The notes beneath the pieces are model-generated. The model ran no database searches. It saw nothing but the letters and a program-made list of their open reading frames with translations, and was not told the DNA's origin. Positions 1 through 64,000 of a DNA stretch of 64,000 nucleotides are shown here, one piece after another (the stretch's first letter is position 1; every line of letters begins with the position of its first letter). The translations under genes were made by a program, and so were the position numbers. The stretch is taken from positions 6,720,001 through 6,784,000 of the forward strand of contig CBDDPY010000002.1 of assembly GCA_965232515.1 (NCBI GenBank), read 5' to 3'. Source of the DNA: Alphaproteobacteria bacterium. GTDB taxonomy: Bacteria > Pseudomonadota > Alphaproteobacteria > GCA-2731375.

Positions 1-1
1 C

Positions 2-1042
2 GTCGAGTTCGGCTCCGGCGAGCTTAGCGTCGAGGCCACGGTCGGGAGCGGCGCCGGCGAGGTCGTGGTCTATGTCTTCGAGAGTGGCGACCAGGACAGG
101 ATCATTACGTCGATGCAACCGGGCCAACCGGTTTTGATTGCCCCCGGCACATACGATGTGCGGATCGTGCTCACCGAAGCCGCCGAGGAGCGGGCCGTCC
201 GCTGGCGAAAGGGCGTGCCGGTTCAAACCGGACTGCAAACCAGGATCAACGTCCGCTTCCAACAGGGCGCGTTGCTCGTCGCTGCGCTGAACGGGCAGCA
301 ACCGTTGCCCGACGGCGCCGTGGAGCTGACCGTGTTCCGCGCCGGCGACGCTCAACGCGAGGTGGTCGCCTTCGGCCTCGCCGGATCGCCACTGCATCTT
401 GCCGCCGGGCGCTACGACATCAAGGCGACGTTTTCGGCATCGAACGACAAGCCGGTCATCTGGCTCGAGGATCTGGCGATCACGGAGGAAGAAGCGCTGG
501 AGAAGTCCATTGCGTTTACATCCGGAACCGCCGTCGTCAGCGCGGAGATGAAGCACGGCGCGACGCTCGACGACTTCCAGGCCTACGTTTACTACTACAG
601 GGTCGGGGACCACCAGGAGCCGGTTGCCTATGCCCCCGCGCCCGAACCGGTGGTGCTGGCGAGCGGCCGTTATGACGTGCGCGTCAACTTCCACCGCTCG
701 CACGACCGGCCCGACCTTTGGATTCGGGATCTGTTCGTGCCGCCAGGCGGGCGCGTCTCACGAACCGCGGTCTTCGCATCCGGCATGCTGCTTGTGCGGG
801 CCTACGATGCGGCCGGGATCGAACTGGTTGGCGACAACATATTCGTGCGAGTCCATGCGGCGGGCGAGGCCAGTCGGCCCATTGCGGTCGCGCGCAGCGG
901 CGAGATTCTCGTTCTCTCCGACGGCGTCTATGACGTTGTCGCCGAGGACACCCGAAGCCCCGGAACCGAGCGCCGCATCGATCGCGTCGCTGTGACGCCG
1001 GGGAAACTGTCGGAGCACACCCTGACGTTTGGGCGGCCGTGA
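2..1042 (+). CDS. Partial (5'-truncated) protein of tandem beta-rich ~85-aa repeats, likely surface or secreted
   Basis: Frame is open from base 2 (in frame with track ORF 65..1042). Four repeats with G-x-Y-D-[VI] (GTYDV, GRYDI, GRYDV, GVYDV), usually followed by W and F-x-x-G. Confidence 0.7.
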   Translation, partial: VEFGSGELSVEATVGSGAGEVVVYVFESGDQDRIITSMQPGQPVLIAPGTYDVRIVLTEAAEERAVRWRKGVPVQTGLQTRINVRFQQGALLVAALNGQQPLPDGAVELTVFRAGDAQREVVAFGLAGSPLHLAAGRYDIKATFSASNDKPVIWLEDLAITEEEALEKSIAFTSGTAVVSAEMKHGATLDDFQAYVYYYRVGDHQEPVAYAPAPEPVVLASGRYDVRVNFHRSHDRPDLWIRDLFVPPGGRVSRTAVFASGMLLVRAYDAAGIELVGDNIFVRVHAAGEASRPIAVARSGEILVLSDGVYDVVAEDTRSPGTERRIDRVAVTPGKLSEHTLTFGRP

Positions 1043-1222
1043 GCCCGATATCGCGCCGTCAGGTCGCGTCGGTTAAGGCGCGCAATGGCTGATCACGACG
1101 ACAGGCTGGAGCGCATCCCAAGCTGCTAAATTTGCGCCGGACCGGCAAAATCACTTACCATAATGCCGGTCGATGGTGTCCGGCCGTGTCGGACGACCTT
1201 GTCTGCTTGAGGAGGGACCACG

Positions 1223-1972
1223 ATGGGCATCCTGCAGGGCAAAGCGTTGGTGGTGCTGGGCGCGCTGGTCGCGATAGGCGTTCTGGCCAGTCCCACGACA
1301 GGCCACGCGCTGGTCGAGACAAAAAAGCAGCCGTTCGTCAAAAACTCCGCGTTCATTGACTTCAAAAAGCTCGGCACGATCAGGAAGCTCAGCCTGGAGA
1401 TCCAGAGTCTGGAACGAGTCGAGTTCAAACCGTTTGACAAGCCCAAGGGAAAGCCGAAGAAGAAGGGGCCTGTCTTCAAGTTCAGCGAGCCCATCCAGGG
1501 ACCGACCGGCGGGCCGGTCGTCGACATTGAGCTGGTCTCACTGTCGCTTGTCAGCACAAGTCCGGTGTTGCTGGACGGCCAGACCGGGCACCTCGTGCTA
1601 ACGCATGATCCCGCCCGGTCGAGTGGCGGACCGGGCATCATCAGGTTCGACGACAAATCCAAAAAGACCGGCAAGTTCGACGCGAAGTTCGAAAAGCTCC
1701 TGAAGCTGAAGCTGAAGGACGACAAGAACCAAAAGACCAAGGTCGACAAGGGCAAGATCGGGCTGCCAGTTAAATTCGACGGCGTCGCCTTCAGACAGCA
1801 GTCGCCGATCACGGTCACTGAGGCGTTCTGTATTGGCCCTCAGGATAGTTCGATCGCCGAATTCTGCCTGCGTCCGATACCCGAACCGCCGACACTGCTG
1901 CTGCTTGGTCTGGGTCTGACCGGGCTTGTCGCGGCATTCGCATTCGGGCGGCGCCGGGAACCGGCCGCATAA
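1223..1972 (+). CDS. Lys-rich PEP-CTERM sorting-signal protein
   Basis: GGAGAGGG RBS; signal peptide ending GHA; C-terminus IPEPPTLLLLGLGLTGLVAAFAFGRRR (PEP motif, TM helix, basic tail). Confidence 0.85.
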   Translation: MGILQGKALVVLGALVAIGVLASPTTGHALVETKKQPFVKNSAFIDFKKLGTIRKLSLEIQSLERVEFKPFDKPKGKPKKKGPVFKFSEPIQGPTGGPVVDIELVSLSLVSTSPVLLDGQTGHLVLTHDPARSSGGPGIIRFDDKSKKTGKFDAKFEKLLKLKLKDDKNQKTKVDKGKIGLPVKFDGVAFRQQSPITVTEAFCIGPQDSSIAEFCLRPIPEPPTLLLLGLGLTGLVAAFAFGRRREPAA

Positions 1973-2026
1973 AGGCAGCGGACCAAACAGCATAGCCGTT
2001 CAGTCAGTCTATTGACAGCGGCGCGC

Positions 2027-2395
2027 CTACCGCGCAGCGAGTTGTTCGACGGCTTTGACGATGTCGGCGTTGGCGAAGGGTTTGGTGATGAAGAGATCGG
2101 CGCCGCAGTCGAGGGCGGTTTCGCGGTCTTCGCGCTGGCCCTTGGCGGTCAGCACCAGCACCGGCAGGGTTTCCGCCCGGCGGTCGGCGCGCAGGCGGCG
2201 CAGGACTTCATAGCCGTCCAGTTCCGGCAGCATGACGTCAAGGATCATCACGTCGGGCGTGTCCGCCAGCGCGGCGTTCAAAGCCTTGCGCCCATCGGTT
2301 TCGACCGCCACGTCGAACCCCGCCCGTTCCAACAGAAAGGTCAGGGGTTCGACGATGTTCGGCTCGTCCTCCGCAAGCAGGACGCGCTTTGTCAT
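2027..2395 (-). CDS. Single-domain response regulator (receiver)
   Basis: MTKRVLLAEDE, ILDVMLP (phospho-Asp), LTA and KPF motifs; GGAGGA RBS before the ATG at 2395. Confidence 0.9.
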   Translation of the reverse strand: MTKRVLLAEDEPNIVEPLTFLLERAGFDVAVETDGRKALNAALADTPDVMILDVMLPELDGYEVLRRLRADRRAETLPVLVLTAKGQREDRETALDCGADLFITKPFANADIVKAVEQLAAR

Positions 2396-2534
2396 GGTTA
2401 AGAATGTCCTCCCGTTGACGAACCGTCTTGCGTGAACGTCGGCAACGATTAGACGGTACCAGGGGCGTCTCTGCAATCGGGAATTGCCGGCAGAGGGGCA
2501 GGGCGGGTTGAATTCGGCCGTCCTGCGCGTCTAG

Positions 2535-3947
2535 CTACTCGGCCAATGGGTCTTCGACGCGGTGTCGGCAGCTCCGGCGCGGGCAGAGGCGGCAGCTTGG
2601 GCCGACCTCCTCGACCGGCGCCGAGGGTTCCGGGGCATAAACCGTTTGCTGCGCGTCGTCCTCGGTCATGGCCAGCATGTCGGTCACGTAGTGGCGCGGC
2701 TGGCCGAAGCCGGTCGCGCCGGCATTGCGGGCGCGGCCGACGAAGACGAAACGCGCGCCGGTCGGGAACTGCACGCGCTGGCGCACGACGGTCTCGGGCG
2801 ACTGCTGCGCGCAATAGAGCACCCAGAGCGGGCAGGCGGCGGCGTATCGCGGCACGGCGAGCCCGTCCAGACCGAGCATTTCGATGATCGAGCCCGCCGC
2901 GTTGGCCCGGTAGTAGCCGAAGCGCGGCCGGCCATCGGCGCGCGGCAACGCGGTCAGCCGATGACAGACGGCGGTAACCTCGGCGGCAAATGCCGCCGCC
3001 AGCGCCTCGATATCGAAGCGCAGCTCGACAGCACGTTCCTTGAACGCCGCCATGGGCATCAGGATGGCGTCGACCGCATAGTCCGATAAGGCCCGCCGCG
3101 CGCGTTCGCGGGCAGCCGCGGTTTCGATCTGCGGCTGGCGCTCGGTGATCTCGTCGATCAGGTCGCGCAGCCGTTCGTCCGTCAATGCGCGGGCCGCTGC
3201 GCGTTGGGCGGCGGCGTGTCCGCCGTTGATTTCCGGCGCGAGCGTGGCGGCGGCTGTTTCGATCTCGTTGAAATGATTCTCGCGTGCGTCGAACAGAGCT
3301 TCCACCTCGTCCAGCGGCGTGAGCGTCCGGTCCGGCTCGTCGGCCTTGTCGAGATAGGCCGCCAGCGCCTCGCCGACATCCGACAGCGCCCGGCTTTCCT
3401 CGTGGATGATGCGGTGGAACCGGTCGCGCCGGTCGGCCGGCGCGTCGGGAAACTCGGTCAGGATTTCGGCGGCCGAGCGGACCGCCGCGATCCGTGTCAG
3501 CATACGATGCACGGTCTCGCCCAGGAACGGATCGTTCGACAGGCGGTCGGTCAGCGTCTGCGCCAGCGCCGTCGCTTGGCGTTCCGAGCGGGCGAGCGCG
3601 GCCAGCCCCCGGGCCCAGCCGGGAAACCGTCCGATCAGCTCGCCCGTGCGCTGGTCCTCGATGCCGAGGGTGCCGAGCGAGGGGAGGTGGGCGATCTCGG
3701 TGAGCGTCTCGAGCAGGCGGCGTTCGGCCGCGCCGTCGAGATCGTCCAGTTCCAGGTCCAGGGCCTCGGCGGTCTTGCGCAGCAGGGTGCCCGCGATCCG
3801 CCGTTTGTTCAGCTCGATCAGATTCAGATAGGAGGCGGAGATGCCGATCCGTTCCGCGAGCGCGACCTGGGTGATGCCGATCTCGCGCCGGCGCTGGCGG
3901 ATGCGGGTGCCGAGGATCGAACGATCCATCTCGGAAAGCTGTTTCAT
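2535..3947 (-). CDS. ScfR/RamB/PccR-family short-chain fatty acyl-CoA regulator (XRE HTH)
   Basis: N-terminal HTH (TQVALAERIGISASYLNLIELNKRRI); C-terminal ACPLW and GPSCRLCPRRSCRHR Cys cluster typical of ScfR. Confidence 0.88.
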   Translation of the reverse strand: MKQLSEMDRSILGTRIRQRRREIGITQVALAERIGISASYLNLIELNKRRIAGTLLRKTAEALDLELDDLDGAAERRLLETLTEIAHLPSLGTLGIEDQRTGELIGRFPGWARGLAALARSERQATALAQTLTDRLSNDPFLGETVHRMLTRIAAVRSAAEILTEFPDAPADRRDRFHRIIHEESRALSDVGEALAAYLDKADEPDRTLTPLDEVEALFDARENHFNEIETAAATLAPEINGGHAAAQRAAARALTDERLRDLIDEITERQPQIETAAARERARRALSDYAVDAILMPMAAFKERAVELRFDIEALAAAFAAEVTAVCHRLTALPRADGRPRFGYYRANAAGSIIEMLGLDGLAVPRYAAACPLWVLYCAQQSPETVVRQRVQFPTGARFVFVGRARNAGATGFGQPRHYVTDMLAMTEDDAQQTVYAPEPSAPVEEVGPSCRLCPRRSCRHRVEDPLAE

Positions 3948-3970
3948 AACAGCGGCTTGTCCTTCCGATC

Positions 3971-4061
3971 TGTAAAGAATTTACAAGCAAGTCGGTATCG
4001 CGAGGAGAATTTTGACAAAAAAGTTAATAAAATTCAAATACTTATTGCTGATTTGACAAAT
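3971..4061. promoter_or_regulatory. Candidate ScfR-type operator sites in the divergent intergenic region
   Basis: Palindrome TGTAAA-GAA-TTTACA (3971-3985) and two TTTGACAAA palindromes (4011-4019, 4052-4060), resembling the TTTGCAAA-type half sites of PccR/RamB regulators. Confidence 0.5.
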
Positions 4062-4176
4062 CTCCCGCAGCTTATTGCCAGGGTCGATCGAAATCGCCCA
4101 AGGCCGAAACAGCACCGCGAAGCCTGGCTTCCGCCTTCGGCACCAACAACGACAAACACGCTAAGGGAGAACATTC

Positions 4177-5517
4177 ATGAGCAAGTGGGATATCAGTCGT
4201 CGCGGTCTGCTGAAGAGCTCCGCCGCGATGGGCGTCGGTCTCGCCGCGCCGACCATCTTTACCAGCAGCGCCTGGGCCACGAGCTATACCAACGAGCCGA
4301 AGGGCGCGACCGTCACGCTGGGCTTCAACGTGCCCCAGACCGGCGCCTATGCCGATGAGGGCGCCGACGAGCTGCGTGCGTATCAGCTCGCCGTCGAGCA
4401 CATCAACGGCGAGGGCGACGGCGGCATGCTCAACACCTTTTCGTCGAAGGCACTGACGGGCAAGGGCATCAATGGCAAGAAAGTCGAATACGTTACCGGC
4501 GACACCCAGACCAAGTCCGACGCCGCCCGCGCCAGCGCCAAGCGCATGATCGAGAAGGACGGCGCCATCATGATCACCGGCGGCTCGTCGTCGGGCGTGG
4601 CGATCGCGGTACAGGGCCTGTGCCAGGACGCCGGCGTCATCTTCATGGCCGGCCTGACCCACTCGAACGACACCACCGGCAAGGACAAGCGCGCCAACGG
4701 CTTCCGCCACTTCTTCAATACCGAGATGTCGGGCGCGGCGCTCGGTCCGGTGCTGAAGAATGCCTTCGGGTCCGACCGCGTCGCCTATCACCTGACGGCC
4801 GACTACACCTGGGGTTGGAGCCAGGAAGGCTCGATCATCAAGTATTCCGAGGAGCTCGGCTGGCAGACCTCCGCCGCGGTGCGCACGCCGCTCGGCGCCG
4901 GCGATTTCTCGCAGTACATCACGCCGGTCCTGAATTCGGGCGCCGACGTGCTGGTCCTGAATCACTACGGCCGCGACATGGTCAACTCGCTGACCCAGGC
5001 CGTGCAGTTCGGCCTGCGCGACAAGCAGGTCAACGGCAAGGACTTCGCCATCGTCGTGCCGCTCTACAGCCGCCTGATGGCACAGGGCGCCGGCGAGAAC
5101 GTGAAGGGCATCTTCGGCTCGACCAACTGGCACTGGTCGCTGCAGGACGAGGGCTCGAAGGCCTTCGTGAAGTCGTTCGGCCAGAAGTACGGCTTCCCGC
5201 CGAGCCAGGCCGCACACACCTGCTACTGCCAGGCCATCCTCTATGCCGACGCCTGCGAGCGCGCCGGCACCTTCCGGCCGTCCGCTGTCGGCAAGCAGCT
5301 GGAAGGCTTCAAGTTCGACGGCCTTGGCAACGGTCCGACCGAATACCGCGCCGAGGACCACCAGTGCTTCAAGGACGTGCTGGTGGTGAAGGGCAAGGAG
5401 AACCCGTCCTCGAAGTTCGACGTGCTCGAAGTCGTCGAGGTCACGCCGCGTGCGCAGGTGGAGTATCCCGCCTCGATGCTGGGCGGCGAGCTGGGGCCGT
5501 ACAACGACGGCGCCTGA
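4177..5517 (+). CDS. LIV-type ABC transporter substrate-binding protein, Tat-exported
   Basis: SRRGLLK Tat motif; Peripla_BP_6-like motifs (GGSSSGVA, TADYTWGW); upstream of permeases. Confidence 0.9.
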   Translation: MSKWDISRRGLLKSSAAMGVGLAAPTIFTSSAWATSYTNEPKGATVTLGFNVPQTGAYADEGADELRAYQLAVEHINGEGDGGMLNTFSSKALTGKGINGKKVEYVTGDTQTKSDAARASAKRMIEKDGAIMITGGSSSGVAIAVQGLCQDAGVIFMAGLTHSNDTTGKDKRANGFRHFFNTEMSGAALGPVLKNAFGSDRVAYHLTADYTWGWSQEGSIIKYSEELGWQTSAAVRTPLGAGDFSQYITPVLNSGADVLVLNHYGRDMVNSLTQAVQFGLRDKQVNGKDFAIVVPLYSRLMAQGAGENVKGIFGSTNWHWSLQDEGSKAFVKSFGQKYGFPPSQAAHTCYCQAILYADACERAGTFRPSAVGKQLEGFKFDGLGNGPTEYRAEDHQCFKDVLVVKGKENPSSKFDVLEVVEVTPRAQVEYPASMLGGELGPYNDGA

Positions 5518-5538
5518 TGTTCCTGACCTGACCAACTT

Positions 5539-5574
5539 CCGGTCGTCCCCGAAACAAACACCGGGGACGACCGG
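5539..5574. repeat. Perfect 13-bp hairpin after the SBP gene (mRNA stabiliser or attenuator)
   Basis: CCGGTCGTCCCCG-N10-CGGGGACGACCGG; no U-tract. Confidence 0.7.
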
Positions 5575-5595
5575 CCCCTCGGGGGAGCCCGAACC

Positions 5596-6624
5596 ATGGA
5601 TGCGATATTCCTGCAGATCCTGAATGGCCTGGACAAGGGCGGCGCCTACGCCCTGATCGCGTTGGGTCTGACAATCATTTTCGGCACGCTCGGCGTCGTG
5701 AACTTCGCGCACGGCGCGCTGTTCATGCTCGGCGCGTTTTGCGCGGTTTCGGTGAAAGCTTTGTTGAGCCTCGAGAAGGTTACGCTCGATCCCGAAAAGG
5801 TGACGGCTTGGGGCTCGCCGATGGAGATCCGCACGCCTTATGTCGAGGCGTGGCTCGGCGATTTCGGCAGCACCCTGCTGAATTACTCCGTGCCGGTCTC
5901 GATCCTGATCGCCATTCCCGTGATGCTCTTGATCGGCATCGCCATGGAGCGCGGGCTCATTCGGTTTTTCTATAAACGGCCGCACGCCGAACAGATCCTG
6001 GTGACCTTCGGCCTGGCGATCGTCATTCAGGAGATCGTCAAGGGGCAGTTCGGCGCCAACCCGATCCCGCAGCCGGCGCCCGATGCCGCCAAGGGCATGG
6101 TCGACTTCGGCGTCGCGCTTGGCTTCCAGGCCGGCAACGTGGTCTATCCGGCCTGGCGGCTGATCTATTTCCTGTTTTCGGTCTTGGTGATCGGCGCCGT
6201 CTTCGCGTTTCTGAGGTTCACGACGTTCGGCATGGTGGTCCGCGCTGGCATGGCCGACCGAGAGACGGTGGGTCTGCTCGGCATCGACATTGACCGGCGC
6301 TTCACCATCGTGTTCGGCATTGCCGCCGTGGTCGCCGGCCTGGCGGGCGTGATGTACACGCCGATCCTCAGCCCCGACTACCACATGGGCATGGATTTCC
6401 TGGTCTTGAGCTTCGTCGTCGTCGTGGTCGGCGGCATGGGCTCGCTCGGCGGCGCCGTCGCCGCCGGCTTCATGCTCGGCATCCTGCAGAGCTTCGCCTC
6501 GATGAACGAGGTCAAGAACATCCTGCCCGGCATCGATCAGATCATCATCTACCTGATCGCCGTCGTCATTCTGCTGGTGCGCCCCCGTGGCCTGATGGGC
6601 CGCAAGGGCGTCATGGAGCACTGA
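5596..6624 (+). CDS. LivH-like ABC permease
   Basis: GAYALIALGLTIIFGTLGVVNFAHG; VVVVGGMGS. Confidence 0.92.
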   Translation: MDAIFLQILNGLDKGGAYALIALGLTIIFGTLGVVNFAHGALFMLGAFCAVSVKALLSLEKVTLDPEKVTAWGSPMEIRTPYVEAWLGDFGSTLLNYSVPVSILIAIPVMLLIGIAMERGLIRFFYKRPHAEQILVTFGLAIVIQEIVKGQFGANPIPQPAPDAAKGMVDFGVALGFQAGNVVYPAWRLIYFLFSVLVIGAVFAFLRFTTFGMVVRAGMADRETVGLLGIDIDRRFTIVFGIAAVVAGLAGVMYTPILSPDYHMGMDFLVLSFVVVVVGGMGSLGGAVAAGFMLGILQSFASMNEVKNILPGIDQIIIYLIAVVILLVRPRGLMGRKGVMEH

Positions 6625-6627
6625 GCC

Positions 6628-7779
6628 ATGACCCAAGCCATCAAGAAACAGAGCGACCTGATCCTGCTGGTCTGCTTCGCCGCCGCGGTGCTGGCCGGCC
6701 CGGTCATCCTGGCGCCGATCGGCGCGGGCTATCCCGACCTGCTGCAGAAGTTCGCGATCTTCGGCATCTTCGCGCTGGGATTCAATATCCTCTTCGGCCT
6801 CACCGGCTACCTGTCCTTCGGCCACGCCGCGTTCCTGGGCGTCGGCTCCTACACGGCGGTGTGGACGTTCAAGCTGCTCAGCATGAACCCGATCCCGGCG
6901 ATCATCTTCGCCACGTTGATCGGCGGTCTGTTCGCCGCCCTGATCGGCTTCATCTCGTTGCGGCGCTCGGGCATCTACTTCTCGATCCTGACGCTCGCCT
7001 TCGCGCAGATGAGCTACAACCTCGCCTATTCGGTGCTGACGCCGATCACCAACGGCGAGACCGGCCTGCAGCTGGCGCAGTCCGACCCGCGGGTGCTGGA
7101 CGTCGCCTTCGGGCGCGATTACGGCGCCGTGCTGCCGTCGTCCGACCTGTTCGGCCTCACCATGACCGGCTATCCCGGCTTTTACTTCTGCGCGATGATG
7201 CTGATCCTCTGCTTCTTCATCTCGATGCGCATCTTCCGTTCGCCGTTCGGCATGATGCTACGCGCGGTGAAGTCGAACCAGAACCGGATGAACTACACCG
7301 GGCTCAACACCCGGCCCTACGCGATGGCGGCGTTCGTGATTTCAGGCATGTATGCGGGCCTGGCCGGCGGCCTGATGGCGGTGACCGACCCGCTGGCGGG
7401 CGCCGAGCGCATGCAGTGGACGGCGTCCGGCGAGGTCGTGCTGATGACCATTCTTGGCGGCGCCGGCACCTTGCTCGGCCCCGTCATCGGCGCGGGCGCG
7501 ATCAAGTACTTCGAGAACATCTTCTCCGCCTTCAACGAGGGCATCCTGATGCAGGCTTTCGACTTCCTGCCGGAAGGGTTGCAGCACCTCATGGTGTCGC
7601 TGACGTCACTGTTCGTCGGCGAGGGCTGGCACCTGACGCTGGGCGCCTTGTTCATGATCATCGTGATCTTCCTGCCGGGCGGCCTGATGGAAGGCTTCAA
7701 CCGCCTGCGGGGCTGGATCGCGGGCCGCTTCGGCGGTGGCGGCGGCGCGCCCGAATTGTCGCCGGCGACGGCAGGCTAG
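6628..7779 (+). CDS. LivM-like ABC permease
   Basis: [13 protein letters not shown]; [12 protein letters not shown]; [11 protein letters not shown]. Confidence 0.92.
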
Positions 7780-7790
7780 GGGAGGTCGAT

Positions 7791-8542
7791 ATGAACATTC
7801 TCTCGGTCCAGAACGTCAACAAGCATTTTGGCGGCCTGCAGGCGCTGAACGAGGTGAACCTCGAGGTCGAGGCCGGCACGGTGCACGCCATCATCGGCCC
7901 GAACGGGGCAGGCAAGTCGACGTTGCTTAACTGCTTCGTCGGCCGGCTCGAGCCGGACACCGGCTCGGTCATGTTCGACGGCCAGTCGCTGCTGGGCATC
8001 AAGCCGCACGAGATCAACCAGACCGGCGTCGCCCGCGTGTTTCAGACGCCAGAGATCTTTGGCGACCTGACCCTGCTGGACAATGTGATGATTCCCGCCT
8101 TCGCCAAGCGGGACGGCGCCTTCACCATGAACGCCTGGGGGTCCGTCGCGGGCGAGGCCGACATCTATTCCAAGGCGATGACCATGCTGTCCGACGTCGG
8201 CCTCGCCAATCAGGCGCACGACATCGCCGGTCAGTTGTCGCGTGGCGACAAGCGGCGGCTGGAACTGGCCATGTGCCTGGTGCAGGACCCGAAGCTCTTG
8301 CTGCTCGACGAGCCGACGGCCGGCATGGCCCGGGCCGACACCAACAACACCATCGACCTGATGAAGCGGATCGCCGAGAGCGGCGTCACCATGGTGGTGA
8401 TCGAGCACGACATGCACGTGGTGTTTTCGCTGGCCGACAAGATCAGCGTCCTGGCGCAGGGTACCGTGATCGCCGAGGGCCTGCCGGACAGCATCAAAGG
8501 AGATCCGCGCGTCCAGGAAGCCTATCTCGGAGGAGCCCACCT

Positions 8543-8546
<4 letters not shown>
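7791..8546 (+). CDS. LivG-like ABC ATPase
   Basis: GGAGG RBS; GPNGAGKST; LLLLDEPTAG; VQEAYLG. Confidence 0.93.
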
Positions 8547-9373
<827 letters not shown>

Positions 9374-9404
9374 TCGCACCCGCGCCGTTCGGGAGAGAGG
9401 ACGG

Positions 9405-10094
9405 ATGCCCGAGCCCGCCGCCGGAATGCAGTTGCCGCTCGCGCTGAATACGAAGCTCGAAGAGGACTTCATCTCGCCGCTGACCGCGGTGCGCGGCGCG
9501 ATCGAGATCCTGCGCGACTATCCGGACCTGGCGGCCGACGAGCGAAACCGGTTCATCGAAACGGCGCTGCGCGAATGCGCCCGGCTGGAAAAGGGCGTGG
9601 CGGACCTGGCCGAGACGGTCTACGCCGCCGGCCAGCGCGCGCATCTGCGGCCGGCCACCAGTCTGTCGCCGGAGACCTATCGCGAATATGCCGGCCGCAT
9701 CCGCTTCCACGACGCCATCGACGTGGTCGAGATCGATTTCAGCGACTTCGCCTTCCGCAACTCGAAGATCGTCAATGACTTCCATGACGTTATCGAGGCC
9801 GAGGTGAGCGCGACCGGCCGCGACTGGTATTTCGTCGTCAACCACCAGGCCTGCAGTGTCTGGCCGGAAGCCTGGGTCGCTTTTGCGCACCGCGGCAAGA
9901 AGGTGCAGGTGGCCCATGCGCTCGCAACGGTCCGCTATGCGGCCGAGCCCGACTCCGGTGACCAGTCATCGAACGCGTCGCGCGCCGGCCACGACCCCAA
10001 CATGTTTGCGTCGAGAGACCTTGCTCTGGCGCACGTTGAAGAGTTGCGCCATGCCGCCGACCTGACGCCGCCGCAACGACAACATCGACACTAG
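9405..10094 (+). CDS. Protein with a His-less HisKA-like N-terminus and an uncharacterised alpha/beta C-terminal domain
   Basis: EEDFISPLTAVRGAIEIL...ERNRFIETALRECARLE resembles H-E-L-R-T-P-L-T dimerisation helices; no HATPase motifs. Confidence 0.65.
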   Translation: MPEPAAGMQLPLALNTKLEEDFISPLTAVRGAIEILRDYPDLAADERNRFIETALRECARLEKGVADLAETVYAAGQRAHLRPATSLSPETYREYAGRIRFHDAIDVVEIDFSDFAFRNSKIVNDFHDVIEAEVSATGRDWYFVVNHQACSVWPEAWVAFAHRGKKVQVAHALATVRYAAEPDSGDQSSNASRAGHDPNMFASRDLALAHVEELRHAADLTPPQRQHRH

Positions 10095-10234
10095 ACCCGT
10101 CACGTCGGTTGCTCGCCGGTTTGGCCACAACCGAGATCTGCGCGTCAGCAATCTTGCTGATTGAATATCACCGATTTTCTACAGACTCGGAAAAATAGAA
10201 TCGATACCATTTATGCGAATCAATAAGGGTATTA

Positions 10235-11494
10235 ATGAGGGCAAGCATCGTGTCTGGCGATATCGACGTCAGCAACACCATGAAGTTGCTGAATGATGCC
10301 GAGTTGATTTTTCCCGAGGCAATTTCATTCTTCGCCGGCCGGCCGCCAGACAGATTTATCGAAACCGCGCGCGTGCCCGCGTGGCTCGCGAACTTCGTCG
10401 ACAAGAACAAGACGATCGATATCGGTGCCGGCGACGACGCCTGGCTGACGATCGGTCAATACGCCGCGACAAACGGCATCATGCTGGAGGCGGCAACGCG
10501 CTATCTCGCGAACGATGCCGACATCCGCGTCGCGCCCGAGGCCTGCATGATCACAAACGGGGCGCAGGAGGCGGTGACCATTTGCCTTGCGGGACTGGTC
10601 GGGCAAAATCGCTGCGTGCTGGCGGCCGATCCGACCTATATCGGCCTGACTGGCGCCGCCGACGTCCTCGACATCGCTGTCGAGGTCGTGCCCGACGACC
10701 TTGAGTTCGTCGACCGGGTCGAGCATGCGCTCGTCGACCGCGGGCCCGATCAGCTGCCGGTCGGCGCGCTTTACCTGGTGCCGGACTTCGCCAACCCGTC
10801 GAGCCGCCATCTCTCGGTCGCCGAGCGCCGCCGCCTGATCGAGCTCGCAGACCGCCACGACTTTTATATCCTCGAAGATGTGGCCTACCGCTGGTTCGCC
10901 TACGACGGCCGCTCGACGCCGCCGATGAAGTCGCTCGACGACGTGGGCCGTGTCATTTACATCGAGACCTTCGCCAAGACCTTTCTGCCGGGCGTGCGGC
11001 TGGCCATCATGGTGGCCGACCGTGCCGTCGAAGGCGGCACTCTGGCACAGCAGCTGGCGGCCATCAAAAGCTATGTCTCGGTGAATACGTCGCCGTTGAA
11101 CCAGGCGATCTTGGCCGGGTTCCTGGACGAACAGAACTACTCGCTTGCCGATTGGATGGCGCCGCGCCGCGCCTCGCTGCAGTCCCGGCGCGACGCCTTC
11201 GACCGCGCCTTGACGGCGCATTTCGGCACCGGCGCCAATGCCATCGCGCGCTGGGAGCTGCCGCTCGGCGGCTTCTTCTTCCGGCTGCAGATCGGCGCGA
11301 GCTTCGGCATCGACGATTTTCTGCGTTGCGCCCGCGATGGCGGCGTCATCGCCATGCCCATGTGCTGCTTCTCGACCGCGGGCGGGCATGCCGACGAGAT
11401 CAGGCTGTCGTTCAGCAACAACACGGCCGAGGACATCGCCGAAGGTGTCGCGCGTCTCGCCGCCTTTCTCGAAAACCACAATCCGGCGACTTGA
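10235..11494 (+). CDS. PLP-dependent class I/II aminotransferase (MocR/ARO8-like, no HTH)
   Basis: TNGAQEA; PDFANPS; ILEDVAY; TFAKTFLPGVRLA; IRLSFS. Confidence 0.88.
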   Translation: MRASIVSGDIDVSNTMKLLNDAELIFPEAISFFAGRPPDRFIETARVPAWLANFVDKNKTIDIGAGDDAWLTIGQYAATNGIMLEAATRYLANDADIRVAPEACMITNGAQEAVTICLAGLVGQNRCVLAADPTYIGLTGAADVLDIAVEVVPDDLEFVDRVEHALVDRGPDQLPVGALYLVPDFANPSSRHLSVAERRRLIELADRHDFYILEDVAYRWFAYDGRSTPPMKSLDDVGRVIYIETFAKTFLPGVRLAIMVADRAVEGGTLAQQLAAIKSYVSVNTSPLNQAILAGFLDEQNYSLADWMAPRRASLQSRRDAFDRALTAHFGTGANAIARWELPLGGFFFRLQIGASFGIDDFLRCARDGGVIAMPMCCFSTAGGHADEIRLSFSNNTAEDIAEGVARLAAFLENHNPAT

Positions 11495-11552
11495 AAAGTC
11501 GACTGGTGTCAGTAAGTTAAGCGATTTTTGTGAAGTTGTTTGTCGAAAGCGA

Positions 11553-12098
11553 TCAGGGCAACGGAAAGGCATCGAGGTAGCCCTGATAGTCGGGCTCGAC
11601 GTCGATCTCAAGCGTCTCCAGCACACGAACCACGGCGTTGTAGAAGCCGATCACCAGCACCAGCTCGACCAGCAGCTTGTGGCCGAGCGCGGCTTCGAGT
11701 TCGGCATAGGTCGGATCGGCGATCCGCCGCGTTTCCGTCATCTCGCGCGCCGCCCGCAGCACGGCGCGGTCGAGCGCCGGCAGGCCGCTGTCCTGACCGG
11801 CGGACTCCGCGGCAATCGCTCTGACGTCGTCGTCGCTGACGCCGAAATCGCGGCCGATGCCGATGTGATGGCTATATTCGTAGGCGCTGCGCGCGAGGTA
11901 GCCGACCTGCAGAATAGCCATCTCGCGCAGGCGCGGGTCCAGCGAACTCTCGTAGCGGATCCAATGCCCGAGTTTCTGGAAATGCCGCGTGCCGTCGGGG
12001 CTGTGCGTCAGCGCCCGGTAGAGATTGATGTTGCGCTTCAGCAGGTCGCGGTCGTCTTCGGCGAGGTCCGGCGGGTCGAGGTAGGGCAGGCGCGCCAT
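11553..12098 (-). CDS. Carboxymuconolactone decarboxylase/AhpD-like protein
   Basis: NLYRALTHSP; LREMAILQVG...YEYSHH; IGFYN. Confidence 0.85.
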   Translation of the reverse strand: MARLPYLDPPDLAEDDRDLLKRNINLYRALTHSPDGTRHFQKLGHWIRYESSLDPRLREMAILQVGYLARSAYEYSHHIGIGRDFGVSDDDVRAIAAESAGQDSGLPALDRAVLRAAREMTETRRIADPTYAELEAALGHKLLVELVLVIGFYNAVVRVLETLEIDVEPDYQGYLDAFPLP

Positions 12099-12110
12099 CG
12101 ATCCGGCCTC

Positions 12111-12917
<807 letters not shown>

Positions 12918-12951
12918 TTGCCTTGCGTTTTCCTCCCGTTAGCGCCGCTGC

Positions 12952-13398
12952 TTAAGGCAAGTCCTTCAACACCTCGTCCGGATGATCGGCGGGCGTCACC
13001 TTGGCATAGACCTTGGCGATGCGGCCTTCCGGATCGATCAGATAGCTGATTCGCGCAGGATATTGCGCGTCCGCTGAGTCGGCCGCCCCATAGGTCATGC
13101 TGATGGCGCGGTCCTCGTCGCACAACAGATCGTAGGGAAAGCCGAACTTTTCTTGAAACGCCCGGTTCTCCGCCGGCGTATCGCAGCTGATCCCGAGCAC
13201 GATGGCGTTCTTGGCTGTGAAGTCTTGGATTCGATCACGGAACCCTTTGCCTTCAATGGTTCAGCCGGGGGTGTCAGCCTTCGGATACCACCAGAGAACG
13301 ACGTAGTGCCCCCGATACTGATCCAGTGAGGTCTGAATCCCCTGCTGGTTCGGCAGCGAAAAGGCGGGGGCGACATCCGCCTCATTCAACAAAGCCAC
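12952..13398 (-). CDS. BCP/PrxQ-type peroxiredoxin with in-frame TGA (probable selenocysteine) at the peroxidatic position, 148 aa
   Basis: AAGGAG RBS, GTG at 13398. Manual translation MALLNEADVAPAFSLPNQQG...VVLWWYPKADTPG-[TGA 13263-13261]-TIEGKGFRD continues in frame into track ORF 12952..13200 (GISCD, FPYDLLCD, RISYLIDPEG). Confidence 0.88.
13219..13254 (-). promoter_or_regulatory. Candidate bacterial SECIS hairpin 3' of the UGA
   Basis: After TGA-ACCATT: GAAG-GCAAA-GGGTTC-CGTGATC-GAATCC-AAGA-CTTC. GAAG/CTTC lower stem, GGGTTC/GAATCC upper stem, G near the start of the apical loop. Confidence 0.6.
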
Positions 13399-13499
13399 GC
13401 GAGTCTCCTTTCCATTGTTGACGAGATAGAAACAAAAGATAATTGAACAAAAACAGTAATTTAAAAGCTTGTTCTCATGTTTTATCGAAGTTTGACGAC

Positions 13500-13748
13500 T
13501 TAGCCGTCATCCGGCGTTTCCAAGCGGATGGCGAACGGGATGCCGTCAGCCGTGCCACGCAAGACAACGGCTGGGTTGCCGCCTGCGATCGCGGTGTCAC
13601 CTGGGGCTGGCGTTGCCTGAGGCGTGGATTCGGCCTCACGGGCATCCGCGCCGGCGAACAGGTCATCGAACTGTTTTCGGCTCTCCGCCAAGAGGCTGTC
13701 GAAGGCGTCCGACATGCCGCCAACGTTGCTGTCCGAATCAGACGCCAT
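13500..13748 (-). CDS. Small acidic hypothetical protein (82 aa) with an amphipathic helix
   Basis: ATG 6 nt after the isochorismatase stop; GC-typical codons; segment FDSLLAESRKQFDDLF resembles the N-terminal extension of the gene at 20009. Confidence 0.55.
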   Translation of the reverse strand: MASDSDSNVGGMSDAFDSLLAESRKQFDDLFAGADAREAESTPQATPAPGDTAIAGGNPAVVLRGTADGIPFAIRLETPDDG

Positions 13749-13754
13749 CGGTTT

Positions 13755-14465
13755 TCAGGCGTCCACCTTGGGGCGTTCGTTCCACCAGCGCTGGAAGTTT
13801 TCGTTCGCGGTGCCGCCTAGACCGGCGCTCGCCACCTGCTTGATGTACCCCAGCGCTTCGTCGGCCGAGACCACGTCGCAGTATTTGGCGTCGAGGTCGA
13901 AGAGGTTCGCCTCGTGCGGTCCGTCGGCCCGGTCGCCGACGGCCTCGCGCACCACGATGGTGAGATAGCCGCTCTGCATCGAGTCGAGCGCCGAGGCGCG
14001 GACGCAGCCGCTGGTCGTGCAGCCCGTGACGATGACCGTGTCGACTCCCTGCGATTTCAGGTAGGCGTCGGCGTCGGTGCCGAAGAACGCGCTGGCGAAT
14101 TTCTTCTCGACAACATATTCGCCGGGCTGCGGCCGGAGGCGGTCGTCGATCTCGACCATGTGCGAGCCGCGCCGCAGGATCGACAGCGACGGCACTTTCT
14201 TGATGAACACGCCGGCGTCGCGATAGTCGGCGTCATAGGCCGTGGTCGTATAGACGATTGGCAGGCCGCCGAGCCGGAACGCCGTCAACAGGTCCTTCGT
14301 GACCGCGATCTCGTTCGTGAGATCGCCGCCGAGCGGGGTCGACGGGTCGGTGAAGCCGTTGATGAAATCGACGATCAGCAGCGCCGGCTTCTGGCCGTAG
14401 CCCGAGCGGACGGCGAAGCCCTTCTGCTCATAGTCGTCCCGCGTGCCGCGCTGCCAGTCGTTCAT
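13755..14465 (-). CDS. Isochorismatase-family cysteine amidohydrolase (N-carbamoylsarcosine amidase/maleamate amidohydrolase-like)
   Basis: GGGAGG RBS; PALLIVDF, KKFASAFFGT and GCTTSGCVRAS give the D-K-C triad; HEANLFDLDAKYCDV. Confidence 0.9.
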   Translation of the reverse strand: MNDWQRGTRDDYEQKGFAVRSGYGQKPALLIVDFINGFTDPSTPLGGDLTNEIAVTKDLLTAFRLGGLPIVYTTTAYDADYRDAGVFIKKVPSLSILRRGSHMVEIDDRLRPQPGEYVVEKKFASAFFGTDADAYLKSQGVDTVIVTGCTTSGCVRASALDSMQSGYLTIVVREAVGDRADGPHEANLFDLDAKYCDVVSADEALGYIKQVASAGLGGTANENFQRWWNERPKVDA

Positions 14466-14658
14466 CACCCACCTCCCGATTACCGTCCGGCAATCATGCC
14501 CCAGCCGCGGGGCATTTTGAAAGCCGTTGTTCGTCCAACCGACGTCGCCGCCACGACGGAATTGTCGTTTGTGCTTGGCAAGGGCGGCGCGAGGCCGGAA
14601 ACTTGGGCCCCAACCCAAGAAGTCAATCAAGCAAAACTGGGTTTCCGGAGGCCAACAG

Positions 14659-15732
14659 ATGAGTGAAGAGTCCTACGACAACCGTTCCCCACGGCCGGCG
14701 GCGCACGGCCTCGGCGGCAAATCCGCCCTCGGGCCGCGCTACCGGCCGAGCTCGCTGGTGACCTCGCGCGGGCCGTCGGCGCTGTCCGCCGGCAGCCGCC
14801 AGTCCGCCGTCAGCGGCCGCAAGGAAATCTTCTGCGCCTTCGGCATCGACGTCGACGCGGTGGCCGGCTGGCTCGGCTCCTATGGCGGCGAAGACTCGCC
14901 CTGCGACATCTCCCGCGGCCTGTTCTCGGGCGAGGTCGGCACGCCGCGGCTGGTGCGGCTGTTCGACCGCATGGGAATCAAGACCACCTGGTTCATCCCC
15001 GGCCATTCCGTCGAAACCTTCCCCGAGCAGTGCAAGATGGTGGTCGACGCCGGCCACGAGATCGGCATGCATGGCTACAGCCATGAAAATCCCATCGCCA
15101 TGACGCCCGAGCAGGAAGAGGCCGTCATGGATAAGTGCATCGAGCTGATCGAGCGCCTGTGCGGCCGCCGCCCGACCGGTTATGTGGCGCCGTGGTGGGA
15201 GTTCAGCCCGGTCACCAATGAGCTGCTGCTGTCGAAAGGCATCAAGTACGACCACAGCCTGATGAACAACGACTTCCAGCCGTTCTACGTGCGGGTGGGG
15301 GACAGCTGGACGCCGATCGACTATTCGAAGCACCCGGACGAGTGGATGCGGCCGCTGGTGCGCGGCCAGGAGACCGATCTGATCGACATCCCCGGCAGCT
15401 GGCATCTCGACGATCTGCCGCCGATGATGTTCATCAAGTCGGCGCCGAACAGCCACGGCTTCGTCAATCCGCACGATGTCGAGGCCTACTGGCGCGACCA
15501 GTTCGATTGGGTCTATCGGGAGTACGACTACGCGGTCTACACGCTGACGATCCATCCCGACGTCTCGGGCCGGCCGCACGTGCTGATGATGCTGGAGCGC
15601 CTGTTCGAACATATCTCCAGCCATCCGGGCGTGCGCTTCTGCACCTTCGATGAAATCGCCGACGACTTCGCGCAGCGCTTCCCGCGCGGCTCCGTCGACA
15701 ACATCGAAGCGGCCTCGCTGGCGCAACGCTAG
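14659..15732 (+). CDS. Polysaccharide deacetylase-family (PuuE/HP0310-like) metal hydrolase with a ~50-aa N-terminal extension
   Basis: GGAGG RBS; [18 protein letters not shown]; [11 protein letters not shown]; GYVAPWWE; [10 protein letters not shown]. Confidence 0.9.
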
Positions 15733-15743
15733 GGCCGGGCGCT

Positions 15744-16079
15744 ATGTGCAGCCTCTGCGGCGTGCTCGGCGGCCGGGGCCACTGGACGGAAACGGCCAGC
15801 AACCCGGACGCTTTCCAGAGCCGCGCCGAGACCCATACCTGGCATCGTGAGCGGCAGACCCGAACGCGGCTCGTCAACGCGGTGCTGCGGCACTACGGGC
15901 TCAAGCTTGATGACTGGTCGGGCAACGCCTACATGCTGCGCAGCAAGACCGGCCGCACGGCGCTGGTCGACAACCTGACCGAGGTCTGGACCGCGGCCGA
16001 GCAGATCGGCCGCGGGGTCTGCGACCCGCTCGACGAGGACTTGCTGGCGTCCTTGTCCGATTCCGGGTCGGCGCGATGA
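15744..16079 (+). CDS. Small putative metal-binding protein (N-terminal CxxC)
   Basis: MCSLCG...HW...CDPLD; between the deacetylase and CobW genes, ATGA-coupled to the latter. Confidence 0.75.
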   Translation: MCSLCGVLGGRGHWTETASNPDAFQSRAETHTWHRERQTRTRLVNAVLRHYGLKLDDWSGNAYMLRSKTGRTALVDNLTEVWTAAEQIGRGVCDPLDEDLLASLSDSGSAR

Positions 16080-17128
16080 CCGACTATGCCGCCCTGATCC
16101 CGATCAACGTGATCACCGGCTTTCTCGGCAGCGGCAAGACCAGCCTGCTGCAGCGGCTGCTGGCCTCGCCAAGCCTGTGCGATACAGCGGTGCTGGTGAA
16201 CGAGTTCGGCGAGGTCGGGCTCGACCACCAACTGCTGCAGCATGTCGCCGAGAGCACGCTGCTGCTGGACAACGGTTGCCTGTGCTGTGCCGTGCGCGGC
16301 GATTTGCAGGACTCGTTGCGGCAGCTTTTCTCGCAGCGCGAGCGCGCCGAGATCTCGCCGTTCCGCCGGGTCGTGATCGAGACATCCGGCCTCGCCGATC
16401 CCGTGCCGATCGCCTACACCATCTTGGCCGAGCCGGTGATCCAGCATCATTTCCGTCTCGGCAACGTGGTCACCACCATCGACGCGGTGAATGGCGGACA
16501 GCAACTCGACGCCTACCCGGAATCGGTGAAACAGGCAGCCATCGCCGACCGCGTGGTCGTGACCAAGACCGATCTGGACGAGGAGGGACGTTTCGGCGCC
16601 CTGGAGCATCGCCTCCGGCAACTCAATCCGTCGGCGCCGGTGATCCGCGCGGCGGACGGGGTGCTGGACCCCGAACAGCTCCTGGCCCAGGACGTCTACG
16701 ATGCCGACAGCAAGCAGCGGGACGTCGAAGACTGGCTCGCCGCCCACACGGTGTCGACCGAAAACCAGGGTGGCCACGACCATACACACGGCGTCGCGTC
16801 GTTCTGCCTGACCTTCGATGCGCCGCTCGACTGGACGGCGTTCGGCATCTGGATGACCATGCTGCAGCACCGGCATGGCGAGAACGTGCTGCGTATCAAG
16901 GGCATGCTGAACGTCGCGGGTCAGTCGGCGCCGGTGCTGATCAATGGCGTCCAGCACATCGTGCACCCGCCGACCCATCTCGACGCCTGGCCCGATGCCG
17001 ACCACCGCTCGCGCATCGTTTTCATCACGCGCGGCCTCGACCAGGCGCGCATCGAAGCCTCGCTTGCCGCCTTCAACCGGTTGGCAAATCCCGTCGCGGC
17101 GCGGATGCCCGTCGACGCCTTGGCCTGA
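16076..17128 (+). CDS. CobW/COG0523 G3E GTPase metallochaperone
   Basis: GFLGSGKT; NEFGE; GCLCC; IETSG; TKTD; LRIKG; His-containing linker. Confidence 0.93.
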   Translation: MTDYAALIPINVITGFLGSGKTSLLQRLLASPSLCDTAVLVNEFGEVGLDHQLLQHVAESTLLLDNGCLCCAVRGDLQDSLRQLFSQRERAEISPFRRVVIETSGLADPVPIAYTILAEPVIQHHFRLGNVVTTIDAVNGGQQLDAYPESVKQAAIADRVVVTKTDLDEEGRFGALEHRLRQLNPSAPVIRAADGVLDPEQLLAQDVYDADSKQRDVEDWLAAHTVSTENQGGHDHTHGVASFCLTFDAPLDWTAFGIWMTMLQHRHGENVLRIKGMLNVAGQSAPVLINGVQHIVHPPTHLDAWPDADHRSRIVFITRGLDQARIEASLAAFNRLANPVAARMPVDALA

Positions 17129-17136
17129 TTAGACGA

Positions 17137-17664
17137 TCAGCTTGAAGGTCCGGGTGTCGTCATCCGCGGCGGCGGCCGTCGCGGCGTCCAGCCCGTGCGG
17201 AAGGCTCGGACCACGAAGTGCAGCAGGTAGAAGATCACCGCCAGGATCACCAGCAGGATGATCGACAACAGCTTGCTGCCGAATTCGGCATCGACGATGG
17301 CGCCGCGGCTCATCAGATGCTCGCTCAGCACCTCGATGGCCTGAATGGTGGCGCCGGCGCAAAAAATCACCGCGATCAGGATGGCGATCTGCAACGTGTC
17401 GAAGACCAGGGTTTCCACATTCAGCTGGCCGCTGCTGTGGAAGATATTTTTCCGAAACGACTGCCAGTGCGCGATGGCATAGCCGATGACGCCGACCAGC
17501 GAGGCGAACCAGAAGATCACGTTGCTGAAGCGGATATTCGGAATGTGCTCGACCAGATAAGTCTCGAACGGCTGATAGAAGTAGAGAAAGATCAGCAGGA
17601 TAATGACGCCGCCGAGGACGATCCAAAACCGCGGCCGCTCAGAATGTTCCTGTTCCTCGGACAT
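17137..17664 (-). CDS. Uncharacterised 4-TM membrane protein (paralog of 32588..33058)
   Basis: Four hydrophobic segments; shares FLYFYxPFE, FxNxIFW, HW and DAEFGxxL with 32588..33058. Confidence 0.8.
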   Translation of the reverse strand: MSEEQEHSERPRFWIVLGGVIILLIFLYFYQPFETYLVEHIPNIRFSNVIFWFASLVGVIGYAIAHWQSFRKNIFHSSGQLNVETLVFDTLQIAILIAVIFCAGATIQAIEVLSEHLMSRGAIVDAEFGSKLLSIILLVILAVIFYLLHFVVRAFRTGWTPRRPPPRMTTPGPSS

Positions 17665-17937
17665 GGGCTGTTCTTCGCCTCGTTGGTTACCGGCAGGGAT
17701 CGTATACGAAATCCCGCGCCCGTCAAAAGCGCTTCACCGATGCCCCTGACTCGCCCGCGCCGAACCTGCAAGACGTAAATCAGATTGACCGGATGACGCG
17801 CGTTGGTGATCATTCGGGAAACGATAAATCCGCGGAGGCGTTTCTTGCTGGTTTCGGATTATCCGACAACCGCCCTGGGCGGTGCGTGTTCGGTGCGCGT
17901 GCGCGTCGACCTGACGTGGGCGACGTAAGGACGGAGC

Positions 17938-19995
17938 ATGACCAGTCGTCTCTGTATCGATGTTGGCGGGACATTCACCGATCTGTTGCTGGTCGACGAC
18001 GACAGCGGTCGGCGGACGCATCTGAAGACGCCGACGACGCCGGGCGATCCGGCGGCGGGAATCCTGAGCGGTATCGAGCAGATCACGGTCGAGGCCGGCG
18101 TCGCCGCGGCGGAGATCGGCGCGGTGCTGCACGGGTCAGGCTTGGCCGTCGACGCGGTGCGGCGGAAGACGGGCGCCAGGGTCGGCCTGCTGGTGACGCA
18201 AGGCTTCGAGCATCTGCTGCACCTGGCGCGCGCGCGGACGCCGGCGCCCATGGGCGGCTGGACGACGATGAAAAAGTCGGCGCCGCTCGCCGACATCGAA
18301 TTCACGCACGGCGTGACTGAACGCATCAACGCGCGCGGCGACGTGGTGACGCCGCTCGACGAGGCCAAGGCGCGCGCCGCCGTGCGCGCGTTGTTGGACG
18401 CCGGCGCCGACTCAATCGTCGTCGCATTCCTGCACGCCCATGCCAACCCCGCGCACGAGCAGCGGGTCAAGGCCCTGGTGGCGGAAATGGCTGCCGATAT
18501 GCCGGTGGCGCTGTCGTCCGAGATGTCGTCGCGGCACGGCGAGTACGAGCGCACGCTGGTCGCGGTGATGAACGCCTATCTGCGGCCTGGCATGCAGCGC
18601 TACCTGGACGACATCGAGACGAAGCTGCGCGGCGCGGATGTGGCGGCGCCGATCAGCATGATCCGTCCGGACGGCGGGCGCATGGCCGCGATCTATGCGA
18701 CCGAGCGGCCGGCCCAGACCATGCTGTCGGGTCCCGCCGCCGCCGTGTCCGCCGCCGCCGCGGCAGCGGCGCAGGCCGGACACCAGAATGCGATCAGCTT
18801 CGACATGGGCGGCACGTCCACCGGTGTCGCGGTCATCCGCGACGGCGAAAGCCAGACTGGTTCGCACATGACGTTCGCCGACGATGCCGTTGCCGTACCG
18901 TCAATCGACATGCGCAAGATCGGCCGGGGCGGCGGGGCGGTCGCCCATGTCCCGGTGACGGGCGCCCTGCGGGTCGGGCCCGAGGGCGCCGGCGCCGTTC
19001 CCGGCCCGGCCTGTTATGGTCGGGGCGGCGACCGGCCGACGTTGACCGATGCCAACGCCGTTCTGGGCCGCCTGCCGGGAACGCTGCTCGGCGGCCGGAT
19101 GCCGCTCGACACCCGCGCCGCCGAGGAAGCGATGGGCAAGCTCGCCCGGACGCTCGGTCTCGACACCTATCAGACGGCCCTCGCCATCGTCGACGTCTGC
19201 AACGAGGATCTGGCGGGCGAGGTGCGGCTGGCCGCGGTGGCGCACGGGCTGGACACCGGCGATATGGCGATGGTCGCCGGCGGCGGCGCCGGACCGATGC
19301 ATGCCGTCGCACTGGCGCGGCTGATCGGCTGTTATCCGGTTATCGTGCCGCCGACGCCCGGCCTGCTGTCGGCATGCGGCTTTCTGAACGCCGACATTCG
19401 CCATGAATGCGGTCGCGCTGTCATGCGCCTTGTCGACGAGATCGACAGCGCCCGTTTCGGTGACGTGCTCGACCGGCTGGCGGCCGACGCCACCGCGCTG
19501 CTCGAGGCCGAGCAGGTGGAACCCGCGGCCCGGTCGCTGCGGTTCGAGGCGGACCTGCGATATCTCCGTCAAGGCAGCGAATTCACGTTCACCGTCGAGC
19601 CGGCCGGTCTGCGCAACGGCGGTCTTCAGGATCTCGCCACACGCTTCGCGGCGGCACACGAGCGGCGGCACGGCGTCAAGCTCGATCAACCGATCGAGCT
19701 GCTGGCGATCCGCGCCATTGGCCTAGGTCGGACGGCGCAGCCGTCTGATGCGACCGTCGAGGCGGGTGGACCTGACGCCTCGGCCGCCATTGTCGACCAG
19801 CGCCAGGTCTATTTCGATCAGGGGTTTGTCGCGACTGACATCTACGACCGGGCTTTGCTGCGCGCGGGCAACCGCCTGATCGGACCGGCGATCGTCGAGC
19901 AGGCGGACGCGACCACGGTCGTGCATCCGGGGCATGTCGCCGAGGTCGATGCGCACGGCAACATGCTCATCCGGCCCGAGGCCGTTCGGCACTAG
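17938..19995 (+). CDS. Hydantoinase A/5-oxoprolinase ATP-binding subunit (HyuA-like), with divergent motifs
   Basis: IDVGGTFTD; SGPA; DMGGTST; PGPACYGRGG; GAGPMHA; GPAIVEQ..ATTVV. Confidence 0.9.
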   Translation: MTSRLCIDVGGTFTDLLLVDDDSGRRTHLKTPTTPGDPAAGILSGIEQITVEAGVAAAEIGAVLHGSGLAVDAVRRKTGARVGLLVTQGFEHLLHLARARTPAPMGGWTTMKKSAPLADIEFTHGVTERINARGDVVTPLDEAKARAAVRALLDAGADSIVVAFLHAHANPAHEQRVKALVAEMAADMPVALSSEMSSRHGEYERTLVAVMNAYLRPGMQRYLDDIETKLRGADVAAPISMIRPDGGRMAAIYATERPAQTMLSGPAAAVSAAAAAAAQAGHQNAISFDMGGTSTGVAVIRDGESQTGSHMTFADDAVAVPSIDMRKIGRGGGAVAHVPVTGALRVGPEGAGAVPGPACYGRGGDRPTLTDANAVLGRLPGTLLGGRMPLDTRAAEEAMGKLARTLGLDTYQTALAIVDVCNEDLAGEVRLAAVAHGLDTGDMAMVAGGGAGPMHAVALARLIGCYPVIVPPTPGLLSACGFLNADIRHECGRAVMRLVDEIDSARFGDVLDRLAADATALLEAEQVEPAARSLRFEADLRYLRQGSEFTFTVEPAGLRNGGLQDLATRFAAAHERRHGVKLDQPIELLAIRAIGLGRTAQPSDATVEAGGPDASAAIVDQRQVYFDQGFVATDIYDRALLRAGNRLIGPAIVEQADATTVVHPGHVAEVDAHGNMLIRPEAVRH

Positions 19996-20008
19996 GGGCG
20001 CGGGCGCA

Positions 20009-22081
20009 ATGACAGAACAGAACACGCCCGCCCATCCGGTCTCGCTCGACGACCTGCTGCGGTCGAACAAGGATCAGTTCGACAAGGTCTTCGACACCCA
20101 GATGCGCCGCATCGACGTCGGCGGTACGACCTATACGCCGGCCGCCGAAGAGGCGCCGCCGCCCAAGGTGGTCGTTGCGGCCGAACAGGAAAGCGAAATG
20201 CCGTCGGCGTCGCCGTCCGGCCAGGAACCGGTGCTGGCGCTCGCCGCGCCGGAGACGCTCACGCGCGTCGAGGCCCGGCCGAGCGCGGACGTGGATCCGG
20301 AGCGCGCGCCGGACGCGATCTCGCTTGATCTGGTCGAGGGCGCGTTGCGGAACGCCCGGCGCGAGATGGACGCCGCTCTGCGGTGGCAGGCCATCTCGCC
20401 GGCGATCCGCGACCAGCATGACGCGTTTCCGACGCTTGCCGACGCCGAGGGCCGAATGCTCGCCGGTTCGTTCGGCGGCTTTCTGCGGGACATGTTGCAG
20501 CAGCAGATGCCGGATCTGCAGCCGGGCGACGTGATCCTGCAGAGCGACCCCTACCGCAGCGACGGCGCGGTTGGCCACGTGAACGACTGGCTGGTGCTGA
20601 TGCCGGTGTTCTACGGTGACGTGCCGGTCGGGTTCAGCGCCATGTGCGGCCACATGGTCGACGTCGGCGGGCCGGTGCCCGGCAGCCTGCCGACCTCGGC
20701 GACCTCGATCTTCGGCGAAGGCATCCGCATCCCGCCGATCAAGCTCTACGCGGGCGGTGAGCCGAACCGGGCCGTGCTCGACCTGTTATGGAATAACACC
20801 CGGACGCCCGACCTGAACTACGCCGATCTGATGGCGCTGGTTGCCGCCTGCCGGGTCGGCGAGCGGCGCCTGATCGAGATCTGCGACCGCTTCGGCGTGG
20901 CGCCTTTCCGGCGCGCCGGCGAGGCGCTGCGCGAACGCACGAAACGCACCCTGCGGCGCCTGATCGTCCAATATCTGCCCGAGGAACCGCAGTCGTTCGA
21001 GGACCATATCGACAGCGACGGACGGGGGAACGGGCCGTTCAAGATCAAGCTGACGGTCTGGCGCGAGGGCGAGCAGGCCTTCTTCGACTGGACCGGAACG
21101 GCCGCCCAGGCGCCGGGGCCGGTCAACTTCTATCTGCATGACGGTCTGTTTAAATCCGTCGTCGGCGCCTATTTGAGTCGGGCGGTCGATCCGCGTATCC
21201 AGCTCAACGATGCATTCTACGATCTGATCCACGTTACCCTGCCGAAGGGCTCGTTGCTGCGCCCGACATTTCCAGCAGCGCTTGGCGGACGCGCGCATGC
21301 CATGTCGCGGCAGTTCGACGTGCTGACGGGCGCCATGAGCCGCACCATGCCCCGCGAGGCGACGGCGGCCGGCTGCGGCTCCAGCCCGCAATTCCGCTTC
21401 GCCGGGATCGATCGCGACGGTCGACCCTTCCAGTTCGCGGATCACGTTTTCGGCGGCATTCCCGGCCGGCCCGTCGCCGACGGCATCGACGGCCATGCCT
21501 GGCAACCGATGGCCGAGACCGCGCCCGTCGAAACTCTCGAAAGCTGCTATCCTGTCATCGTCGAGCGTTGCGGCGCGGTGCCGGACTCCGGCGGGGTTGG
21601 ACAGCATCGCGGCGGCAACGGGGTGGAGAAGGTCTACCTGCTGCTCGAGACGGGGGAGGTGTCAATTCACGACGATCGCGAGCGCACGCAGCCCTGGGGT
21701 ATTGGGGGCGGCGGGCCGGGCGCCAGTTCGGCGAAGTGGATCGAGCGGAAGGACGGCGAGCGCGCGCCGCTGCCGTCGAAGATTGATCGTCTCAAGGTGC
21801 GCAACGGCGACCGCATTATCTTCCGCACCGCCGCCGGCGGCGGCTGGGGCGATCCGCTGGAGCGCGATCCGGTTCGGGTCCGTAAAGATGTGGTCCGCGG
21901 CCTCGCGACCGCCGAAGCGACGCGGGCGGCCTACGGCGTCGTGCTGACAGAGGACGGCCTTGAGATTGACATCGGCGCGACCGAGGAGTTGCGAGACGAA
22001 AAGCGCCGGAACCGGCGACCGACGTCGGCATTCGACTTCGGTGAGCGGCGGCGCGACAATGGCGACACGGATACGAGTTGA
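20009..22081 (+). CDS. Hydantoinase B/oxoprolinase subunit (HyuB-like) with a ~95-aa N-terminal extension
   Basis: GDVILQSDPY..GHVND; GHMVDVGG; EGIRIPPIK; DSGGVGQHRGG; GGGWGDPLERDP. Confidence 0.9.
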   Translation: MTEQNTPAHPVSLDDLLRSNKDQFDKVFDTQMRRIDVGGTTYTPAAEEAPPPKVVVAAEQESEMPSASPSGQEPVLALAAPETLTRVEARPSADVDPERAPDAISLDLVEGALRNARREMDAALRWQAISPAIRDQHDAFPTLADAEGRMLAGSFGGFLRDMLQQQMPDLQPGDVILQSDPYRSDGAVGHVNDWLVLMPVFYGDVPVGFSAMCGHMVDVGGPVPGSLPTSATSIFGEGIRIPPIKLYAGGEPNRAVLDLLWNNTRTPDLNYADLMALVAACRVGERRLIEICDRFGVAPFRRAGEALRERTKRTLRRLIVQYLPEEPQSFEDHIDSDGRGNGPFKIKLTVWREGEQAFFDWTGTAAQAPGPVNFYLHDGLFKSVVGAYLSRAVDPRIQLNDAFYDLIHVTLPKGSLLRPTFPAALGGRAHAMSRQFDVLTGAMSRTMPREATAAGCGSSPQFRFAGIDRDGRPFQFADHVFGGIPGRPVADGIDGHAWQPMAETAPVETLESCYPVIVERCGAVPDSGGVGQHRGGNGVEKVYLLLETGEVSIHDDRERTQPWGIGGGGPGASSAKWIERKDGERAPLPSKIDRLKVRNGDRIIFRTAAGGGWGDPLERDPVRVRKDVVRGLATAEATRAAYGVVLTEDGLEIDIGATEELRDEKRRNRRPTSAFDFGERRRDNGDTDTS

Positions 22082-22164
22082 GGACGACGGCCGATAATGG
22101 GCGTGCGTGAATTGCGTTTTCAAACGCGCGGCAGAGCAACGACAAAAAGACGGGTGCTGGGGAC

Positions 22165-24981
22165 ATGTACGAGATCGGAATATCACTGCTGATTGCGGCG
22201 ATCGTTGTTATCGCGATCGTCTACATCATCTCCATCTGGATCTATAAACGCGCGCCGGCCAACATGGGCTTCATTCGGACCGGCTTCCTCGGCACCAAAG
22301 TGTGTCTCGGCCGCGGCGCCATCGTGCTGCCGGTGTTCCATGAGGTCACCTGGATCTCGCTCGAGACCATCAAGCTGATCGTCAGCCGCTCGCGCGACCA
22401 GGCGATCCTGACCTCGGACAAGATCCGCGTCGATGTCGTCGCCGAGCTCTATGCCCATGTCGGCCATAGCGAGGACGCGCTGCTGACCGCCAGCCGCAGC
22501 CTGGGCGAGAAGACCTTCGATCCGGAAAAGGTCCGCAACCTGCTGGAAGCGAAGGTGGTGAGCGCGCTGCGCAGCTACGCGGCGACGAAGACGTTGACCG
22601 AGCTGCACGAGAACCGCGATGCCTTCGCGCAGGAGATCAAGGCGAATGTGCTGGAGAGCTTCAGCGCCAACGGTCTCATGCTCGAAGAGGTCACGATCGT
22701 GACCATGGAGCAGTCGTCGAAGGAATACTTCAAGACCGACAACGTGTTCGACGCCGAGGGCCTGAAGATCATCACCGAGATCACCTCGGACGCCCGCCGG
22801 CGCGTGCATGACACCGAGAAAAAGACCACGGTCGCTATCCGCCAGAAGGATCTGGACACGCAGCTCGAGCTGCTCGAGATCGAGCGGCAGGAGGCCTTCG
22901 CGCGCGCCGATCAGGACAAGTCTGTCGCCAACGAGCAGGCGCTGCAGCTCGGCCAGAAGCAGATCTACGTGCTGGACCAGCGCATGGCCGTCGAAGAAAA
23001 GGAGATCGAGAACGACAAGAACCTCGAACGGCTGCGCACGGAACGCGATGTCGCGGTCACCGAGGAGGCGAAGAAGCGCGAGATCGCCGAGATCCAGAAG
23101 GCCCTGGCGTTGGAGCAGGAGCGGCGCGACCGCGAGATCGCCATCATCGCCAAGGCCGAGCAGGAGGAGCTCGCCAATATCGGCCGCAATCTGTCGCTGG
23201 AGAAGGCCGAGAAGGATCGCGAAATCGAGCTGATCGGGAAGGCGAAGCAGGAGGAACTGGCCGAGATCCAGCGCGGGCTCGAGCGCGAGCGTGCCGAGAA
23301 GGACCGCGAGATCGAGCTGACTGAGAAGGAGCGCGAGCGGCAACAGGCCGAGATCCAGCGCGTCACCGCCGTGACCGAGGATGAAGAAGTCGCGCGCGAC
23401 AAGCGGCACCAGGTCGCCGAAGCGACAGCGCTCGCCATGCGCAAGCGCAGCCTCGAAACCAAGCTCGCCATGCTGAACATCGACAAGGACGAGGCCGTGG
23501 CGGCCGCCGTGCAGCAGCAGGAAGTCTCTCACGAGAAGGCCCGCGTGCTGAGCGAGCAGCAGCGTTTCGTGCTGGAGCAGCGCTGGCAGGTCGAGAAGGA
23601 GGAGATCGAGAAAGCGCTGGCGCTGGAGAAGGCGCAGATCAACAAGGAAGCCGCGATCCTCGAGGAGTCGAAAGTGCGCGAGGCGGCCGAGATCCGTCGC
23701 ACGCTCGCCCGCGAGCAGGAGGAGCGGGACCGCGAGATCGCGCTCGTGGCCAAGGCCGAGGAGCTGGAGCGCGCGGAGATCCGCCGGGCGCTGGCCCGCG
23801 AGCAGGAGGAGCGCGACAGCCAAGTGGCGCTGGTCGCCAAGGATGGCGAGGTCCGCCGGGCCGAGGTGCAGCAGACGCTGCAGGTCGAGATGGCCGAGCG
23901 CGACCGCGAGATTTCGCTGATCTCCAAGGAACAGGAGCGCGAAAAGGTGGATATCCAGCGCTTCCTGGCGCGCGAGGTCGAGGAGCGCAACCGCGAGATC
24001 GTGCTGGTCGACAAGACCCGCGAGCTGGAGGAGGTCGAGGCGAAGCGGCTGCAAACCACGGCCGAGAAGGAGCGGGCCGAGCATGCGGTCCAATCGGTGC
24101 GCCAGCGGGCCGATGCCGAGCTGTCGAAGGAGATCGATTTGATCTCGGCGGCGAAGCTGGCCGAGAGCCGGCGGATCGACGAGGAAAACAAGGCTCAGAT
24201 TACGCGCATGCACATGCTGACTCAGTCGGAGGCCCGCAAGGCCGCGGCGCAGCAGGAATCGGAGGCGACGCTGATTCGGGCGCGGGCCACCAGCGAGGCT
24301 CAGAAGATCACCGCCGACGGCATCGAGCGCGAGGCCGGCGCCAAGGGCCGCGCCGAAGCGGAGATCGAGGCGCTCAAGGCCGACAACGCCAAGCGCATGC
24401 TGGAGGCCGAGGCCAGCGGCATCGAGGCCAAGGCCGACGCCTTGAAGAAGTACAACGACGCCGCGACATTCCTGGAGCTCGCGAAGCTGCACATCGAGGC
24501 CGAGCGCGATATCCATATCGATCAGGCCAAGGCGATGGGCAACGCGTTGTCGGGCGCGCAGATCCGCATGTATGGCGGCGGCGACGGCACGGTCGACACC
24601 ATTCGCGGCATGTTCACCTCCGGCTTCGGCCTGGGCGAGGCGCTGGAAGGCGTGGCCCAGTCGTTGCCCGAGGGCATTCGCGAGCGCTTTGCCGAGAACG
24701 GCATCCGCGGCCTGTTCGGTCGTCCCGGCGGCAACGGCGAGTTCCGCCAGTCGGTCGCGCGGCTGGCCGAGCTGGTGCAGAGCAACATGCGCTCGCGCAA
24801 GGCGCGCGAGGTGCCGTTCAAGGACGCCATGGCGACGCTGCAGGCGCAGGTCGGCGACGACGCGGCGGCGGGCCGCGCGCTGACGGTGTTGAACGAGCTC
24901 AACGCCAACGGCACCTTCGACGAGGTGCCGTTCGAGAGCGTCTGGTCGCTTCTGCAGGCGACGATGAAGGCGGCGGATTGA
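22165..24981 (+). CDS. Very long SPFH/flotillin-family protein (938 aa) with 29-aa helical repeats
   Basis: N-terminal TM; SPFH core (IRTGFLG, GAIVLPVFHE, LTSDKIRVDVVAELY, ALRSYAA, NVFDAEGL); ~580 aa of E/R/K/A-rich helix; flotillin-like AEAEA/KADALKKYN end. Confidence 0.88.
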   Translation: MYEIGISLLIAAIVVIAIVYIISIWIYKRAPANMGFIRTGFLGTKVCLGRGAIVLPVFHEVTWISLETIKLIVSRSRDQAILTSDKIRVDVVAELYAHVGHSEDALLTASRSLGEKTFDPEKVRNLLEAKVVSALRSYAATKTLTELHENRDAFAQEIKANVLESFSANGLMLEEVTIVTMEQSSKEYFKTDNVFDAEGLKIITEITSDARRRVHDTEKKTTVAIRQKDLDTQLELLEIERQEAFARADQDKSVANEQALQLGQKQIYVLDQRMAVEEKEIENDKNLERLRTERDVAVTEEAKKREIAEIQKALALEQERRDREIAIIAKAEQEELANIGRNLSLEKAEKDREIELIGKAKQEELAEIQRGLERERAEKDREIELTEKERERQQAEIQRVTAVTEDEEVARDKRHQVAEATALAMRKRSLETKLAMLNIDKDEAVAAAVQQQEVSHEKARVLSEQQRFVLEQRWQVEKEEIEKALALEKAQINKEAAILEESKVREAAEIRRTLAREQEERDREIALVAKAEELERAEIRRALAREQEERDSQVALVAKDGEVRRAEVQQTLQVEMAERDREISLISKEQEREKVDIQRFLAREVEERNREIVLVDKTRELEEVEAKRLQTTAEKERAEHAVQSVRQRADAELSKEIDLISAAKLAESRRIDEENKAQITRMHMLTQSEARKAAAQQESEATLIRARATSEAQKITADGIEREAGAKGRAEAEIEALKADNAKRMLEAEASGIEAKADALKKYNDAATFLELAKLHIEAERDIHIDQAKAMGNALSGAQIRMYGGGDGTVDTIRGMFTSGFGLGEALEGVAQSLPEGIRERFAENGIRGLFGRPGGNGEFRQSVARLAELVQSNMRSRKAREVPFKDAMATLQAQVGDDAAAGRALTVLNELNANGTFDEVPFESVWSLLQATMKAAD

Positions 24982-24997
24982 GCGCGTAACCGGGCCG

Positions 24998-26080
24998 ATG
25001 CCGCAGTACGACGTCATCCTGGAGCATGTCGACAAGACCTTCGACGGTGACGTCCGAGCGGTGATCGACTTCAACGCTGAGATCGAGCAGGGCGAGTTCG
25101 TCGCCATGCTCGGTCCCAGCGGCTGCGGCAAGACCACGACACTGCGCATGATCGGCGGCCTGGAGGAGGTGACGGCCGGCAAGATTTTCATCGCCGGCCA
25201 GGACGTGACCGATCTGCCGCCGTCGCATCGCGACACGGCGATGATGTTTCAGAGCTTCGCGCTGTTCCCGCACCGCACCGTGTTCCAGAACGTCGAGTTC
25301 AGCTTGAAGATGAAAGGCATCGCGCCGGACGAGCGGGCGCGTCATGTCTGGGAAATGTTGGAGATGGTCGGCCTCGCCGATTTCTCCAGTCGGCGTCCGA
25401 GCGACCTCAGCGGCGGTCAGCAGCAACGCGTGGCCTTGGCCCGCGCGCTGATCAGCCGGCCGACGGTGCTCTTGCTGGACGAGCCGCTGGGCGCGCTCGA
25501 CTACAACCTGCGTCAGACCATGATGGTCGAGCTGAAGAAGATCCAGCGCGAGACCGGCATCACCTTCATCATGGTCACGCACTCGCAGCAGGAAGCCATG
25601 TCGATGGCCGACAAGGTCATCGTCATGAGCGACTCCGTGATCCAGCAGATCGGCACCTCGCGTGAAATCCATGAGTATCCGCGCACCAAATTCGTCGCCG
25701 AGTTCATTGGCAACAACAACCTGTTCCCCGGCGTGATCAAGTCGCGGAGCGGCTCGATCATCTTCGTCGAGTTCAACGACCATCTGCTCTATGTGAAAGC
25801 GCCCGAGGAATTGCGCGATGTCGAGGTGGGCCGGGAGATCTATTTCTCCGTCCGCGCCGACCTCATGCATGCCGGCGACCACCCCGACATGGCGAACCGG
25901 ATCGAGGGCAGCTACGTCACCACAGAGTTCATGGGCACGCTGGAAACGGATGTCTTCGAGGTCGCGCCCGGCATCTACGTGCATGTCGAGCAGCACCGCA
26001 AGGTAACCGACCATGTCTACAGCATGGGCGACCGCGAAACGATCTGCTGGGCGGCCGAGGCCGGCGTCATTCTGGAATAA
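24998..26080 (+). CDS. PotA-like ABC ATPase
   Basis: GPSGCGKTT; FQSFALFPH; LSGGQQQRVALARA; LLLDEPLGALD. Confidence 0.93.
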   Translation: MPQYDVILEHVDKTFDGDVRAVIDFNAEIEQGEFVAMLGPSGCGKTTTLRMIGGLEEVTAGKIFIAGQDVTDLPPSHRDTAMMFQSFALFPHRTVFQNVEFSLKMKGIAPDERARHVWEMLEMVGLADFSSRRPSDLSGGQQQRVALARALISRPTVLLLDEPLGALDYNLRQTMMVELKKIQRETGITFIMVTHSQQEAMSMADKVIVMSDSVIQQIGTSREIHEYPRTKFVAEFIGNNNLFPGVIKSRSGSIIFVEFNDHLLYVKAPEELRDVEVGREIYFSVRADLMHAGDHPDMANRIEGSYVTTEFMGTLETDVFEVAPGIYVHVEQHRKVTDHVYSMGDRETICWAAEAGVILE

Positions 26081-26124
26081 CCGCCGGCTGCCCATTGGTA
26101 TCTCCAAAATCGGGTGAGTAAGGC

Positions 26125-27591
26125 ATGACCAAGGGAGAAGGCGAGCGCGCCTTGCGGGTGGCGGTGATCGGCGCCGGCATGTCGGGCATTCTCGCCGCCA
26201 TCAAGCTGCGCGAGGCCGGCATCACCGACATCGCGATCTACGAGAAGGCAGACCGTCTGGGCGGCACGTGGCGCGACAACACCTATCCCGGCCTGTCCTG
26301 CGACGTGCCCTCCCACCTCTACACCTATTCTTTCGAGCCGAACCCGGACTGGAGCCATCGCTTTTCGCCCGGGGCCGAGATCCAGGCCTATTTCGAGAAG
26401 GTCGCGGCGAAATACGACGTCGAGCCGCTGATCGCCTACAACGCCGAGGTCACGCGCGCCGCGTTCGAGGACGGCAAGTGGCGGCTTGAGATCAAGGACG
26501 GGCGGACCGATTTGGTCGACATCGTGTTGACCGCGACCGGCGTGCTGCACCACCCGGTCTACCCAACGATCGACGGTCTCACCAGCTTTGCCGGCGCCTG
26601 TTTCCACAGCGCGCGTTGGGACCACGGCGTGCCGCTCGCGGGCAAACGGGTCGGCATCATCGGCACCGGCTCGACCGGCGTTCAGATCCTGCCCGCCATC
26701 GTCGACGAGGTCGCCTCGATCAGCCTGTTCCAGCGCACCGCGCAATGGATCCTGCCGCTGCCGAATCCCGCGCACAGCGAAGAGGAGAAGGCGGCGTTCC
26801 GGGCATCGCCCGAGCTGCTGCGGGCGACCTACCTCGATCTGGCGGAGCGGTTCCAGAACACCTTCGCCCGCGCCGTGGTCGGCGATTCCGCGCAGATGCA
26901 GCGCATCGCGGATGCCTGCCAGGCGAACCTTGACGACAATGTCGCCGATCCCGAGCTGCGGCAAAAGTTGACGCCGGACTATCAGGTCGCCTGCAAACGC
27001 CTGATCATGTCGGATCAGTTCTATCCCGCGATCCAGAAACCGAACGCCCATCTAGTGACCGAGGCGATCACCCGCATCGAGCCCGAGGGCGTGCGCGCCG
27101 CCGATGGGCAACTGCACGAGCTGGACGTGCTGGTGCTGGCGACCGGCTTCGACGGCCACCGCTTCATGCGGCCGATGCAAATCGTCGGCCGCGACGGCCG
27201 GACCTTGGAAGACGCCTGGGCCGCCGCGAACGAGGCCTATCGCTCGGTCGCTGTGCCCGGCTTCCCGAACTTCTTCACGATGGTCGGTCCGAACAGCCCG
27301 ATCGGCAATTTCTCGCTGATCATGATCTCCGAGATGCAGCTCGCCTACATCATGCAGCTCATCGAGCTGGTCCGGACGGGCGAATGCCGGGAGGTCGCGC
27401 CGACCGCGGCCGCGACTGTGCGCTTCAACGCTGCCATCAAGGAGGCCATGAAAGGCACGGTCTGGGTTACCGGCTGCCGCAGCTGGTATCTCGACAAGAA
27501 CGGCAATCCGGCGATGTGGCCCTGGACCTTCGAGCGCTTTGAGGCCGAGATGGCCAAGCCCGACCTCAGCGAATTCGAGCTCGTCGCCTGA
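26125..27591 (+). CDS. Flavin-containing monooxygenase (Baeyer-Villiger type)
   Basis: GAGMSG; GGTWRDNTYPG..CDVP; FAGACFHSARW (FxGxxxHxxxW); GTGSTG; ATGF. Confidence 0.92.
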   Translation: MTKGEGERALRVAVIGAGMSGILAAIKLREAGITDIAIYEKADRLGGTWRDNTYPGLSCDVPSHLYTYSFEPNPDWSHRFSPGAEIQAYFEKVAAKYDVEPLIAYNAEVTRAAFEDGKWRLEIKDGRTDLVDIVLTATGVLHHPVYPTIDGLTSFAGACFHSARWDHGVPLAGKRVGIIGTGSTGVQILPAIVDEVASISLFQRTAQWILPLPNPAHSEEEKAAFRASPELLRATYLDLAERFQNTFARAVVGDSAQMQRIADACQANLDDNVADPELRQKLTPDYQVACKRLIMSDQFYPAIQKPNAHLVTEAITRIEPEGVRAADGQLHELDVLVLATGFDGHRFMRPMQIVGRDGRTLEDAWAAANEAYRSVAVPGFPNFFTMVGPNSPIGNFSLIMISEMQLAYIMQLIELVRTGECREVAPTAAATVRFNAAIKEAMKGTVWVTGCRSWYLDKNGNPAMWPWTFERFEAEMAKPDLSEFELVA

Positions 27592-27595
27592 GTTC

Positions 27596-27683
27596 CTGGA
27601 TGCCCGGATCAAGTCCGGGCATGACGTTGCGGTGATGCGATCGGACCAAATTCGTCATTACCGGGCTTGACCCGGTAATCCAG
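27596..27683. repeat. Inverted pair of alphaproteobacterial REP/RPE-like palindromic units between convergent genes
   Basis: CTGGATGCCCGGATCAAGTCCGGGCATGACG (27596-27626) and CGTCATTACCGGGCTTGACCCGGTAATCCAG (27653-27683); same family as 49261-49344. Confidence 0.85.
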
Positions 27684-27712
27684 TCAGCGGTCCATGCGGA
27701 TTGGAAGCTGCG

Positions 27713-28540
27713 TCACCTGAACCGGCGCATCAGCAGCGTGTAGATCACCAGGAACAGGCCGATCATCAGCAGCGAGAACACGGTCGACGCCGTGCCCAGC
27801 GCAAACAATGTCGGTCTTATGCGCTGGGTCATCGAGGCGTTGATGTCGAGCGGCAGGGTGTTGAACTCGCCGGCGAGCAATGTGGTGCGCGCGAACTCGT
27901 CGTAGGACAGCGTGAAGCCGAACAACCCGGCGGCGACGATGCCGGGCGTGATCAGCGGCAGCGTCACCTCCTTGAAGACCGTCCATTCGTCGGCGCCCAT
28001 ATCGCGGGCCGCCTCCTCCAGTCTGCCGTCGAAACGGTTGAACACGGCCATCATCACCAGGAAGCCGAACGGCAAGGTCCAGACCACGTGCACGCCCAGC
28101 GCCGAGGAATACCAGGCCGGCGGAATGCCGATCTGCCGCATCAGTGAGGCGAGGCCGAGGCTGAGCAGAATGCCGGGCACCATCAGGCCCGCCATCACCG
28201 TGTAGAACAGCACGTTCGACCCGGTGAAACGCTTGCGGAAGGCCATCGCCAGCATGGTCGAGAACAAAGCCGTAATGACCATGACGATCAGCGCCAGGAT
28301 CAGCGAGCGCAACAGCGCGCCCTGCAGATCGCCGACAGTGGACGGCTCGATCAGCTTCTGCCACCAGTGCAGACTGAAGCCGCGCATGGGAAAGCTGGTG
28401 CCGCCGCGACGGCCCTGGAACGACAGCACGAACATCGCGATCATCGGGCCGTAGATGAACAGGATGAAGATGACGTAGTAGACGCTGAACCCGCCCTTGA
28501 TCCAGGCTTTCTTGCGGCGCTCCGGGGTCCAGCGCGCCAT
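27713..28540 (-). CDS. PotC-like ABC permease
   Basis: LEEAARDMGA (EAA motif); FTLSYDEF; TLPL. Confidence 0.92.
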   Translation of the reverse strand: MARWTPERRKKAWIKGGFSVYYVIFILFIYGPMIAMFVLSFQGRRGGTSFPMRGFSLHWWQKLIEPSTVGDLQGALLRSLILALIVMVITALFSTMLAMAFRKRFTGSNVLFYTVMAGLMVPGILLSLGLASLMRQIGIPPAWYSSALGVHVVWTLPFGFLVMMAVFNRFDGRLEEAARDMGADEWTVFKEVTLPLITPGIVAAGLFGFTLSYDEFARTTLLAGEFNTLPLDINASMTQRIRPTLFALGTASTVFSLLMIGLFLVIYTLLMRRFR

Positions 28541-28541
28541 C

Positions 28542-29522
28542 TCAGAGCTCCTTGCGGATGTTGACGACGCGCAGGATCACGACCACGCCGATCATCATGG
28601 CCAGCATCAGCATCAACGCGTTGACCGCCGCGAAGGGATAGTTCGCGATCGCGTAATAGTTCAGGATCACCGTGCCGGTGGTCGTGGTCTTGCCGCCATA
28701 GACCACGACGGCCGTGGCGAATTCGCCCATGATCATGACGAAGATGAAGATCATGCCGATGGCCACGCCCGGCAGCGACAGCGGGCCGATGATCTCGCGG
28801 AAGATCTGGAACGACGTCGCGCCCATGTCGCGCGCGGCTTCCAGGATCGCCTTGTCGATCTTCGCCAGCGAAAAGAAGATCGGCCCGACGCAGAGCACGA
28901 CATAGAGCTGCACCAGCGCCATGGTGTAGCCGAACTCCGAATAGAGCAGCAGGCTTGTCGGCTTGTCGATGGCGCCGATATTGATCAGGAACGTGTTCAA
29001 CAGCCCGCGCCGGCCCAGCATCGGCAGCCAGGCCACGGCGCGGATCAGATAGCTGGTCCAGAACGGCACCATGGCCAGCAGGAACAGCGCCATCTGCCAC
29101 TTGAACGACTGCACCTGCATGGCCAGGAAGTAGGCGATGGGATAGCCGACGATCAGGCACAGCACCATGACCGCCAGCGTGAAATAGAGCGTCGAGCCCA
29201 GCGTGCGCAGGAACACGCTCGGCGTCAGGAAGCGATCACTCTCGGGGTCGAAAAAGCCCTCCGCCTCGAAATAGGCGCGATAGTTCTCCAGCGTCAGCGC
29301 CGGCTCCATACCGTGGCCGGACGACGACCAGAAGCTGAAGACGATGATGCCGAGCAGCGGCAGCACCAGAAACAGGATCAGCCAGGCGCTCGGCAGCGTG
29401 ATCAACCAGGCCGTCGGGAAGCCGGGCTCGCGCCGCAGCTTCTTGGCCTCGTCGATTGCTTGCGGCGGGACCGGCTGGCTGCCGATCAGGCCGGCGTGAT
29501 GTGTATCGGCGATCTGCTGCAT
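28542..29522 (-). CDS. PotB-like ABC permease
   Basis: GYPIAY; PFWTSYLIRAVAW; ILEAARDMGA. Confidence 0.92.
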   Translation of the reverse strand: MQQIADTHHAGLIGSQPVPPQAIDEAKKLRREPGFPTAWLITLPSAWLILFLVLPLLGIIVFSFWSSSGHGMEPALTLENYRAYFEAEGFFDPESDRFLTPSVFLRTLGSTLYFTLAVMVLCLIVGYPIAYFLAMQVQSFKWQMALFLLAMVPFWTSYLIRAVAWLPMLGRRGLLNTFLINIGAIDKPTSLLLYSEFGYTMALVQLYVVLCVGPIFFSLAKIDKAILEAARDMGATSFQIFREIIGPLSLPGVAIGMIFIFVMIMGEFATAVVVYGGKTTTTGTVILNYYAIANYPFAAVNALMLMLAMMIGVVVILRVVNIRKEL

Positions 29523-29614
29523 GCTGGCATCGACGACGCGTTACGACCGAAACGGGCGGGCGCGGCCATTGCCGCCCCGCCCGCCGGTTACACCATTGAT
29601 TGCCGGACCCGCGC

Positions 29615-30904
29615 TTAGGCGCTCAGGAACTCGGTCCAGCGCTTCACCAGATAGTCGTTCTCGTCCATCAGCGAGTTCCAGACGGCGATGTTGCTGAAGC
29701 GGTCCCAATAGGAGCCGCCGTCGCGCACTTCGCCCTTTTCGACGATGATGGTGTCGAACGGATCCGGCAGCTCCTTCGCCGCCGGCTTGCCCATGTACCA
29801 GTAGTCCCACTCTTCGGGCTCGAGGTGCTTCTTCACGTTCTCGGGCACCGACATGTAGTAGCCCTGGCGCGCCACGAACGCGCCGGCCCAGCCGTCGAGC
29901 CACCAGTTGAGATATTCATAAGCGGCGTCGAGCTGCTTGCCCGTGACCTTGGCCGAGATCGCCAGGCCGCCGTGCCAGCCGCGCATGCCTTCCTTCGGGA
30001 AGGCGTAGATGCAGGGCACGCCTTCCGCCTTCACGGCGGTGACGGCGGGCGACCACATGCTTTGCACCGCGACCTCGCCGCTGACCATCAGGTTCACCGA
30101 CTGGCCGAAGGTTTCCCAGAACGCTCGGAAATGGCCTTCCTTCTTCCTCTCGATCAGGAAATTGATCAGGAAGTCGATTTCCTCCCGGGTCATGTTGCCC
30201 TTGTCTTTGAAGGTGTAGGCGCCCATGGCCTCGATCGCCAGCGCGGCGTCCATGGTGCCGATCTGCGGCACGTTCAACAGCGCCACCTGGCCCTTGAAGT
30301 CGGCGCTGAACAGGTCGGCCCAGCTCTCGATGTCGCGGCCGGTTTCTTCCGGGTTGTAGCCGAGCGAATCCGCGTTGTGCCAGCCGGGCAGCATCGAGAT
30401 GTAGCGCGACGGGCCATCGACCCGGTTGCCGTCGGCGTCCAGCCAGAGGTGCCGAAACGGCGCATCGCCCTGGCCGGCATTCGATTCCGGTGTCAGTTTG
30501 CCGGTTTTGGAGAGGTTGGTGACCTTATCCCATTCCTTGATTCGTTGCGTATCGATCGGCTGCCAGACCTTCGCCGGGATGAAGACATCCATGTCGTTGA
30601 AATAGCCTTCGGCGATCTCGTATTGATCGTTTTGGTTCAGCATCTTGCCGAACATGGCGCCATACCCCAACGCCTGCCCGCGTACCCCGATGCCGAGATC
30701 CTGGGACGCCTTGCCCTGAATCTCGTTGATGACGCTCACGCCCAAACCGATGGTGCGCAGCGATTCCGCGCCATGACCGATGCTGGGGAAGCCGCCGACG
30801 AACGAACCCGCCGCGACGGCGCTCGCGGTCGTGCCCATGAACTTGCGGCGGCTGATGCCCCTGCTCTTGGTCTTGCTGGTACCCGTTGGCTTCTTTGCCG
30901 TCAT
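29615..30904 (-). CDS. PotD/PotF-like Tat-exported substrate-binding protein
   Basis: SRRKFMG Tat motif; SWADLF; PKEGMRGW; upstream of Pot-type permeases. Confidence 0.88.
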   Translation of the reverse strand: MTAKKPTGTSKTKSRGISRRKFMGTTASAVAAGSFVGGFPSIGHGAESLRTIGLGVSVINEIQGKASQDLGIGVRGQALGYGAMFGKMLNQNDQYEIAEGYFNDMDVFIPAKVWQPIDTQRIKEWDKVTNLSKTGKLTPESNAGQGDAPFRHLWLDADGNRVDGPSRYISMLPGWHNADSLGYNPEETGRDIESWADLFSADFKGQVALLNVPQIGTMDAALAIEAMGAYTFKDKGNMTREEIDFLINFLIERKKEGHFRAFWETFGQSVNLMVSGEVAVQSMWSPAVTAVKAEGVPCIYAFPKEGMRGWHGGLAISAKVTGKQLDAAYEYLNWWLDGWAGAFVARQGYYMSVPENVKKHLEPEEWDYWYMGKPAAKELPDPFDTIIVEKGEVRDGGSYWDRFSNIAVWNSLMDENDYLVKRWTEFLSA

Positions 30905-31088
30905 ATTCTGCCTCCCGTTGTTACTGGGTAATCCCGTGTCTCACGGTCCCAAAGATGTGGATCGCTATGCCAATGGCGTATCCGCTAACAGCTAGCTTTT
31001 ATTTAGGATTTTCCATGACGTGCTTTGTCGAATGATAGCTTAGAGTCGGGGGCTGGGAAACGCAAAGAAAGTAAGGGGGAGGCGGAGT

Positions 31089-32561
31089 TTGAGCGTACTG
31101 ATCAAGAACGGCCGCGTGGTTACGGCGAACGACGATTACCGGGCCGATATCTTCATCAACAACTCCACCGTCGACGTTATCGGGCGCAACCTGGAGATCG
31201 ACGCCGACCGGGTGATCGACGCCGCCGGCAAGCTGGTGATTCCGGGCGGCATCGATCCGCACACGCATATGCAGATGCCGTTCGGCGGCACCGAGACGTC
31301 GGACACGTTCGAGACCGGTACGCGCGCCGCGGCCTTCGGCGGCACCACCTGCATCATCGATTTCGCCATTCAGGCCCGCGGCACGTCGACCATCGCCGCG
31401 CTTGACGACTGGCACGCCAAGGCCGAGGGCCGGACCGCCATCGACTACGCCTTCCACATGATCATCACCGACATGCCGGAAGAGCGCATGCCGGAAATGC
31501 GCCGCCTGTCGGATGAGGGTGTCACCAGCTACAAGATGTTCATGGCTTATCCCGGCGTGCTGCTGTCGGACGACGCCACGATCTTCCGCGCCATGCGCAA
31601 GGCCGGCGAAGACGGCACGCTGGTCTGCATGCATGCCGAGAACGGCATCGTCATCGACGAGCTGGTCAAGATCGCGCTGGCCGAGGGCAAGACCACGCCG
31701 CGCTATCACGCCTACACCCGGCCGACCCGGCTCGAGGCAGAGGGCGCGCACCGGGCGCTCGCCATCGCCGAGGTCGCGCAGGCGCCGGTCTATATCGTTC
31801 ACCTGAGCTGCTACGAGGCGCTGCAGGAGTTACGTCTGGCGCAGGCCCGCGGCGTCATGGCCCATGCCGAGACCTGTCCGCAATACCTGCTGCTGGACGT
31901 CGATCATTACGACGAGCCCGGATTCGATGGCGCGAAATACGTGCTGACGCCGCCGCTGCGCGAGCAATGGCACCAGGACGAGCTCTGGAACGGGCTGCGC
32001 ACCAGCGCGCTGGACGTGATCTCGACCGACCATTGCCCGTTCTGCATGCGCGAGCAGAAGGAATTGGGGCGCGACGATTTCAGCAAGATCCCGAACGGCG
32101 GCCCCGGCGTCGAGAACCGCATGAGCCTGATCTACCACCACGGCGTCAATCTCGGGCGGATTTCGCTGAACCGCTTCGTCGAACTGACCTCGACCAAGGC
32201 GGCGAAGATCTTCGGCCTGTTCCCCCGCAAGGGCACGATCGCCGTCGGCAGCGATGCCGATATCGTGATCTTCGATCCCGAGCGCGAGGAGACGATCAGC
32301 CGCTTCAACGCCCACACCCATCACATGAACATCGACTACAGCGCCTACGAGGGCTTCAAGGTCAAGGGCTTTACCGAGACCGTGCTGTCGCGCGGCAAGA
32401 TCGTAATCGACAACGGCAACTATGTCGGCCGCCCGGGCGACGGTTCATTCGTCAAGCGCGGCCCCTACGGCGGCCAATACGCCAACGCGCACGCCCACAT
32501 GCGCCGCGATCCGCTCGACCCCGCCCACGGCCTCGGCTCGCCGCGCCATCGGCACAGCTGA
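31089..32561 (+). CDS. hydA: Dihydropyrimidinase (D-hydantoinase) with a His/Arg-rich C-terminal extension
   Basis: PGGIDPHTH; GGTT; YKMFMAY; MHAENG; YIVHLS; ETCPQYL; TDHCPF; IPNGGPGVE. Confidence 0.93.
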   Translation: MSVLIKNGRVVTANDDYRADIFINNSTVDVIGRNLEIDADRVIDAAGKLVIPGGIDPHTHMQMPFGGTETSDTFETGTRAAAFGGTTCIIDFAIQARGTSTIAALDDWHAKAEGRTAIDYAFHMIITDMPEERMPEMRRLSDEGVTSYKMFMAYPGVLLSDDATIFRAMRKAGEDGTLVCMHAENGIVIDELVKIALAEGKTTPRYHAYTRPTRLEAEGAHRALAIAEVAQAPVYIVHLSCYEALQELRLAQARGVMAHAETCPQYLLLDVDHYDEPGFDGAKYVLTPPLREQWHQDELWNGLRTSALDVISTDHCPFCMREQKELGRDDFSKIPNGGPGVENRMSLIYHHGVNLGRISLNRFVELTSTKAAKIFGLFPRKGTIAVGSDADIVIFDPEREETISRFNAHTHHMNIDYSAYEGFKVKGFTETVLSRGKIVIDNGNYVGRPGDGSFVKRGPYGGQYANAHAHMRRDPLDPAHGLGSPRHRHS

Positions 32562-32587
32562 CGCCGCGGACGTTTTATGATGGCGGA

Positions 32588-33058
32588 TTAGGCCTCGGTC
32601 TGCTTCGCCGGGCGGATGATCTTCAAGAGCCAGAAGATGATGCAGAAAATCCCGGTCAGGATGATCAGGGCCACGACCGCGGCGAGGCGCTTGCCGAACT
32701 CAGCGTCGAGCGTGTAGCCCGGCTGCAACAGATAGACGCAGAGCACCTGCACCGACTGCAGCGTCGCGCCGCCGCTCAACAGGATGGCGACGAAGGTGGA
32801 GCCGCGCAGCGAACTCAGGACCACGGACTCGATGCTGTTCTGCTGCACGATATGCACTCGGTAGGCGTGCCAGTGGTAGGTGCAGAAGCCGATGATGCCG
32901 ACGATCAGCGCGACCCAGAAGATCGCGTTGTCGAAGCCGACGCCGTGGATCACGGTGTTGAACAGGTCTTCGAACGGCTTATAGAAGTATAGAAAAATCA
33001 GAACGATGATGAAGACGATGTAGCCGACCAGCGTCCAGAACCACTGCCACCCTGTCAT
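32588..33058 (-). CDS. Uncharacterised 4-TM membrane protein (paralog of 17137..17664)
   Basis: FLYFYKPFE; FDNAIFW; YHW; GATLQ; DAEFGKRL. Confidence 0.8.
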   Translation of the reverse strand: MTGWQWFWTLVGYIVFIIVLIFLYFYKPFEDLFNTVIHGVGFDNAIFWVALIVGIIGFCTYHWHAYRVHIVQQNSIESVVLSSLRGSTFVAILLSGGATLQSVQVLCVYLLQPGYTLDAEFGKRLAAVVALIILTGIFCIIFWLLKIIRPAKQTEA

Positions 33059-33156
33059 AGCTTACGACCCACTGTTTTTCTTGGAACCGGTTTGGAAGTT
33101 GGCGCCATCACAGCATTGATTGGTGACGCGCGCCAAGCGCATTCGCGAACCCATGA

Positions 33157-34245
33157 TTACGCCGCCGCTTCCGGGATCGCGACGATCAGCAGGATTCCGA
33201 AAAGGATCATAAAGACCGCGTCCTTGGCGGCGCCGAGGCCGGACCGCTCCGAGCCGGTCGTGGCGATCAGCATGATGATCTCAAGCACAAAGAAGACGAT
33301 GGCCAGGAAGAAGAACGGCCAGATCGTGCTCCACCAGGACAGCCCCTCGGGCGCCGCGACCGACTGCACCAGCCGCCAGATCAGCAGCATGATCGGCAAC
33401 AGGATCATGAACCCATAGGCCAGCAGAAAGCGATATCGGGTGAGCGCGCGGTCCAGCAGCCAGAAGACGACGAAGAACAGCACGATGAACAGCAGATCCA
33501 GAACGAGCGCCGCGTAGTTTTCGCCTGTCGCCGCCTGCGTCAGGTTCAGGTAGCCCAGGATCAGCAGGAACACGAGGCCGTCGCAGAACAGCCATTCGCG
33601 CACCGTTTCGCCGCCGGACTTGACGCTCCAGGCCCGTGTCGCCTTGTCGAACAGCAAGACCAGCGCGACCGCCAGGCTGGCCGGATACACGAGCTGCAGC
33701 ATCAACGTGTATTGCTGCGGTCCGGGCACATAGATCCAGTTCAACAGCAGAAACGCCACGGCCAGCACCAGCAGGCCAATCAGCCGCGCGCCCGACGACG
33801 TGGCGGTCGCCGGCGGCGCGCCGGCTTCGGCGGCCGCAGGTGAGTCGCTCACATTGACGCTGATCGCCCGCGATTGCCTCGGCAGCCGGACGATGGCGAA
33901 AACGAGAAACCCGATCAGGCCCACGATGCCGGCGATGGCCATGACGGTCAGGAAGACGACCGATCGCCTGTCGCCGCGCCAGTCGGCGGCGGCGAGTTGC
34001 GCTTCGGCCGCCGGATAGAACTGCCAGATCAGGATGGCGGCAATGACAATGAGCGCCGCCAGCGCCAGGAGAAACTCGTACCAGTTCGGCGCCGGCGCAA
34101 CCGCCTGCCCATCGGCCGTCGCCGTGGCCGGTCGCCGCGCGTACCGGGTGATCAAATAAATCACGAACGCGCCGATCGCGACCGCGGCGATGGCGATCAT
34201 CACGCCGACGAAATCCAGCGACCTGCTATCCACGTATCGCCCCAC
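33157..34245 (-). CDS. Uncharacterised polytopic membrane protein (~10 TM)
   Basis: Many hydrophobic segments with Ala/Pro linkers; no transporter signature recognised; start uncertain (34245 or GTG 34233). Confidence 0.75.
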   Translation of the reverse strand: MGRYVDSRSLDFVGVMIAIAAVAIGAFVIYLITRYARRPATATADGQAVAPAPNWYEFLLALAALIVIAAILIWQFYPAAEAQLAAADWRGDRRSVVFLTVMAIAGIVGLIGFLVFAIVRLPRQSRAISVNVSDSPAAAEAGAPPATATSSGARLIGLLVLAVAFLLLNWIYVPGPQQYTLMLQLVYPASLAVALVLLFDKATRAWSVKSGGETVREWLFCDGLVFLLILGYLNLTQAATGENYAALVLDLLFIVLFFVVFWLLDRALTRYRFLLAYGFMILLPIMLLIWRLVQSVAAPEGLSWWSTIWPFFFLAIVFFVLEIIMLIATTGSERSGLGAAKDAVFMILFGILLIVAIPEAAA

Positions 34246-34317
34246 CCCACAACAACAAGATTCGGGTTACGCGGCAGGCCCGCCGTCGGGTGGCGGCGGT
34301 CTGCCCGATCCCGTCAT

Positions 34318-35004
34318 TCACAACGCGTTTCGCAGTTCCAGTCCGTCGAGATAGCTCAGCACGCGGTCCAGCGGCTCGACGTCGCCGAACTTGGCGTCGA
34401 TATCGAACAGGTTCCATTCGACCACGCCCGCGACCCGGTCGCCGACCGCCTCGCGCACGACGATGGGCCGGAAGCCCTCGGCGATGGCGTCCTCGACCGT
34501 ATTGCGCACGCAGGCCGCCATGGTCACGCCCGTGACGATCACCGTGTCGACCTGGGCCGCGCGCAGGAAACCGGCCAGCGGCGTGCCGTGGAAGGCCGAA
34601 GCCCGCTTCTTGACGATGACCTGCTCGTCCGCCTCAGGCGCGATGCGGTCATCGATGGCCACTGCCTCCGAACCCAGCTTCAGCAGCTCGGCCGGGATCT
34701 TCTTGTGCCACAGTCCCATGTCCGTGTTCGGGCCCTCGGTCACGGCATAGGCCGTGGTCGTGTAGACGATCGGAATGCGTTTCGCGCGCGATGCCGCCAG
34801 CAACTGCTGCACGCTCGGGATAATCACATCCATATCGTCGCACGAGAACGCGTGTCCCGGCCGCGTCCACGCGTTGGCGAGGTCGATATTGATCAGTGCC
34901 GGCCGCTCACCGAAGCCGACACGACGTTGAAAGCCGCGATCCTGATACAGCGCGGAATCGGCGGCAAAGACCTTTTCCAAGGCTTCTTTGAGTTCGTCGG
35001 TCAT
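34318..35004 (-). CDS. Second isochorismatase-family cysteine amidohydrolase
   Basis: RPALINID; KKRASAFHGT; GVTMAACVRNT; NLFDIDAKFGDV. Confidence 0.9.
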   Translation of the reverse strand: MTDELKEALEKVFAADSALYQDRGFQRRVGFGERPALINIDLANAWTRPGHAFSCDDMDVIIPSVQQLLAASRAKRIPIVYTTTAYAVTEGPNTDMGLWHKKIPAELLKLGSEAVAIDDRIAPEADEQVIVKKRASAFHGTPLAGFLRAAQVDTVIVTGVTMAACVRNTVEDAIAEGFRPIVVREAVGDRVAGVVEWNLFDIDAKFGDVEPLDRVLSYLDGLELRNAL

Positions 35005-35139
35005 TGTGGGCAGATGCTAGCACCCGCCAAAATGACTGTCGATGCAGGGCGGTGCGGGAAAATTGACACTCCGACCGGCAGCCCGCAACATGATCGGGGC
35101 GACCAACCAGCGACAGCGGACGCAAAGGAGCATCGACCG

Positions 35140-36039
35140 ATGCAGGCAGATCAGGAGGTCGAGGGTGCGACCATCCGCCCCCTGACACCGGCTGTCGGGG
35201 CCGAGATTTCGGGCGTCGATCTCGCCAATCTGACCGACCGGCAATTCGCGCTGATCTCCGATGCGTTCGACCGCTATGCCGGCCTGTTGTTCCGGGATCA
35301 GAAGCTGTCGCCGGACGATCTGGTGGCGTTCAGCCGGCGCTGGGGCGAGCTCGACGTGGCGCCGGTCATGGAGAACGGGCGGACCGCCGTGCCGGGTTAT
35401 CCCGAGATCTACATCGTGTCGAACGTCAAGGACGCGGACGGCAAACCGATCGGCAGCCTGGGCGCGGGCGAGGCCGTCTGGCACACAGACATGTCCTACC
35501 TGCCGAGCCCGCCCTATGCGTCCATGCTCTATGCCCTCGAGGTGCCGCCGTCGGGTGGCGACACCTCGCTCTGCGGCATGAAGGCCGCCTATGACAGCCT
35601 GCCGACCGAGCTGCGCGAACGCATCGCCGGCCTGGAGATCAAGCATGACGGCACCTACAACTCGGGCGGCTACCTGCGCGAGGGGGTGACCGCCAGCGAC
35701 GATCCCGTGAACTCGGTGGGACAGGTGCATCCCGCGGTCTGCCGACACCCGGCCACGGGCGACGCGCTGCTCTATCTCGGTCGCCGCCGCAACGCCTACG
35801 TCATGGGCCTTGGCCTCGAGGAGTCGGAAGGTCTGCTCGACGAATTGTGGGACTATGCGGTGCGGCCGGAACACACCTATACGCACCATTGGCGGGTCGG
35901 CGACGTTCTGCTCTGGGACAACCGCGCGACGATGCACCGCCGCGACCCCTTCGACGCGACGACGCGACGCCTGATGCAACGTACCCAGATCAAGGGCCAG
36001 TCGCAGCCGCGCGCCGCGGTCGATGCCGGCGCGAGCTGA
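35140..36039 (+). CDS. TauD/TfdA-family Fe(II)/2-oxoglutarate dioxygenase
   Basis: AAGGAG RBS; GAEISGVDL; WHTD; GGDT; WDNRATMH; R.M.R. Confidence 0.92.
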   Translation: MQADQEVEGATIRPLTPAVGAEISGVDLANLTDRQFALISDAFDRYAGLLFRDQKLSPDDLVAFSRRWGELDVAPVMENGRTAVPGYPEIYIVSNVKDADGKPIGSLGAGEAVWHTDMSYLPSPPYASMLYALEVPPSGGDTSLCGMKAAYDSLPTELRERIAGLEIKHDGTYNSGGYLREGVTASDDPVNSVGQVHPAVCRHPATGDALLYLGRRRNAYVMGLGLEESEGLLDELWDYAVRPEHTYTHHWRVGDVLLWDNRATMHRRDPFDATTRRLMQRTQIKGQSQPRAAVDAGAS

Positions 36040-36781
36040 CGCGGGCATCGGACGACGGCGGACCTCTGCCAGCCGATGGGTCTGGCTGGGTGTCGTTCTC
36101 GCTGTCCTGGCGGGCGCGCCGCTGCGGGCGGAGACGCCGGTCGATCTTGAGCTGATCCTCGCCGTCGATGCCTCCGGCAGTGTCGACCCGCGCGAATACG
36201 CCCTGCAGATGTCGGGCATCGCATCGGCGTTTCGCGACGACGAGGTGATTGCCGCAATTCAGTCGGGTCCGTTGGCGCGCATCGGCGTCGCGGTCGTGAT
36301 CTGGTCGGAGTCGCGCCGGCCGAAAGACCTGATCCCTTGGCAGGTCGTGTCGGACCGGGCGTCGGCGGCCGTCTTCGCCCACACCGTCGAGACCCACCCG
36401 CGCAACATCCCGGACGGCGGCACGGGTATCGGCCGTGCCGTGCTCTACGCCATCAGCCTGTTCGACCGCAACGCGCTCACGAGTTCCCGGCACGTCATCG
36501 ACGTGTCCGGCGACGGGCGTGAGACGACTTTTCGCGAGTATAGCGTGCCGCCGGCCCAGGCTCGCGCCCGTGCGATCTCCCGCGGAATCACCGTCAACGG
36601 CCTGGCGATCCTCACCGACGATTCCGAGCTCACCGAGTATTACCGTCGTGAGGTCGTCGGCGGTACCGACGCGTTTGCCATGTCGGCCGCGTCCTACGAC
36701 GACTTCGCCACGGCCATGCGCCGCAAGCTGATCCGTGAGATCGATTACCGGCCGATCATCAGCCGGCTCTCGCCGCGATAG
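36023..36781 (+). CDS. DUF1194 (vWA-like) secreted protein
   Basis: Signal peptide; LELILAVDASGSVD (MIDAS DxSxS); VIDVSGDG; TVNGLAI; RRKLIREI. Confidence 0.88.
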   Translation: MPARADAGIGRRRTSASRWVWLGVVLAVLAGAPLRAETPVDLELILAVDASGSVDPREYALQMSGIASAFRDDEVIAAIQSGPLARIGVAVVIWSESRRPKDLIPWQVVSDRASAAVFAHTVETHPRNIPDGGTGIGRAVLYAISLFDRNALTSSRHVIDVSGDGRETTFREYSVPPAQARARAISRGITVNGLAILTDDSELTEYYRREVVGGTDAFAMSAASYDDFATAMRRKLIREIDYRPIISRLSPR

Positions 36782-36794
36782 TGCTGTCGTCGTT

Positions 36795-37538
36795 TCACCG
36801 ATAGTCGGGATTCGGATAATCGAAGCGGCAGCCGGCTTCCCACATCGAGCGCTGGTTGCCGTGCGCCGGCACACCGCCAGCGTCCTTCAGCATGCGGGCA
36901 AGGTGCAACAGGTTCCAGGTCATGAAAGTCGTGTTGCGGTTGGTGAAATCGTTCTCCGGACCGCCCGAGCCGTCGTCCAGATAGGACGGGCCGGGGCCGG
37001 CCTCGCCGATCCAGCCGGCGTCGACCTGCGGCGGGATCACGTAGCCCAGATGCTGCAGCGAGAACAGGATGTTCATGGCGCAATGCTTGACGCCGTCCTC
37101 GTTGCCCGTGACCAGACAGCCGCCGACCCGGCCGTAATAGGCGTATTGGCCGGCCTCGTTCAGATCGCCTGAGGTCGAATAGAGCCGCTCGATCACCTTG
37201 GTGCAGACGGACGATTTCTCGCCCAGCCAGATCGGCGTCGTCACGACCAGAATGTCGGCGGCCTTGACCTTCTCGTAGATCCCGGGCCAGTCGTCGTCGT
37301 CCCAGCCATGCTCGCGCATGTCGCCGTAGACGCCATAGGCGATGTCGTGGTCGACCGGCCGCAGCACCTCAACGCTGACGCCGTTCTTTTCCATGATCGC
37401 CCTCGCGATATCGATCAGGCCTTGCGTGTGCGAGACCTCGGGGCTGCGCTTCAGCGTGCAGTTCAGGAACAGCGCCTTGAGGTCGGAGAAATCCCACTGG
37501 CTGGTCTCGCACCACTTCTCCTGCAGTTCGTTCAACAT
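36795..37538 (-). CDS. Flavodoxin-family (NADPH-dependent FMN reductase-like) protein
   Basis: NCTLKRSP; TPIWLG; TGNEDG; WIGEAGPGPSY; AAAGGA RBS before the ATG at 37538. Confidence 0.88.
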   Translation of the reverse strand: MLNELQEKWCETSQWDFSDLKALFLNCTLKRSPEVSHTQGLIDIARAIMEKNGVSVEVLRPVDHDIAYGVYGDMREHGWDDDDWPGIYEKVKAADILVVTTPIWLGEKSSVCTKVIERLYSTSGDLNEAGQYAYYGRVGGCLVTGNEDGVKHCAMNILFSLQHLGYVIPPQVDAGWIGEAGPGPSYLDDGSGGPENDFTNRNTTFMTWNLLHLARMLKDAGGVPAHGNQRSMWEAGCRFDYPNPDYR

Positions 37539-37552
37539 CTCTTGTCCTTTCG

Positions 37553-38845
37553 TCAGGTGGTTGTCGTCGGCTCGTTCGGTTGCGCCACCATGCCGGTGCG
37601 GATCGGCAGCTCGCTCACCGCTTTCGTTTCCTCGCATTCGCCGAACAGTTCGGTCATCCGGCCATAGGCGCGGGCGAGCGGCGCGGCGCTGATGCCGTGC
37701 AGCAGCGCGCTCAGGCCGACGGTGACGATCACCGCGGCCAGGATCTCGTCGCCATGTGCGATCTCGGCCGTCTCCACGATCAGCAGCGCGAACAGAATGG
37801 AAGCGAGGCCGCGCGGACCGAACCAGCCAAGGAAGGCCATGGTCGGCAGACGCACGCCGGTGCCGATCAGCGAGATGGCGATCGGCAGCATGCGGATCAC
37901 GGTCAGGCTGAGGGCGGCATACAGCACAAAGGTCCAGTTCAGGTGCGCCAACCCTTCCGGCAGCATCGCCGCGCCGAAGATCAGGAACGTCAGCAGCATC
38001 AGCAATTGCCCCTGCGTCTCCATGAACTCGAACAGGAAGGTGCAGGGATGGGTCACCGCGTTGCCGAACATGAGGCCGGCGGTGAACGCGGCGATGAAGC
38101 CATTGCCGCCGATCGCTTCGGCCGCCACGAAACCGAGCACGGCCAGCGCCAGCACGCCGATGCCTTCGAATGCCTCGGTCATCCAGCCCTTGTCGGCGGC
38201 CGTATCGACAAGGCGGGCGCCGACATAGCCCAGCATGATGCCGGCGACCGGTCCAAGCGTGACCTGCAAGGCGCCGAAGGTCAGCCAGTCCGTCGCATCT
38301 CTGGCGTCCGCGCCGGCGGTGCCGGCGAGCGCGGCCAGCAGCAATACAGCGGGCAGGGCGATGCCGTCGTTCAGCCCGCTTTCGACATTTAACGCCTGCC
38401 GGATGCGGACGGGTACCGACCGGTCAGAGACCACGGCCTGGCCCAGCGCCGCGTCAGTCGGCGCCAGAATGGCGGCCAGCAGCGCCGCTTCCCAAATGGA
38501 GAAGTCGGGGAACAGGTACGCCGCCACGCCGGTGCCGGCGAGGATCACCAGCGGCAGGCCGACGATCAGCATTCGCTGCGGCAGATTATGGTCGCGCCGC
38601 AGCAGGCCGAGATCTATCCGCGCGGCATCGGCGAACAGCACTAGGATCAGCGTCAGTTCGGCGATCAGATGGATCAGGCCGTGACCGATATCGATATGCG
38701 CGACGTCGAAGCCGCCGGGCCCGATGGCCAGGCCGAACAGCACGAAGACCAGCGGCGGCGTAACGATCGTGCCGTCGAGCTTCTTCGAAACCAGACCGAA
38801 GGCGATTACGCCGGCACAGATAATGATAGTGCCGTGAAGATCCAT
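37553..38845 (-). CDS. CPA1/NhaP-type cation:proton antiporter
   Basis: LAPTDAALG; ESGLNDG; WFGPRGLAS; ~12 TM. Confidence 0.92.
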   Translation of the reverse strand: MDLHGTIIICAGVIAFGLVSKKLDGTIVTPPLVFVLFGLAIGPGGFDVAHIDIGHGLIHLIAELTLILVLFADAARIDLGLLRRDHNLPQRMLIVGLPLVILAGTGVAAYLFPDFSIWEAALLAAILAPTDAALGQAVVSDRSVPVRIRQALNVESGLNDGIALPAVLLLAALAGTAGADARDATDWLTFGALQVTLGPVAGIMLGYVGARLVDTAADKGWMTEAFEGIGVLALAVLGFVAAEAIGGNGFIAAFTAGLMFGNAVTHPCTFLFEFMETQGQLLMLLTFLIFGAAMLPEGLAHLNWTFVLYAALSLTVIRMLPIAISLIGTGVRLPTMAFLGWFGPRGLASILFALLIVETAEIAHGDEILAAVIVTVGLSALLHGISAAPLARAYGRMTELFGECEETKAVSELPIRTGMVAQPNEPTTTT

Positions 38846-38901
38846 TGCGTCCCCATGCCAATGCCCATCGACCGCGCCCCCGAGGCAACGGCGGCGTTTT
38901 T

Positions 38902-38928
38902 GATGAAGCGCATGATCACAAGGTTACA
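38902..38928 (-). promoter_or_regulatory. Candidate ECF-type promoter for the antiporter-flavodoxin operon
   Basis: Minus strand TGTAAC-N17-CATC, next to a divergent ECF sigma gene. Confidence 0.35.
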
Positions 38929-38994
38929 GTCGGCCGACCCAGAGTGTAGGGTGGAGCCGCGTCGGGTTGGAATCAGGTTGGACTGGCAGCAGGC

Positions 38995-39597
38995 GTGCGC
39001 GGGGGACAGGGGGACAACGATCGAGAATTGATCGACGGCCTGCGCGCCGGCAGTGAACGACATGCCGAGCAGCTGGTCCGCACTCATGCCGGCTGGATGC
39101 GGTCGCTGGTCCGGCGGATCCTGCGCGACGACGCCCTTGCCGACGACTGCGTGCAGGAAGCCTTTCTCAAGGCGTTCCGCAACATCGATGGCTTTGAGGG
39201 CCGATCGAGCCTGAAGACCTGGCTGCATCGCATCACCGTCAACGAAGCACTGATGAAGCTGCGGTCCTTGAAGCGCCTGGACGAACGGCCGATCGACGAC
39301 CTGCTGCCGGAATTCGATGCGAACGCCTGCCGCATCGAGATGCCGTGGACACGCCTGGCGACGACAGAAGAGATCGTCGAGCGCGAGAGCACGCGGGCGC
39401 TGGTGCTGTCAAAAATCGGTGAACTGCCGGACAGCTATCGTATCATTCTGCAATTGCGTGACATCGAAGAGCTGACGACGTCAGAGGTCGCTGAGATGTT
39501 GGGTATCAGCGAGGCCAACGTGAAGGTGCGCCTGCATCGGGCGCGGTCCGCGTTGAAGAATATCCTGGAACCGTTGCTGCGGGGAGAGGCGCTATGA
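38995..39597 (+). CDS. ECF sigma-70 factor
   Basis: DCVQEAFLKAF; FEGRSSLKTWLHRI; EVAEMLGISEANVKVRLHRAR. Confidence 0.93.
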   Translation: MRGGQGDNDRELIDGLRAGSERHAEQLVRTHAGWMRSLVRRILRDDALADDCVQEAFLKAFRNIDGFEGRSSLKTWLHRITVNEALMKLRSLKRLDERPIDDLLPEFDANACRIEMPWTRLATTEEIVERESTRALVLSKIGELPDSYRIILQLRDIEELTTSEVAEMLGISEANVKVRLHRARSALKNILEPLLRGEAL

Positions 39598-39905
39598 GCC
39601 GCGCGCGGCCGTTCAGCCTGTGGCGGTTGATGAAGGGCCTGATGCTTCGGCATATGCCGGCCATGATCACCTGCCAGGAGTTCGAGGACTTCATCCTCGA
39701 CTATCTGGAAGGTCAGTTGCCGGCAAGCCAACGCCGCGTCTTCGCGTTCCACCTGAAGATCTGCCGCGAATGCCGGGACTATCTGGCCGCGTACCGGCGC
39801 ACGGCCGAAGTCGGCAAGGCCGCGTTCGACGAACCGACCGCGCCCGTCCCCGACGACGTGCCGGAAGATCTGGTCAAGGCCATCCTCGACGCCCGCCGGG
39901 CCTGA
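39594..39905 (+). CDS. Soluble zinc-finger (ZAS, zf-HC2) anti-sigma factor
   Basis: ITC...DYLEGQL...HLKICREC (HxxxCxxC); ATGA overlap with the sigma gene. Confidence 0.9.
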   Translation: MSRARPFSLWRLMKGLMLRHMPAMITCQEFEDFILDYLEGQLPASQRRVFAFHLKICRECRDYLAAYRRTAEVGKAAFDEPTAPVPDDVPEDLVKAILDARRA

Positions 39906-39952
39906 CCGACCGCCGCGTCACTTGCGGATTGCGGTTCAACCAAGAGCAAGCC

Positions 39953-40456
39953 ATGACCGACGCCGCGCGTTTCAGGATCGTCCACTTGATGGAACGGCCG
40001 CAGGCCGCGGCAACGCTCGAGCGTTGGTTCATCGAAGAATGGACGCCTTGGTATGGCCCCGACGGGCAGGGCGATGCGGCAGCCGATCTTGCCGCCTGCG
40101 CCGCCCGGGACACGCTGCCGATCTGCCTCGTCGCAGTCGGCCGCGGTGGCGACGTGCTCGGCACGGCTGCCCTCAAGGCCGAGTCGGTCGGCAGCGACAG
40201 CGCGCCCGGCCCCTGGCTCGCGGCGCTCCTGGTGGGTCGACCGTATCGTGGACGCGGCGTTGCAACGGCGCTGGTGGCGTCGATCGCGGTCGAGGCGCGG
40301 CGACTGGGCTTTGACGCGATCTACACCTCGACCGACAGCGCGGCTGATATCATGCAACGCCAAGGCTGGCAGGCTTGCGGCGAAGCCGAGTCGCTCAGAG
40401 GGACGATCAGCGTATTTCGCCGCGATCTAGGTACTTGGTCGGCTTCCGGTGCTTGA
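39953..40456 (+). CDS. GNAT N-acetyltransferase
   Basis: PWLAALLV..YRGRGVATAL acetyl-CoA-binding motif. Confidence 0.88.
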   Translation: MTDAARFRIVHLMERPQAAATLERWFIEEWTPWYGPDGQGDAAADLAACAARDTLPICLVAVGRGGDVLGTAALKAESVGSDSAPGPWLAALLVGRPYRGRGVATALVASIAVEARRLGFDAIYTSTDSAADIMQRQGWQACGEAESLRGTISVFRRDLGTWSASGA

Positions 40457-40514
40457 ATCCGGTGGCGATGCTGTATCCTGTCGGCCCCATATCCAGGCAC
40501 AGACGAGGTAAGAG

Positions 40515-41147
40515 ATGGCAGAGATCGAGTACTTCTATTCCGCCCATTCGGCCTTTGCCTATCTCGGCTCGGCCCGGTTCATGGCGATCGCCGAGGCGGC
40601 CGGCCGCACAATCGTGCATCGGCCATACGATCTGCGCCAAGGAGTCGCCGAATGCGGCTCGGTACCGTTCGGCAAACGCACGCCGGCGCATATCGACTAT
40701 TTCTTCGGCCGCGAGATCGTGCGCTGGGGCGAAATCCGCGGCGCGGCGCTGATGGACGGCATGCCCACCCATCACATGAAGGACATGACCTTGCCGAACG
40801 CCGTGTTGATTGCGGCCATTCAACAGGGACTGAACGTTGATCGGCTGGCCCACGTGATGCTGGAGTCGCACTGGCGCGACGATGCCGATCTGGTCGACGA
40901 GCCGACGCTCTCGCGGCTCTGCCGGGAATGTGATATCGACCCGGCGCCGTTGCTCGAAGCCGCTGGTACGCCCGAGATCCTCGCCATCTATGCGGCGAAC
41001 ACCGAGGAAGCGATCGCCCGCTCGGTCTTCGGCTCGCCGACCTATTTCGTGGATGGCGACATGTTCTACGGTCAGGACCGGCTGGAGATGGTCGAGCGCG
41101 CCCTGCATCAGCCGTTTGCCGGAACCTGGCCGCCGGCGGCCGCCTGA
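40515..41147 (+). CDS. 2-hydroxychromene-2-carboxylate isomerase/GST-kappa (DsbA-like) protein
   Basis: YFYSAHSAFAYLG; VFGSPTYFVDGDMFYGQDRL. Confidence 0.88.
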   Translation: MAEIEYFYSAHSAFAYLGSARFMAIAEAAGRTIVHRPYDLRQGVAECGSVPFGKRTPAHIDYFFGREIVRWGEIRGAALMDGMPTHHMKDMTLPNAVLIAAIQQGLNVDRLAHVMLESHWRDDADLVDEPTLSRLCRECDIDPAPLLEAAGTPEILAIYAANTEEAIARSVFGSPTYFVDGDMFYGQDRLEMVERALHQPFAGTWPPAAA

Positions 41148-41310
41148 ACGGCACGCGCCAATTTTCTTTACGCGGCCTGGAGCGGGGCTGGTAGAATAGC
41201 GCTACCGGATGCCGCCCACCGGCAGGTGTGGCGGTTTCGTCCGGTGGAATTCGCCATCAAGAACAGATCCCATGCATGGGCCTCGATCCGAGTCGCCGGG
41301 CGGCGTCTCC

Positions 41311-42540
41311 ATGACGCCGCGACACGCCAGTTCTCCGGAGTCGGCATACGCCTGGTGGCGGCTGCTCGCTGCGGTGCTGATCAGCACGATCGGCGGCGTC
41401 GGCATGTGGTCGTCCGTCGTGGCCCTGCCGTCGGTGCAGGCTGAGTTCGACGCCGCGCGCGGCGATGCCGCGCTGCCCTACACGTTCACGATGATCGGTA
41501 TCGCCGTCGGCAGCGTCGTCATGGGCCGTGTCGCGGATCGTTTCGGCGTCGTGGTGCCGGTGATCGGCGCGGCCTTCGCCCTCTGCGTGGGCTATGTCGC
41601 GGCTGCGTTCGCGACCGACCTCTGGCAGTTCGCCATCGTGCATGGCCTGTTGATCGCGCTGTTCGGCAGCGCCGCCACCTTCGCGCCCCTGATCGCCGAT
41701 ACCTCGCATTGGTTCATCCGTCGGCGCGGTATCGCGGTCGCGATCTGCGCTTCCGGCAGCTATCTCGCCGGCGCTTTCTGGCCGCCGGTGATCCAGTCCG
41801 TCATCGACATCGTCGGTTGGCGACAGGCCCATATGGGCATTGGCATCTTCTGCGCCGTGACCATTCTGCCGCTGGCGCTGGCGTTGCGCCGACCGCCGCC
41901 GGTGCTGGCCGACGCGGCCGATTTGGCCGGCGGCAGCCGTCCGCGCGGCACGCCCGGCCTGCCGCCGGCGGTGCTGCAAGCGCTTCTGGTGGTCGCCGGC
42001 GTCGCCTGCTGCGTCGCCATGTCGATGCCGCAGGTGCATATCGTCGCCTACTGCGTTGACCTCGGCTATGGCGCGGCGCGCGGCGCCGAAATGCTGTCCC
42101 TGATGTTGGGCTTCGGCATCGTCAGCCGCCTGGCGTCCGGCTGGATCGCCGATCGTATCGGCGGTCTGCCGACCCTGTTGCTGGGCTCGGTGCTGCAGGC
42201 GACGGCGTTGATCCTCTACCTGCCGTTCGACGGCCTGTATGCGCTCTACATGGTGGCGGCGCTGTTCGGGCTGTTCCAGGGTGGCATCGTGCCGAGCTAC
42301 GCCATTGTCGTGCGGGAGTATTTCCCGGCGTCGGAAGCCGGCGCCCGCGTCGGACTGGTCTTGACCGCGACGGTTGTCGGCATGGCCTTCGGCGGCTGGA
42401 TGACCGGCGCGATCTTCGATCTGACCGGCAGCTACCGGACCGCCTTCCTGAACGGTATCGCCTGGAACGTCCTCAACATGGCGATCGCCACCTGGCTACT
42501 GTTCCGCACGCTGCGGCCGCGGGCGTCGATGGCGCTTTGA
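41311..42540 (+). CDS. MFS transporter
   Basis: GRVADRFG and GWIADRIG motif A; WF.RRRG.A; ~12 TM. Confidence 0.9.
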   Translation: MTPRHASSPESAYAWWRLLAAVLISTIGGVGMWSSVVALPSVQAEFDAARGDAALPYTFTMIGIAVGSVVMGRVADRFGVVVPVIGAAFALCVGYVAAAFATDLWQFAIVHGLLIALFGSAATFAPLIADTSHWFIRRRGIAVAICASGSYLAGAFWPPVIQSVIDIVGWRQAHMGIGIFCAVTILPLALALRRPPPVLADAADLAGGSRPRGTPGLPPAVLQALLVVAGVACCVAMSMPQVHIVAYCVDLGYGAARGAEMLSLMLGFGIVSRLASGWIADRIGGLPTLLLGSVLQATALILYLPFDGLYALYMVAALFGLFQGGIVPSYAIVVREYFPASEAGARVGLVLTATVVGMAFGGWMTGAIFDLTGSYRTAFLNGIAWNVLNMAIATWLLFRTLRPRASMAL

Positions 42541-42579
42541 GATGCCGGCGGCTGCGATGGTTGCGAGGCGTATTCTCTG

Positions 42580-43152
42580 TCAGGGCATGTCCTGCGTGCC
42601 GAAGGCAGTGCAGATAAGCAGGCGGTCGACCTGCTCGCCATCGGTCGACAGCGGCATATCGAGGCTTTCGGTTCGCAGATAGGTCTTGTTGACAAAATGG
42701 GCGGTGCCCAGATTGCGGAGGGGCCGTCGGTTTTCAATCACCCAGGACGGTCCCAGACTGAGCTCGTGCATCGCGCGGCTGTCGTAGATTTCGTCCCAAT
42801 ACCGCCCGGTGCTGTCACGGCCCAGGGTTTCGGTGATGTAGGTGCCGATCAGCCGCCACCGATATCGACGTCTGGGCTGATATTCGATATCCAGAAGCAA
42901 GATATGCGGCAGCAATCGGACGGGAAATTTGAGTGGATCGATATCGGTCGGGGCCGGCATCGGCCGTTTGCCCCTCAAGTCGTTCCAGACCTTCAGCCCG
43001 TCGTGCAGAAGCGGATGCTGAATATTCAGGTCGGGATCGAGCTCGTATTCGATGGTGCCGAAGAAAGAACTCTGGCCGACAGATTGATCGCCGGGATTCA
43101 TGAAATTCCAATTCAGGTCCGTCACGGCGGCGGTGGCAGCGACGGTGTGCAC
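42580..43152 (-). CDS. Stand-alone PAS-like (PAS_5-type) protein
   Basis: W..LRG...P...DIDP; YRWRLIGT; GRDSTGR; E.LDMPLS.DG; start uncertain. Confidence 0.75.
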   Translation of the reverse strand: MHTVAATAAVTDLNWNFMNPGDQSVGQSSFFGTIEYELDPDLNIQHPLLHDGLKVWNDLRGKRPMPAPTDIDPLKFPVRLLPHILLLDIEYQPRRRYRWRLIGTYITETLGRDSTGRYWDEIYDSRAMHELSLGPSWVIENRRPLRNLGTAHFVNKTYLRTESLDMPLSTDGEQVDRLLICTAFGTQDMP

Positions 43153-43431
43153 TTAGTGTAATCGGAACTCGCCGTCGATCGCACGGAATTCGCTGGGCTT
43201 GATCAATTCGGCGGTGGCGAGCTTTACGGAATGCAGCCGGCCGTCGAGATTGGCTTCCCAGAAATCCAGGAACCTGGTCAGCACCGGATATTTCGGCGCC
43301 ACGTCATAGTCCTGCCAGATATAGGATTGCAGCAGGCTCGGATGGTCTGGCAGATGGTAGAGGATTTCGGCTGTCGCCAGACGATAGCCCATGAGCTGCA
43401 GTTCGATGGCCGTCGAGCTTGTCACGGTCAT
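43153..43431 (-). CDS. usg: Usg-family protein
   Basis: GYRLATAEILYHLPDHPSLLQSYIWQDYD.AP.YP.L..FLDFW...LDGRLHSV; GAGGAGG RBS; divergent from groES. Confidence 0.9.
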   Translation of the reverse strand: MTVTSSTAIELQLMGYRLATAEILYHLPDHPSLLQSYIWQDYDVAPKYPVLTRFLDFWEANLDGRLHSVKLATAELIKPSEFRAIDGEFRLH

Positions 43432-43534
43432 GTTCACTACCCTCCTCTGAACGCGCCACATGGCCAAAAGTTTGGCCCATGCGTGGCCCGATCCTCAACC
43501 AGAATAGAGTGGGAAGGTTAATAAAATCAGTCTG

Positions 43535-43561
43535 TTAGCAGCACTCGTCGCCGGCTGCCAA
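43535..43561. promoter_or_regulatory. Degenerate CIRCE-geometry palindrome on the usg side
   Basis: TTAGCAGCA-N9-GGCTGCCAA. Confidence 0.5.
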
Positions 43562-43578
43562 TTTTCTCCGGTCCGGCG

Positions 43579-43607
43579 CTTGACAGGAATATGCAGCCCC
43601 CATATAT
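43579..43607 (+). promoter_or_regulatory. RpoH (sigma32)-type promoter of groESL
   Basis: CTTGAC-N13-CCCCATAT. Confidence 0.75.
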
Positions 43608-43620
43608 CCGTCGCCGTAGA

Positions 43621-43647
43621 CTGGCACTGTCTTTGTTAGAGTGCCAG
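43621..43647. promoter_or_regulatory. CIRCE element (HrcA operator)
   Basis: CTGGCACTG-N9-GAGTGCCAG versus consensus TTAGCACTC-N9-GAGTGCTAA, upstream of groES. Confidence 0.8.
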
Positions 43648-43708
43648 GCCGCGTTTCCCCATATTTCAGCGCGCGGAATGGCCGTGCGCGAGACAGGAGG
43701 TTCAGCTG

Positions 43709-44026
43709 ATGAAATTCAGGCCGTTGCACGACCGGGTCGTAGTTCGCCGCGTCGAGGAAGACGAGCGGACGGCCGGCGGCATTATCGTCCCCGACACCGC
43801 AAAAGAAAAGCCGATGCAGGGCGAGGTTGTTTCCGTCGGCCCCGGCGCCCGTAACGAGAAGGGCGAGATCGTGGCGTTGGATGTCAAGGCCGGCGACCGT
43901 GTGCTGTTCGGCAAGTGGTCGGGCACCGAGGTCAAGATGGACGGCGAAGAGCTGTTGATCATGAAGGAATCCGATGTGATGGCCATTATCGAGGTCAAGA
44001 AGGCCTCGAAGAAGAAGGCCGCCTAG
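43709..44026 (+). CDS. groES: Co-chaperonin GroES
   Basis: [14 protein letters not shown]; [13 protein letters not shown]; LLIMKESD. Confidence 0.98.
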
Positions 44027-45676
<1,650 letters not shown>

Positions 45677-45699
45677 TCCATCCCGGACAGATCATCTAC

Positions 45700-45733
45700 A
45701 AAGGGCCGCGCCCCCGCGCGGCCCTTTTTCTTT
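45700..45733 (+). terminator. Rho-independent terminator after groEL
   Basis: AAAGGGCCGCGC-CCCC-GCGCGGCCCTTTTTCTTT. Confidence 0.88.
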
Positions 45734-45742
45734 GGGTCATAA

Positions 45743-45771
45743 CGGTCATGAAACGATCACGGCGACGTCAC
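45743..45771 (+). promoter_or_regulatory. Pho box (three 11-bp-spaced half sites) upstream of phoD
   Basis: CGGTCAT-GAAA-CGATCAC-GGCG-ACGTCAC versus CTGTCAT-N4 repeats. Confidence 0.65.
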
Positions 45772-45838
45772 GCGGGTGCAATTTGCGATGGTTAACGCTT
45801 GCGTCCTGGGACAAGCTTTAACGCAGGGGGCAACCGAT

Positions 45839-47425
45839 ATGCCAAATCAGCGAACCAGGTTACATGTCAGCCGCCGGAAGCTGTTGGGCGGCGCGGCCGC
45901 AACGGCAGGTCTTGTCGGCAGCGGCCTGATCGGCATGCCGGCGATCGCGCGGGCCGGGCGGCCGGTGATTACGCACGGCGTGCAGACCGGCGACGTCACG
46001 CAGTCGCGGGCGATCATCTGGTCGCGGGCCGACCGGCCGTCGCGCATGATCGTCGAGGTCGCGGCCACCGAATCGTTCAACAATCCGCGCCGCATCGTCG
46101 GGCCGGCGGCGTTGGAGGCGTCCGACTTCGCCACAAAGATCGACCTGACCGGCCTGCCGGCGGGCGAGGACGTGTTCTATCGGGTGAGCTACCAGAACCT
46201 GAGCGATCTCGCGGCGACGAGCGAGCCGGTGGTCGGCCGGCTGCGCACGGCGCCGGGGGACCGGCGCGACATCAATTTCGTCTGGACCGGCGACACGGCC
46301 GGGCAGGGCTGGGGCATCGACGAAGCCTGGGGCGGGATGAAAGGTTACGCGACCATGCGCGGCCAACACCCTGATTTCTTTATTCATTCCGGCGATACGA
46401 TTTATGCCGACAATCCGATTGAGGCGGAAGTCCAGATGCCCGACGGCGGCGTCTGGAAGAACGTGATTATCGAGGAAAAGGCCAAGGTCGCCGAGACGCT
46501 GCACGAGTTCCGCGGCAACTACAAATACAACCTGCTGGACGAACACGTGCGCGCCTTCAACGCCGAGGTGCCGTTCTATGCGCAGTGGGACGACCACGAG
46601 ACGGTCAACAACTGGTATCCGAACGAAATCCTGAACGACGACCGCTATCAGGTTAAGAACGTTGCGCTTTTGGCCGCGCGTGCGAACCGGGCGTTCCACG
46701 AGTTCATGCCCACGCGGCAGTTCGCGCACGACCGCGAGCGGATCTACCGCAAGATCCACTACGGGCCGCTGCTGGACATCTTCTTCCTGGATATGCGCAG
46801 CTACCGCGGCGACAACGGGCCGAACAACCAGGCGACGCCCGGCCCGGAGACGGCGTTCCTGGGCGCGGAACAGATCCGCTGGCTGAAGCGGGAACTGCTG
46901 GCGAGTCGGGCGACCTGGAAGGTGATCGCGTCCGACATGCCGCTTGGCCTGATCGTCTACGACAATTGGCGTGAGAAGAACACATTCGAAAACGGCGCCA
47001 ACGGCGACGGCCCGGTGCGCGGCCGCGAGCACGAAATTGCCGACTTGCTGCGCTTTATGATGCACAACGATGTGCACAATATCGTCTTTTTGACAGCCGA
47101 CGTGCACTATACTGCAGCTCACTATTACGACCCGGCGAAAGCCCAGTTCGGCGACTTCATGCCGTTCTGGGAATTCGTTTCGGGACCGATCCATGCCGGC
47201 TCGTTCGGGCCGGGCGACATGGACAACACCTTCGGGCCGCAGGTGATGTATCAGAAGTCGCCGGAGGGTAAACCGAACCTGCCGCCGTCGGACGGGCTGC
47301 AGTTTTTCGGAAAGGTCCGCATCGACGGACAGTCGGGCGTGATGACGGTCGGACTGAAGGACATCGCCGACGAGGTACTCTACAGCGTCGACCTGACGCC
47401 GAAGACCGGCGCGTCACCGGCCTAG
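45839..47425 (+). CDS. phoD: Alkaline phosphatase D, Tat-exported
   Basis: SRRKLL; GVQTGDV; HSGDTIYAD; WDDHE; LDMRSYR; TADVHY. Confidence 0.95.
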   Translation: MPNQRTRLHVSRRKLLGGAAATAGLVGSGLIGMPAIARAGRPVITHGVQTGDVTQSRAIIWSRADRPSRMIVEVAATESFNNPRRIVGPAALEASDFATKIDLTGLPAGEDVFYRVSYQNLSDLAATSEPVVGRLRTAPGDRRDINFVWTGDTAGQGWGIDEAWGGMKGYATMRGQHPDFFIHSGDTIYADNPIEAEVQMPDGGVWKNVIIEEKAKVAETLHEFRGNYKYNLLDEHVRAFNAEVPFYAQWDDHETVNNWYPNEILNDDRYQVKNVALLAARANRAFHEFMPTRQFAHDRERIYRKIHYGPLLDIFFLDMRSYRGDNGPNNQATPGPETAFLGAEQIRWLKRELLASRATWKVIASDMPLGLIVYDNWREKNTFENGANGDGPVRGREHEIADLLRFMMHNDVHNIVFLTADVHYTAAHYYDPAKAQFGDFMPFWEFVSGPIHAGSFGPGDMDNTFGPQVMYQKSPEGKPNLPPSDGLQFFGKVRIDGQSGVMTVGLKDIADEVLYSVDLTPKTGASPA

Positions 47426-47544
47426 ACGCCGATACCGGCTTGGCATTATGACTCCATGACGGGGTGGCCGTTGGCCGTCCCGCATGGGGCCATACTGCCG
47501 GCCACGCCGAACAGGGCGGCGGGCCGCCAAGAAGCGGGACTTGC

Positions 47545-49128
<1,584 letters not shown>

Positions 49129-49160
49129 CATGTTGCAGAAAAGGAGCGCGACACCGACGA

Positions 49161-49474
49161 CCATCCTTCGAGACGCGTCCCTTCGGGCCGCTCCTCAGGA
49201 TGAGGAAGCTCTTGATTGCGAGGCGCTGTTCTCATGCCCGGAGCAAGGCACCCCCACGTCGTCATTGCCGGACTTGATCCGGCAATCCAGGCAGCACTTG
49301 CCCCACGCGTCCTTCTGGATCACCGGGTCAGGCCCGGTGATGACAAGGGAGGGGTGGCCGACCGATGGAATTCGAACAACACGTTTTGAGTCGGACACTC
49401 AGGACGAGGGGGCTCTTGTCTGCAACGGGTGGTCCTCATGCTGAGGAGCGGCGGAGCCGCGTCTCGAAGCATGG
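49161..49474. repeat. Nested palindromic-repeat mosaic (BIME-like) inside the ABC operon
   Basis: Outer inverted pair CCATCCTTCGAGACGCG..GCTCCTCAGGATGAGG (49161-49205) and CCTCATGCTGAGGAGC..CGCGTCTCGAAGCATGG (49434-49474); inner REP-like pair at 49261-49290 and 49315-49344. Confidence 0.82.
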
Positions 49475-49492
49475 CTGCCCCGGGGCGTGGCC

Positions 49493-50584
49493 ATGTTGCC
49501 TAGGCTGGAAGCGCGGGGGGCGGCCTCGCAGGTTTGGGTGTATCTGACGCCGCTGCTGGCGGTGGGGCTGACGCTCGTCGCGGGGTTCGTGTTGTTCCTG
49601 GCGCTCGGCTTCGATGCCGCAAATGCGCTCTACATCTTTTTCGTGAAGCCCGTCAGCAGCGCCTATGGCGTCGGCGAGCTGCTGGTGAAGGCGGCGCCGC
49701 TCTGCCTCTGCGCGGTCGGGCTCGCGATCGGCTTCCGGGCGAACGTCTGGAACATCGGCGCCGACGGGCAGTTGACGCTGGGCGCGATCTGCGGCGGCGG
49801 GCTGGCGCTCGCCTTCTACGGCAACGAGGGGTTCTGGCTGCTGCCGCTGATGGTGGTCGGCGGCGTGCTGGGCGGCATGGCCTGGGCAGCGATCCCGGCG
49901 TTTTTGCGCACGCGCTACAACGCCAACGAGATCCTGGTCAGCCTGATGCTGACCTACGTGGCGACGCTGTTCCTGAGCTATCTGGTGCATGGGCCCTGGC
50001 GCTCGCCGGAGGGCTACAACTTCCCGGAAAGCCGGCTTTTCAACGACCCCGCCATCCTGCCGATCCTGTGGTCGGGCACGCGCGCGCATCTGGGCGTGCT
50101 GTTCGCGCTGCTGGCCGTGATCGCCGGCTGGATCCTGCTTGCGCGCACGTTCGTCGGCTTCCAGATCAAGGTCGTCGGCCTGACGCCGGCCGCGGCCGGC
50201 TACGCCGGTTTCAGCCAGAAGCGGCTGATCTGGTTCTCGCTGCTGTTGAGCGGCGGGCTCGCGGGCCTCGCCGGCCTGGGCGAGGTGGCGGGGCCGATCG
50301 GCCAGCTCTTGCCGTCGGTGTCGCCGGGCTACGGCTTCACCGCCATCATCGTCGCCTTCCTCGGCCGCCTGCATCCCGTCGGCATCTTGCTGGCTTCGTT
50401 GTTGATGGCCTTGTCGTACTTGGGCGGCGAGGCGGTGCAGATCGAGGTCGGCCTGCCGCTCGCCGTCACCGGCGTGTTCCAGGGCATGCTGCTGTTCTTC
50501 CTGCTGGCCTGCGACGTGCTGATTCGATATCGCGTGCGCTTCGGCGCGCCGGCCGCCGTCACGGCGCAGAGGCCCGCTCACTGA
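49493..50584 (+). CDS. Nucleoside ABC permease 1
   Basis: WNIGADGQ; NEILVSLML; GYGFTAIIVAFLGRLHP. Confidence 0.92.
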   Translation: MLPRLEARGAASQVWVYLTPLLAVGLTLVAGFVLFLALGFDAANALYIFFVKPVSSAYGVGELLVKAAPLCLCAVGLAIGFRANVWNIGADGQLTLGAICGGGLALAFYGNEGFWLLPLMVVGGVLGGMAWAAIPAFLRTRYNANEILVSLMLTYVATLFLSYLVHGPWRSPEGYNFPESRLFNDPAILPILWSGTRAHLGVLFALLAVIAGWILLARTFVGFQIKVVGLTPAAAGYAGFSQKRLIWFSLLLSGGLAGLAGLGEVAGPIGQLLPSVSPGYGFTAIIVAFLGRLHPVGILLASLLMALSYLGGEAVQIEVGLPLAVTGVFQGMLLFFLLACDVLIRYRVRFGAPAAVTAQRPAH

Positions 50585-51513
50585 TGGGCGGGCTCGACAC
50601 CACGGCGGCCGTGCTGATTACCGTGGTCGGTGCGGCGACGCCGTTGCTGTTCGCGGCCTTGGGCGAGCTGGTGACCGAGAAGTCGGGCGTTTTGAACCTG
50701 GGCGTCGAGGGCATGATGCTGGTCGGCGCCGTCGCCGGCTTCGCCACCGCCATCGGCAGCGGCAGCATTGTGCTGGCGATCGTCGTCGCCGCGCTCGCCG
50801 GGGCCGGCATGGCGCTGCTGTTCGGTGTTTTGACGCTGACGCTGCTGGCGAACCAGGTGGCGACCGGGCTGGCGCTGACCATGTTCGGCATCGGCTTGAG
50901 CTCGCTGATCGGCCAGGACTTCGTCGGCACGCCGCTGCCGGGTCTCGACAAGCTCTACATTCCCGGCCTGACCGATCTGCCGGTGATCGGCCCGCTGCTG
51001 TTCGGGCAGGACGCGCTGGTCTATCTGTCGTTCGCGGCCGTGCTGGGCGTGAGCTGGTTCCTCTACCGCTCGCGGGGCGGGCTGGTGCTCAGGGCGGTAG
51101 GCGAGAACCACGACGCGGCGCACGCCATCGGCTATCCCGTCGTGCGCATCCGCTATCTCGCAGTGCTGTTCGGCGGCGCCATGAGCGGGCTTGCCGGCGG
51201 GTACCTGTCCTTGGCCTATACGCCGATGTGGGCCGAGAACATGACCGCCGGCCGCGGCTGGATCGCGCTGGCGCTGGTGGTGTTCGCGACCTGGAAGCCG
51301 GGCCGGGTGCTGCTGGGCGCCTATCTGTTCGGCGGTGTCACCATCCTGCAGCTCCACGTCCAGGGCTTCGGCATCGCCGCGCCGTCGCAGCTGTTGTCGA
51401 TGCTGCCGTATGTGGCGACGATCCTGGTGCTGGTGCTGATATCGCGCGATAGTATCCGTATCCGGTTGAACGCGCCGGCGGCGATCGGCAAGGTGTTCCA
51501 TCCCGACGCCTGA
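50584..51513 (+). CDS. Nucleoside ABC permease 2
   Basis: TPLLFAALGE..EKSGVLNLGVEGMM; AGRGWIALALVVF; MLPY. Confidence 0.92.
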   Translation: MGGLDTTAAVLITVVGAATPLLFAALGELVTEKSGVLNLGVEGMMLVGAVAGFATAIGSGSIVLAIVVAALAGAGMALLFGVLTLTLLANQVATGLALTMFGIGLSSLIGQDFVGTPLPGLDKLYIPGLTDLPVIGPLLFGQDALVYLSFAAVLGVSWFLYRSRGGLVLRAVGENHDAAHAIGYPVVRIRYLAVLFGGAMSGLAGGYLSLAYTPMWAENMTAGRGWIALALVVFATWKPGRVLLGAYLFGGVTILQLHVQGFGIAAPSQLLSMLPYVATILVLVLISRDSIRIRLNAPAAIGKVFHPDA

Positions 51514-51564
51514 CCGGCGTCGATCGATTCAAACAACGAGTGAAGTTGGCAAGGAGGCTTTGAT

Positions 51565-52656
51565 ATGGGGAAAAGATGGTTCGGGGGTGTGCTGGCGGCG
51601 GCGATGGCCGCGGTTGGCCTGCTGTTCGGCGGCGCGGCGCAGGCCGACGGCCATGAGCAGCTGAAGGTCGGCTTCGTTTATGTCGGGCCGATCGGCGACC
51701 ACGGCTGGACCTACCGGCATGACAAGGGCCGGCAGGCGATCGAGGCGGCGCTCGGCGACAAGGTCGAGACCACCTATGTCGAGAGCGTGGCCGAAGGCGC
51801 GGATGCCGAGCGCGTGATCCGGCAGCTCGCGGCGAGCGGCCACAAGCTGATCTTCACCACCTCGTTCGGCTTCATGAACCCGACGGTGAAGGTGGCGAAG
51901 GCCTTCCCCGACGTGCGCTTCGAGCACGCCACCGGCTACAAGCGGGCCGACAATGTCAGCACCTATATGGCGCGGTTCTACGAGGGCCGGCACATCGCCG
52001 GGCTGATCGCCGGCAACATGACCAAGTCGGGCACCATCGGCTATATCGGCTCGTTCCCGATACCCGAAGTCGTGCGCGGCATCAACGCCTTTACCATCGC
52101 GCTGCGCAGCGTGCGGCCGGACGCGGAAGTGAAGGTGGTCTGGGTCAACAGCTGGTACGACCCGGGCAAGGAAGGCGACGCGGCGAAGGCGCTGATCGAC
52201 CAGGGCGCCGACGTGATCCTGCAGCACACGGACTCGCCGGCGCCGATCCAGGCGGCGCAGGAGCGCGGCGTCTGGGCCGTGGGCCAGGCGTCCGATATGT
52301 CGAAGTTCGGGCCGAAGTCGCACCTGACCGCCATCATCGACGACTGGGACGGTTACTACGTTCAGCGCGCGAAAGACGTGATGGCCGGCAGCTGGGCCTC
52401 GGGCGACACCTGGGGCGGCTTGGACACCGGCATGGTCCGGATGTCGGACTACAATTCGGCGATCCCGGCCGACGTCGTCGCCATCGCCAAGAAGGCCGAG
52501 GCCGACATCAAGTCCGGCGCGATCCACCCCTTCCAGGGCCCGATCCGCAACCAGGCCGGCGAGCTCGTCGTCGCCGAAGGCGAACGCCTCGACGACGGCA
52601 AGCTCCTGTCCATGGACTGGTACGTCGAAGGCGTCCAGGGCAAGCTGCCGAAGTAG
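51565..52656 (+). CDS. BMP-family substrate-binding protein (purine/nucleoside)
   Basis: Signal peptide; KVGFVYVGPIGDHGWTYRH; FTTSFG; IPEVVRGINAF; QHTDS. Confidence 0.93.
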   Translation: MGKRWFGGVLAAAMAAVGLLFGGAAQADGHEQLKVGFVYVGPIGDHGWTYRHDKGRQAIEAALGDKVETTYVESVAEGADAERVIRQLAASGHKLIFTTSFGFMNPTVKVAKAFPDVRFEHATGYKRADNVSTYMARFYEGRHIAGLIAGNMTKSGTIGYIGSFPIPEVVRGINAFTIALRSVRPDAEVKVVWVNSWYDPGKEGDAAKALIDQGADVILQHTDSPAPIQAAQERGVWAVGQASDMSKFGPKSHLTAIIDDWDGYYVQRAKDVMAGSWASGDTWGGLDTGMVRMSDYNSAIPADVVAIAKKAEADIKSGAIHPFQGPIRNQAGELVVAEGERLDDGKLLSMDWYVEGVQGKLPK

Positions 52657-52687
52657 CGCTTGGCCGTAAGGTAACGAACGAGATCAC

Positions 52688-52716
52688 CCCGGCGGTGCTA
52701 AGCCGCCGGGTTTTTT
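52688..52716 (+). terminator. Rho-independent terminator
   Basis: CCCGGCGG-TGCTAAG-CCGCCGGG-TTTTTT. Confidence 0.88.
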
Positions 52717-52906
52717 CCCGGTCTGTTTGCCGAATCAACTTCCGATTTCGGCAGCCGCCGTCTCTGTTTTTGTTGATGACGTCAGAACTGTTTTAGGGTC
52801 TGAGTGTGACCGGCGGGTGTTGGTGTCCCAACTCCAGCGGGGCGGTGTATAACCTACATTTTATTTTCTTTTTGGTTGGGCCTTGCCTAGTTCCCGGAGA
52901 TAGACA

Positions 52907-53488
52907 GTGTGCAGAATTTTCGTCGCTTTGGCCGCGGCAGCTTTTGCTTTTTTGTTCATACAAAGCCCACGGGCGCAATTCATCGAACCCATGCCAAAAA
53001 TCACGCCCGGTAGCTGCAGCTATCACTCATCATTGGTTTCAATGTTGGCGAGAATTTTAGGAGCCACCATCGTTTGGAGGGGGCGTCAGAAACAGAACGG
53101 TGAATCCATCGTCGAATACGAACTCTACAACTCAGACCAGGGTTGGGCTTTGGTCCGCCATTATCCAGGCACAACTGGGCGGCGCGCAAAGGGATGTGTG
53201 TTGGACTTCGGCAGATATCGCACCATAGACGCGGAGAGGAAAGAGGGTCGGGATATTGGTTGTGTTCCTGATCTTGGGTACGCCGCCATTTTGAAAGACC
53301 TCGCCGGCATCACTTTACGTTGGGCGGGCCTGAATTCCAGAGGGACACATATGTACGCATTGTACGTGGACCGGCGAGGTCGATGGGCGTTGCGTCTGCC
53401 AACACTCGGGCGTTCGTCTGCTCTTTCGAATGACTGGGAATGTTCGGCGGAGGTTGGATACGGCTCAACGGAAGTTTCTAGGTTCTGA
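52907..53488 (+). CDS. Hypothetical secreted protein with a two-fold internal repeat
   Basis: Signal-like N-terminus; C..L..G.T..W.G..Y.LY..WAL..C occurs twice; lower GC. Confidence 0.6.
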   Translation: MCRIFVALAAAAFAFLFIQSPRAQFIEPMPKITPGSCSYHSSLVSMLARILGATIVWRGRQKQNGESIVEYELYNSDQGWALVRHYPGTTGRRAKGCVLDFGRYRTIDAERKEGRDIGCVPDLGYAAILKDLAGITLRWAGLNSRGTHMYALYVDRRGRWALRLPTLGRSSALSNDWECSAEVGYGSTEVSRF

Positions 53489-53502
53489 ATTTTGGAGTTT
53501 GG

Positions 53503-53637
53503 ATTACGGTGACAGCGCACTTTTTTCATTCGCAAATGCCCGGTCGGCTATTTGGCCCCTTGGGCCTATGAACCATGCTGTAGGGCACGGAGTATGATTA
53601 TTGTTCATCAGTGCATTTAGTGCACTGTCACCGGAAT
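53503..53637. repeat. 135-bp unit bounded by 18-bp imperfect inverted repeats (MITE/REPIN-like)
   Basis: ATTACGGTGACAGCGCAC (53503-53520) and GTGCACTGTCACCGGAAT (53620-53637), 16/18 complementary; further copies at 54315, 54376 and 54396. Confidence 0.65.
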
Positions 53638-54101
53638 GTGTTCTTAGTGATGATAAAGAACACCGATATTCCACCAATCATTTCTTCAACGCTTCCGGTC
53701 ACATCGTAGTCAGGCATCATCTGTGCCTTCGCAGCTTGAATTGCGTCCTCAAGCGCCGCGTCTGTAAGAAATGTGGACCTTGGGTAGCGATATCCGACCG
53801 TAACCTGAATAAAGTCCGGCGTCTGTTCGTTTTCGCTATAGATCGGCCTTACCACTAGGAGGTCACCATCAGGCGTGTTCATTGCCATCCCCAAGCCGGT
53901 TTCCGGTGTCCCCATGGGCGTCGCCGCGCCTGCTGCAACAGCCTGATGCAGGTTCGCTATCCACTCGTCCTTAGTCATGGCGAACATCGCTCGCGCATCG
54001 TCCTTGGACAAAATCTCGATTGTCGGCGTTGCCTCCTGTGCCACGACCGTGACCGGGAGCAATAGCAACATGAGCGTACCGATTCGCCTAATCACTTCCA
54101 C
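53628..54101 (-). CDS. Hypothetical secreted protein
   Basis: Signal peptide (RRIGTLMLLLLPVTVVAQ); GAAGG RBS; lower GC. Confidence 0.6.
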   Translation of the reverse strand: MEVIRRIGTLMLLLLPVTVVAQEATPTIEILSKDDARAMFAMTKDEWIANLHQAVAAGAATPMGTPETGLGMAMNTPDGDLLVVRPIYSENEQTPDFIQVTVGYRYPRSTFLTDAALEDAIQAAKAQMMPDYDVTGSVEEMIGGISVFFIITKNTFR

Positions 54102-54501
54102 ATGGCGCCTTCTGCTTGAGGTTCTCGGAAGGGGCTGGGCTGATCCGAATTCGCTTAATGGCCATCAGCATTGGACGTTGCCTCATTACAGTCCGCGACA
54201 GTGTAACAGAGAGTAGGCGGTGATGAGCGGTTCGATGAGGGCAAGATAAATTAGTAAGCATCATGGGACGCTAAGTTTTTGCCCAAACGTAGTTTTTTGT
54301 ATTGCGGCGAAAGAATTACGGTGATTGTGCATTTGTTCTTTCGGAAAGTATGCGAAAAATCACCCGGTCGGTTAGATTACGGTGACAGTTTACGGATTGC
54401 GACGACAGTCTATTAAGTCACCCTCTGATTTGTGCCGACGGTTGACGGTTCGTGACGCAAGCGCGGCCGACCACGGCGCGTGACGGTGCGGGTAGCGTGA
54501 G

Positions 54502-55359
54502 ATGCCGCGAATTGTGATTGCGACGACGGACGATCATCTTGCGCTCGACCGGTCCGACGCCCTGTTCCGTGACGCGCTTGTGCGACTGGGCGCCGATGTG
54601 CACGTGGCGTCATGGCGCGGGGCGGGCATGTGGACGGCGGTCGGGGCCGGCGATGCGCTGGTCGTGCGGTCGGTCTGGGATTATCCCGAACATCCCGCCG
54701 CGTTCGCGGACTGGCTCGAACGGCTGTCGCGGCTCGACAAGCCAGTTATGAACCCGCCCGCGTTGATGCGCTGGAACGCGGACAAGACGTATCTGCTCGA
54801 CCTCGGCCGGCGCGGGGTGCCGACGCCGCGAACCGCCGCCGTCCGCTCGGCCGACGAGCTCGCCGCCGCGTTCGCGGCGATCCAGGACGACACGGGCGTG
54901 ATCAAGCCCTGCGTGGGCGGGAGCGGCCGGGATGTAGAGAAGGTCGATCTCGCCGGCGCCCAGGCTTACCTGAACCGGAACGCAGCCGACGGACGCCGGT
55001 TTCTCCTGCAGGAGATGCTGCCCGAGATCGCGGCGGGCGAACTGTCTTTCGTCTTCATCGGCGGCAGGCACACGCATACGGTCCGCTCGCGCCCGGCCAG
55101 CGGCGACTTCCGCGTGAACAGTCAGTACGGGCCGTCCGATATCGCCTTGTTCCACGCGCCGACGGATCTGGTGGCGCAGGCCGCGGTGGTGGTGTCCCTG
55201 CTGCCGAGCCCGCCGACCTATGCGCGGATCGACGGCGTTGTCCGCGACGGCCGGTTCATCTGCCTCGAAGCCGAGGTCATTGACCCAACGCTGTTCCTGC
55301 ATCTGCACCCGCCGGCTGCCGAACGTCTGGCCGAGGCGGTCCTGGCCGAGGTCGCATAG
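54502..55359 (+). CDS. RimK/glutathione synthetase-like ATP-grasp protein
   Basis: RSVWDY; WNADKTYL; VIKP; GELS; DFRVN; YARIDG; LEAEVIDP.LFL. Confidence 0.85.
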   Translation: MPRIVIATTDDHLALDRSDALFRDALVRLGADVHVASWRGAGMWTAVGAGDALVVRSVWDYPEHPAAFADWLERLSRLDKPVMNPPALMRWNADKTYLLDLGRRGVPTPRTAAVRSADELAAAFAAIQDDTGVIKPCVGGSGRDVEKVDLAGAQAYLNRNAADGRRFLLQEMLPEIAAGELSFVFIGGRHTHTVRSRPASGDFRVNSQYGPSDIALFHAPTDLVAQAAVVVSLLPSPPTYARIDGVVRDGRFICLEAEVIDPTLFLHLHPPAAERLAEAVLAEVA

Positions 55360-55378
55360 CCGGTTGCGTGTGTGCGCC

Positions 55379-55771
55379 TCAGTACTCCGCGTAGATCTCG
55401 ATGACGTTGTCCTCGGGATCGCGGAAGAAGAGGGTGCGGTGGCGCCAGGCGGGGAGGTCGGTTGGCGGCCGGGCGATGGTGACGCCTTTCGCGACGAGTT
55501 CGTCGTGGCAGGCGTCGACGGCGGGGGGCGGCACGCGGAAGGCGAGCTGGACCGCGGCCGAGCCGGGTGTGGCCGGACCGTCATCGCCGGCAGGGGAGGG
55601 GCCGCGCGGGCGGAGCGTGAGGAGCGTCGCGCCGACGCGGAAGCTGACCCAGTTTTCGGAATCGTATTCGACGGCGAAGCCCATCACGTCTTCGTAGAAG
55701 CGGCGCGTCTCGGCCATGTTCCGGCAGAGCAGGACGATGTAGTCGCAGTTGTGGATGTCCTTAAGGCTCAT
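55379..55771 (-). CDS. VOC/glyoxalase-family protein
   Basis: RRFYEDVMGF; QLAFRV; HRTLFFRDPEDNVIEI. Confidence 0.9.
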   Translation of the reverse strand: MSLKDIHNCDYIVLLCRNMAETRRFYEDVMGFAVEYDSENWVSFRVGATLLTLRPRGPSPAGDDGPATPGSAAVQLAFRVPPPAVDACHDELVAKGVTIARPPTDLPAWRHRTLFFRDPEDNVIEIYAEY

Positions 55772-56021
55772 TCAGGGCTCCCGCTGTTTACGTTGCGCGA
55801 TTAAGGGACGCCGGTGGTTCCGCGTCGCTGGTGTCCGCAAGCTATCACCGACCTCGCGAATTGTGGCGATTGGCGCCGGGCGTGATCGCGGGCGTCGGTT
55901 GACCGGTGTTTCGCTATCCCGTTAAGTGAAAAAATGAACGGACGGTTTCGGCCTTCCGCCCACCACCTATTTCCTTGATGCCGCACCTGGCGTCACGGCC
56001 ATCTCCGAGGACGGTAACAGC

Positions 56022-57371
56022 TTGTCCAGCGCGCACGCTTCCGCCACGCAACTGTTGCTCGACGGGCCCGTCGCGACGGTGCTGTGGCGGCTGGCGACGC
56101 CGAATGTCTTTGCCGTGGCGACGATGACGGCGGTGACGTTTGCCGACGCCTGGTATGTCGGGCAGCTGGGCACGGCGGCCTTGGCCAGCCTGGCGCTGGC
56201 GTTTCCGTTTCTGACTTTGATGCAGATGATGGCGGGCGGCGCCATCGGCGGCGGCGTTACGTCGGCGGTGGCGCGGGCGCTTGGCGCTGGGGCCATCGAC
56301 CGGGCGGAAAGCGCGGCCTGGCATGCGGTGCTGATCGCGGTGGCGATGTCCGGAGTGTTCATGGTTCTGCTGGGCCTGTTCGCGCGGCCGATCTTCGCGT
56401 TGCTGGGCGGGGAAGGGGTGGCGCTTGACGGCGCCGTCGCCTACGCCCGGGTTACGTTCGGCGGGGCGGCGGCGATCTGGTTCGTCTTCGTGTTGTCGGC
56501 GATCCAGCGGGGCACCGGCGATACGGCGACGCCGGCCCGCGCCATCGCCACGGCCAGCATCGTGCAGGTCGTGTTGTCGGGCGCGCTGACGCTCGGCTGG
56601 TTCGGCCTGCCGCGCCTCGGCGTCGCGGGCGCGGCGACCGCGATGGTTCTGTGCCAGGGCGCGGCGGCGGCCTATCTCGCGCTGCATCTGGTGCACGGCA
56701 AGGGCCGTTTGCGGTTGCGGCCGCACGCGCTTCAGTGGCCGCCGGTCCGCGACATCATGAATGTCGGCGGCATTGGTCTCATCAACAGCTTCTGCATGGC
56801 CATGACGGTGGTGGTCGTCACGGGGTTCGTCGGCCGGTACGGGACCGAGGCGCTGGCCGGCTATGGCCTGGGGGCGCGGCTGGAACTGATGCTGGTGCCG
56901 ATCGCCTTCGGCGTGGGCGCGGCCCTGACGGCGGCGGTCGGTATCAATGTGGGCGCCGAGCAGTTCGCCCGCGCCCGGCGCATCGCCTGGGCCGGCGCCG
57001 GCGTCACGTTGGCGCTGACCGGTCTGTTGGGGGTGGGCGCGGCGATGATGCCCAGCCTCTGGCTCGATCTGTTCACGGCGGACCCCGATGCCTATGCCTT
57101 CGGTGTGCTTTATCTCGCGATCGCGGCGCCGTTCTACGGCCTGTTCGGCGCGGGCCAGGCGCTCTATTTCGCGAGCCAGGGCACCGGCCGCATGGGCTGG
57201 CCGGTCGTTGTCTCGGTGATCCGGTTTCTGACGGTATCGGCCATCGGCGCGCTCGCCGTGTCGTTCGCCTGGAGCGTCGACACGTTGTTTGCGGCCGTCG
57301 CGGTCGGGCTGACCATCATGGGGGTGGGGCAGGGGCTTTGTCTTCTGGGGCCGGGCTGGCGCGGCGGCTGA
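56022..57371 (+). CDS. MATE-family efflux transporter
   Basis: LWRLATP; VGQLGTAALA; RGTGDT..P; LGVAGAA.A; GYGLGARLE. Confidence 0.9.
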   Translation: MSSAHASATQLLLDGPVATVLWRLATPNVFAVATMTAVTFADAWYVGQLGTAALASLALAFPFLTLMQMMAGGAIGGGVTSAVARALGAGAIDRAESAAWHAVLIAVAMSGVFMVLLGLFARPIFALLGGEGVALDGAVAYARVTFGGAAAIWFVFVLSAIQRGTGDTATPARAIATASIVQVVLSGALTLGWFGLPRLGVAGAATAMVLCQGAAAAYLALHLVHGKGRLRLRPHALQWPPVRDIMNVGGIGLINSFCMAMTVVVVTGFVGRYGTEALAGYGLGARLELMLVPIAFGVGAALTAAVGINVGAEQFARARRIAWAGAGVTLALTGLLGVGAAMMPSLWLDLFTADPDAYAFGVLYLAIAAPFYGLFGAGQALYFASQGTGRMGWPVVVSVIRFLTVSAIGALAVSFAWSVDTLFAAVAVGLTIMGVGQGLCLLGPGWRGG

Positions 57372-57404
57372 TCCGGACGCAATCCCTGAGCCGAGAGCGG
57401 CGGG

Positions 57405-58964
57405 TCAGCGGAGCCGGGCGAGGCCGTTGGCGAGGATGCGGCGCTTGTGTTCGGGGAAGTCGAAGGCGCGGCGGAAATCGGCTTCCGAGAAGTCGGGCCA
57501 CTGCCGGTGGAGACGGGCGAGGATGCGGCGGCCTTCGTCGAGGCGGCCGGCGAGGCCCTGGCAGCAGGCCGCCATGAACAGCACATGCGCATGCGCCTCG
57601 GCGGCGCCGGCGGCCTGCGCGGCGTAGTCGGCGGCGGTGTCGTAGTCGCCCCGCGCGACGGCGTGGCCGGCATAGGCGATCTGGTAGGCGAACAGCAGCG
57701 GGTCGTAGGGCGAGAGGCGGCAGGCGCGGTCGAGATGCTGGATGCCGAGGTCATGTTCGCCGGAGAACTGCAGCACGTTGCCGTAGGCGAAATGGCCGTT
57801 GGCGAAGTTGGCGGCGAGCTCGGTGGTGGTGCGTAGCGTCGCGATCGCCGCCGGATAGTCCTGGGCCAGCATCTGCGCGCGGCCGAGCACCCAGTGGCCG
57901 TGCGGCTCGAGCGGGTCGAGGCTGAGCGCCTCGCGGGCATGTTCGAAGGCGCGGGCGAGCGCGGCGTCGCGGTCTGATGTGAAGCCGAGCAGCGCGCGCT
58001 GCCAGTGCACGAAGGAGCGGGCGGCGGCGATCCGGGCCGAGGCGGGGTCCGCGGCGCCGGCCCGGTCGAGCAGGGTTTGGGCGCGGTCGAGGCCGTCCCC
58101 GCGGAAGCTGAACATGTGCGGATGGGCGCGGTGGAAGAGCGTCCAGGCGTCGAGCGCGGTGATCGGCTGCCGCATGGCGCGGCGGCGCTCGGTGCGGTCG
58201 ATCTCGCTCTCGACGGCGGCGGCCACGCGGTCGGTCACGTCGAGCTGCATGACCGGCATGTCGTCGAGCGGGTGATCGAAGCGGTCGGCCCAGACCGTCT
58301 GCCCGGTCGTGGCGTCGAGCAGCGAGAGATCGAGCGACAACCGGCGCGGCGCGAAGGTGGCGCAGCCGTCGAGCAGGTAGCGGACGCCGAGCGCGCGGGC
58401 GATGGGGGCCGGATCGCGGGTCTCGCGCCACAGCACCGAGACCGAGCCGCGGGCGGTGACGAAGAGCCAGCGGATGCGGGCGAGCGCGATATTGACGTCG
58501 CGCGCGATCGCCTCCTCGGCGCCGGGGTGAAGCGACGCGTCGCCCGCCCGCTCGAACGGCAGCACGGCGATGGACGGCCGCGTCGGCAGCGGCAGGCCCG
58601 CGGGCGCCTCGGGCGGGCTCGCCGGCACGGCGGCCGGCGATGGCGGCGTCTCGTCGAGACGGGTGACGGGCGGCACCAGGCGGAGGCCGCGGCGCGGCGC
58701 GGTCGCGATCAGGCGCTGCGCGCGACCGCTGTCGCCAAGCGCGCGCCGGGCGCGGCTGACGCAGGCGTCGATGGCGGCTTCCGACACGACGCGGCCGTGC
58801 CAGAGGCGCTCGACCAGCACCGCGCGGGGCACGAGCTCGCCGCCATGCTCCGCCAGCAGGCACAACAGGTCGAAGACCTTCGGCTCGACGGCGGTCTCCG
58901 CCGCGCCGACGCGCAGCCGGTGGCGCTCGGTGTCGAGTTCGCAATGACCGAAACGATAGATCAC
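57405..58964 (-). CDS. OmpR-type wHTH + TolB-N-like + TPR transcriptional regulator, copy 1
   Basis: MIYRFG.CELD; EPKVFDLL; ARRALGDSG..QRLI.T.PRRG; RPSIAVLPF; LGVRYLLDG; RLSPYDP. Confidence 0.88.
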   Translation of the reverse strand: MIYRFGHCELDTERHRLRVGAAETAVEPKVFDLLCLLAEHGGELVPRAVLVERLWHGRVVSEAAIDACVSRARRALGDSGRAQRLIATAPRRGLRLVPPVTRLDETPPSPAAVPASPPEAPAGLPLPTRPSIAVLPFERAGDASLHPGAEEAIARDVNIALARIRWLFVTARGSVSVLWRETRDPAPIARALGVRYLLDGCATFAPRRLSLDLSLLDATTGQTVWADRFDHPLDDMPVMQLDVTDRVAAAVESEIDRTERRRAMRQPITALDAWTLFHRAHPHMFSFRGDGLDRAQTLLDRAGAADPASARIAAARSFVHWQRALLGFTSDRDAALARAFEHAREALSLDPLEPHGHWVLGRAQMLAQDYPAAIATLRTTTELAANFANGHFAYGNVLQFSGEHDLGIQHLDRACRLSPYDPLLFAYQIAYAGHAVARGDYDTAADYAAQAAGAAEAHAHVLFMAACCQGLAGRLDEGRRILARLHRQWPDFSEADFRRAFDFPEHKRRILANGLARLR

Positions 58965-59023
58965 GGGCGGCCTCGGATAGCACGAAATGGCCGGACCGGA
59001 AACAAGATCGGGTTGCGTCGGCG

Positions 59024-59057
59024 AAATGTCAGAAATCCGTCAGGTCGTTGTTGAGCG
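59024..59057. promoter_or_regulatory. 11-bp-periodic direct-repeat operator, copy A
   Basis: TGTCAGA-N4-CGTCAGG-N4-TGTTGAG at 59027, 59038 and 59049. Confidence 0.6.
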
Positions 59058-59096
59058 TGTATTCCGCTTGCGCGGAATTTGCGCCGGCCCGGCGGC

Positions 59097-60650
59097 TCAG
59101 TTCAGGCGGGCGAGGCCGTCGGCGAGCGCGCGGCGCTGGGGTTCGGGGTAGGCGTAGGCGCGTGCGAAGTCGGCTTGGCCGAAGTCCCGATGCCGGTCGC
59201 GAAGGCGGGCGAGCATGCGGCGGCCGGCGTCGACGCGGCCGGCGAGGCCCTGACAGCAGGCGGCCATGAACAGCACGTAGGCGTGCGCCTCGGCGTCGGC
59301 GGCGGCCTGGGCGGCGTGGTCCGCGGCCGCGTCGTGGTCGCCCCGGGCCAGCGCGTGGCCGGCATAGGCGATCTGATTGGCGAACATCAGCGGGTCGTAG
59401 GGCGACAGCCGGCAGGCGCGGTCGAGATGCGCGATGCCGAGGTCGTGGTCGCCCGAGAACTGCAGCACGTTGCCGTAGGCGGCGTGGCCGTTGGCGAAGC
59501 TGGCGGCGAGCTCGGTCGTGGTGCGCAGCGTCGCGGCCGCCGCCGGGTAATTCTGGGTCAGCATCTGCGCGCGGCCGAGCACCCAGGGGCCGGTGGGCTC
59601 GAGCGGGTCGAGGTGAAGCGCCTCGCGCGCATGCTCGAAGGCGCGGGCGAGCGCGGCCTTGCGGTCGGCGGCGTGGCCGAAGAGCGCGCGCTGCCGCTGG
59701 ACGAACGAGCGGGCGGCGGCGATCCGCGCCGACGTGGGATCGGCGGCGGCGGCCCGGTCGAGCAGCGCCTGCGCGCGGTCGAGGGCGTCGCCGCGAACGT
59801 CGAACAGGTGCGGGTGGGCGCGGTGAAACAGCGTCCAGGCGTCGAGCGCGGCGATCGGCTGTTGCATGGCGCGGCGGCGCTCGGTGCGGTCGATCTCACT
59901 GACGACGGCGGCGGCGACCCGCTCGCTGACGTCGAACGGCAGGATCGGCATGTCGTCGCGCGGGTGATCGAAACGGTCGGCCCAGACCGTCTCTCCGGTC
60001 GTGGCATCCAGTAGCGAGAGGTCGAGCGACAACCGGCGCGGCGCGAACCTGGCGCGGCCGTCGAGCAGGTAACGGACGCCGAGCGCGCGGGCGATGCGGG
60101 CGGGATCGTGGGTCTGCCGCCACAGCACCGAGACCGAGGCGCGGGCGGTGACGAAGAGCCAGCGGATGCGCGAGAGCGCAATGGTGACGTCGCGTGCAAT
60201 TGCGTCTTCGGCGCCCGGGTCGATCGATGCGTCGCCCGCCCGTTCGAAGGGCAGGACGGCGATGGACGGCCGCGCCGACGGCGGCAGATCCCGCGGCGGC
60301 TCCCGCGGGCTCTCCGGCGTCGACGGCGGCCGCGTCTGGCCGATGCGGACGACCGGCGGCACAAGGCGCAGGCCGCGCCGGGGCACGGTTTCGATCAGGC
60401 GCTGCGCGCGGCCGCTGTCGCCGACGGCCCGCCGGGCGCGGCTGATGCAGGCGTCAACGGCGGCCGCCGTGACGATCCGCCCCTGCCAGAGGCGCTCGAT
60501 CAGCGACGCGCGGGAGACGAGGTCGCCGCCGTGCTCGGCCAGCAGGCACAGCAGGTCGAAGATCTTCGGCTCGACGGCGGCGTCCGCCGCGCCGACGCGC
60601 AGCCGGCGGCGCCCGGTGTCGAGCTCGCAAGGGCCGAAACGATAGATCAC
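59097..60650 (-). CDS. OmpR-type wHTH + TolB-N-like + TPR transcriptional regulator, copy 2
   Basis: Colinear with copy 1, with long identical stretches. Confidence 0.88.
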   Translation of the reverse strand: MIYRFGPCELDTGRRRLRVGAADAAVEPKIFDLLCLLAEHGGDLVSRASLIERLWQGRIVTAAAVDACISRARRAVGDSGRAQRLIETVPRRGLRLVPPVVRIGQTRPPSTPESPREPPRDLPPSARPSIAVLPFERAGDASIDPGAEDAIARDVTIALSRIRWLFVTARASVSVLWRQTHDPARIARALGVRYLLDGRARFAPRRLSLDLSLLDATTGETVWADRFDHPRDDMPILPFDVSERVAAAVVSEIDRTERRRAMQQPIAALDAWTLFHRAHPHLFDVRGDALDRAQALLDRAAAADPTSARIAAARSFVQRQRALFGHAADRKAALARAFEHAREALHLDPLEPTGPWVLGRAQMLTQNYPAAAATLRTTTELAASFANGHAAYGNVLQFSGDHDLGIAHLDRACRLSPYDPLMFANQIAYAGHALARGDHDAAADHAAQAAADAEAHAYVLFMAACCQGLAGRVDAGRRMLARLRDRHRDFGQADFARAYAYPEPQRRALADGLARLN

Positions 60651-60708
60651 GGGCGCCCCCGTACGGTTGAAGCGGGCGGTCTGGAAACATGAACGGGGTG
60701 CGGCGGCG

Positions 60709-60742
60709 AAATGTCAGGCAATCGCAAGGTCATTGTCAAGCG
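60709..60742. promoter_or_regulatory. 11-bp-periodic direct-repeat operator, copy B
   Basis: TGTCAGG-N4-CGCAAGG-N4-TGTCAAG at 60712, 60723 and 60734. Confidence 0.6.
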
Positions 60743-60866
60743 CAGCGCCGCCTTGCGGGCTAGCCTCGCTGCGATACCGGCCGCCGGGCCTCAGGCATGG
60801 CCGGCCCGAATGTCTTCAAGTCGGTTGAGATATACAGAAGCAAAACAAATAAAAATTGAACAAGAA

Positions 60867-60900
60867 AAATGTCAGGGCTCCGTAAGGTCGTTGTCAAGCG
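60867..60900. promoter_or_regulatory. 11-bp-periodic direct-repeat operator, copy C
   Basis: TGTCAGG-N4-CGTAAGG-N4-TGTCAAG at 60870, 60881 and 60892, after an A-rich tract. Confidence 0.6.
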
Positions 60901-61021
60901 GCGGGCCGGGGGGCGGCTTAGGGTCCGCACCAGATGTACCAACTGGAGATTTTGCGTGATGTACGAAAACCGATACCGCGATGGGCGTCCCGGCGCCCTG
61001 CGTAAGCGGCTGTTGCGCCAT

Positions 61022-61636
61022 ATGGGACGGCTCCTGGCCGTTCCCGCCGCGGCGCTTGCCTTCCTCGCCACGCCGGCGGCGGCGATCACCTACCAGATCG
61101 ATCTCGATTTCGGCGGCGGGGCATTCCTGACCGGCAGCATCGAGACCGACGGCACGCTGGGCGCGTTCGACGGGTTGGGCGAATTCGTCGACTGGTCGCT
61201 CGACATCTCGGACGGCGTCAACACTGGCTCGTTTGATGGCAGCGACCAGTATCTCTACAGCAGCACGGTCGCCGGAGATCCCGGCGCCTGGTTCGCAACC
61301 GAGACGTCGCTGAGCTTCGATTTCGTCAATCTGTTCGGCGCCGAGGCGGCATTTGCCAAATCGACCGGAGACTTCTTTCCGCAGATCGGGTTCTGCGCCG
61401 TCGACGTCCCCTGTCCCAGTGTCGCCGCCGGCCTCGGCCCGGCGGTCACGATGATCTTTAATCTTCCGAACCAGGACCCGAACCAGGCCATCACGAGCTT
61501 CGGTTTCGACCGGGCGCTGATCACGGTCGGCGAGGCGGCGCCGGTGTCGCTGCCGGGCACGCTGCCGCTGATGCTGGGCGCGCTCGGCCTCGGCTGGCTC
61601 TGCTGCCGGCCGCGAGCGGCGAGGGCGGCGGCATGA
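61022..61636 (+). CDS. Secreted CTERM-like protein 1 (PVSLPG..WLCCR tail)
   Basis: Signal ending TPAAA; ITY.ID.DFGGGAFLTG.IETDGTLG; start chosen by alignment with paralogs (upstream ATG 60959 also possible). Confidence 0.8.
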   Translation: MGRLLAVPAAALAFLATPAAAITYQIDLDFGGGAFLTGSIETDGTLGAFDGLGEFVDWSLDISDGVNTGSFDGSDQYLYSSTVAGDPGAWFATETSLSFDFVNLFGAEAAFAKSTGDFFPQIGFCAVDVPCPSVAAGLGPAVTMIFNLPNQDPNQAITSFGFDRALITVGEAAPVSLPGTLPLMLGALGLGWLCCRPRAARAAA

Positions 61637-62241
61637 GACGACCCCTGACTGTTCTCGCCGCCGCTCTGGCGCTCCTGACGACACCGGCGGCGGCGATCAC
61701 CTACAACATCGATTTCGATTTCGGTGGCGGCGCGTTCCTGACCGGCACGATCGAAACCGACGGCACGCTGGGCGTGTTCGACGGCGATGGCGAGTTTCTG
61801 AGTTGGTCTTTCGACTTCTCCGACGGCGTCAACAACGGCTCGCTTCAGGATCCCGACATCTACCAGTACTCGAGCCTGATCGCGGGCGATCCGGGGGCCT
61901 GGTTCGCCACCGAGACGTCACTGAGTTTCGACTTCGCCCATCCCGACGCCGGGCGGGCGATATTTGTCGAAGCGACCGGAGATGGCTTGCCGCAGATCGG
62001 ATTCTGCTCCGTCAACGCATTCTGCCCGCCCGCGCCCGGTGCACACCTCGTGATGATCCTTGTCGATGCGACATCGCCAACAAATCAGGTCGTCCAGACG
62101 CCTTTCGACTTCGACCGGGACCTGGTCGCGATCGGCGAGGCCGCGCCAGTGTCGCTGCCCGGGACGTTGCCGCTGATGCTGGGAGCGCTCGGTTTCGGCT
62201 GGCTCTGCTGCCGGAGCCAGGTACGGAGGGCAGCGAAATGA
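61633..62241 (+). CDS. Secreted CTERM-like protein 2
   Basis: Paralog; ATGA overlap; tail PVSLPGTLPLMLGALGFGWLCCRSQVRR. Confidence 0.85.
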   Translation: MRRPLTVLAAALALLTTPAAAITYNIDFDFGGGAFLTGTIETDGTLGVFDGDGEFLSWSFDFSDGVNNGSLQDPDIYQYSSLIAGDPGAWFATETSLSFDFAHPDAGRAIFVEATGDGLPQIGFCSVNAFCPPAPGAHLVMILVDATSPTNQVVQTPFDFDRDLVAIGEAAPVSLPGTLPLMLGALGFGWLCCRSQVRRAAK

Positions 62242-62840
62242 AGAGGCGTCTGACCGTTCTTGCCGCTGCCTTGGCGCTCCTGACGACCCCAGCGGCGGCG
62301 ATCACCTACACGCTCGACTTCGATTTCGGCGGCGGCGCGTTTCTGACCGGTACGATTGAGACCGACGGCACGCTCGGGGCCTTCGACGGCGTGGGCGAGT
62401 TCGTGGCCTGGTCGTTGTCCGTATCGGACGGCGTCGAGAGCGGCGACATCGTCGGCGACGCGTTGGGGACAAACTACATCTATACGGACGCCTCGTCGGG
62501 GGGGACCCCCTGGCATGCGACGGAAACCAGCCTCAGCTTCGATTTCGGTGATGAGATTTCGGCGGCGGGCGCGTTTTTCGACGCTGTATCGGAATTTCCG
62601 CAAGTCGGTTTCTGTACGCCGCTGCACACATGCCCGTCAGTGCACGGACCGGGGATCAGCATTCTGTTCGAGATGGTGAGCGGTACAGACCTGCCCCCGT
62701 TCTTCGCGTTCGAACCGGAAGTGTTCGTGGTCGGCGAGGTGGCGCCGGTGTCGGCGCCGGGCACGCTGCCGCTGATGCTGGGCGCGCTCGGGCTCGGCTG
62801 GCTCTGCTGCCGGCCCCAAGCTGGGAGGGCGGCGGCATGA
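62238..62840 (+). CDS. Secreted CTERM-like protein 3
   Basis: Paralog; ATGA overlap; tail PVSAPGTLPLMLGALGLGWLCCRPQAGR. Confidence 0.85.
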   Translation: MKRRLTVLAAALALLTTPAAAITYTLDFDFGGGAFLTGTIETDGTLGAFDGVGEFVAWSLSVSDGVESGDIVGDALGTNYIYTDASSGGTPWHATETSLSFDFGDEISAAGAFFDAVSEFPQVGFCTPLHTCPSVHGPGISILFEMVSGTDLPPFFAFEPEVFVVGEVAPVSAPGTLPLMLGALGLGWLCCRPQAGRAAA

Positions 62841-63448
62841 GACGACTCCTGACTGTTCTCGCCGCCGGTCTGGTGCTCATGACGACCCCGGCGGCGGCGA
62901 TCACCTACACGCTCGACTTCGATTTCGGCGGCGGCGCGTTTCTGACCGGCACGATCGAGACTGACGGCACGCTGGGCGCGTTCGATGGCTTGGGCGAGTT
63001 CGTGGCCTGGTCTTTGACCATATCGGACGGCGTCGACAGTGGCGATATCGTCAGCGACGCGTTTGCGACCAACTACGTCTACCTGGACGGCTCGTCGGGA
63101 GGCACCCCCTGGCACGCGACGGAGACCAGCCTCAGCTTCGATTTCGGCAACGAAATTCCGGCTGTGGCCGTATTCGCCCCGCCGGACTTGGGGTTTCTAC
63201 AGGTCGGTTTCTGCACGCCGTTGATTTCTTGCCCGGCAGTGAACGGACCGGGAATTGGCATGCTGTTCGAGCAGCCGACCGGCTCAGAGGAACCTCCATT
63301 TTTCCTGTTCGAACCGGAAGTGTTTGTGGTCGGCGAGGTGGTGCCAGTGTCGCTGCCGGGCACGCTGCCGCTGATGCTGGGGGCGCTCGGCCTCGGCTGG
63401 CTCTGCTGCCGCCGCCGTACCGGAGCCGCGGCCGTTGCGGCGGCGTAG
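62837..63448 (+). CDS. Secreted CTERM-like protein 4
   Basis: Paralog; ATGA overlap; tail PVSLPGTLPLMLGALGLGWLCCRRRT. Confidence 0.85.
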   Translation: MRRLLTVLAAGLVLMTTPAAAITYTLDFDFGGGAFLTGTIETDGTLGAFDGLGEFVAWSLTISDGVDSGDIVSDAFATNYVYLDGSSGGTPWHATETSLSFDFGNEIPAVAVFAPPDLGFLQVGFCTPLISCPAVNGPGIGMLFEQPTGSEEPPFFLFEPEVFVVGEVVPVSLPGTLPLMLGALGLGWLCCRRRTGAAAVAAA

Positions 63449-63705
63449 CGGGCATTTTTCATCCCCAACCACGCCATCGTCCGCGCGTCGTCGTGCGGTC
63501 GACAGGGGCGTCGCGCCGTTTTCACGATACCCCCACCATCGGGCGGCGCGGCGTTCCTGGCCCGCGGGCGGCATGTCGCCGAGCGCGGGGTCGCGCGCAG
63601 GCGCCCGCCCGCGGCGCCGCGGTTCACACAGGTCTCCCCCGCGACGCCTTTCGGCAGGCTCCCGGCGGATCGGGCGTCTGTGCGCGACACCGGCTGCGGT
63701 GGGCG

Positions 63706-64000
63706 CTAGGTGCCGGGTGGCCCGTCGGCAGGCATGCCTTCCATATCGACGGGCTCGTAATAGTGCTTGTCGCCGAGCGCCCGCACGCGGGCCCAGAATT
63801 CCGGTCCGGCGGCGATGCCGTTGTCGAGGGGCCTGGCGGCCTGGCGCCAGATGTTCCACGACTCGGGATGCAGCCGGCTGGCCTCGGCCAGCAATGCCTC
63901 GCCTTCGTCCGTGTCGCCGGTCTGACGCAGATAGAGCCCCAGGCGAAACAGCACATGGGCGCGGGCGGCGTCGGCGTCGGGCGATCTCAGATGCGCCCGC
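63706..64000 (-). CDS. C-terminal part of a protein with a TPR-like hairpin (runs off the window)
   Basis: Frame is open to the window end: ..AARAHVLFRLGLYLRQTG..LAEASRLHPESWNIWRQ..FWARVRALGDKHYYEP. Confidence 0.65.
   Translation of the reverse strand, partial: RAHLRSPDADAARAHVLFRLGLYLRQTGDTDEGEALLAEASRLHPESWNIWRQAARPLDNGIAAGPEFWARVRALGDKHYYEPVDMEGMPADGPPGT

Follow-up and report, generated by a model that had tools for sequence, protein, structure and literature searches.

Canonical bacterial flotillins are partnered by NfeD-type proteins, as in YqiJ-YqiK of Escherichia coli and YuaF-YuaG/FloT of Bacillus subtilis (SPFH2 with NfeD2; PMC2636767), and the eukaryotic flotillin complex is described as a closed, 44-subunit helical barrel that measures 32 and 19 nm across its two ends (10.1101/2024.05.09.593390). 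FloA of Staphylococcus aureus binds an ABC permease and is required for its function (PMC10147376), and a flotillin-associated rhodopsin (FAR) cluster is reported from Pelagibacterales, HIMB59 and Pseudothioglobus (PMC10308929). The window, the 64,000-nt stretch of alphaproteobacterial DNA analysed here, contains a new variant among these already known flotillin-associated clusters, about 21 kb in extent (13500-35004), in which a long flotillin gene is placed between hyuB and the gene for a PotA-like ATPase (Table 1). Our preferred reading, offered tentatively and as a whole somewhat short of probable, is that the window may hold a conserved cluster through which a nitrogen heterocycle (cyclic amide or ureide) is taken up and hydrolysed step by step, and within which a dedicated flotillin scaffold would join the importer to the ATP-dependent lactamase HyuAB.

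Like the window cluster, the FAR cluster (about 26 kb) has a flotillin gene as a constant member, in conserved synteny with genes for transport and metabolism, and is spread over distant taxa, but the gene fixed beside its flotillin encodes a rhodopsin paralogue, and the flotillin gene itself measures 1,977 bp (PMC10308929); the window flotillin, which comprises 938 aa and has a duplicated repeat wall, has hyuB and an ABC ATPase gene as neighbours and is accompanied by no rhodopsin. FloA is required by a heme importer whose ATPase, FhuC, is encoded apart from the permease IsdF, as in the window, and it binds IsdF directly; FloA is a short general scaffold encoded away from its transporter, in contrast to a flotillin inside a catabolic operon and directly before the ATPase gene (PMC10147376). 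Canonical flotillins share with the window protein an N-terminal anchor, an SPFH domain, a hendecad-type helical region and a Flot-type C-terminal region (PMC2636767), but a duplicated module makes the window protein about 350 residues longer, and it also has an additional helical domain at its C-terminus and lacks an NfeD/YqiJ partner. HflK/C-FtsH and other SPFH cages (prohibitin, erlin, stomatin and the flotillin complex) belong to the same fold class, and subunits of the window flotillin would be expected to line up, as theirs do, into a helical barrel surrounding client membrane proteins; the HflK/C assembly lies on the periplasmic side and contains a protease, whereas the bulk of the window flotillin is predicted to be cytoplasmic, with an importer and a soluble ATP-dependent hydrolase as candidate clients.

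Table 1. Genes of the flotillin cluster and its immediate neighbours, in window coordinates.
Feature	Position	Strand	Family match or remark
Unlisted 82-aa ORF	13500-13748	-	Start 6 nt past stop of isochorismatase-type gene; no Pfam family
Isochorismatase-type hydrolase 1, amidase candidate	13755-14465	-	PF00857, E 6.6e-37
Polysaccharide-deacetylase/PuuE-like hydrolase	14659-15732	+	PF01522, E 3.9e-18
111-aa protein, family not assigned	15744-16079	+	No Pfam/NCBIfam match
CobW-family GTPase, metallochaperone type	16076-17128	+	PF02492 and PF07683
4-TM membrane protein	17137-17664	-	Divergent from hyuA; no Pfam family
HyuA, hydantoinase/oxoprolinase-family alpha subunit	17938-19995	+	PF01968, PF05378, PF19278
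HyuB, beta subunit, 690 aa	20009-22081	+	Hydantoinase_B domain, residues 102-616
Long SPFH/flotillin, 938 aa	22165-24981	+	Band_7, residues 47-180, E 3.1e-14
PotA-like ABC ATPase	24998-26080	+	PF00005
Flavin monooxygenase (FMO)	26125-27591	+	Lineage-specific insertion
Permease 1	27713-28540	-	Importer membrane part
Permease 2	28542-29522	-	Importer membrane part
PotD/F-like binding protein	29615-30904	-	Importer periplasmic part
Dihydropyrimidinase / D-hydantoinase	31089-32561	+	TIGR02033, 614 bits (cut-off 393)
156-aa paralogue of 4-TM protein	32588-33058	-	Membrane protein; no Pfam family
362-aa polytopic membrane protein	33157-34245	-	No Pfam family
Isochorismatase-type hydrolase 2	34318-35004	-	PF00857, E 1.2e-30
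TauD-family dioxygenase	~35140-36039	+	Neighbour only
DUF1194 protein	36023-36781	+	Neighbour only

Open reading frames, Pfam and NCBIfam bore out the gene content and order proposed in the first-pass annotation. The hyuA, hyuB, flotillin, ATPase and FMO genes are co-directional, separated by gaps of 13, 83, 16 and 44 nt, with the true start of HyuB at 20009, and the CobW gene starts within the preceding 111-aa gene (4-nt overlap).

The ATP-dependent hydantoinase/oxoprolinase family includes caprolactamase CapAB, N-methylhydantoinase, 5-oxoprolinase and acetophenone carboxylase. The full domains of this family are present in the window HyuA and HyuB, which score 449 and 211 bits against the CapAB equivalogs (cut-off 1000), caprolactamase alpha being the nearest named NCBIfam model for HyuA. 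Dihydropyrimidinase is the sole enzyme that matches above its NCBIfam cut-off; all other enzyme matches fall below, among them the deacetylase against PuuE (81 bits, cut-off 425) and isochorismatase-type hydrolase 1, which is 45% identical to hydrolase 2, against RutB and BiuH. The PotA-like ATPase reaches 340 bits against the PotA model (cut-off 482; NCBIfam). The 111-aa protein has an invariant N-terminus, M-C-x-L-C-G, and a C-terminus with C-D-P-L-D, and its AF2 model (pLDDT 73.7) gave no PDB fold match at E<=0.001, while an Atlas search with the 4-TM protein returned only clusters of 'hypothetical protein'.

We compared 78 loci of other species, restricting each count to loci with enough flank. 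A full-length flotillin open frame is kept in all 78 species at 55-98% identity, and hyuB (69/69 loci), hyuA (66/66), the 4-TM gene (65/65) and the ATPase gene (75/75, with a median gap of 27 nt between tblastn hits) accompany it in unchanged order and strand. Upstream, the deacetylase recurs in 58 of 62 loci, CobW in 56 of 63, the 111-aa protein in 55 of 63 and isochorismatase-type hydrolase 1 in 47 of 61. Downstream, permease 1 is present in 39/73 loci, permease 2 in 38/73, the binding protein in 35/70 and dihydropyrimidinase in 26/67, and loci extending to that point again have the 156-aa and 362-aa membrane proteins together. Where the permeases are missing downstream, a 78-81% identical permease was found on the upstream side, about 6 kb outside the locus (5 of 5 genomes). 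FMO was found in a single locus of the 78, that of a near-identical relative (L014), and TauD and DUF1194 in none, which rules out all three as conserved members of the cluster. The locus records name Alpha-, Beta- and Gammaproteobacteria and SAR324, with median identities of 66% for flotillin, 54% for hyuA and 62% for hyuB; within the window's own family, a flotillin orthologue was present in 20 of 24 other genomes, and 400 genomes sampled evenly from the phylum held no flotillin match above 41% identity. Because the gene arrangement recurs in 78 loci of other species it is far beyond chance, although these loci are mutually related and the cluster may be transferred whole, so that they do not amount to 78 independent observations. 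The expectation of the first-pass annotation, that hydantoinase, amidase, deacetylase and 4-TM genes would stay neighbours of the long flotillin, was thus strongly upheld.

The link to the importer extends beyond this cluster. Its sole ATPase gene follows the flotillin gene and is co-directional with it rather than with the permeases, and it stays there even where the permeases sit at the other side of the cluster. Among 18 loci of more distant flotillins, 10 showed a pair of ABC ATPase hits no more than about 5 kb away. One of them (L088) is a Liv-type operon with the order LivH/M, LivG, LivF fused to a Tm-1-like UPF0261 domain, PEP-hydrolase-like, flotillin, SRPBCC and CoxM/S-like; as in the window, a long flotillin with a tandem-repeat helical wall lies beside an importer ATPase and cytosolic enzymes, but this flotillin belongs to a different clade with 44-residue rather than 29-residue repeats, the enzymes differ, and one is covalently fused to the ATPase where the window has a peptide-plus-linker tether on HyuB. 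The long flotillins were therefore not scattered over unrelated neighbourhoods, the distant ones also lying in importer-plus-enzyme operons, and the synteny together with these analogous operons gives good support to a functional tie between flotillin and the genes for uptake and ring opening.

The flotillin itself has an N-terminal membrane helix (residues 2-29), the Band_7 domain and two duplicated helical modules (residues 209-402 and 409-602) built of 29-residue repeats; a weak match to the Flot domain follows at about 729-816, and the C-terminus is a further helical domain (857-936). Its autocorrelation peaks at lags of 29, 58 and 11 residues, and the tandem duplication scores 412 against 99.5 +/- 11 for shuffles. 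Across 40 homologues, length varies only at a single site, a hot spot near residue 543, and does so by increments of about 29 residues; repeat number sets the length of the protein. The monomer model was of low confidence (mean pLDDT 59.7, pTM 0.25), so a hairpin and an extended arrangement of the helices cannot be told apart from it; compared with PDB folds, this low-confidence model best matched the flotillin complex and SPFH domains. Aligned over 431 residues, YqiK of the same genome shows 33% identity to the cluster flotillin (E 1e-66), which scores 32 bits against the FloT equivalog (cut-off 700). In a quick tree of 25 of the 78 loci and the window with canonical YqiK and other long flotillins, the cluster flotillins fell on one side of a long branch (length 1.87, SH-aLRT 99), and by these sequences they form one separate deep clade. 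A canonical pspA-yqiJ-yqiK operon is already present elsewhere in the genome (7.4 Mb), so that the cluster flotillin is an extra, specialised copy.

Short peptides shared among terminal extensions of several enzymes had been proposed for this locus; what stood was one N-terminal motif, common to HyuB and the 82-aa ORF, while the other conserved extensions, among them about 55 aa at the N-terminus of the deacetylase, lacked a common motif (none was seen between the deacetylase N-terminal and hydrolase C-terminal extensions). HyuB carries a 100-aa N-terminal extension with the peptide at 20039-20092 followed by a Pro/Ala/Glu-rich linker, and the 82-aa ORF has it N-terminally (13656-13709) before a linker and a short conserved piece. 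A degenerate pattern of the peptide had exactly these two matches genome-wide (six-frame, 14.8 million residues); it was present in 60 of 60 parsed HyuB orthologues, and in a six-frame search of the 78 loci (3.1 million residues) it occurred only at HyuB N-termini (67 loci) and in the amidase-adjacent gene (33 loci). In most relatives the peptide precedes a Rad52-like domain, and a protein of 160-180 aa with such a domain stands in place of the 82-aa ORF; both window proteins have lost the domain and kept the peptide. The hydrophobic moment of the peptide, 0.47, was reached by 5.5% of 2000 shuffles, and its amphipathicity is not clearly above chance. We know of no described hydantoinase/oxoprolinase member with an N-terminal peptide or Rad52-like extension of this kind or with a flotillin neighbour, and a literature search returned no paper joining Rad52 or flotillin with hydantoinase, and no description of this cluster.

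The first-pass annotation had also seen no recognisable partner for the flotillin. This was correct for NfeD/YqiJ, no gene of which lies near the cluster flotillin (the genome's two NfeD matches adjoin two other SPFH genes), but it overlooked cluster-specific candidates, namely the 4-TM protein, the 82-aa peptide protein and, in relatives, the proteins with Rad52-like domains. The 4-TM protein had no detectable relation to YqiJ (hhalign probability 0.1%). With the flotillin fixed in a conserved cluster, these named candidate partners are open to testing.

Under our preferred reading, the Pot-type ABC importer would bring the compound in, and HyuAB, dihydropyrimidinase, the two isochorismatase-type amidases and the deacetylase-type hydrolase would open the ring and strip its nitrogen, the CobW GTPase probably serving the metal-dependent deacetylase-type hydrolase; the substrate class is likewise presumed. 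The flotillin would be anchored by its N-terminal helix with its bulk in the cytoplasm, as a Lys-Arg pair after the helix suggests, and its subunits should pack laterally, like those of other SPFH proteins, into a large oligomer shaped as a helical barrel, whose wall would be lengthened by the 29-residue repeats. Such an assembly could organise a membrane patch that holds the importer, through the ATPase or the permeases, together with HyuAB, so that imported substrate would meet the first ATP-dependent enzyme at the membrane; HyuAB might be recruited by the HyuB peptide, shared with the small amidase-adjacent protein, and its flexible linker. Each of these physical contacts is conjectured from gene order.

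A flotillin that assembles, stabilises or gates the ABC importer only, for instance by holding the ATPase to the permeases, would make no contact with HyuAB and would leave another purpose to the HyuB peptide. The ATPase gene behind flotillin in every locus, the ABC ATPase genes beside distant flotillins and the S. aureus precedent of FloA with IsdF/FhuC (PMC10147376) all fit it, as does a paralogous hyuA elsewhere in the genome that encodes a similar N-terminal helix and Pro/Ala-rich linker with no flotillin nearby, so that such tethers need not aim at flotillin. We nevertheless regard it as rather unlikely, since it leaves unexplained both the position of flotillin directly after hyuB, inside the hyuAB transcription unit, and the retention of the peptide on HyuB and a second small protein after loss of the Rad52-like domain. 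That flotillin is instead co-induced and keeps the membrane intact or fluid under a harmful substrate or transporter load, with no specific partner, is unlikely. Canonical bacterial flotillins, that of this genome included, do occur together with PspA and YqiJ in operons of the stress type, and the account in PMC11237479 points in the same direction, but the canonical operon is already present, the cluster flotillin forms its own deep clade in a fixed place without YqiJ/NfeD, and attachment to a particular kind of importer-enzyme operon is seen in other flotillin subfamilies as well.

More elaborately, a barrel closing over a cytoplasmic-side membrane patch could enclose the importer ATPase and HyuAB; the shared peptide would then work as encapsulation signals do, and chamber height would depend on how many 29-residue repeats are present. 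A short N-terminal peptide and flexible linker on the cargo is reminiscent of the encapsulation peptides of bacterial microcompartments (BMCs), the genome has no BMC shell gene, the helical wall is duplicated and varies by whole repeats, and the eukaryotic complex is a closed barrel (10.1101/2024.05.09.593390); a sealed chamber is still improbable, as HyuAB and the ATPase require steady ATP/ADP exchange and the other five hydrolases lack a common signal. Of the earlier suggestion of a scaffold or compartment, the functional tie stood and the enzyme-gathering cage or compartment stayed a conjecture, given a peptide on two proteins only and a monomer model of low confidence. Capture of the flotillin gene once by a mobile catabolic island, where it persists without a role, is very improbable: the cluster has a patchy distribution over the classes and was missing from the even phylum sample, which suggests transfer as a unit, but the full-length frame is conserved as well as the enzymes, its placement is strict, and a like association is seen in independent flotillin subfamilies.

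In two RNA libraries, contigs 95-99% alike covered 29/30 and 26/30 bins, where DNA carry-over is possible, a weak indication that the cluster is expressed.

For over ten years it has been unsettled what bacterial flotillins hold together, the model flotillins (FloT, FloA and YqiK) being general scaffolds with diffuse phenotypes. We found that the 938-aa SPFH protein of the window belongs to a flotillin subfamily genetically locked to a small set of candidate partners: an ABC importer whose ATPase gene follows the flotillin gene, the hydantoinase/oxoprolinase-family subunits HyuA and HyuB of a soluble ATP-dependent hydrolase with a unique candidate tether peptide, and a four-helix (4-TM) membrane protein. 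With concrete candidate partners named for a bacterial flotillin, the client question is reducible to a few direct experiments. The gene map of 13500-36781, built from an ORF listing with Pfam and NCBIfam family scans, upheld the gene content given in the first-pass annotation, and the genes from hyuA to the flavin monooxygenase (FMO) all lie on one strand with gaps of 13, 83, 16 and 44 nt.

Features of the flotillin cluster and of comparison loci (L handles), with the fraction of flotillin loci carrying each gene among those with enough flank
Feature	Coordinates	Strand	Loci with gene	Remark
82-aa ORF	13500-13748	-		absent from the first-pass gene list; starts 6 nt past the hydrolase 1 stop; easily missed in GC-rich DNA
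Isochorismatase-type hydrolase 1	13755-14465	-	47/61	
Polysaccharide-deacetylase/PuuE-like hydrolase	14659-15732	+	58/62	
111-aa protein without family	15744-16079	+	55/63	between deacetylase and CobW
CobW	16076-17128	+	56/63	
175-aa 4-TM protein	17137-17664	-	65/65	without Pfam family
hyuA	17938-19995	+	66/66	
hyuB	20009-22081	+	69/69	start corrected to 20009
938-aa SPFH protein (flotillin)	22165-24981	+		
PotA-like ABC ATPase	24998-26080	+	75/75	
Flavin monooxygenase	26125-27591	+		
Two permeases and PotD/F-like binding protein	27713-30904	-	permease 1 (downstream) 39/73; binding protein 35/70	
Dihydropyrimidinase (DHP)	31089-32561	+	26/67	
156-aa 4-TM paralogue (32588-33058) and 362-aa polytopic membrane protein (33157-34245)	32588-34245	-		without Pfam family
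Isochorismatase-type hydrolase 2	34318-35004	-		
TauD, then DUF1194	within 13500-36781			beyond hydrolase 2 in map coordinates
Rad52-like HyuB extension, example	L007:7629-8195			likewise in 55 other loci
Standalone Rad52-like gene, example	L046:776-1252	-		
Standalone Rad52-like gene, example	L109:10001-10453			
Standalone Rad52-like gene, example	L111:10001-10444			
Rearranged cluster, soil metagenome	L114:4953-14468			
Liv-type flotillin locus	L088 (G056:C1:4149500-4169499), 4705-16999			
pspA-yqiJ-yqiK operon, window's own genome	L105 (G000:C2:2219000-2238999), 9794-13541	-		at 2.23 Mb
Closest paralogous hyuAB pair, window's own genome	G000:C2, ~841200-845500	-		

Relatives of the flotillin at E<=0.001 numbered more than 1,759, the best 120 of which spanned 880-1023 aa and 52-98% identity. 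Scanning one genome per species yielded 78 loci, against which all window proteins were searched by tblastn, with presence counted only where the flank reached far enough. The earlier suggestion that the cluster genes stay neighbours of homologous long flotillins was borne out, and the order and orientation of all counted genes match those of the window. FMO was found in 1 of the 78 loci, and TauD and DUF1194 in none. Where the downstream permeases are missing, a 78-81% identical permease lies about 6 kb past the upstream end of the locus in five of five genomes, and in one such locus housekeeping genes follow the ATPase. By database labels, the 78 loci come from several alphaproteobacterial groups, three beta- and four gammaproteobacterial bins and one SAR324 bin, nearly all carriers being metagenome bins. 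A flotillin orthologue is present in 20 of 24 other genomes of the window's own family, and an even sample of 400 genomes of the phylum gave no flotillin match above 41% identity. Since the loci are related and the cluster may be transferred whole, the counts show conservation, not independent origins; judged by gene neighbourhood, there is good support for a specific link of the flotillin to the cluster. In the rearranged soil-metagenome cluster, a Rad52-like gene is followed by a second, distant hyuAB pair (35% and 31% identity) and then by 362-aa and 156-aa membrane genes, permeases, the binding protein and DHP.

The window has high GC (0.58-0.74), in a host genome of 7.39 Mb in four contigs. 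HyuA matched PF01968 (E 4.7e-78) along with PF05378 and PF19278 (N and C domains), and HyuB matched PF02538 (E 3e-139). The pair did not reach a caprolactamase CapA/CapB assignment, scoring 448.8 and 211.2 bits against an NCBIfam equivalog cut-off of 1000. The only cluster enzyme past its curated cut-off was DHP (dihydropyrimidinase/D-hydantoinase TIGR02033, 614.4 bits against 393.25); for this reason, and because HyuAB fell far below the caprolactamase cut-offs, we leave the substrate compound unnamed. Permease 2 is so called because of a sub-threshold Pfam match (23.9 against 26.4 bits) and its place beside permease 1. At least 12 paralogues each of hyuA and hyuB, and many of TauD and FMO, occur in the window's genome.

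The searches run gave no family or fold assignment for the 111-aa protein, both 4-TM proteins or the 362-aa membrane protein, and ESM Atlas searches with the 4-TM and 111-aa proteins returned 'hypothetical protein' clusters only. The 111-aa protein has an invariant N-terminus (M-C-x-L-C-G) and a C-terminus with C-D-P-L-D; its model (pLDDT 73.7) runs from a disordered N-terminus through one helix and three strands to two helices and found no PDB fold match at E<=0.001. As a guess, its role may be in metal handling together with CobW and the deacetylase. The two 4-TM paralogues are 35% identical, with conserved polar residues within the membrane helices, and the 362-aa protein adjoins the second of them.

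Focusing more closely on the flotillin, Band_7 (PF01145) was matched at residues 47-180 (E 3.1e-14, 53.8 bits against a cut-off of 23.6), and the Flot domain (PF15975) at about residues 729-816 scored below its cut-off of 27 (24.3 bits, E 3.5e-5), compared with 153 bits for the genome's own 585-aa YqiK, to which the cluster protein is 33% identical over 431 residues (E 1e-66). The NCBIfam FloT equivalog was not reached (31.9 against 700 bits). The window's genome has six Band_7 genes. Its yqiK lies in a canonical pspA-yqiJ-yqiK operon, ahead of which is a 182-aa gene that weakly matches 'pre-tape-measure'. Unlike this YqiK/FloT type, the cluster flotillin has no NfeD/YqiJ/YuaF-type operon partner, the genome's two NfeD matches adjoining two other SPFH genes. 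The cluster's 4-TM protein was ruled out as a hidden YqiJ (hhalign probability 0.1%). A prokaryotic SPFH operon survey describes NfeD-type partners for flotillin-type proteins and 17 genomes with a flotillin-type gene lacking one (PMC2636767). A quick maximum-likelihood tree built on the first 330 residues (45 rows: 25 loci subsampled from the 78, the window, 18 distant loci and the genome's YqiK) had the cluster flotillins as one side of a long branch (SH-aLRT 99, length 1.87).

Past the SPFH domain, the protein shows a 29-residue periodicity, with autocorrelation peaks at lags 29, 58 and 11. A gapless alignment pairs residues 209-402 with 409-602 (score 412; shuffles, 99.5 +/- 11). Across 40 homologues, length varies at a single site near residue 543, in approximate multiples of 29 (-57 to +87), and orthologues within the loci span 804-938 aa. 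This length showed no correlation with that of the HyuB extension. Tandem Repeats Finder detected no more than small arrays in the DNA, and the 29-residue repeats are visible only at the protein level; YqiK has periods of 11 and 33, and a distant long flotillin has 44-residue repeats. Hendecad-type periods (lags 11, 29 and 58) are compatible with the wall of a helical barrel, without being proof of one, and the eukaryotic flotillin complex is described as a right-handed helical barrel (10.1101/2024.05.09.593390). Repeats of the putative wall that vary in whole units offer a natural series on whether helix length sets assembly size. The AF2 monomer model is of low confidence (pLDDT 59.7, pTM 0.25) and places a membrane helix at 2-29, an alpha/beta SPFH part, long helices at 266-436, 445-554, 565-710 and 720-795, and a better defined C-terminal helical domain at 857-936 with blocks at about 80. 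A fold search with this low-confidence model gave SPFH domains and the flotillin complex as its best PDB matches, the flotillin-2 Band 7 domain first (E 1.2e-4), and PDB sequence searches with the flotillin or its profile gave nothing significant. A complex prediction of flotillin 640-938, which lies beyond the 29-residue repeat region (about 300-630), with the ATPase and with HyuB 1-100 as the partner returned ipSAE 0.00 in two runs without controls, which is evidence neither for nor against contact.

Alignment of stop-to-stop translations set the HyuB start and its conserved extension. All 60 parsed orthologues begin with the peptide (S/T)(L/F)DDLLxxNKxQFDK(I/V)F, followed by a Pro/Ala/Ser-rich linker and, in 56 of the 60, by a domain of some 70 residues. 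Among 1.84 billion representative proteins, a profile of the extension matched 588 at E<=0.001 and 109 at E<=1e-10. Some of these are standalone 160-180 aa proteins in which peptide, linker and domain all recur; other matches were ordinary Rad52/Rad22-family proteins, PF04098 being found in all 23 that were aligned. The standalone family matched these PF04098 proteins with an hhalign probability of 99.3% (E 1.3e-20, 80 columns), and on this profile evidence the HyuB extension and the small protein of the relatives carry a truncated Rad52/Rad22-like domain, an unexpected fusion that puts a recombination-protein fold on a hydantoinase subunit inside a catabolic cluster. The extension profile itself found only the window's own gene in the 400 sampled genomes of the phylum and nothing significant among PDB sequences. 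The standalone gene immediately follows hydrolase 1 in 13 of 13 metagenome loci, scanned with a 7-sequence alignment, and among genome loci with enough flank it does so in 36 of 43. No Rad52-like core occurs anywhere in the window's genome, where the 82-aa ORF in the same position retains the peptide, the linker and one short conserved piece; both proteins of the window's lineage have lost the domain and kept the leading peptide. Two other loci without the standalone gene have comparable mini-ORFs, of 97 aa (L063) and 80 aa (L069).

Searching a six-frame translation of the whole genome with a deliberately loose peptide pattern gave exactly two matches, HyuB and the 82-aa ORF, and across the 78 loci the pattern occurs at HyuB N-termini (67 loci) and in the gene beside hydrolase 1 (33 loci), and nowhere else. 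The first-pass annotation had reported short peptides shared by several enzymes; a shared peptide does exist, but on two proteins only, and consensus comparison found no common motif among the conserved termini of the deacetylase, hydrolase 1, DHP, the 111-aa protein and the HyuB C-terminus. A resemblance of the HyuB peptide to the 111-aa protein's C-terminus was disregarded as too short. In hydrophobic moment, the HyuB peptide did not clearly exceed shuffled sequences.

The conserved set comprises one Pot-type importer, five hydrolases of amide- or ureide-cleaving families and the ATP-dependent HyuAB, with a private flotillin gene fixed between hyuB and the importer's only ATPase gene. Family knowledge suggests that the substrate would be a nitrogen heterocycle with several C-N bonds and that the flotillin would assemble into a large helical-barrel oligomer, probably anchored by its N-terminal helix with its bulk in the cytoplasm, since a Lys-Arg pair follows that helix. 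Gene order and the peptide suggest that this assembly may hold the importer and HyuAB together, with HyuB tethered through its N-terminal peptide and flexible linker; operon types with an enzyme fused to an ABC ATPase make a tethered enzyme plausible by analogy. Taken whole, the flotillin as a scaffold joining importer and HyuAB is a tentative reading, somewhat short of an even chance. Each half of the idea has a published precedent: in one, an ABC permease depends for its function on a flotillin that binds it (PMC10147376); in the other, SAR11 and other groups carry a conserved cluster that centres on a flotillin and includes a rhodopsin (PMC10308929). A scaffold for the importer alone, for which the permease-binding flotillin is a precedent and in which the HyuB peptide would serve some other purpose, is unlikely. 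The closest paralogous hyuAB pair of the genome (43% and 48% identity) is a caution for the tether reading, as it bears an N-terminal helix and a Pro/Ala-rich linker of about 130 residues on HyuA, not HyuB, with an MFS-like transporter downstream and no flotillin nearby; tethered hydantoinases may be commoner than known.

Unspecific membrane protection by the flotillin is a little less likely again. A sealed compartment is improbable. The first-pass annotation had claimed analogy to a bacterial microcompartment, not membership, and no BMC shell gene (PF00936) was found in the whole genome, which is 96% complete, by a search whose control matched E. coli and Synechococcus. That the flotillin gene merely hitch-hikes in the cluster is very improbable beside its fixed place there, and the remaining probability belongs to something not considered. 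A more elaborate form of the scaffold is a long shot, namely a chamber that the long flotillin would form with the membrane, on the cytoplasmic side of the inner membrane. Wall repeats of 29 residues would set its height by their number, and it would enclose or dock the ATPase and HyuAB through a 17-residue N-terminal targeting peptide, with Rad52-like rings in most lineages as multivalent peptide-carrying hubs. If true, this would be a metabolosome counterpart built on flotillin, in which uptake feeds straight into the first ATP-dependent step of ring opening. Of the original interpretation, the real and specific tie to conserved neighbours is well supported and the cage is not.

The cluster belongs among flotillin-associated gene clusters; its unusual extras are a repeat-tuned wall, a peptide unique to two of its proteins, and a hydantoinase subunit that in relatives bears a Rad52-like domain. 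Among distant flotillin loci (26-41% identity), 10 of 18 have two ABC ATPase hits a few kb away. One of them (L088) encodes LivH, LivM, LivG, LivF fused to UPF0261 N and C domains, a PEP-hydrolase-like protein, a 967-aa flotillin (Band_7 and Flot, 44-residue repeats), SRPBCC and CoxM/CoxS-like proteins; its pattern of an ATPase pair followed by a flotillin is shared by those 10 of 18 loci, and the Liv-type gene order was annotated at L088 alone. Together with the Liv-type operons and the rhodopsin cluster, our locus points to bacterial flotillins often serving as private scaffolds of particular uptake-and-catabolism systems. Literature searches, which missed most subscription journals and supplements, found no publication on flotillin or SPFH with hydantoinase or hydantoin, and what they found on flotillin with oxoprolinase was not about this cluster; none was found on Rad52 with hydantoinase, or on any four of hydantoinase, isochorismatase, polysaccharide deacetylase, CobW and dihydropyrimidinase together.

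The intergenic gaps from hyuA to FMO hold no convincing terminator, and the spacer separating the divergent 4-TM gene and hyuA contains two promoter-like sites, in a scan whose promoter and terminator counts were no higher than for shuffles (4 against 2.5 +/- 1.6 and 10 against 11.4 +/- 3.5). Two PolyA RNA runs gave 0 reads on the cluster and were not counted as a test. In two RNA-seq libraries of one coded organism, contigs 95-99% alike covered 29 and 26 of 30 bins across 13700-33600, flotillin included, with DNA carry-over possible. Because these contigs span nearly the whole cluster, a close relative of this bacterium seems to live with the coded organism, and it may express the cluster.

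Follow-up and report, generated by a model that had tools for sequence, protein, structure and literature searches.

A predicted acidic helix common to an unannotated mini-protein and an extended HyuB points to a possible docking tag in a hydantoinase locus

The encapsulation peptides of bacterial microcompartments (BMCs) are described in PMC12339742 as short helices, joined to disordered linkers, that bundle as trimers and co-assemble cargo. SPFH proteins build closed domes and barrels on membranes, according to two reports (10.1101/2024.05.09.593390; 10.1101/2025.04.21.649849). N-methylhydantoinase and N-carbamoylsarcosine amidase are consecutive steps of N-methylhydantoin breakdown, as stated in PMC4417704. 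Here we analyse a locus in a stretch of 64,000 nucleotides from an alphaproteobacterium (the window), in which a short helix recurs on a small protein and on the B subunit of a hydantoinase. The features are collected in Table 1.

The helix resembles the encapsulation peptides of PduP, PduD, and EutC in that it is terminal and amphipathic, spans about 15–20 residues, sits on a poorly conserved linker, and is one helix type found on several proteins of a pathway. A conserved helix paired with a tether that evolves fast is how known docking and encapsulation peptides are built, and an earlier note on this DNA had likened the peptide to the latter. However, the motif is a different one and acidic, one of its carriers is a free-standing mini-protein that has another conserved module, and an assembly is here proposed from sequence only. 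The Pfam matches of the 50 window proteins, which belong to a genome of 7.3 Mb, include neither a BMC shell family (BMC-H/T, BMC-P) nor an encapsulin family, so the helix does not qualify as an encapsulin cargo-loading peptide.

The two enzymes next to or bearing the helix have as their closest solved relatives N-methylhydantoinase and N-carbamoylsarcosine amidase, the pair that acts in the breakdown of creatinine and N-methylhydantoin. HyuB matches PF02538 over its full length (E 3.1e-139, profile positions 1–519 of 519), at residues 127–641 of the 715-aa ORF or 102–616 of the 690-aa form. HyuA lies directly upstream, with the hyuB start 13 nt past its stop, and HyuB is assigned to the hydantoinase B/oxoprolinase family on these two grounds. 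Its closest solved relative is N-methylhydantoinase (PDB 7hk5, E 6.5e-66), a fused HyuA–HyuB chain that lacks the extension of this HyuB; the match begins at query residue 89. The closest solved relative of the amidase is N-carbamoylsarcosine amidohydrolase (PDB 26st, E 6.8e-68; PDB 1nba, E 1.6e-40), and its 236-aa start agrees with the syntenic locus L001 and with other homologues. Therefore, the helix is carried on, or encoded next to, enzymes that resemble those of consecutive steps.

Table 1 Features of the locus and their positions in the window
Feature	Position	Strand	Basis
Small ORF, 82 aa; real gene, belonging to a mini-protein family without a name	13500..13748	minus	Homologues, dN/dS
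Conserved N-terminal helix module of the small ORF, MSDAFDSLLAESRKQFDDLFAG, residues 12–33	13650..13715	minus	dN/dS, homologues, AF2
16-mer of the small ORF, FDSLLAESRKQFDDLF	13703-13656	minus	Residues 16–31 of the 82-aa ORF
Variable Pro/Ala-rich tether of the small ORF, about residues 34–60	13569..13649	minus	Composition, dN/dS
Conserved C-terminal module of the small ORF, VVLRGTADGIPFAIRLE, residues 61–77, predicted beta-hairpin	13518..13568	minus	Alignment
Isochorismatase-family amidase, 236 aa, MNDWQ start	13755..14465	minus	Pfam PF00857, E 1.1e-36
HyuA (hydantoinase/oxoprolinase A subunit)	17938..19995	plus	Pfam PF01968, PF05378, PF19278
HyuB (690 aa), extended N-terminally by about 88–101 residues	20009..22081	plus	Pfam PF02538
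HyuB helix, LDDLLRSNKDQFDKVF, residues 13–28 from ATG 20009	20045-20092	plus	Match to the mini-protein helix motif
Conserved block after the HyuB helix, DTQMRRIDVGGTTYTPA, residues 29–45	20093..20143	plus	dN/dS, orthologues
Variable Pro/Ala/Glu-rich tether of HyuB, residues 46–72	20144..20224	plus	56% P+A+E
Third conserved block, residues 73–101, into the HyuB core	20225..20311	plus	dN/dS 0.23
Long flotillin, 938 aa: one N-terminal TM, SPFH domain, long coiled coil	22165..24981	plus	Pfam PF01145

The 82-aa ORF encodes a true small protein, whose family is undescribed. The ORF begins 6 nt past the amidase stop and starts at M1 (13748) or M12 (13715), the latter being retained in all nine clade members. 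Nine close homologues are counted, among them seven besides the ORF itself (67–83% identity) and a 77-aa copy in L001. A library of 1.84 billion representatives yields ten matches at E<=1e-3, all with the same three-part layout: a helix [SA]xFDxLLxxx+xQxDxL, a variable Pro/Ala-rich tether, and a GTAxGIPF hairpin. The mini-proteins are about 68–82 aa in total length, and the two longer members, of 154 and 168 aa, have a full domain where the others have just the hairpin. The ORF matches no Pfam or NCBIfam family at the curated cut-off; genes of this type are overlooked by annotation pipelines.

The three parts of the small protein evolve differently. Residues 16–33 are invariant in 8/8 close homologues except for E/Q at position 22, and the helix module has a dN/dS of 0.094 against L001, with 10.5 synonymous changes in 22 codons. 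Its hydrophobic residues fall inside a 120-degree arc, and its net charge is −3. The tether follows directly (residues 33–60 are 50% P+A+E), has a dN/dS of 0.60 against L001 with in-frame indels and a length difference of seven residues, and cannot be aligned across the family. In the C-terminal module, G65, G69, and F72 are invariant and A67 almost so in 15 family members.

Both the helix and the hairpin (GTAxGI[AP]F) of the small ORF recur in the long forms P0018 and P0021, which suggest a likeness to the Rad52/Sak fold. In the AF2 model of P0018 (pLDDT 78), the segment equivalent to the small-ORF helix is helix 9–29 (block pLDDT 80–86), and the hairpin aligns with strands 120–125 and 128–133 of the Rad52-like domain. 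The best structural matches of the model are RAD52, Mgm101, and phage Rad52/Sak3 (PDB E 1.2e-3, BFVD E 2.6e-5); the top Foldseek matches, RAD52 and phage Rad52, have a probability of 1.0 and modest TM scores of 0.3–0.66. Atlas neighbours include the Rad52_Rad22 and SSAP_Sak clusters (0.90 and 0.86), and no Pfam or PHROG match supports the fold at the sequence level. The modelled fold of P0018 is thus suggestive. In contrast, the small ORF of the window keeps the hairpin without the domain and is not classed as having an SSAP fold. We see no indication of a DNA-related function within this catabolic locus.

The HyuB extension is translated and was gained in one narrow clade. L001 retains ATG 20009, two more orthologues likewise have 690 aa and begin with MS[ED]Q, and GC by codon position in the first 32 codons (0.59/0.28/0.88) is like that of genes in the window. 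The helix is kept in 4/4 HyuB orthologues, with R/Q, K/R, and D/E as the only changes. Residues 30–45 carry seven synonymous and no non-synonymous changes against L001 and are nearly invariant among the four orthologues. The tether has a dN/dS of 0.48 against L001, with indels, and residues 73–101 align in part with the inter-domain region of 7hk5. The earlier note had described Pro/Ala/Glu-rich linkers as following both peptides, which is true of the small ORF, whereas in HyuB a conserved block of 17 residues (12% P+A+E) intervenes before the linker. The predicted model of HyuB is useless (mean pLDDT 33.5). The position of the HyuB start matters for anyone expressing the enzyme.

Both peptides are thus translated, under purifying selection, and borne on flexible tethers. 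The conditions that the earlier note gave for its refutation, an untranslated small ORF, a peptide not conserved in orthologues, and a HyuB start downstream of it, are not borne out. Protein-level selection (helix dN/dS 0.09), the variable linker, and distant homologues speak for translation; the helix is conserved in the orthologues of both the small ORF and HyuB; and the conserved ATG, the length and start of the orthologues, a GC3 of 0.88, and the 7:0 ratio of synonymous to non-synonymous changes place the HyuB start upstream of the peptide. The extension is confined to four protein clusters of 5.8 billion. The small ORF and extended HyuB apparently lie on one contig in 4/4 cases with an adequate contig, two of which are deduced from equal longest contigs (107889; 16407). 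Since the extension occurs in four clusters only, its occurrence together with small ORF, amidase, and flotillin counts as one evolutionary event.

The two peptides and their coordinates are exactly as first reported. FDSLLAESRKQFDDLF and LDDLLRSNKDQFDKVF align without gaps at 7/16 identical positions, with a BLOSUM62 score of 38. When the small-ORF 16-mer is compared with the other 50 proteins of the window (17,368 residues), HyuB is the best match at 38 and the runner-up scores 21. Shuffled 16-mers reach 38 in 0.32% of 5000 trials against the whole 50 proteins and in 0.08% against their first 60 residues. In an all-against-all comparison, however, 16-residue windows scoring at least 38 occur in 28/1275 protein pairs, and eight shuffled proteomes give 8–29 such pairs. 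Since the shuffled counts are similar, the raw match alone is no better than chance for a reader scanning everything in the window, and it is rescued by evidence from outside.

That evidence comes from family profiles. Profiles built from close homologues only do not give a significant match across the families (E 2.1 and 0.25), and hhalign run on the same sets assigns the small-ORF and HyuB families a probability of 15.6%. With added diversity in the small-protein family this climbs to 61.9% (P 7.6e-5). Nine distant small-protein homologues, all from outside the clade of this locus, were made into a profile, which was searched against the six-frame translation of the window (1169 pieces). The small ORF ranks first (E 2e-19) and the HyuB ORF second (E 4.5e-5 for the full sequence; 14.9 bits and i-E 0.0019 for the helix domain), and the third match reaches only E 0.53, all others having E of at least 0.5. 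With the helix-only profile of the nine distant members, the small ORF scores 29.9 bits (E 2e-8) and HyuB 14.2 bits (E 0.0019), versus 5.6 bits for the next match. The best reversed decoys score 2.9 bits with the helix-only profile and 5.8 bits with the full-length one, and the ranking in L001 is the same as in the window. The HyuB helix has 5–9/16 identities to each of 13 family members and is closest (9/16) to two distant ones. The cross-match to HyuB spans about 20 residues and 14–15 bits.

The two peptides are instances of one sequence motif, as judged from these profiles. The chief alternative is that they are unrelated amphipathic helices, of which the one in HyuB packs on HyuA or HyuB while the small protein has nothing to do with it. 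The shuffled proteomes, the failure of close-family profiles to detect each other, and the sharing of the helix alone, GTAxGIPF being absent from HyuB, are all compatible with coincidence. We nevertheless regard it as unlikely, because the distant-member profile places HyuB about 9 bits above the other six-frame pieces and above the reversed decoys, in the window and in L001, because the signal rises with family diversity, because conserved polar positions (D2, Q11, and D13) are common to the two helices besides the hydrophobic ones, and because both helices are N-terminal and tethered. HyuB lacks the C-terminal GTAxGIPF motif, and the profile alignments to it end within the linker. HyuB thus has only the helix in common with the mini-proteins and is not a member of their family.

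As the best reading, which we put forward tentatively, the helix is a tethered docking tag that joins HyuAB and the small protein in one assembly. HyuB would belong, as the B subunit, to a ring-opening enzyme that depends on ATP and resembles N-methylhydantoinase, and its helix would serve as a protein–protein docking element. The small protein would be made from one transcript with the N-carbamoylsarcosine-amidase-like enzyme of the next step, and the likely outcome would be the co-localisation of consecutive steps of N-heterocycle breakdown. Candidate receptors are, in order of preference, the helix itself by mutual bundling as in encapsulation peptides, HyuA, and the downstream flotillin, and since both helices are net acidic, simple mutual bundling is not favoured. 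The docking or targeting role suggested in the earlier note is thus partly supported; gene order alone suggests the role of adaptor that it gave to the small ORF. With 7990 matches the amidase family is very large, and the small-protein family is rare (the ten matches at E<=1e-3), so the small protein cannot partner that amidase in general. Should the helix be a docking tag, it would represent a new portable targeting code, together with a mini-protein family that has no name in Pfam or NCBIfam, and enzymes outside classical microcompartments, here an ATP-consuming step followed by an amidase, would be wired by a short tethered helix. Such a tag would also offer a concrete, testable way into the question of why a catabolic operon contains a flotillin gene.

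An improbable variant makes the flotillin the destination, the helix loading HyuAB, and the amidase by way of the small adaptor, in or on an assembly of the 938-aa SPFH protein, which would form a membrane-attached catabolic compartment by the ABC importer. The genes hyuA, hyuB, flotillin, and ABC ATPase form an operon-like run (gaps of 13, 83, and 16 nt) that is syntenic in L001, flotillin included; the HyuB extension and the gene arrangement are both confined to the clade; and the closed membrane assemblies of SPFH proteins cited above fit such a compartment. As in the described SPFH scaffolds (HflK/C–FtsH and flotillin cages), a flotillin is thus at hand, its gene lying in one run with that of a helix-bearing enzyme. 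However, this flotillin is unusually long, ordinary plasmid flotillins matching just its first 29–38%, and the link is gene adjacency in a single lineage, while the small-protein family reaches distant members beyond the clade. The literature search found no paper linking flotillin with hydantoinase and, among the papers listed, neither a client-targeting peptide of SPFH assemblies nor a defined family of such signals. The flotillin is accordingly a candidate partner of the helix, by adjacency in one narrow clade only.

Less probable again is a regulatory decoy, in which the free small protein competes with the HyuB helix for one site, for instance on HyuA, and tunes the assembly or activity of the ATP-consuming enzyme without recruiting the amidase. 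The presence of the motif on both a free protein and an enzyme suits such competition, and the rarity of the small-protein family beside the amidase family speaks against an obligate amidase adaptor, but the second conserved module, GTAxGIPF, is left unexplained. More of a long shot is the proposal that the acidic helix is the cargo-loading signal of a membrane-attached SPFH cage housing an ATP-dependent N-heterocycle metabolon by the ABC importer, with the mini-proteins, supposed descendants of ring-forming proteins of the Rad52 fold, acting as free adaptors by which untagged enzymes are loaded. If so, an SPFH assembly would amount to a compartment for bacterial enzymes that has a targeting code of its own.

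Direct binding of the helix to the bilayer as an in-plane anchor, like the membrane-targeting sequences of MinD and FtsA, would suit a terminal, amphipathic, tethered helix in a locus rich in membrane proteins, but it is very improbable, because known bacterial membrane-targeting helices are cationic, whereas 11/12 helices examined have a negative net charge (−1 to −4), and because conservation at Asp and Gln positions points to contact with a specific protein. Equally improbable is a nucleic-acid element in the 5′ part of hyuB, with HyuB starting at Met32 and the peptide not made: a 57-nt run (20037–20093) is 100% identical to L001 while adjoining codons differ synonymously, and the helix codons, having no synonymous change, do not separate DNA- or RNA-level from protein-level constraint for that stretch alone, but the gene-like codon-position GC, the retained ATG with its equal-length orthologues, the purely conservative helix changes (R/Q, K/R, D/E) of the most distant orthologue, the match of an independent protein profile, and the absence of any Rfam match all argue against it.

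Weaker echoes of the peptide had also been proposed at the N-terminus of the 34318 amidase and in the tail of the 13755 amidase; both are rejected, and neither amidase is among the listed profile matches, which extend to E ~70. The latter amidase has an extra C-terminal tail outside the coverage of the solved chains. Its ANENFQRWW segment is the local form of a tail motif with the alignment consensus DDFQRWW, seen at the C-terminus in the 60 homologues displayed out of 120 retrieved.

The peptide pair of the earlier note, an amphipathic peptide present in the small ORF and again in the HyuB N-terminal extension, lies at exactly the positions assigned to it. The small ORF begins 6 nt past the stop codon of an isochorismatase-family amidase gene (13755-14465). 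The HyuB ATG is positioned 13 nt past the HyuA stop codon, and the Pfam HyuB domain starts about 100 residues past this ATG. An alternative, longer hyuB ORF from 19934 begins within the end of hyuA; this start is unused in two of three orthologues and in the copy at L001, the related, syntenic locus used for comparison. The HyuB extension is limited to four protein clusters of 5.8 billion (1126 candidates scored), and AF2 modelling of the whole HyuB chain with a four-sequence alignment reaches a mean pLDDT of 33.5, too low to be usable.

Features of the small protein and of the HyuB N-terminal extension
Feature	Position	Strand	Description
Small ORF	13500-13748	minus	82 aa; peptide = residues 16-31
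Small protein, variable part	residues 1-11		
Small protein, helix module	residues 12-33		
Small protein, tether	residues 34-60		50% P+A+E over residues 33-60
Small protein, hairpin module	residues 61-77		
HyuB peptide	residues 13-28, counted from ATG 20009	plus	
HyuB extension, first part	residues 1-9		
HyuB extension, helix	residues 10-29		
HyuB extension, conserved block	residues 29-45		no counterpart in small protein
HyuB extension, tether	residues 46-72		56% P+A+E; dN/dS 0.48
HyuB extension, conserved block	residues 73-101		continues into core

Taken alone, the similarity of the two peptides is not more than chance. The pair scores 38 (BLOSUM62, 16 residues, ungapped), a value reached by 28 of the 1275 protein pairs of the window and by 8-29 pairs in eight shuffled proteomes. 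With the small-ORF helix as a fixed query, the match is conspicuous: HyuB scores 38 against 21 for the runner-up, and a score of 38 is attained in 0.32% of 5000 shuffles. Profiles built from close homologues only give no cross-detection between the two families (E 2.1 and 0.25; hhalign probability 15.6%).

The chance question is settled by an exhaustive profile search with the small-ORF family against 1.84 billion representative proteins. Ten matches are found at E<=1e-3. Seven of them are 68-77 aa long, two are 154-168 aa long, and the remaining one is a close relative. Each of the ten has an N-terminal helix ([SA]xFDxLLxxx+xQxDxL), an unalignable Pro/Ala-rich stretch, and a C-terminal GTAxGIPF. 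When a profile of the nine distant members only, free of HyuB and of sequences from the lineage of the window, is run against the six-frame translation of the window (1169 pieces), the small ORF ranks first (E 2e-19) and the HyuB frame second (full-sequence E 4.5e-5; helix domain 14.9 bits, i-E 0.0019), with the third piece at E 0.53. With a profile of the helix alone, the small ORF, HyuB, and the third rank score 29.9, 14.2, and 5.6 bits, respectively; the best reversed decoys reach 2.9 bits with this profile and 5.8 bits with the full-length distant-member profile. In L001, the small ORF and HyuB rank in the same order. Comparison of the enlarged family with HyuB by hhalign raises the probability to 61.9% (P 7.6e-5). 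The HyuB helix shares 5-9 of 16 residues with every one of 13 family members, the closest being two distant members (9 of 16), with its own neighbor, the small ORF, at 7 of 16. The helix motif common to the small ORF and HyuB is taken as real, on the evidence of about 20 residues of sequence, and a coincidental resemblance is unlikely.

No third occurrence of the motif in the window is found by the combined, distant-member, and helix-only profiles. The weaker echoes proposed in two amidases are rejected: neither amidase is among the listed matches of the combined and distant-member profiles, which extend to E of about 70, and the echo ANENFQRWW belongs to the C-terminus of the amidase family itself.

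Fusion of the whole small-ORF gene onto HyuB is rejected, because the alignment is confined to the helix and the profiles are unsupportive; by eye, HyuB residues 73-101 show no match to GTAxGIPF. A recent duplication of the helix at the DNA level is likewise rejected, as 28 of 48 nt are identical and the third codon positions show no excess.

In both helices, the hydrophobic residues are confined to a 120-degree arc, and 11 of the 12 helices examined carry a negative net charge. The helix is conserved at polar as well as hydrophobic positions, the tether evolves fast, and the carriers are an enzyme and a free two-module mini-protein. This design matches that of tethered docking peptides. The nearest described example of the tethered helix is the microcompartment encapsulation peptide, which comprises a short helix and a disordered linker, forms trimeric bundles, and brings about the co-assembly of cargo (PMC12339742). 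On the strength of this likeness, we tentatively favor a docking function, in which the helix would gather HyuAB together with the small protein in a single assembly. The small protein may also recruit the amidase, the one basis for this being gene order. Among the Pfam matches of 50 window proteins scanned, there is no microcompartment or encapsulin shell family.

It is doubtful that the receptor of the helix is the flotillin, whose gene is positioned 83 nt past hyuB and 16 nt ahead of an ABC ATPase gene. This version is attractive because SPFH proteins form closed, membrane-attached domes (10.1101/2024.05.09.593390, 10.1101/2025.04.21.649849), but its basis is adjacency alone, within one lineage. 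Only the first third of the 938-aa protein resembles ordinary flotillins, plasmid-borne flotillins match residues 28-404 only, and a literature search returned no paper with both flotillin and hydantoinase. A regulatory decoy is a slimmer prospect still, and a lipid-binding helix is highly improbable, its acidic charge counting against it. The flotillin gene itself (22165-24981, plus strand) is unusually long and encodes internally repeated coiled-coil segments; comparison with L001 reveals DNA self-similarity across about 22800-23930.

A nucleic-acid element, with the HyuB start further downstream, is barely credible. The HyuB start ATG is preserved in L001, two more HyuB orthologues are likewise 690 aa and start with MS[ED]Q, and the first 32 codons of hyuB have a GC content by codon position of 0.59/0.28/0.88. 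Residues 30-45 of HyuB differ from L001 by 7 synonymous and 0 non-synonymous changes, and the helix of the most distant orthologue has R/Q, K/R, and D/E changes only. An Rfam search of window 12800-22300 finds no match, including in a 57-nt identical run.

The small ORF has seven homologues besides itself (67-83% identity, equal length). L001, the sole return of a scan of genome contigs, is a contig from a MAG and is collinear with window 9860-32062, its main 16-kb block being 89% identical in DNA. The copy of the small ORF in L001 is 77 aa. Compared with this copy, the helix has a dN/dS of 0.09 (10.5 synonymous differences over 22 codons), the linker has a dN/dS of 0.60 with length changes in frame, and the C-terminal motif has an unchanged core. 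The 57-nt run, 100% identical between window 20037-20093 (plus strand) and L001 10029-10085, covers the HyuB helix codons; the flanking codons differ at synonymous sites.

The small-protein family fits no family in Pfam, NCBIfam, or PHROG (nothing below E 0.18 in PHROGs), its profile finds nothing below E 0.33 among PDB sequences, and the small ORF has no usable match in the ESM Atlas. The AF2 model of P0018, one of the two long forms (mean pLDDT 78), runs from a helix at residues 9-29 through a disordered linker to a second helix, five strands, and finally a long helix. In structure it is most similar to human RAD52 and yeast Mgm101 (E from 1.2e-3, prob 1.0, TM 0.3-0.66), and in a viral library phage Rad52/59/22 and Sak3 proteins are best (best E 2.6e-5). 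Its Atlas neighbors are three Pseudomonadota 'hypothetical protein' clusters (54-127 members), followed by Rad52_Rad22 and SSAP_Sak clusters. The GTAxGIPF of the short forms aligns with a hairpin of the Rad52-like domain of P0018. Judged from this alignment and the model, the short forms, including that of the window, appear to be remnants or derivatives of a Rad52-fold protein, made up of helix plus hairpin. The long forms P0018 and P0021 are bacterial proteins of 154-168 aa, with an N-terminal helix and tether as in the small ORF and then a predicted Rad52-like domain; neither has a Pfam or PHROG match. Against plasmids, tblastn is empty for the family members P0014, P0016, P0018, P0019, P0021, and P0022 and for the HyuB extension, and gives chance matches only for the small ORF (E 0.8); against phages, it is empty for P0018.

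The closest solved relative of HyuB is N-methylhydantoinase 7hk5 (E 6.5e-66), and that of the amidase encoded ahead of the small ORF is N-carbamoylsarcosine amidohydrolase (26st, E 6.8e-68; 1nba). The two reference enzymes catalyze successive steps in N-methylhydantoin breakdown (PMC4417704). Elsewhere, the window encodes a D-hydantoinase/dihydropyrimidinase, a second isochorismatase amidase, an ABC importer, a flavin monooxygenase, and a CobW GTPase. Promoter and terminator sites in 12900-15000 are no more numerous than in shuffles. The amidase C-terminus (13755-13850, minus strand) carries a short conserved motif, NENFQRWW (subfamily alignment consensus DDFQRWW), behind a variable Gly/Ala-rich stretch and past the end of solved N-carbamoylsarcosine amidase chains. 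A DDFQRWW-type motif is present in the 60 C-termini listed from 120 amidase homologues, and seems to be a tethered motif of its own.

A Bcp-type peroxiredoxin gene (window 12952-13398, minus strand; L001 2947-3393, minus strand) carries an in-frame TGA (13261-13263) at the very codon of the peroxidatic Cys (…YPKADTPG-TGA-TIEG…). With readthrough, the product matches AhpC/TSA over the full length (E 1.3e-32, profile 3-123 of 124). The same codon is a stop in L001, where an identical 8-residue stretch precedes it. The gene is a candidate selenocysteine peroxiredoxin. The hairpin directly past the TGA does not outperform shuffles (z -0.33), and within the window sel genes are not seen.

A polysaccharide-deacetylase-family enzyme (14659-15732, plus strand; closest solved chain 3qbu, E 3.6e-147, matching from residue 54) has a Ser/Gly/Pro/Arg-rich N-terminal stretch of ~53 residues, where the distant-member profile detects no helix motif. 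Two paralogous 4-TM proteins, which belong to no known family, are encoded at 17137-17664 and 32588-33058 (both minus strand; best 16-residue windows score 64). On its strand, the latter gene comes after those for a 362-aa multi-pass membrane protein and for the second isochorismatase amidase. Adjacent close paralogues are found at 57405-58964 and 59097-60650 (both minus strand; OmpR-type winged-helix plus TPR regulators, best 16-residue window 92), and at 60869-61636 and 61633-62241 (both plus strand; no Pfam family, best 16-residue window 89).
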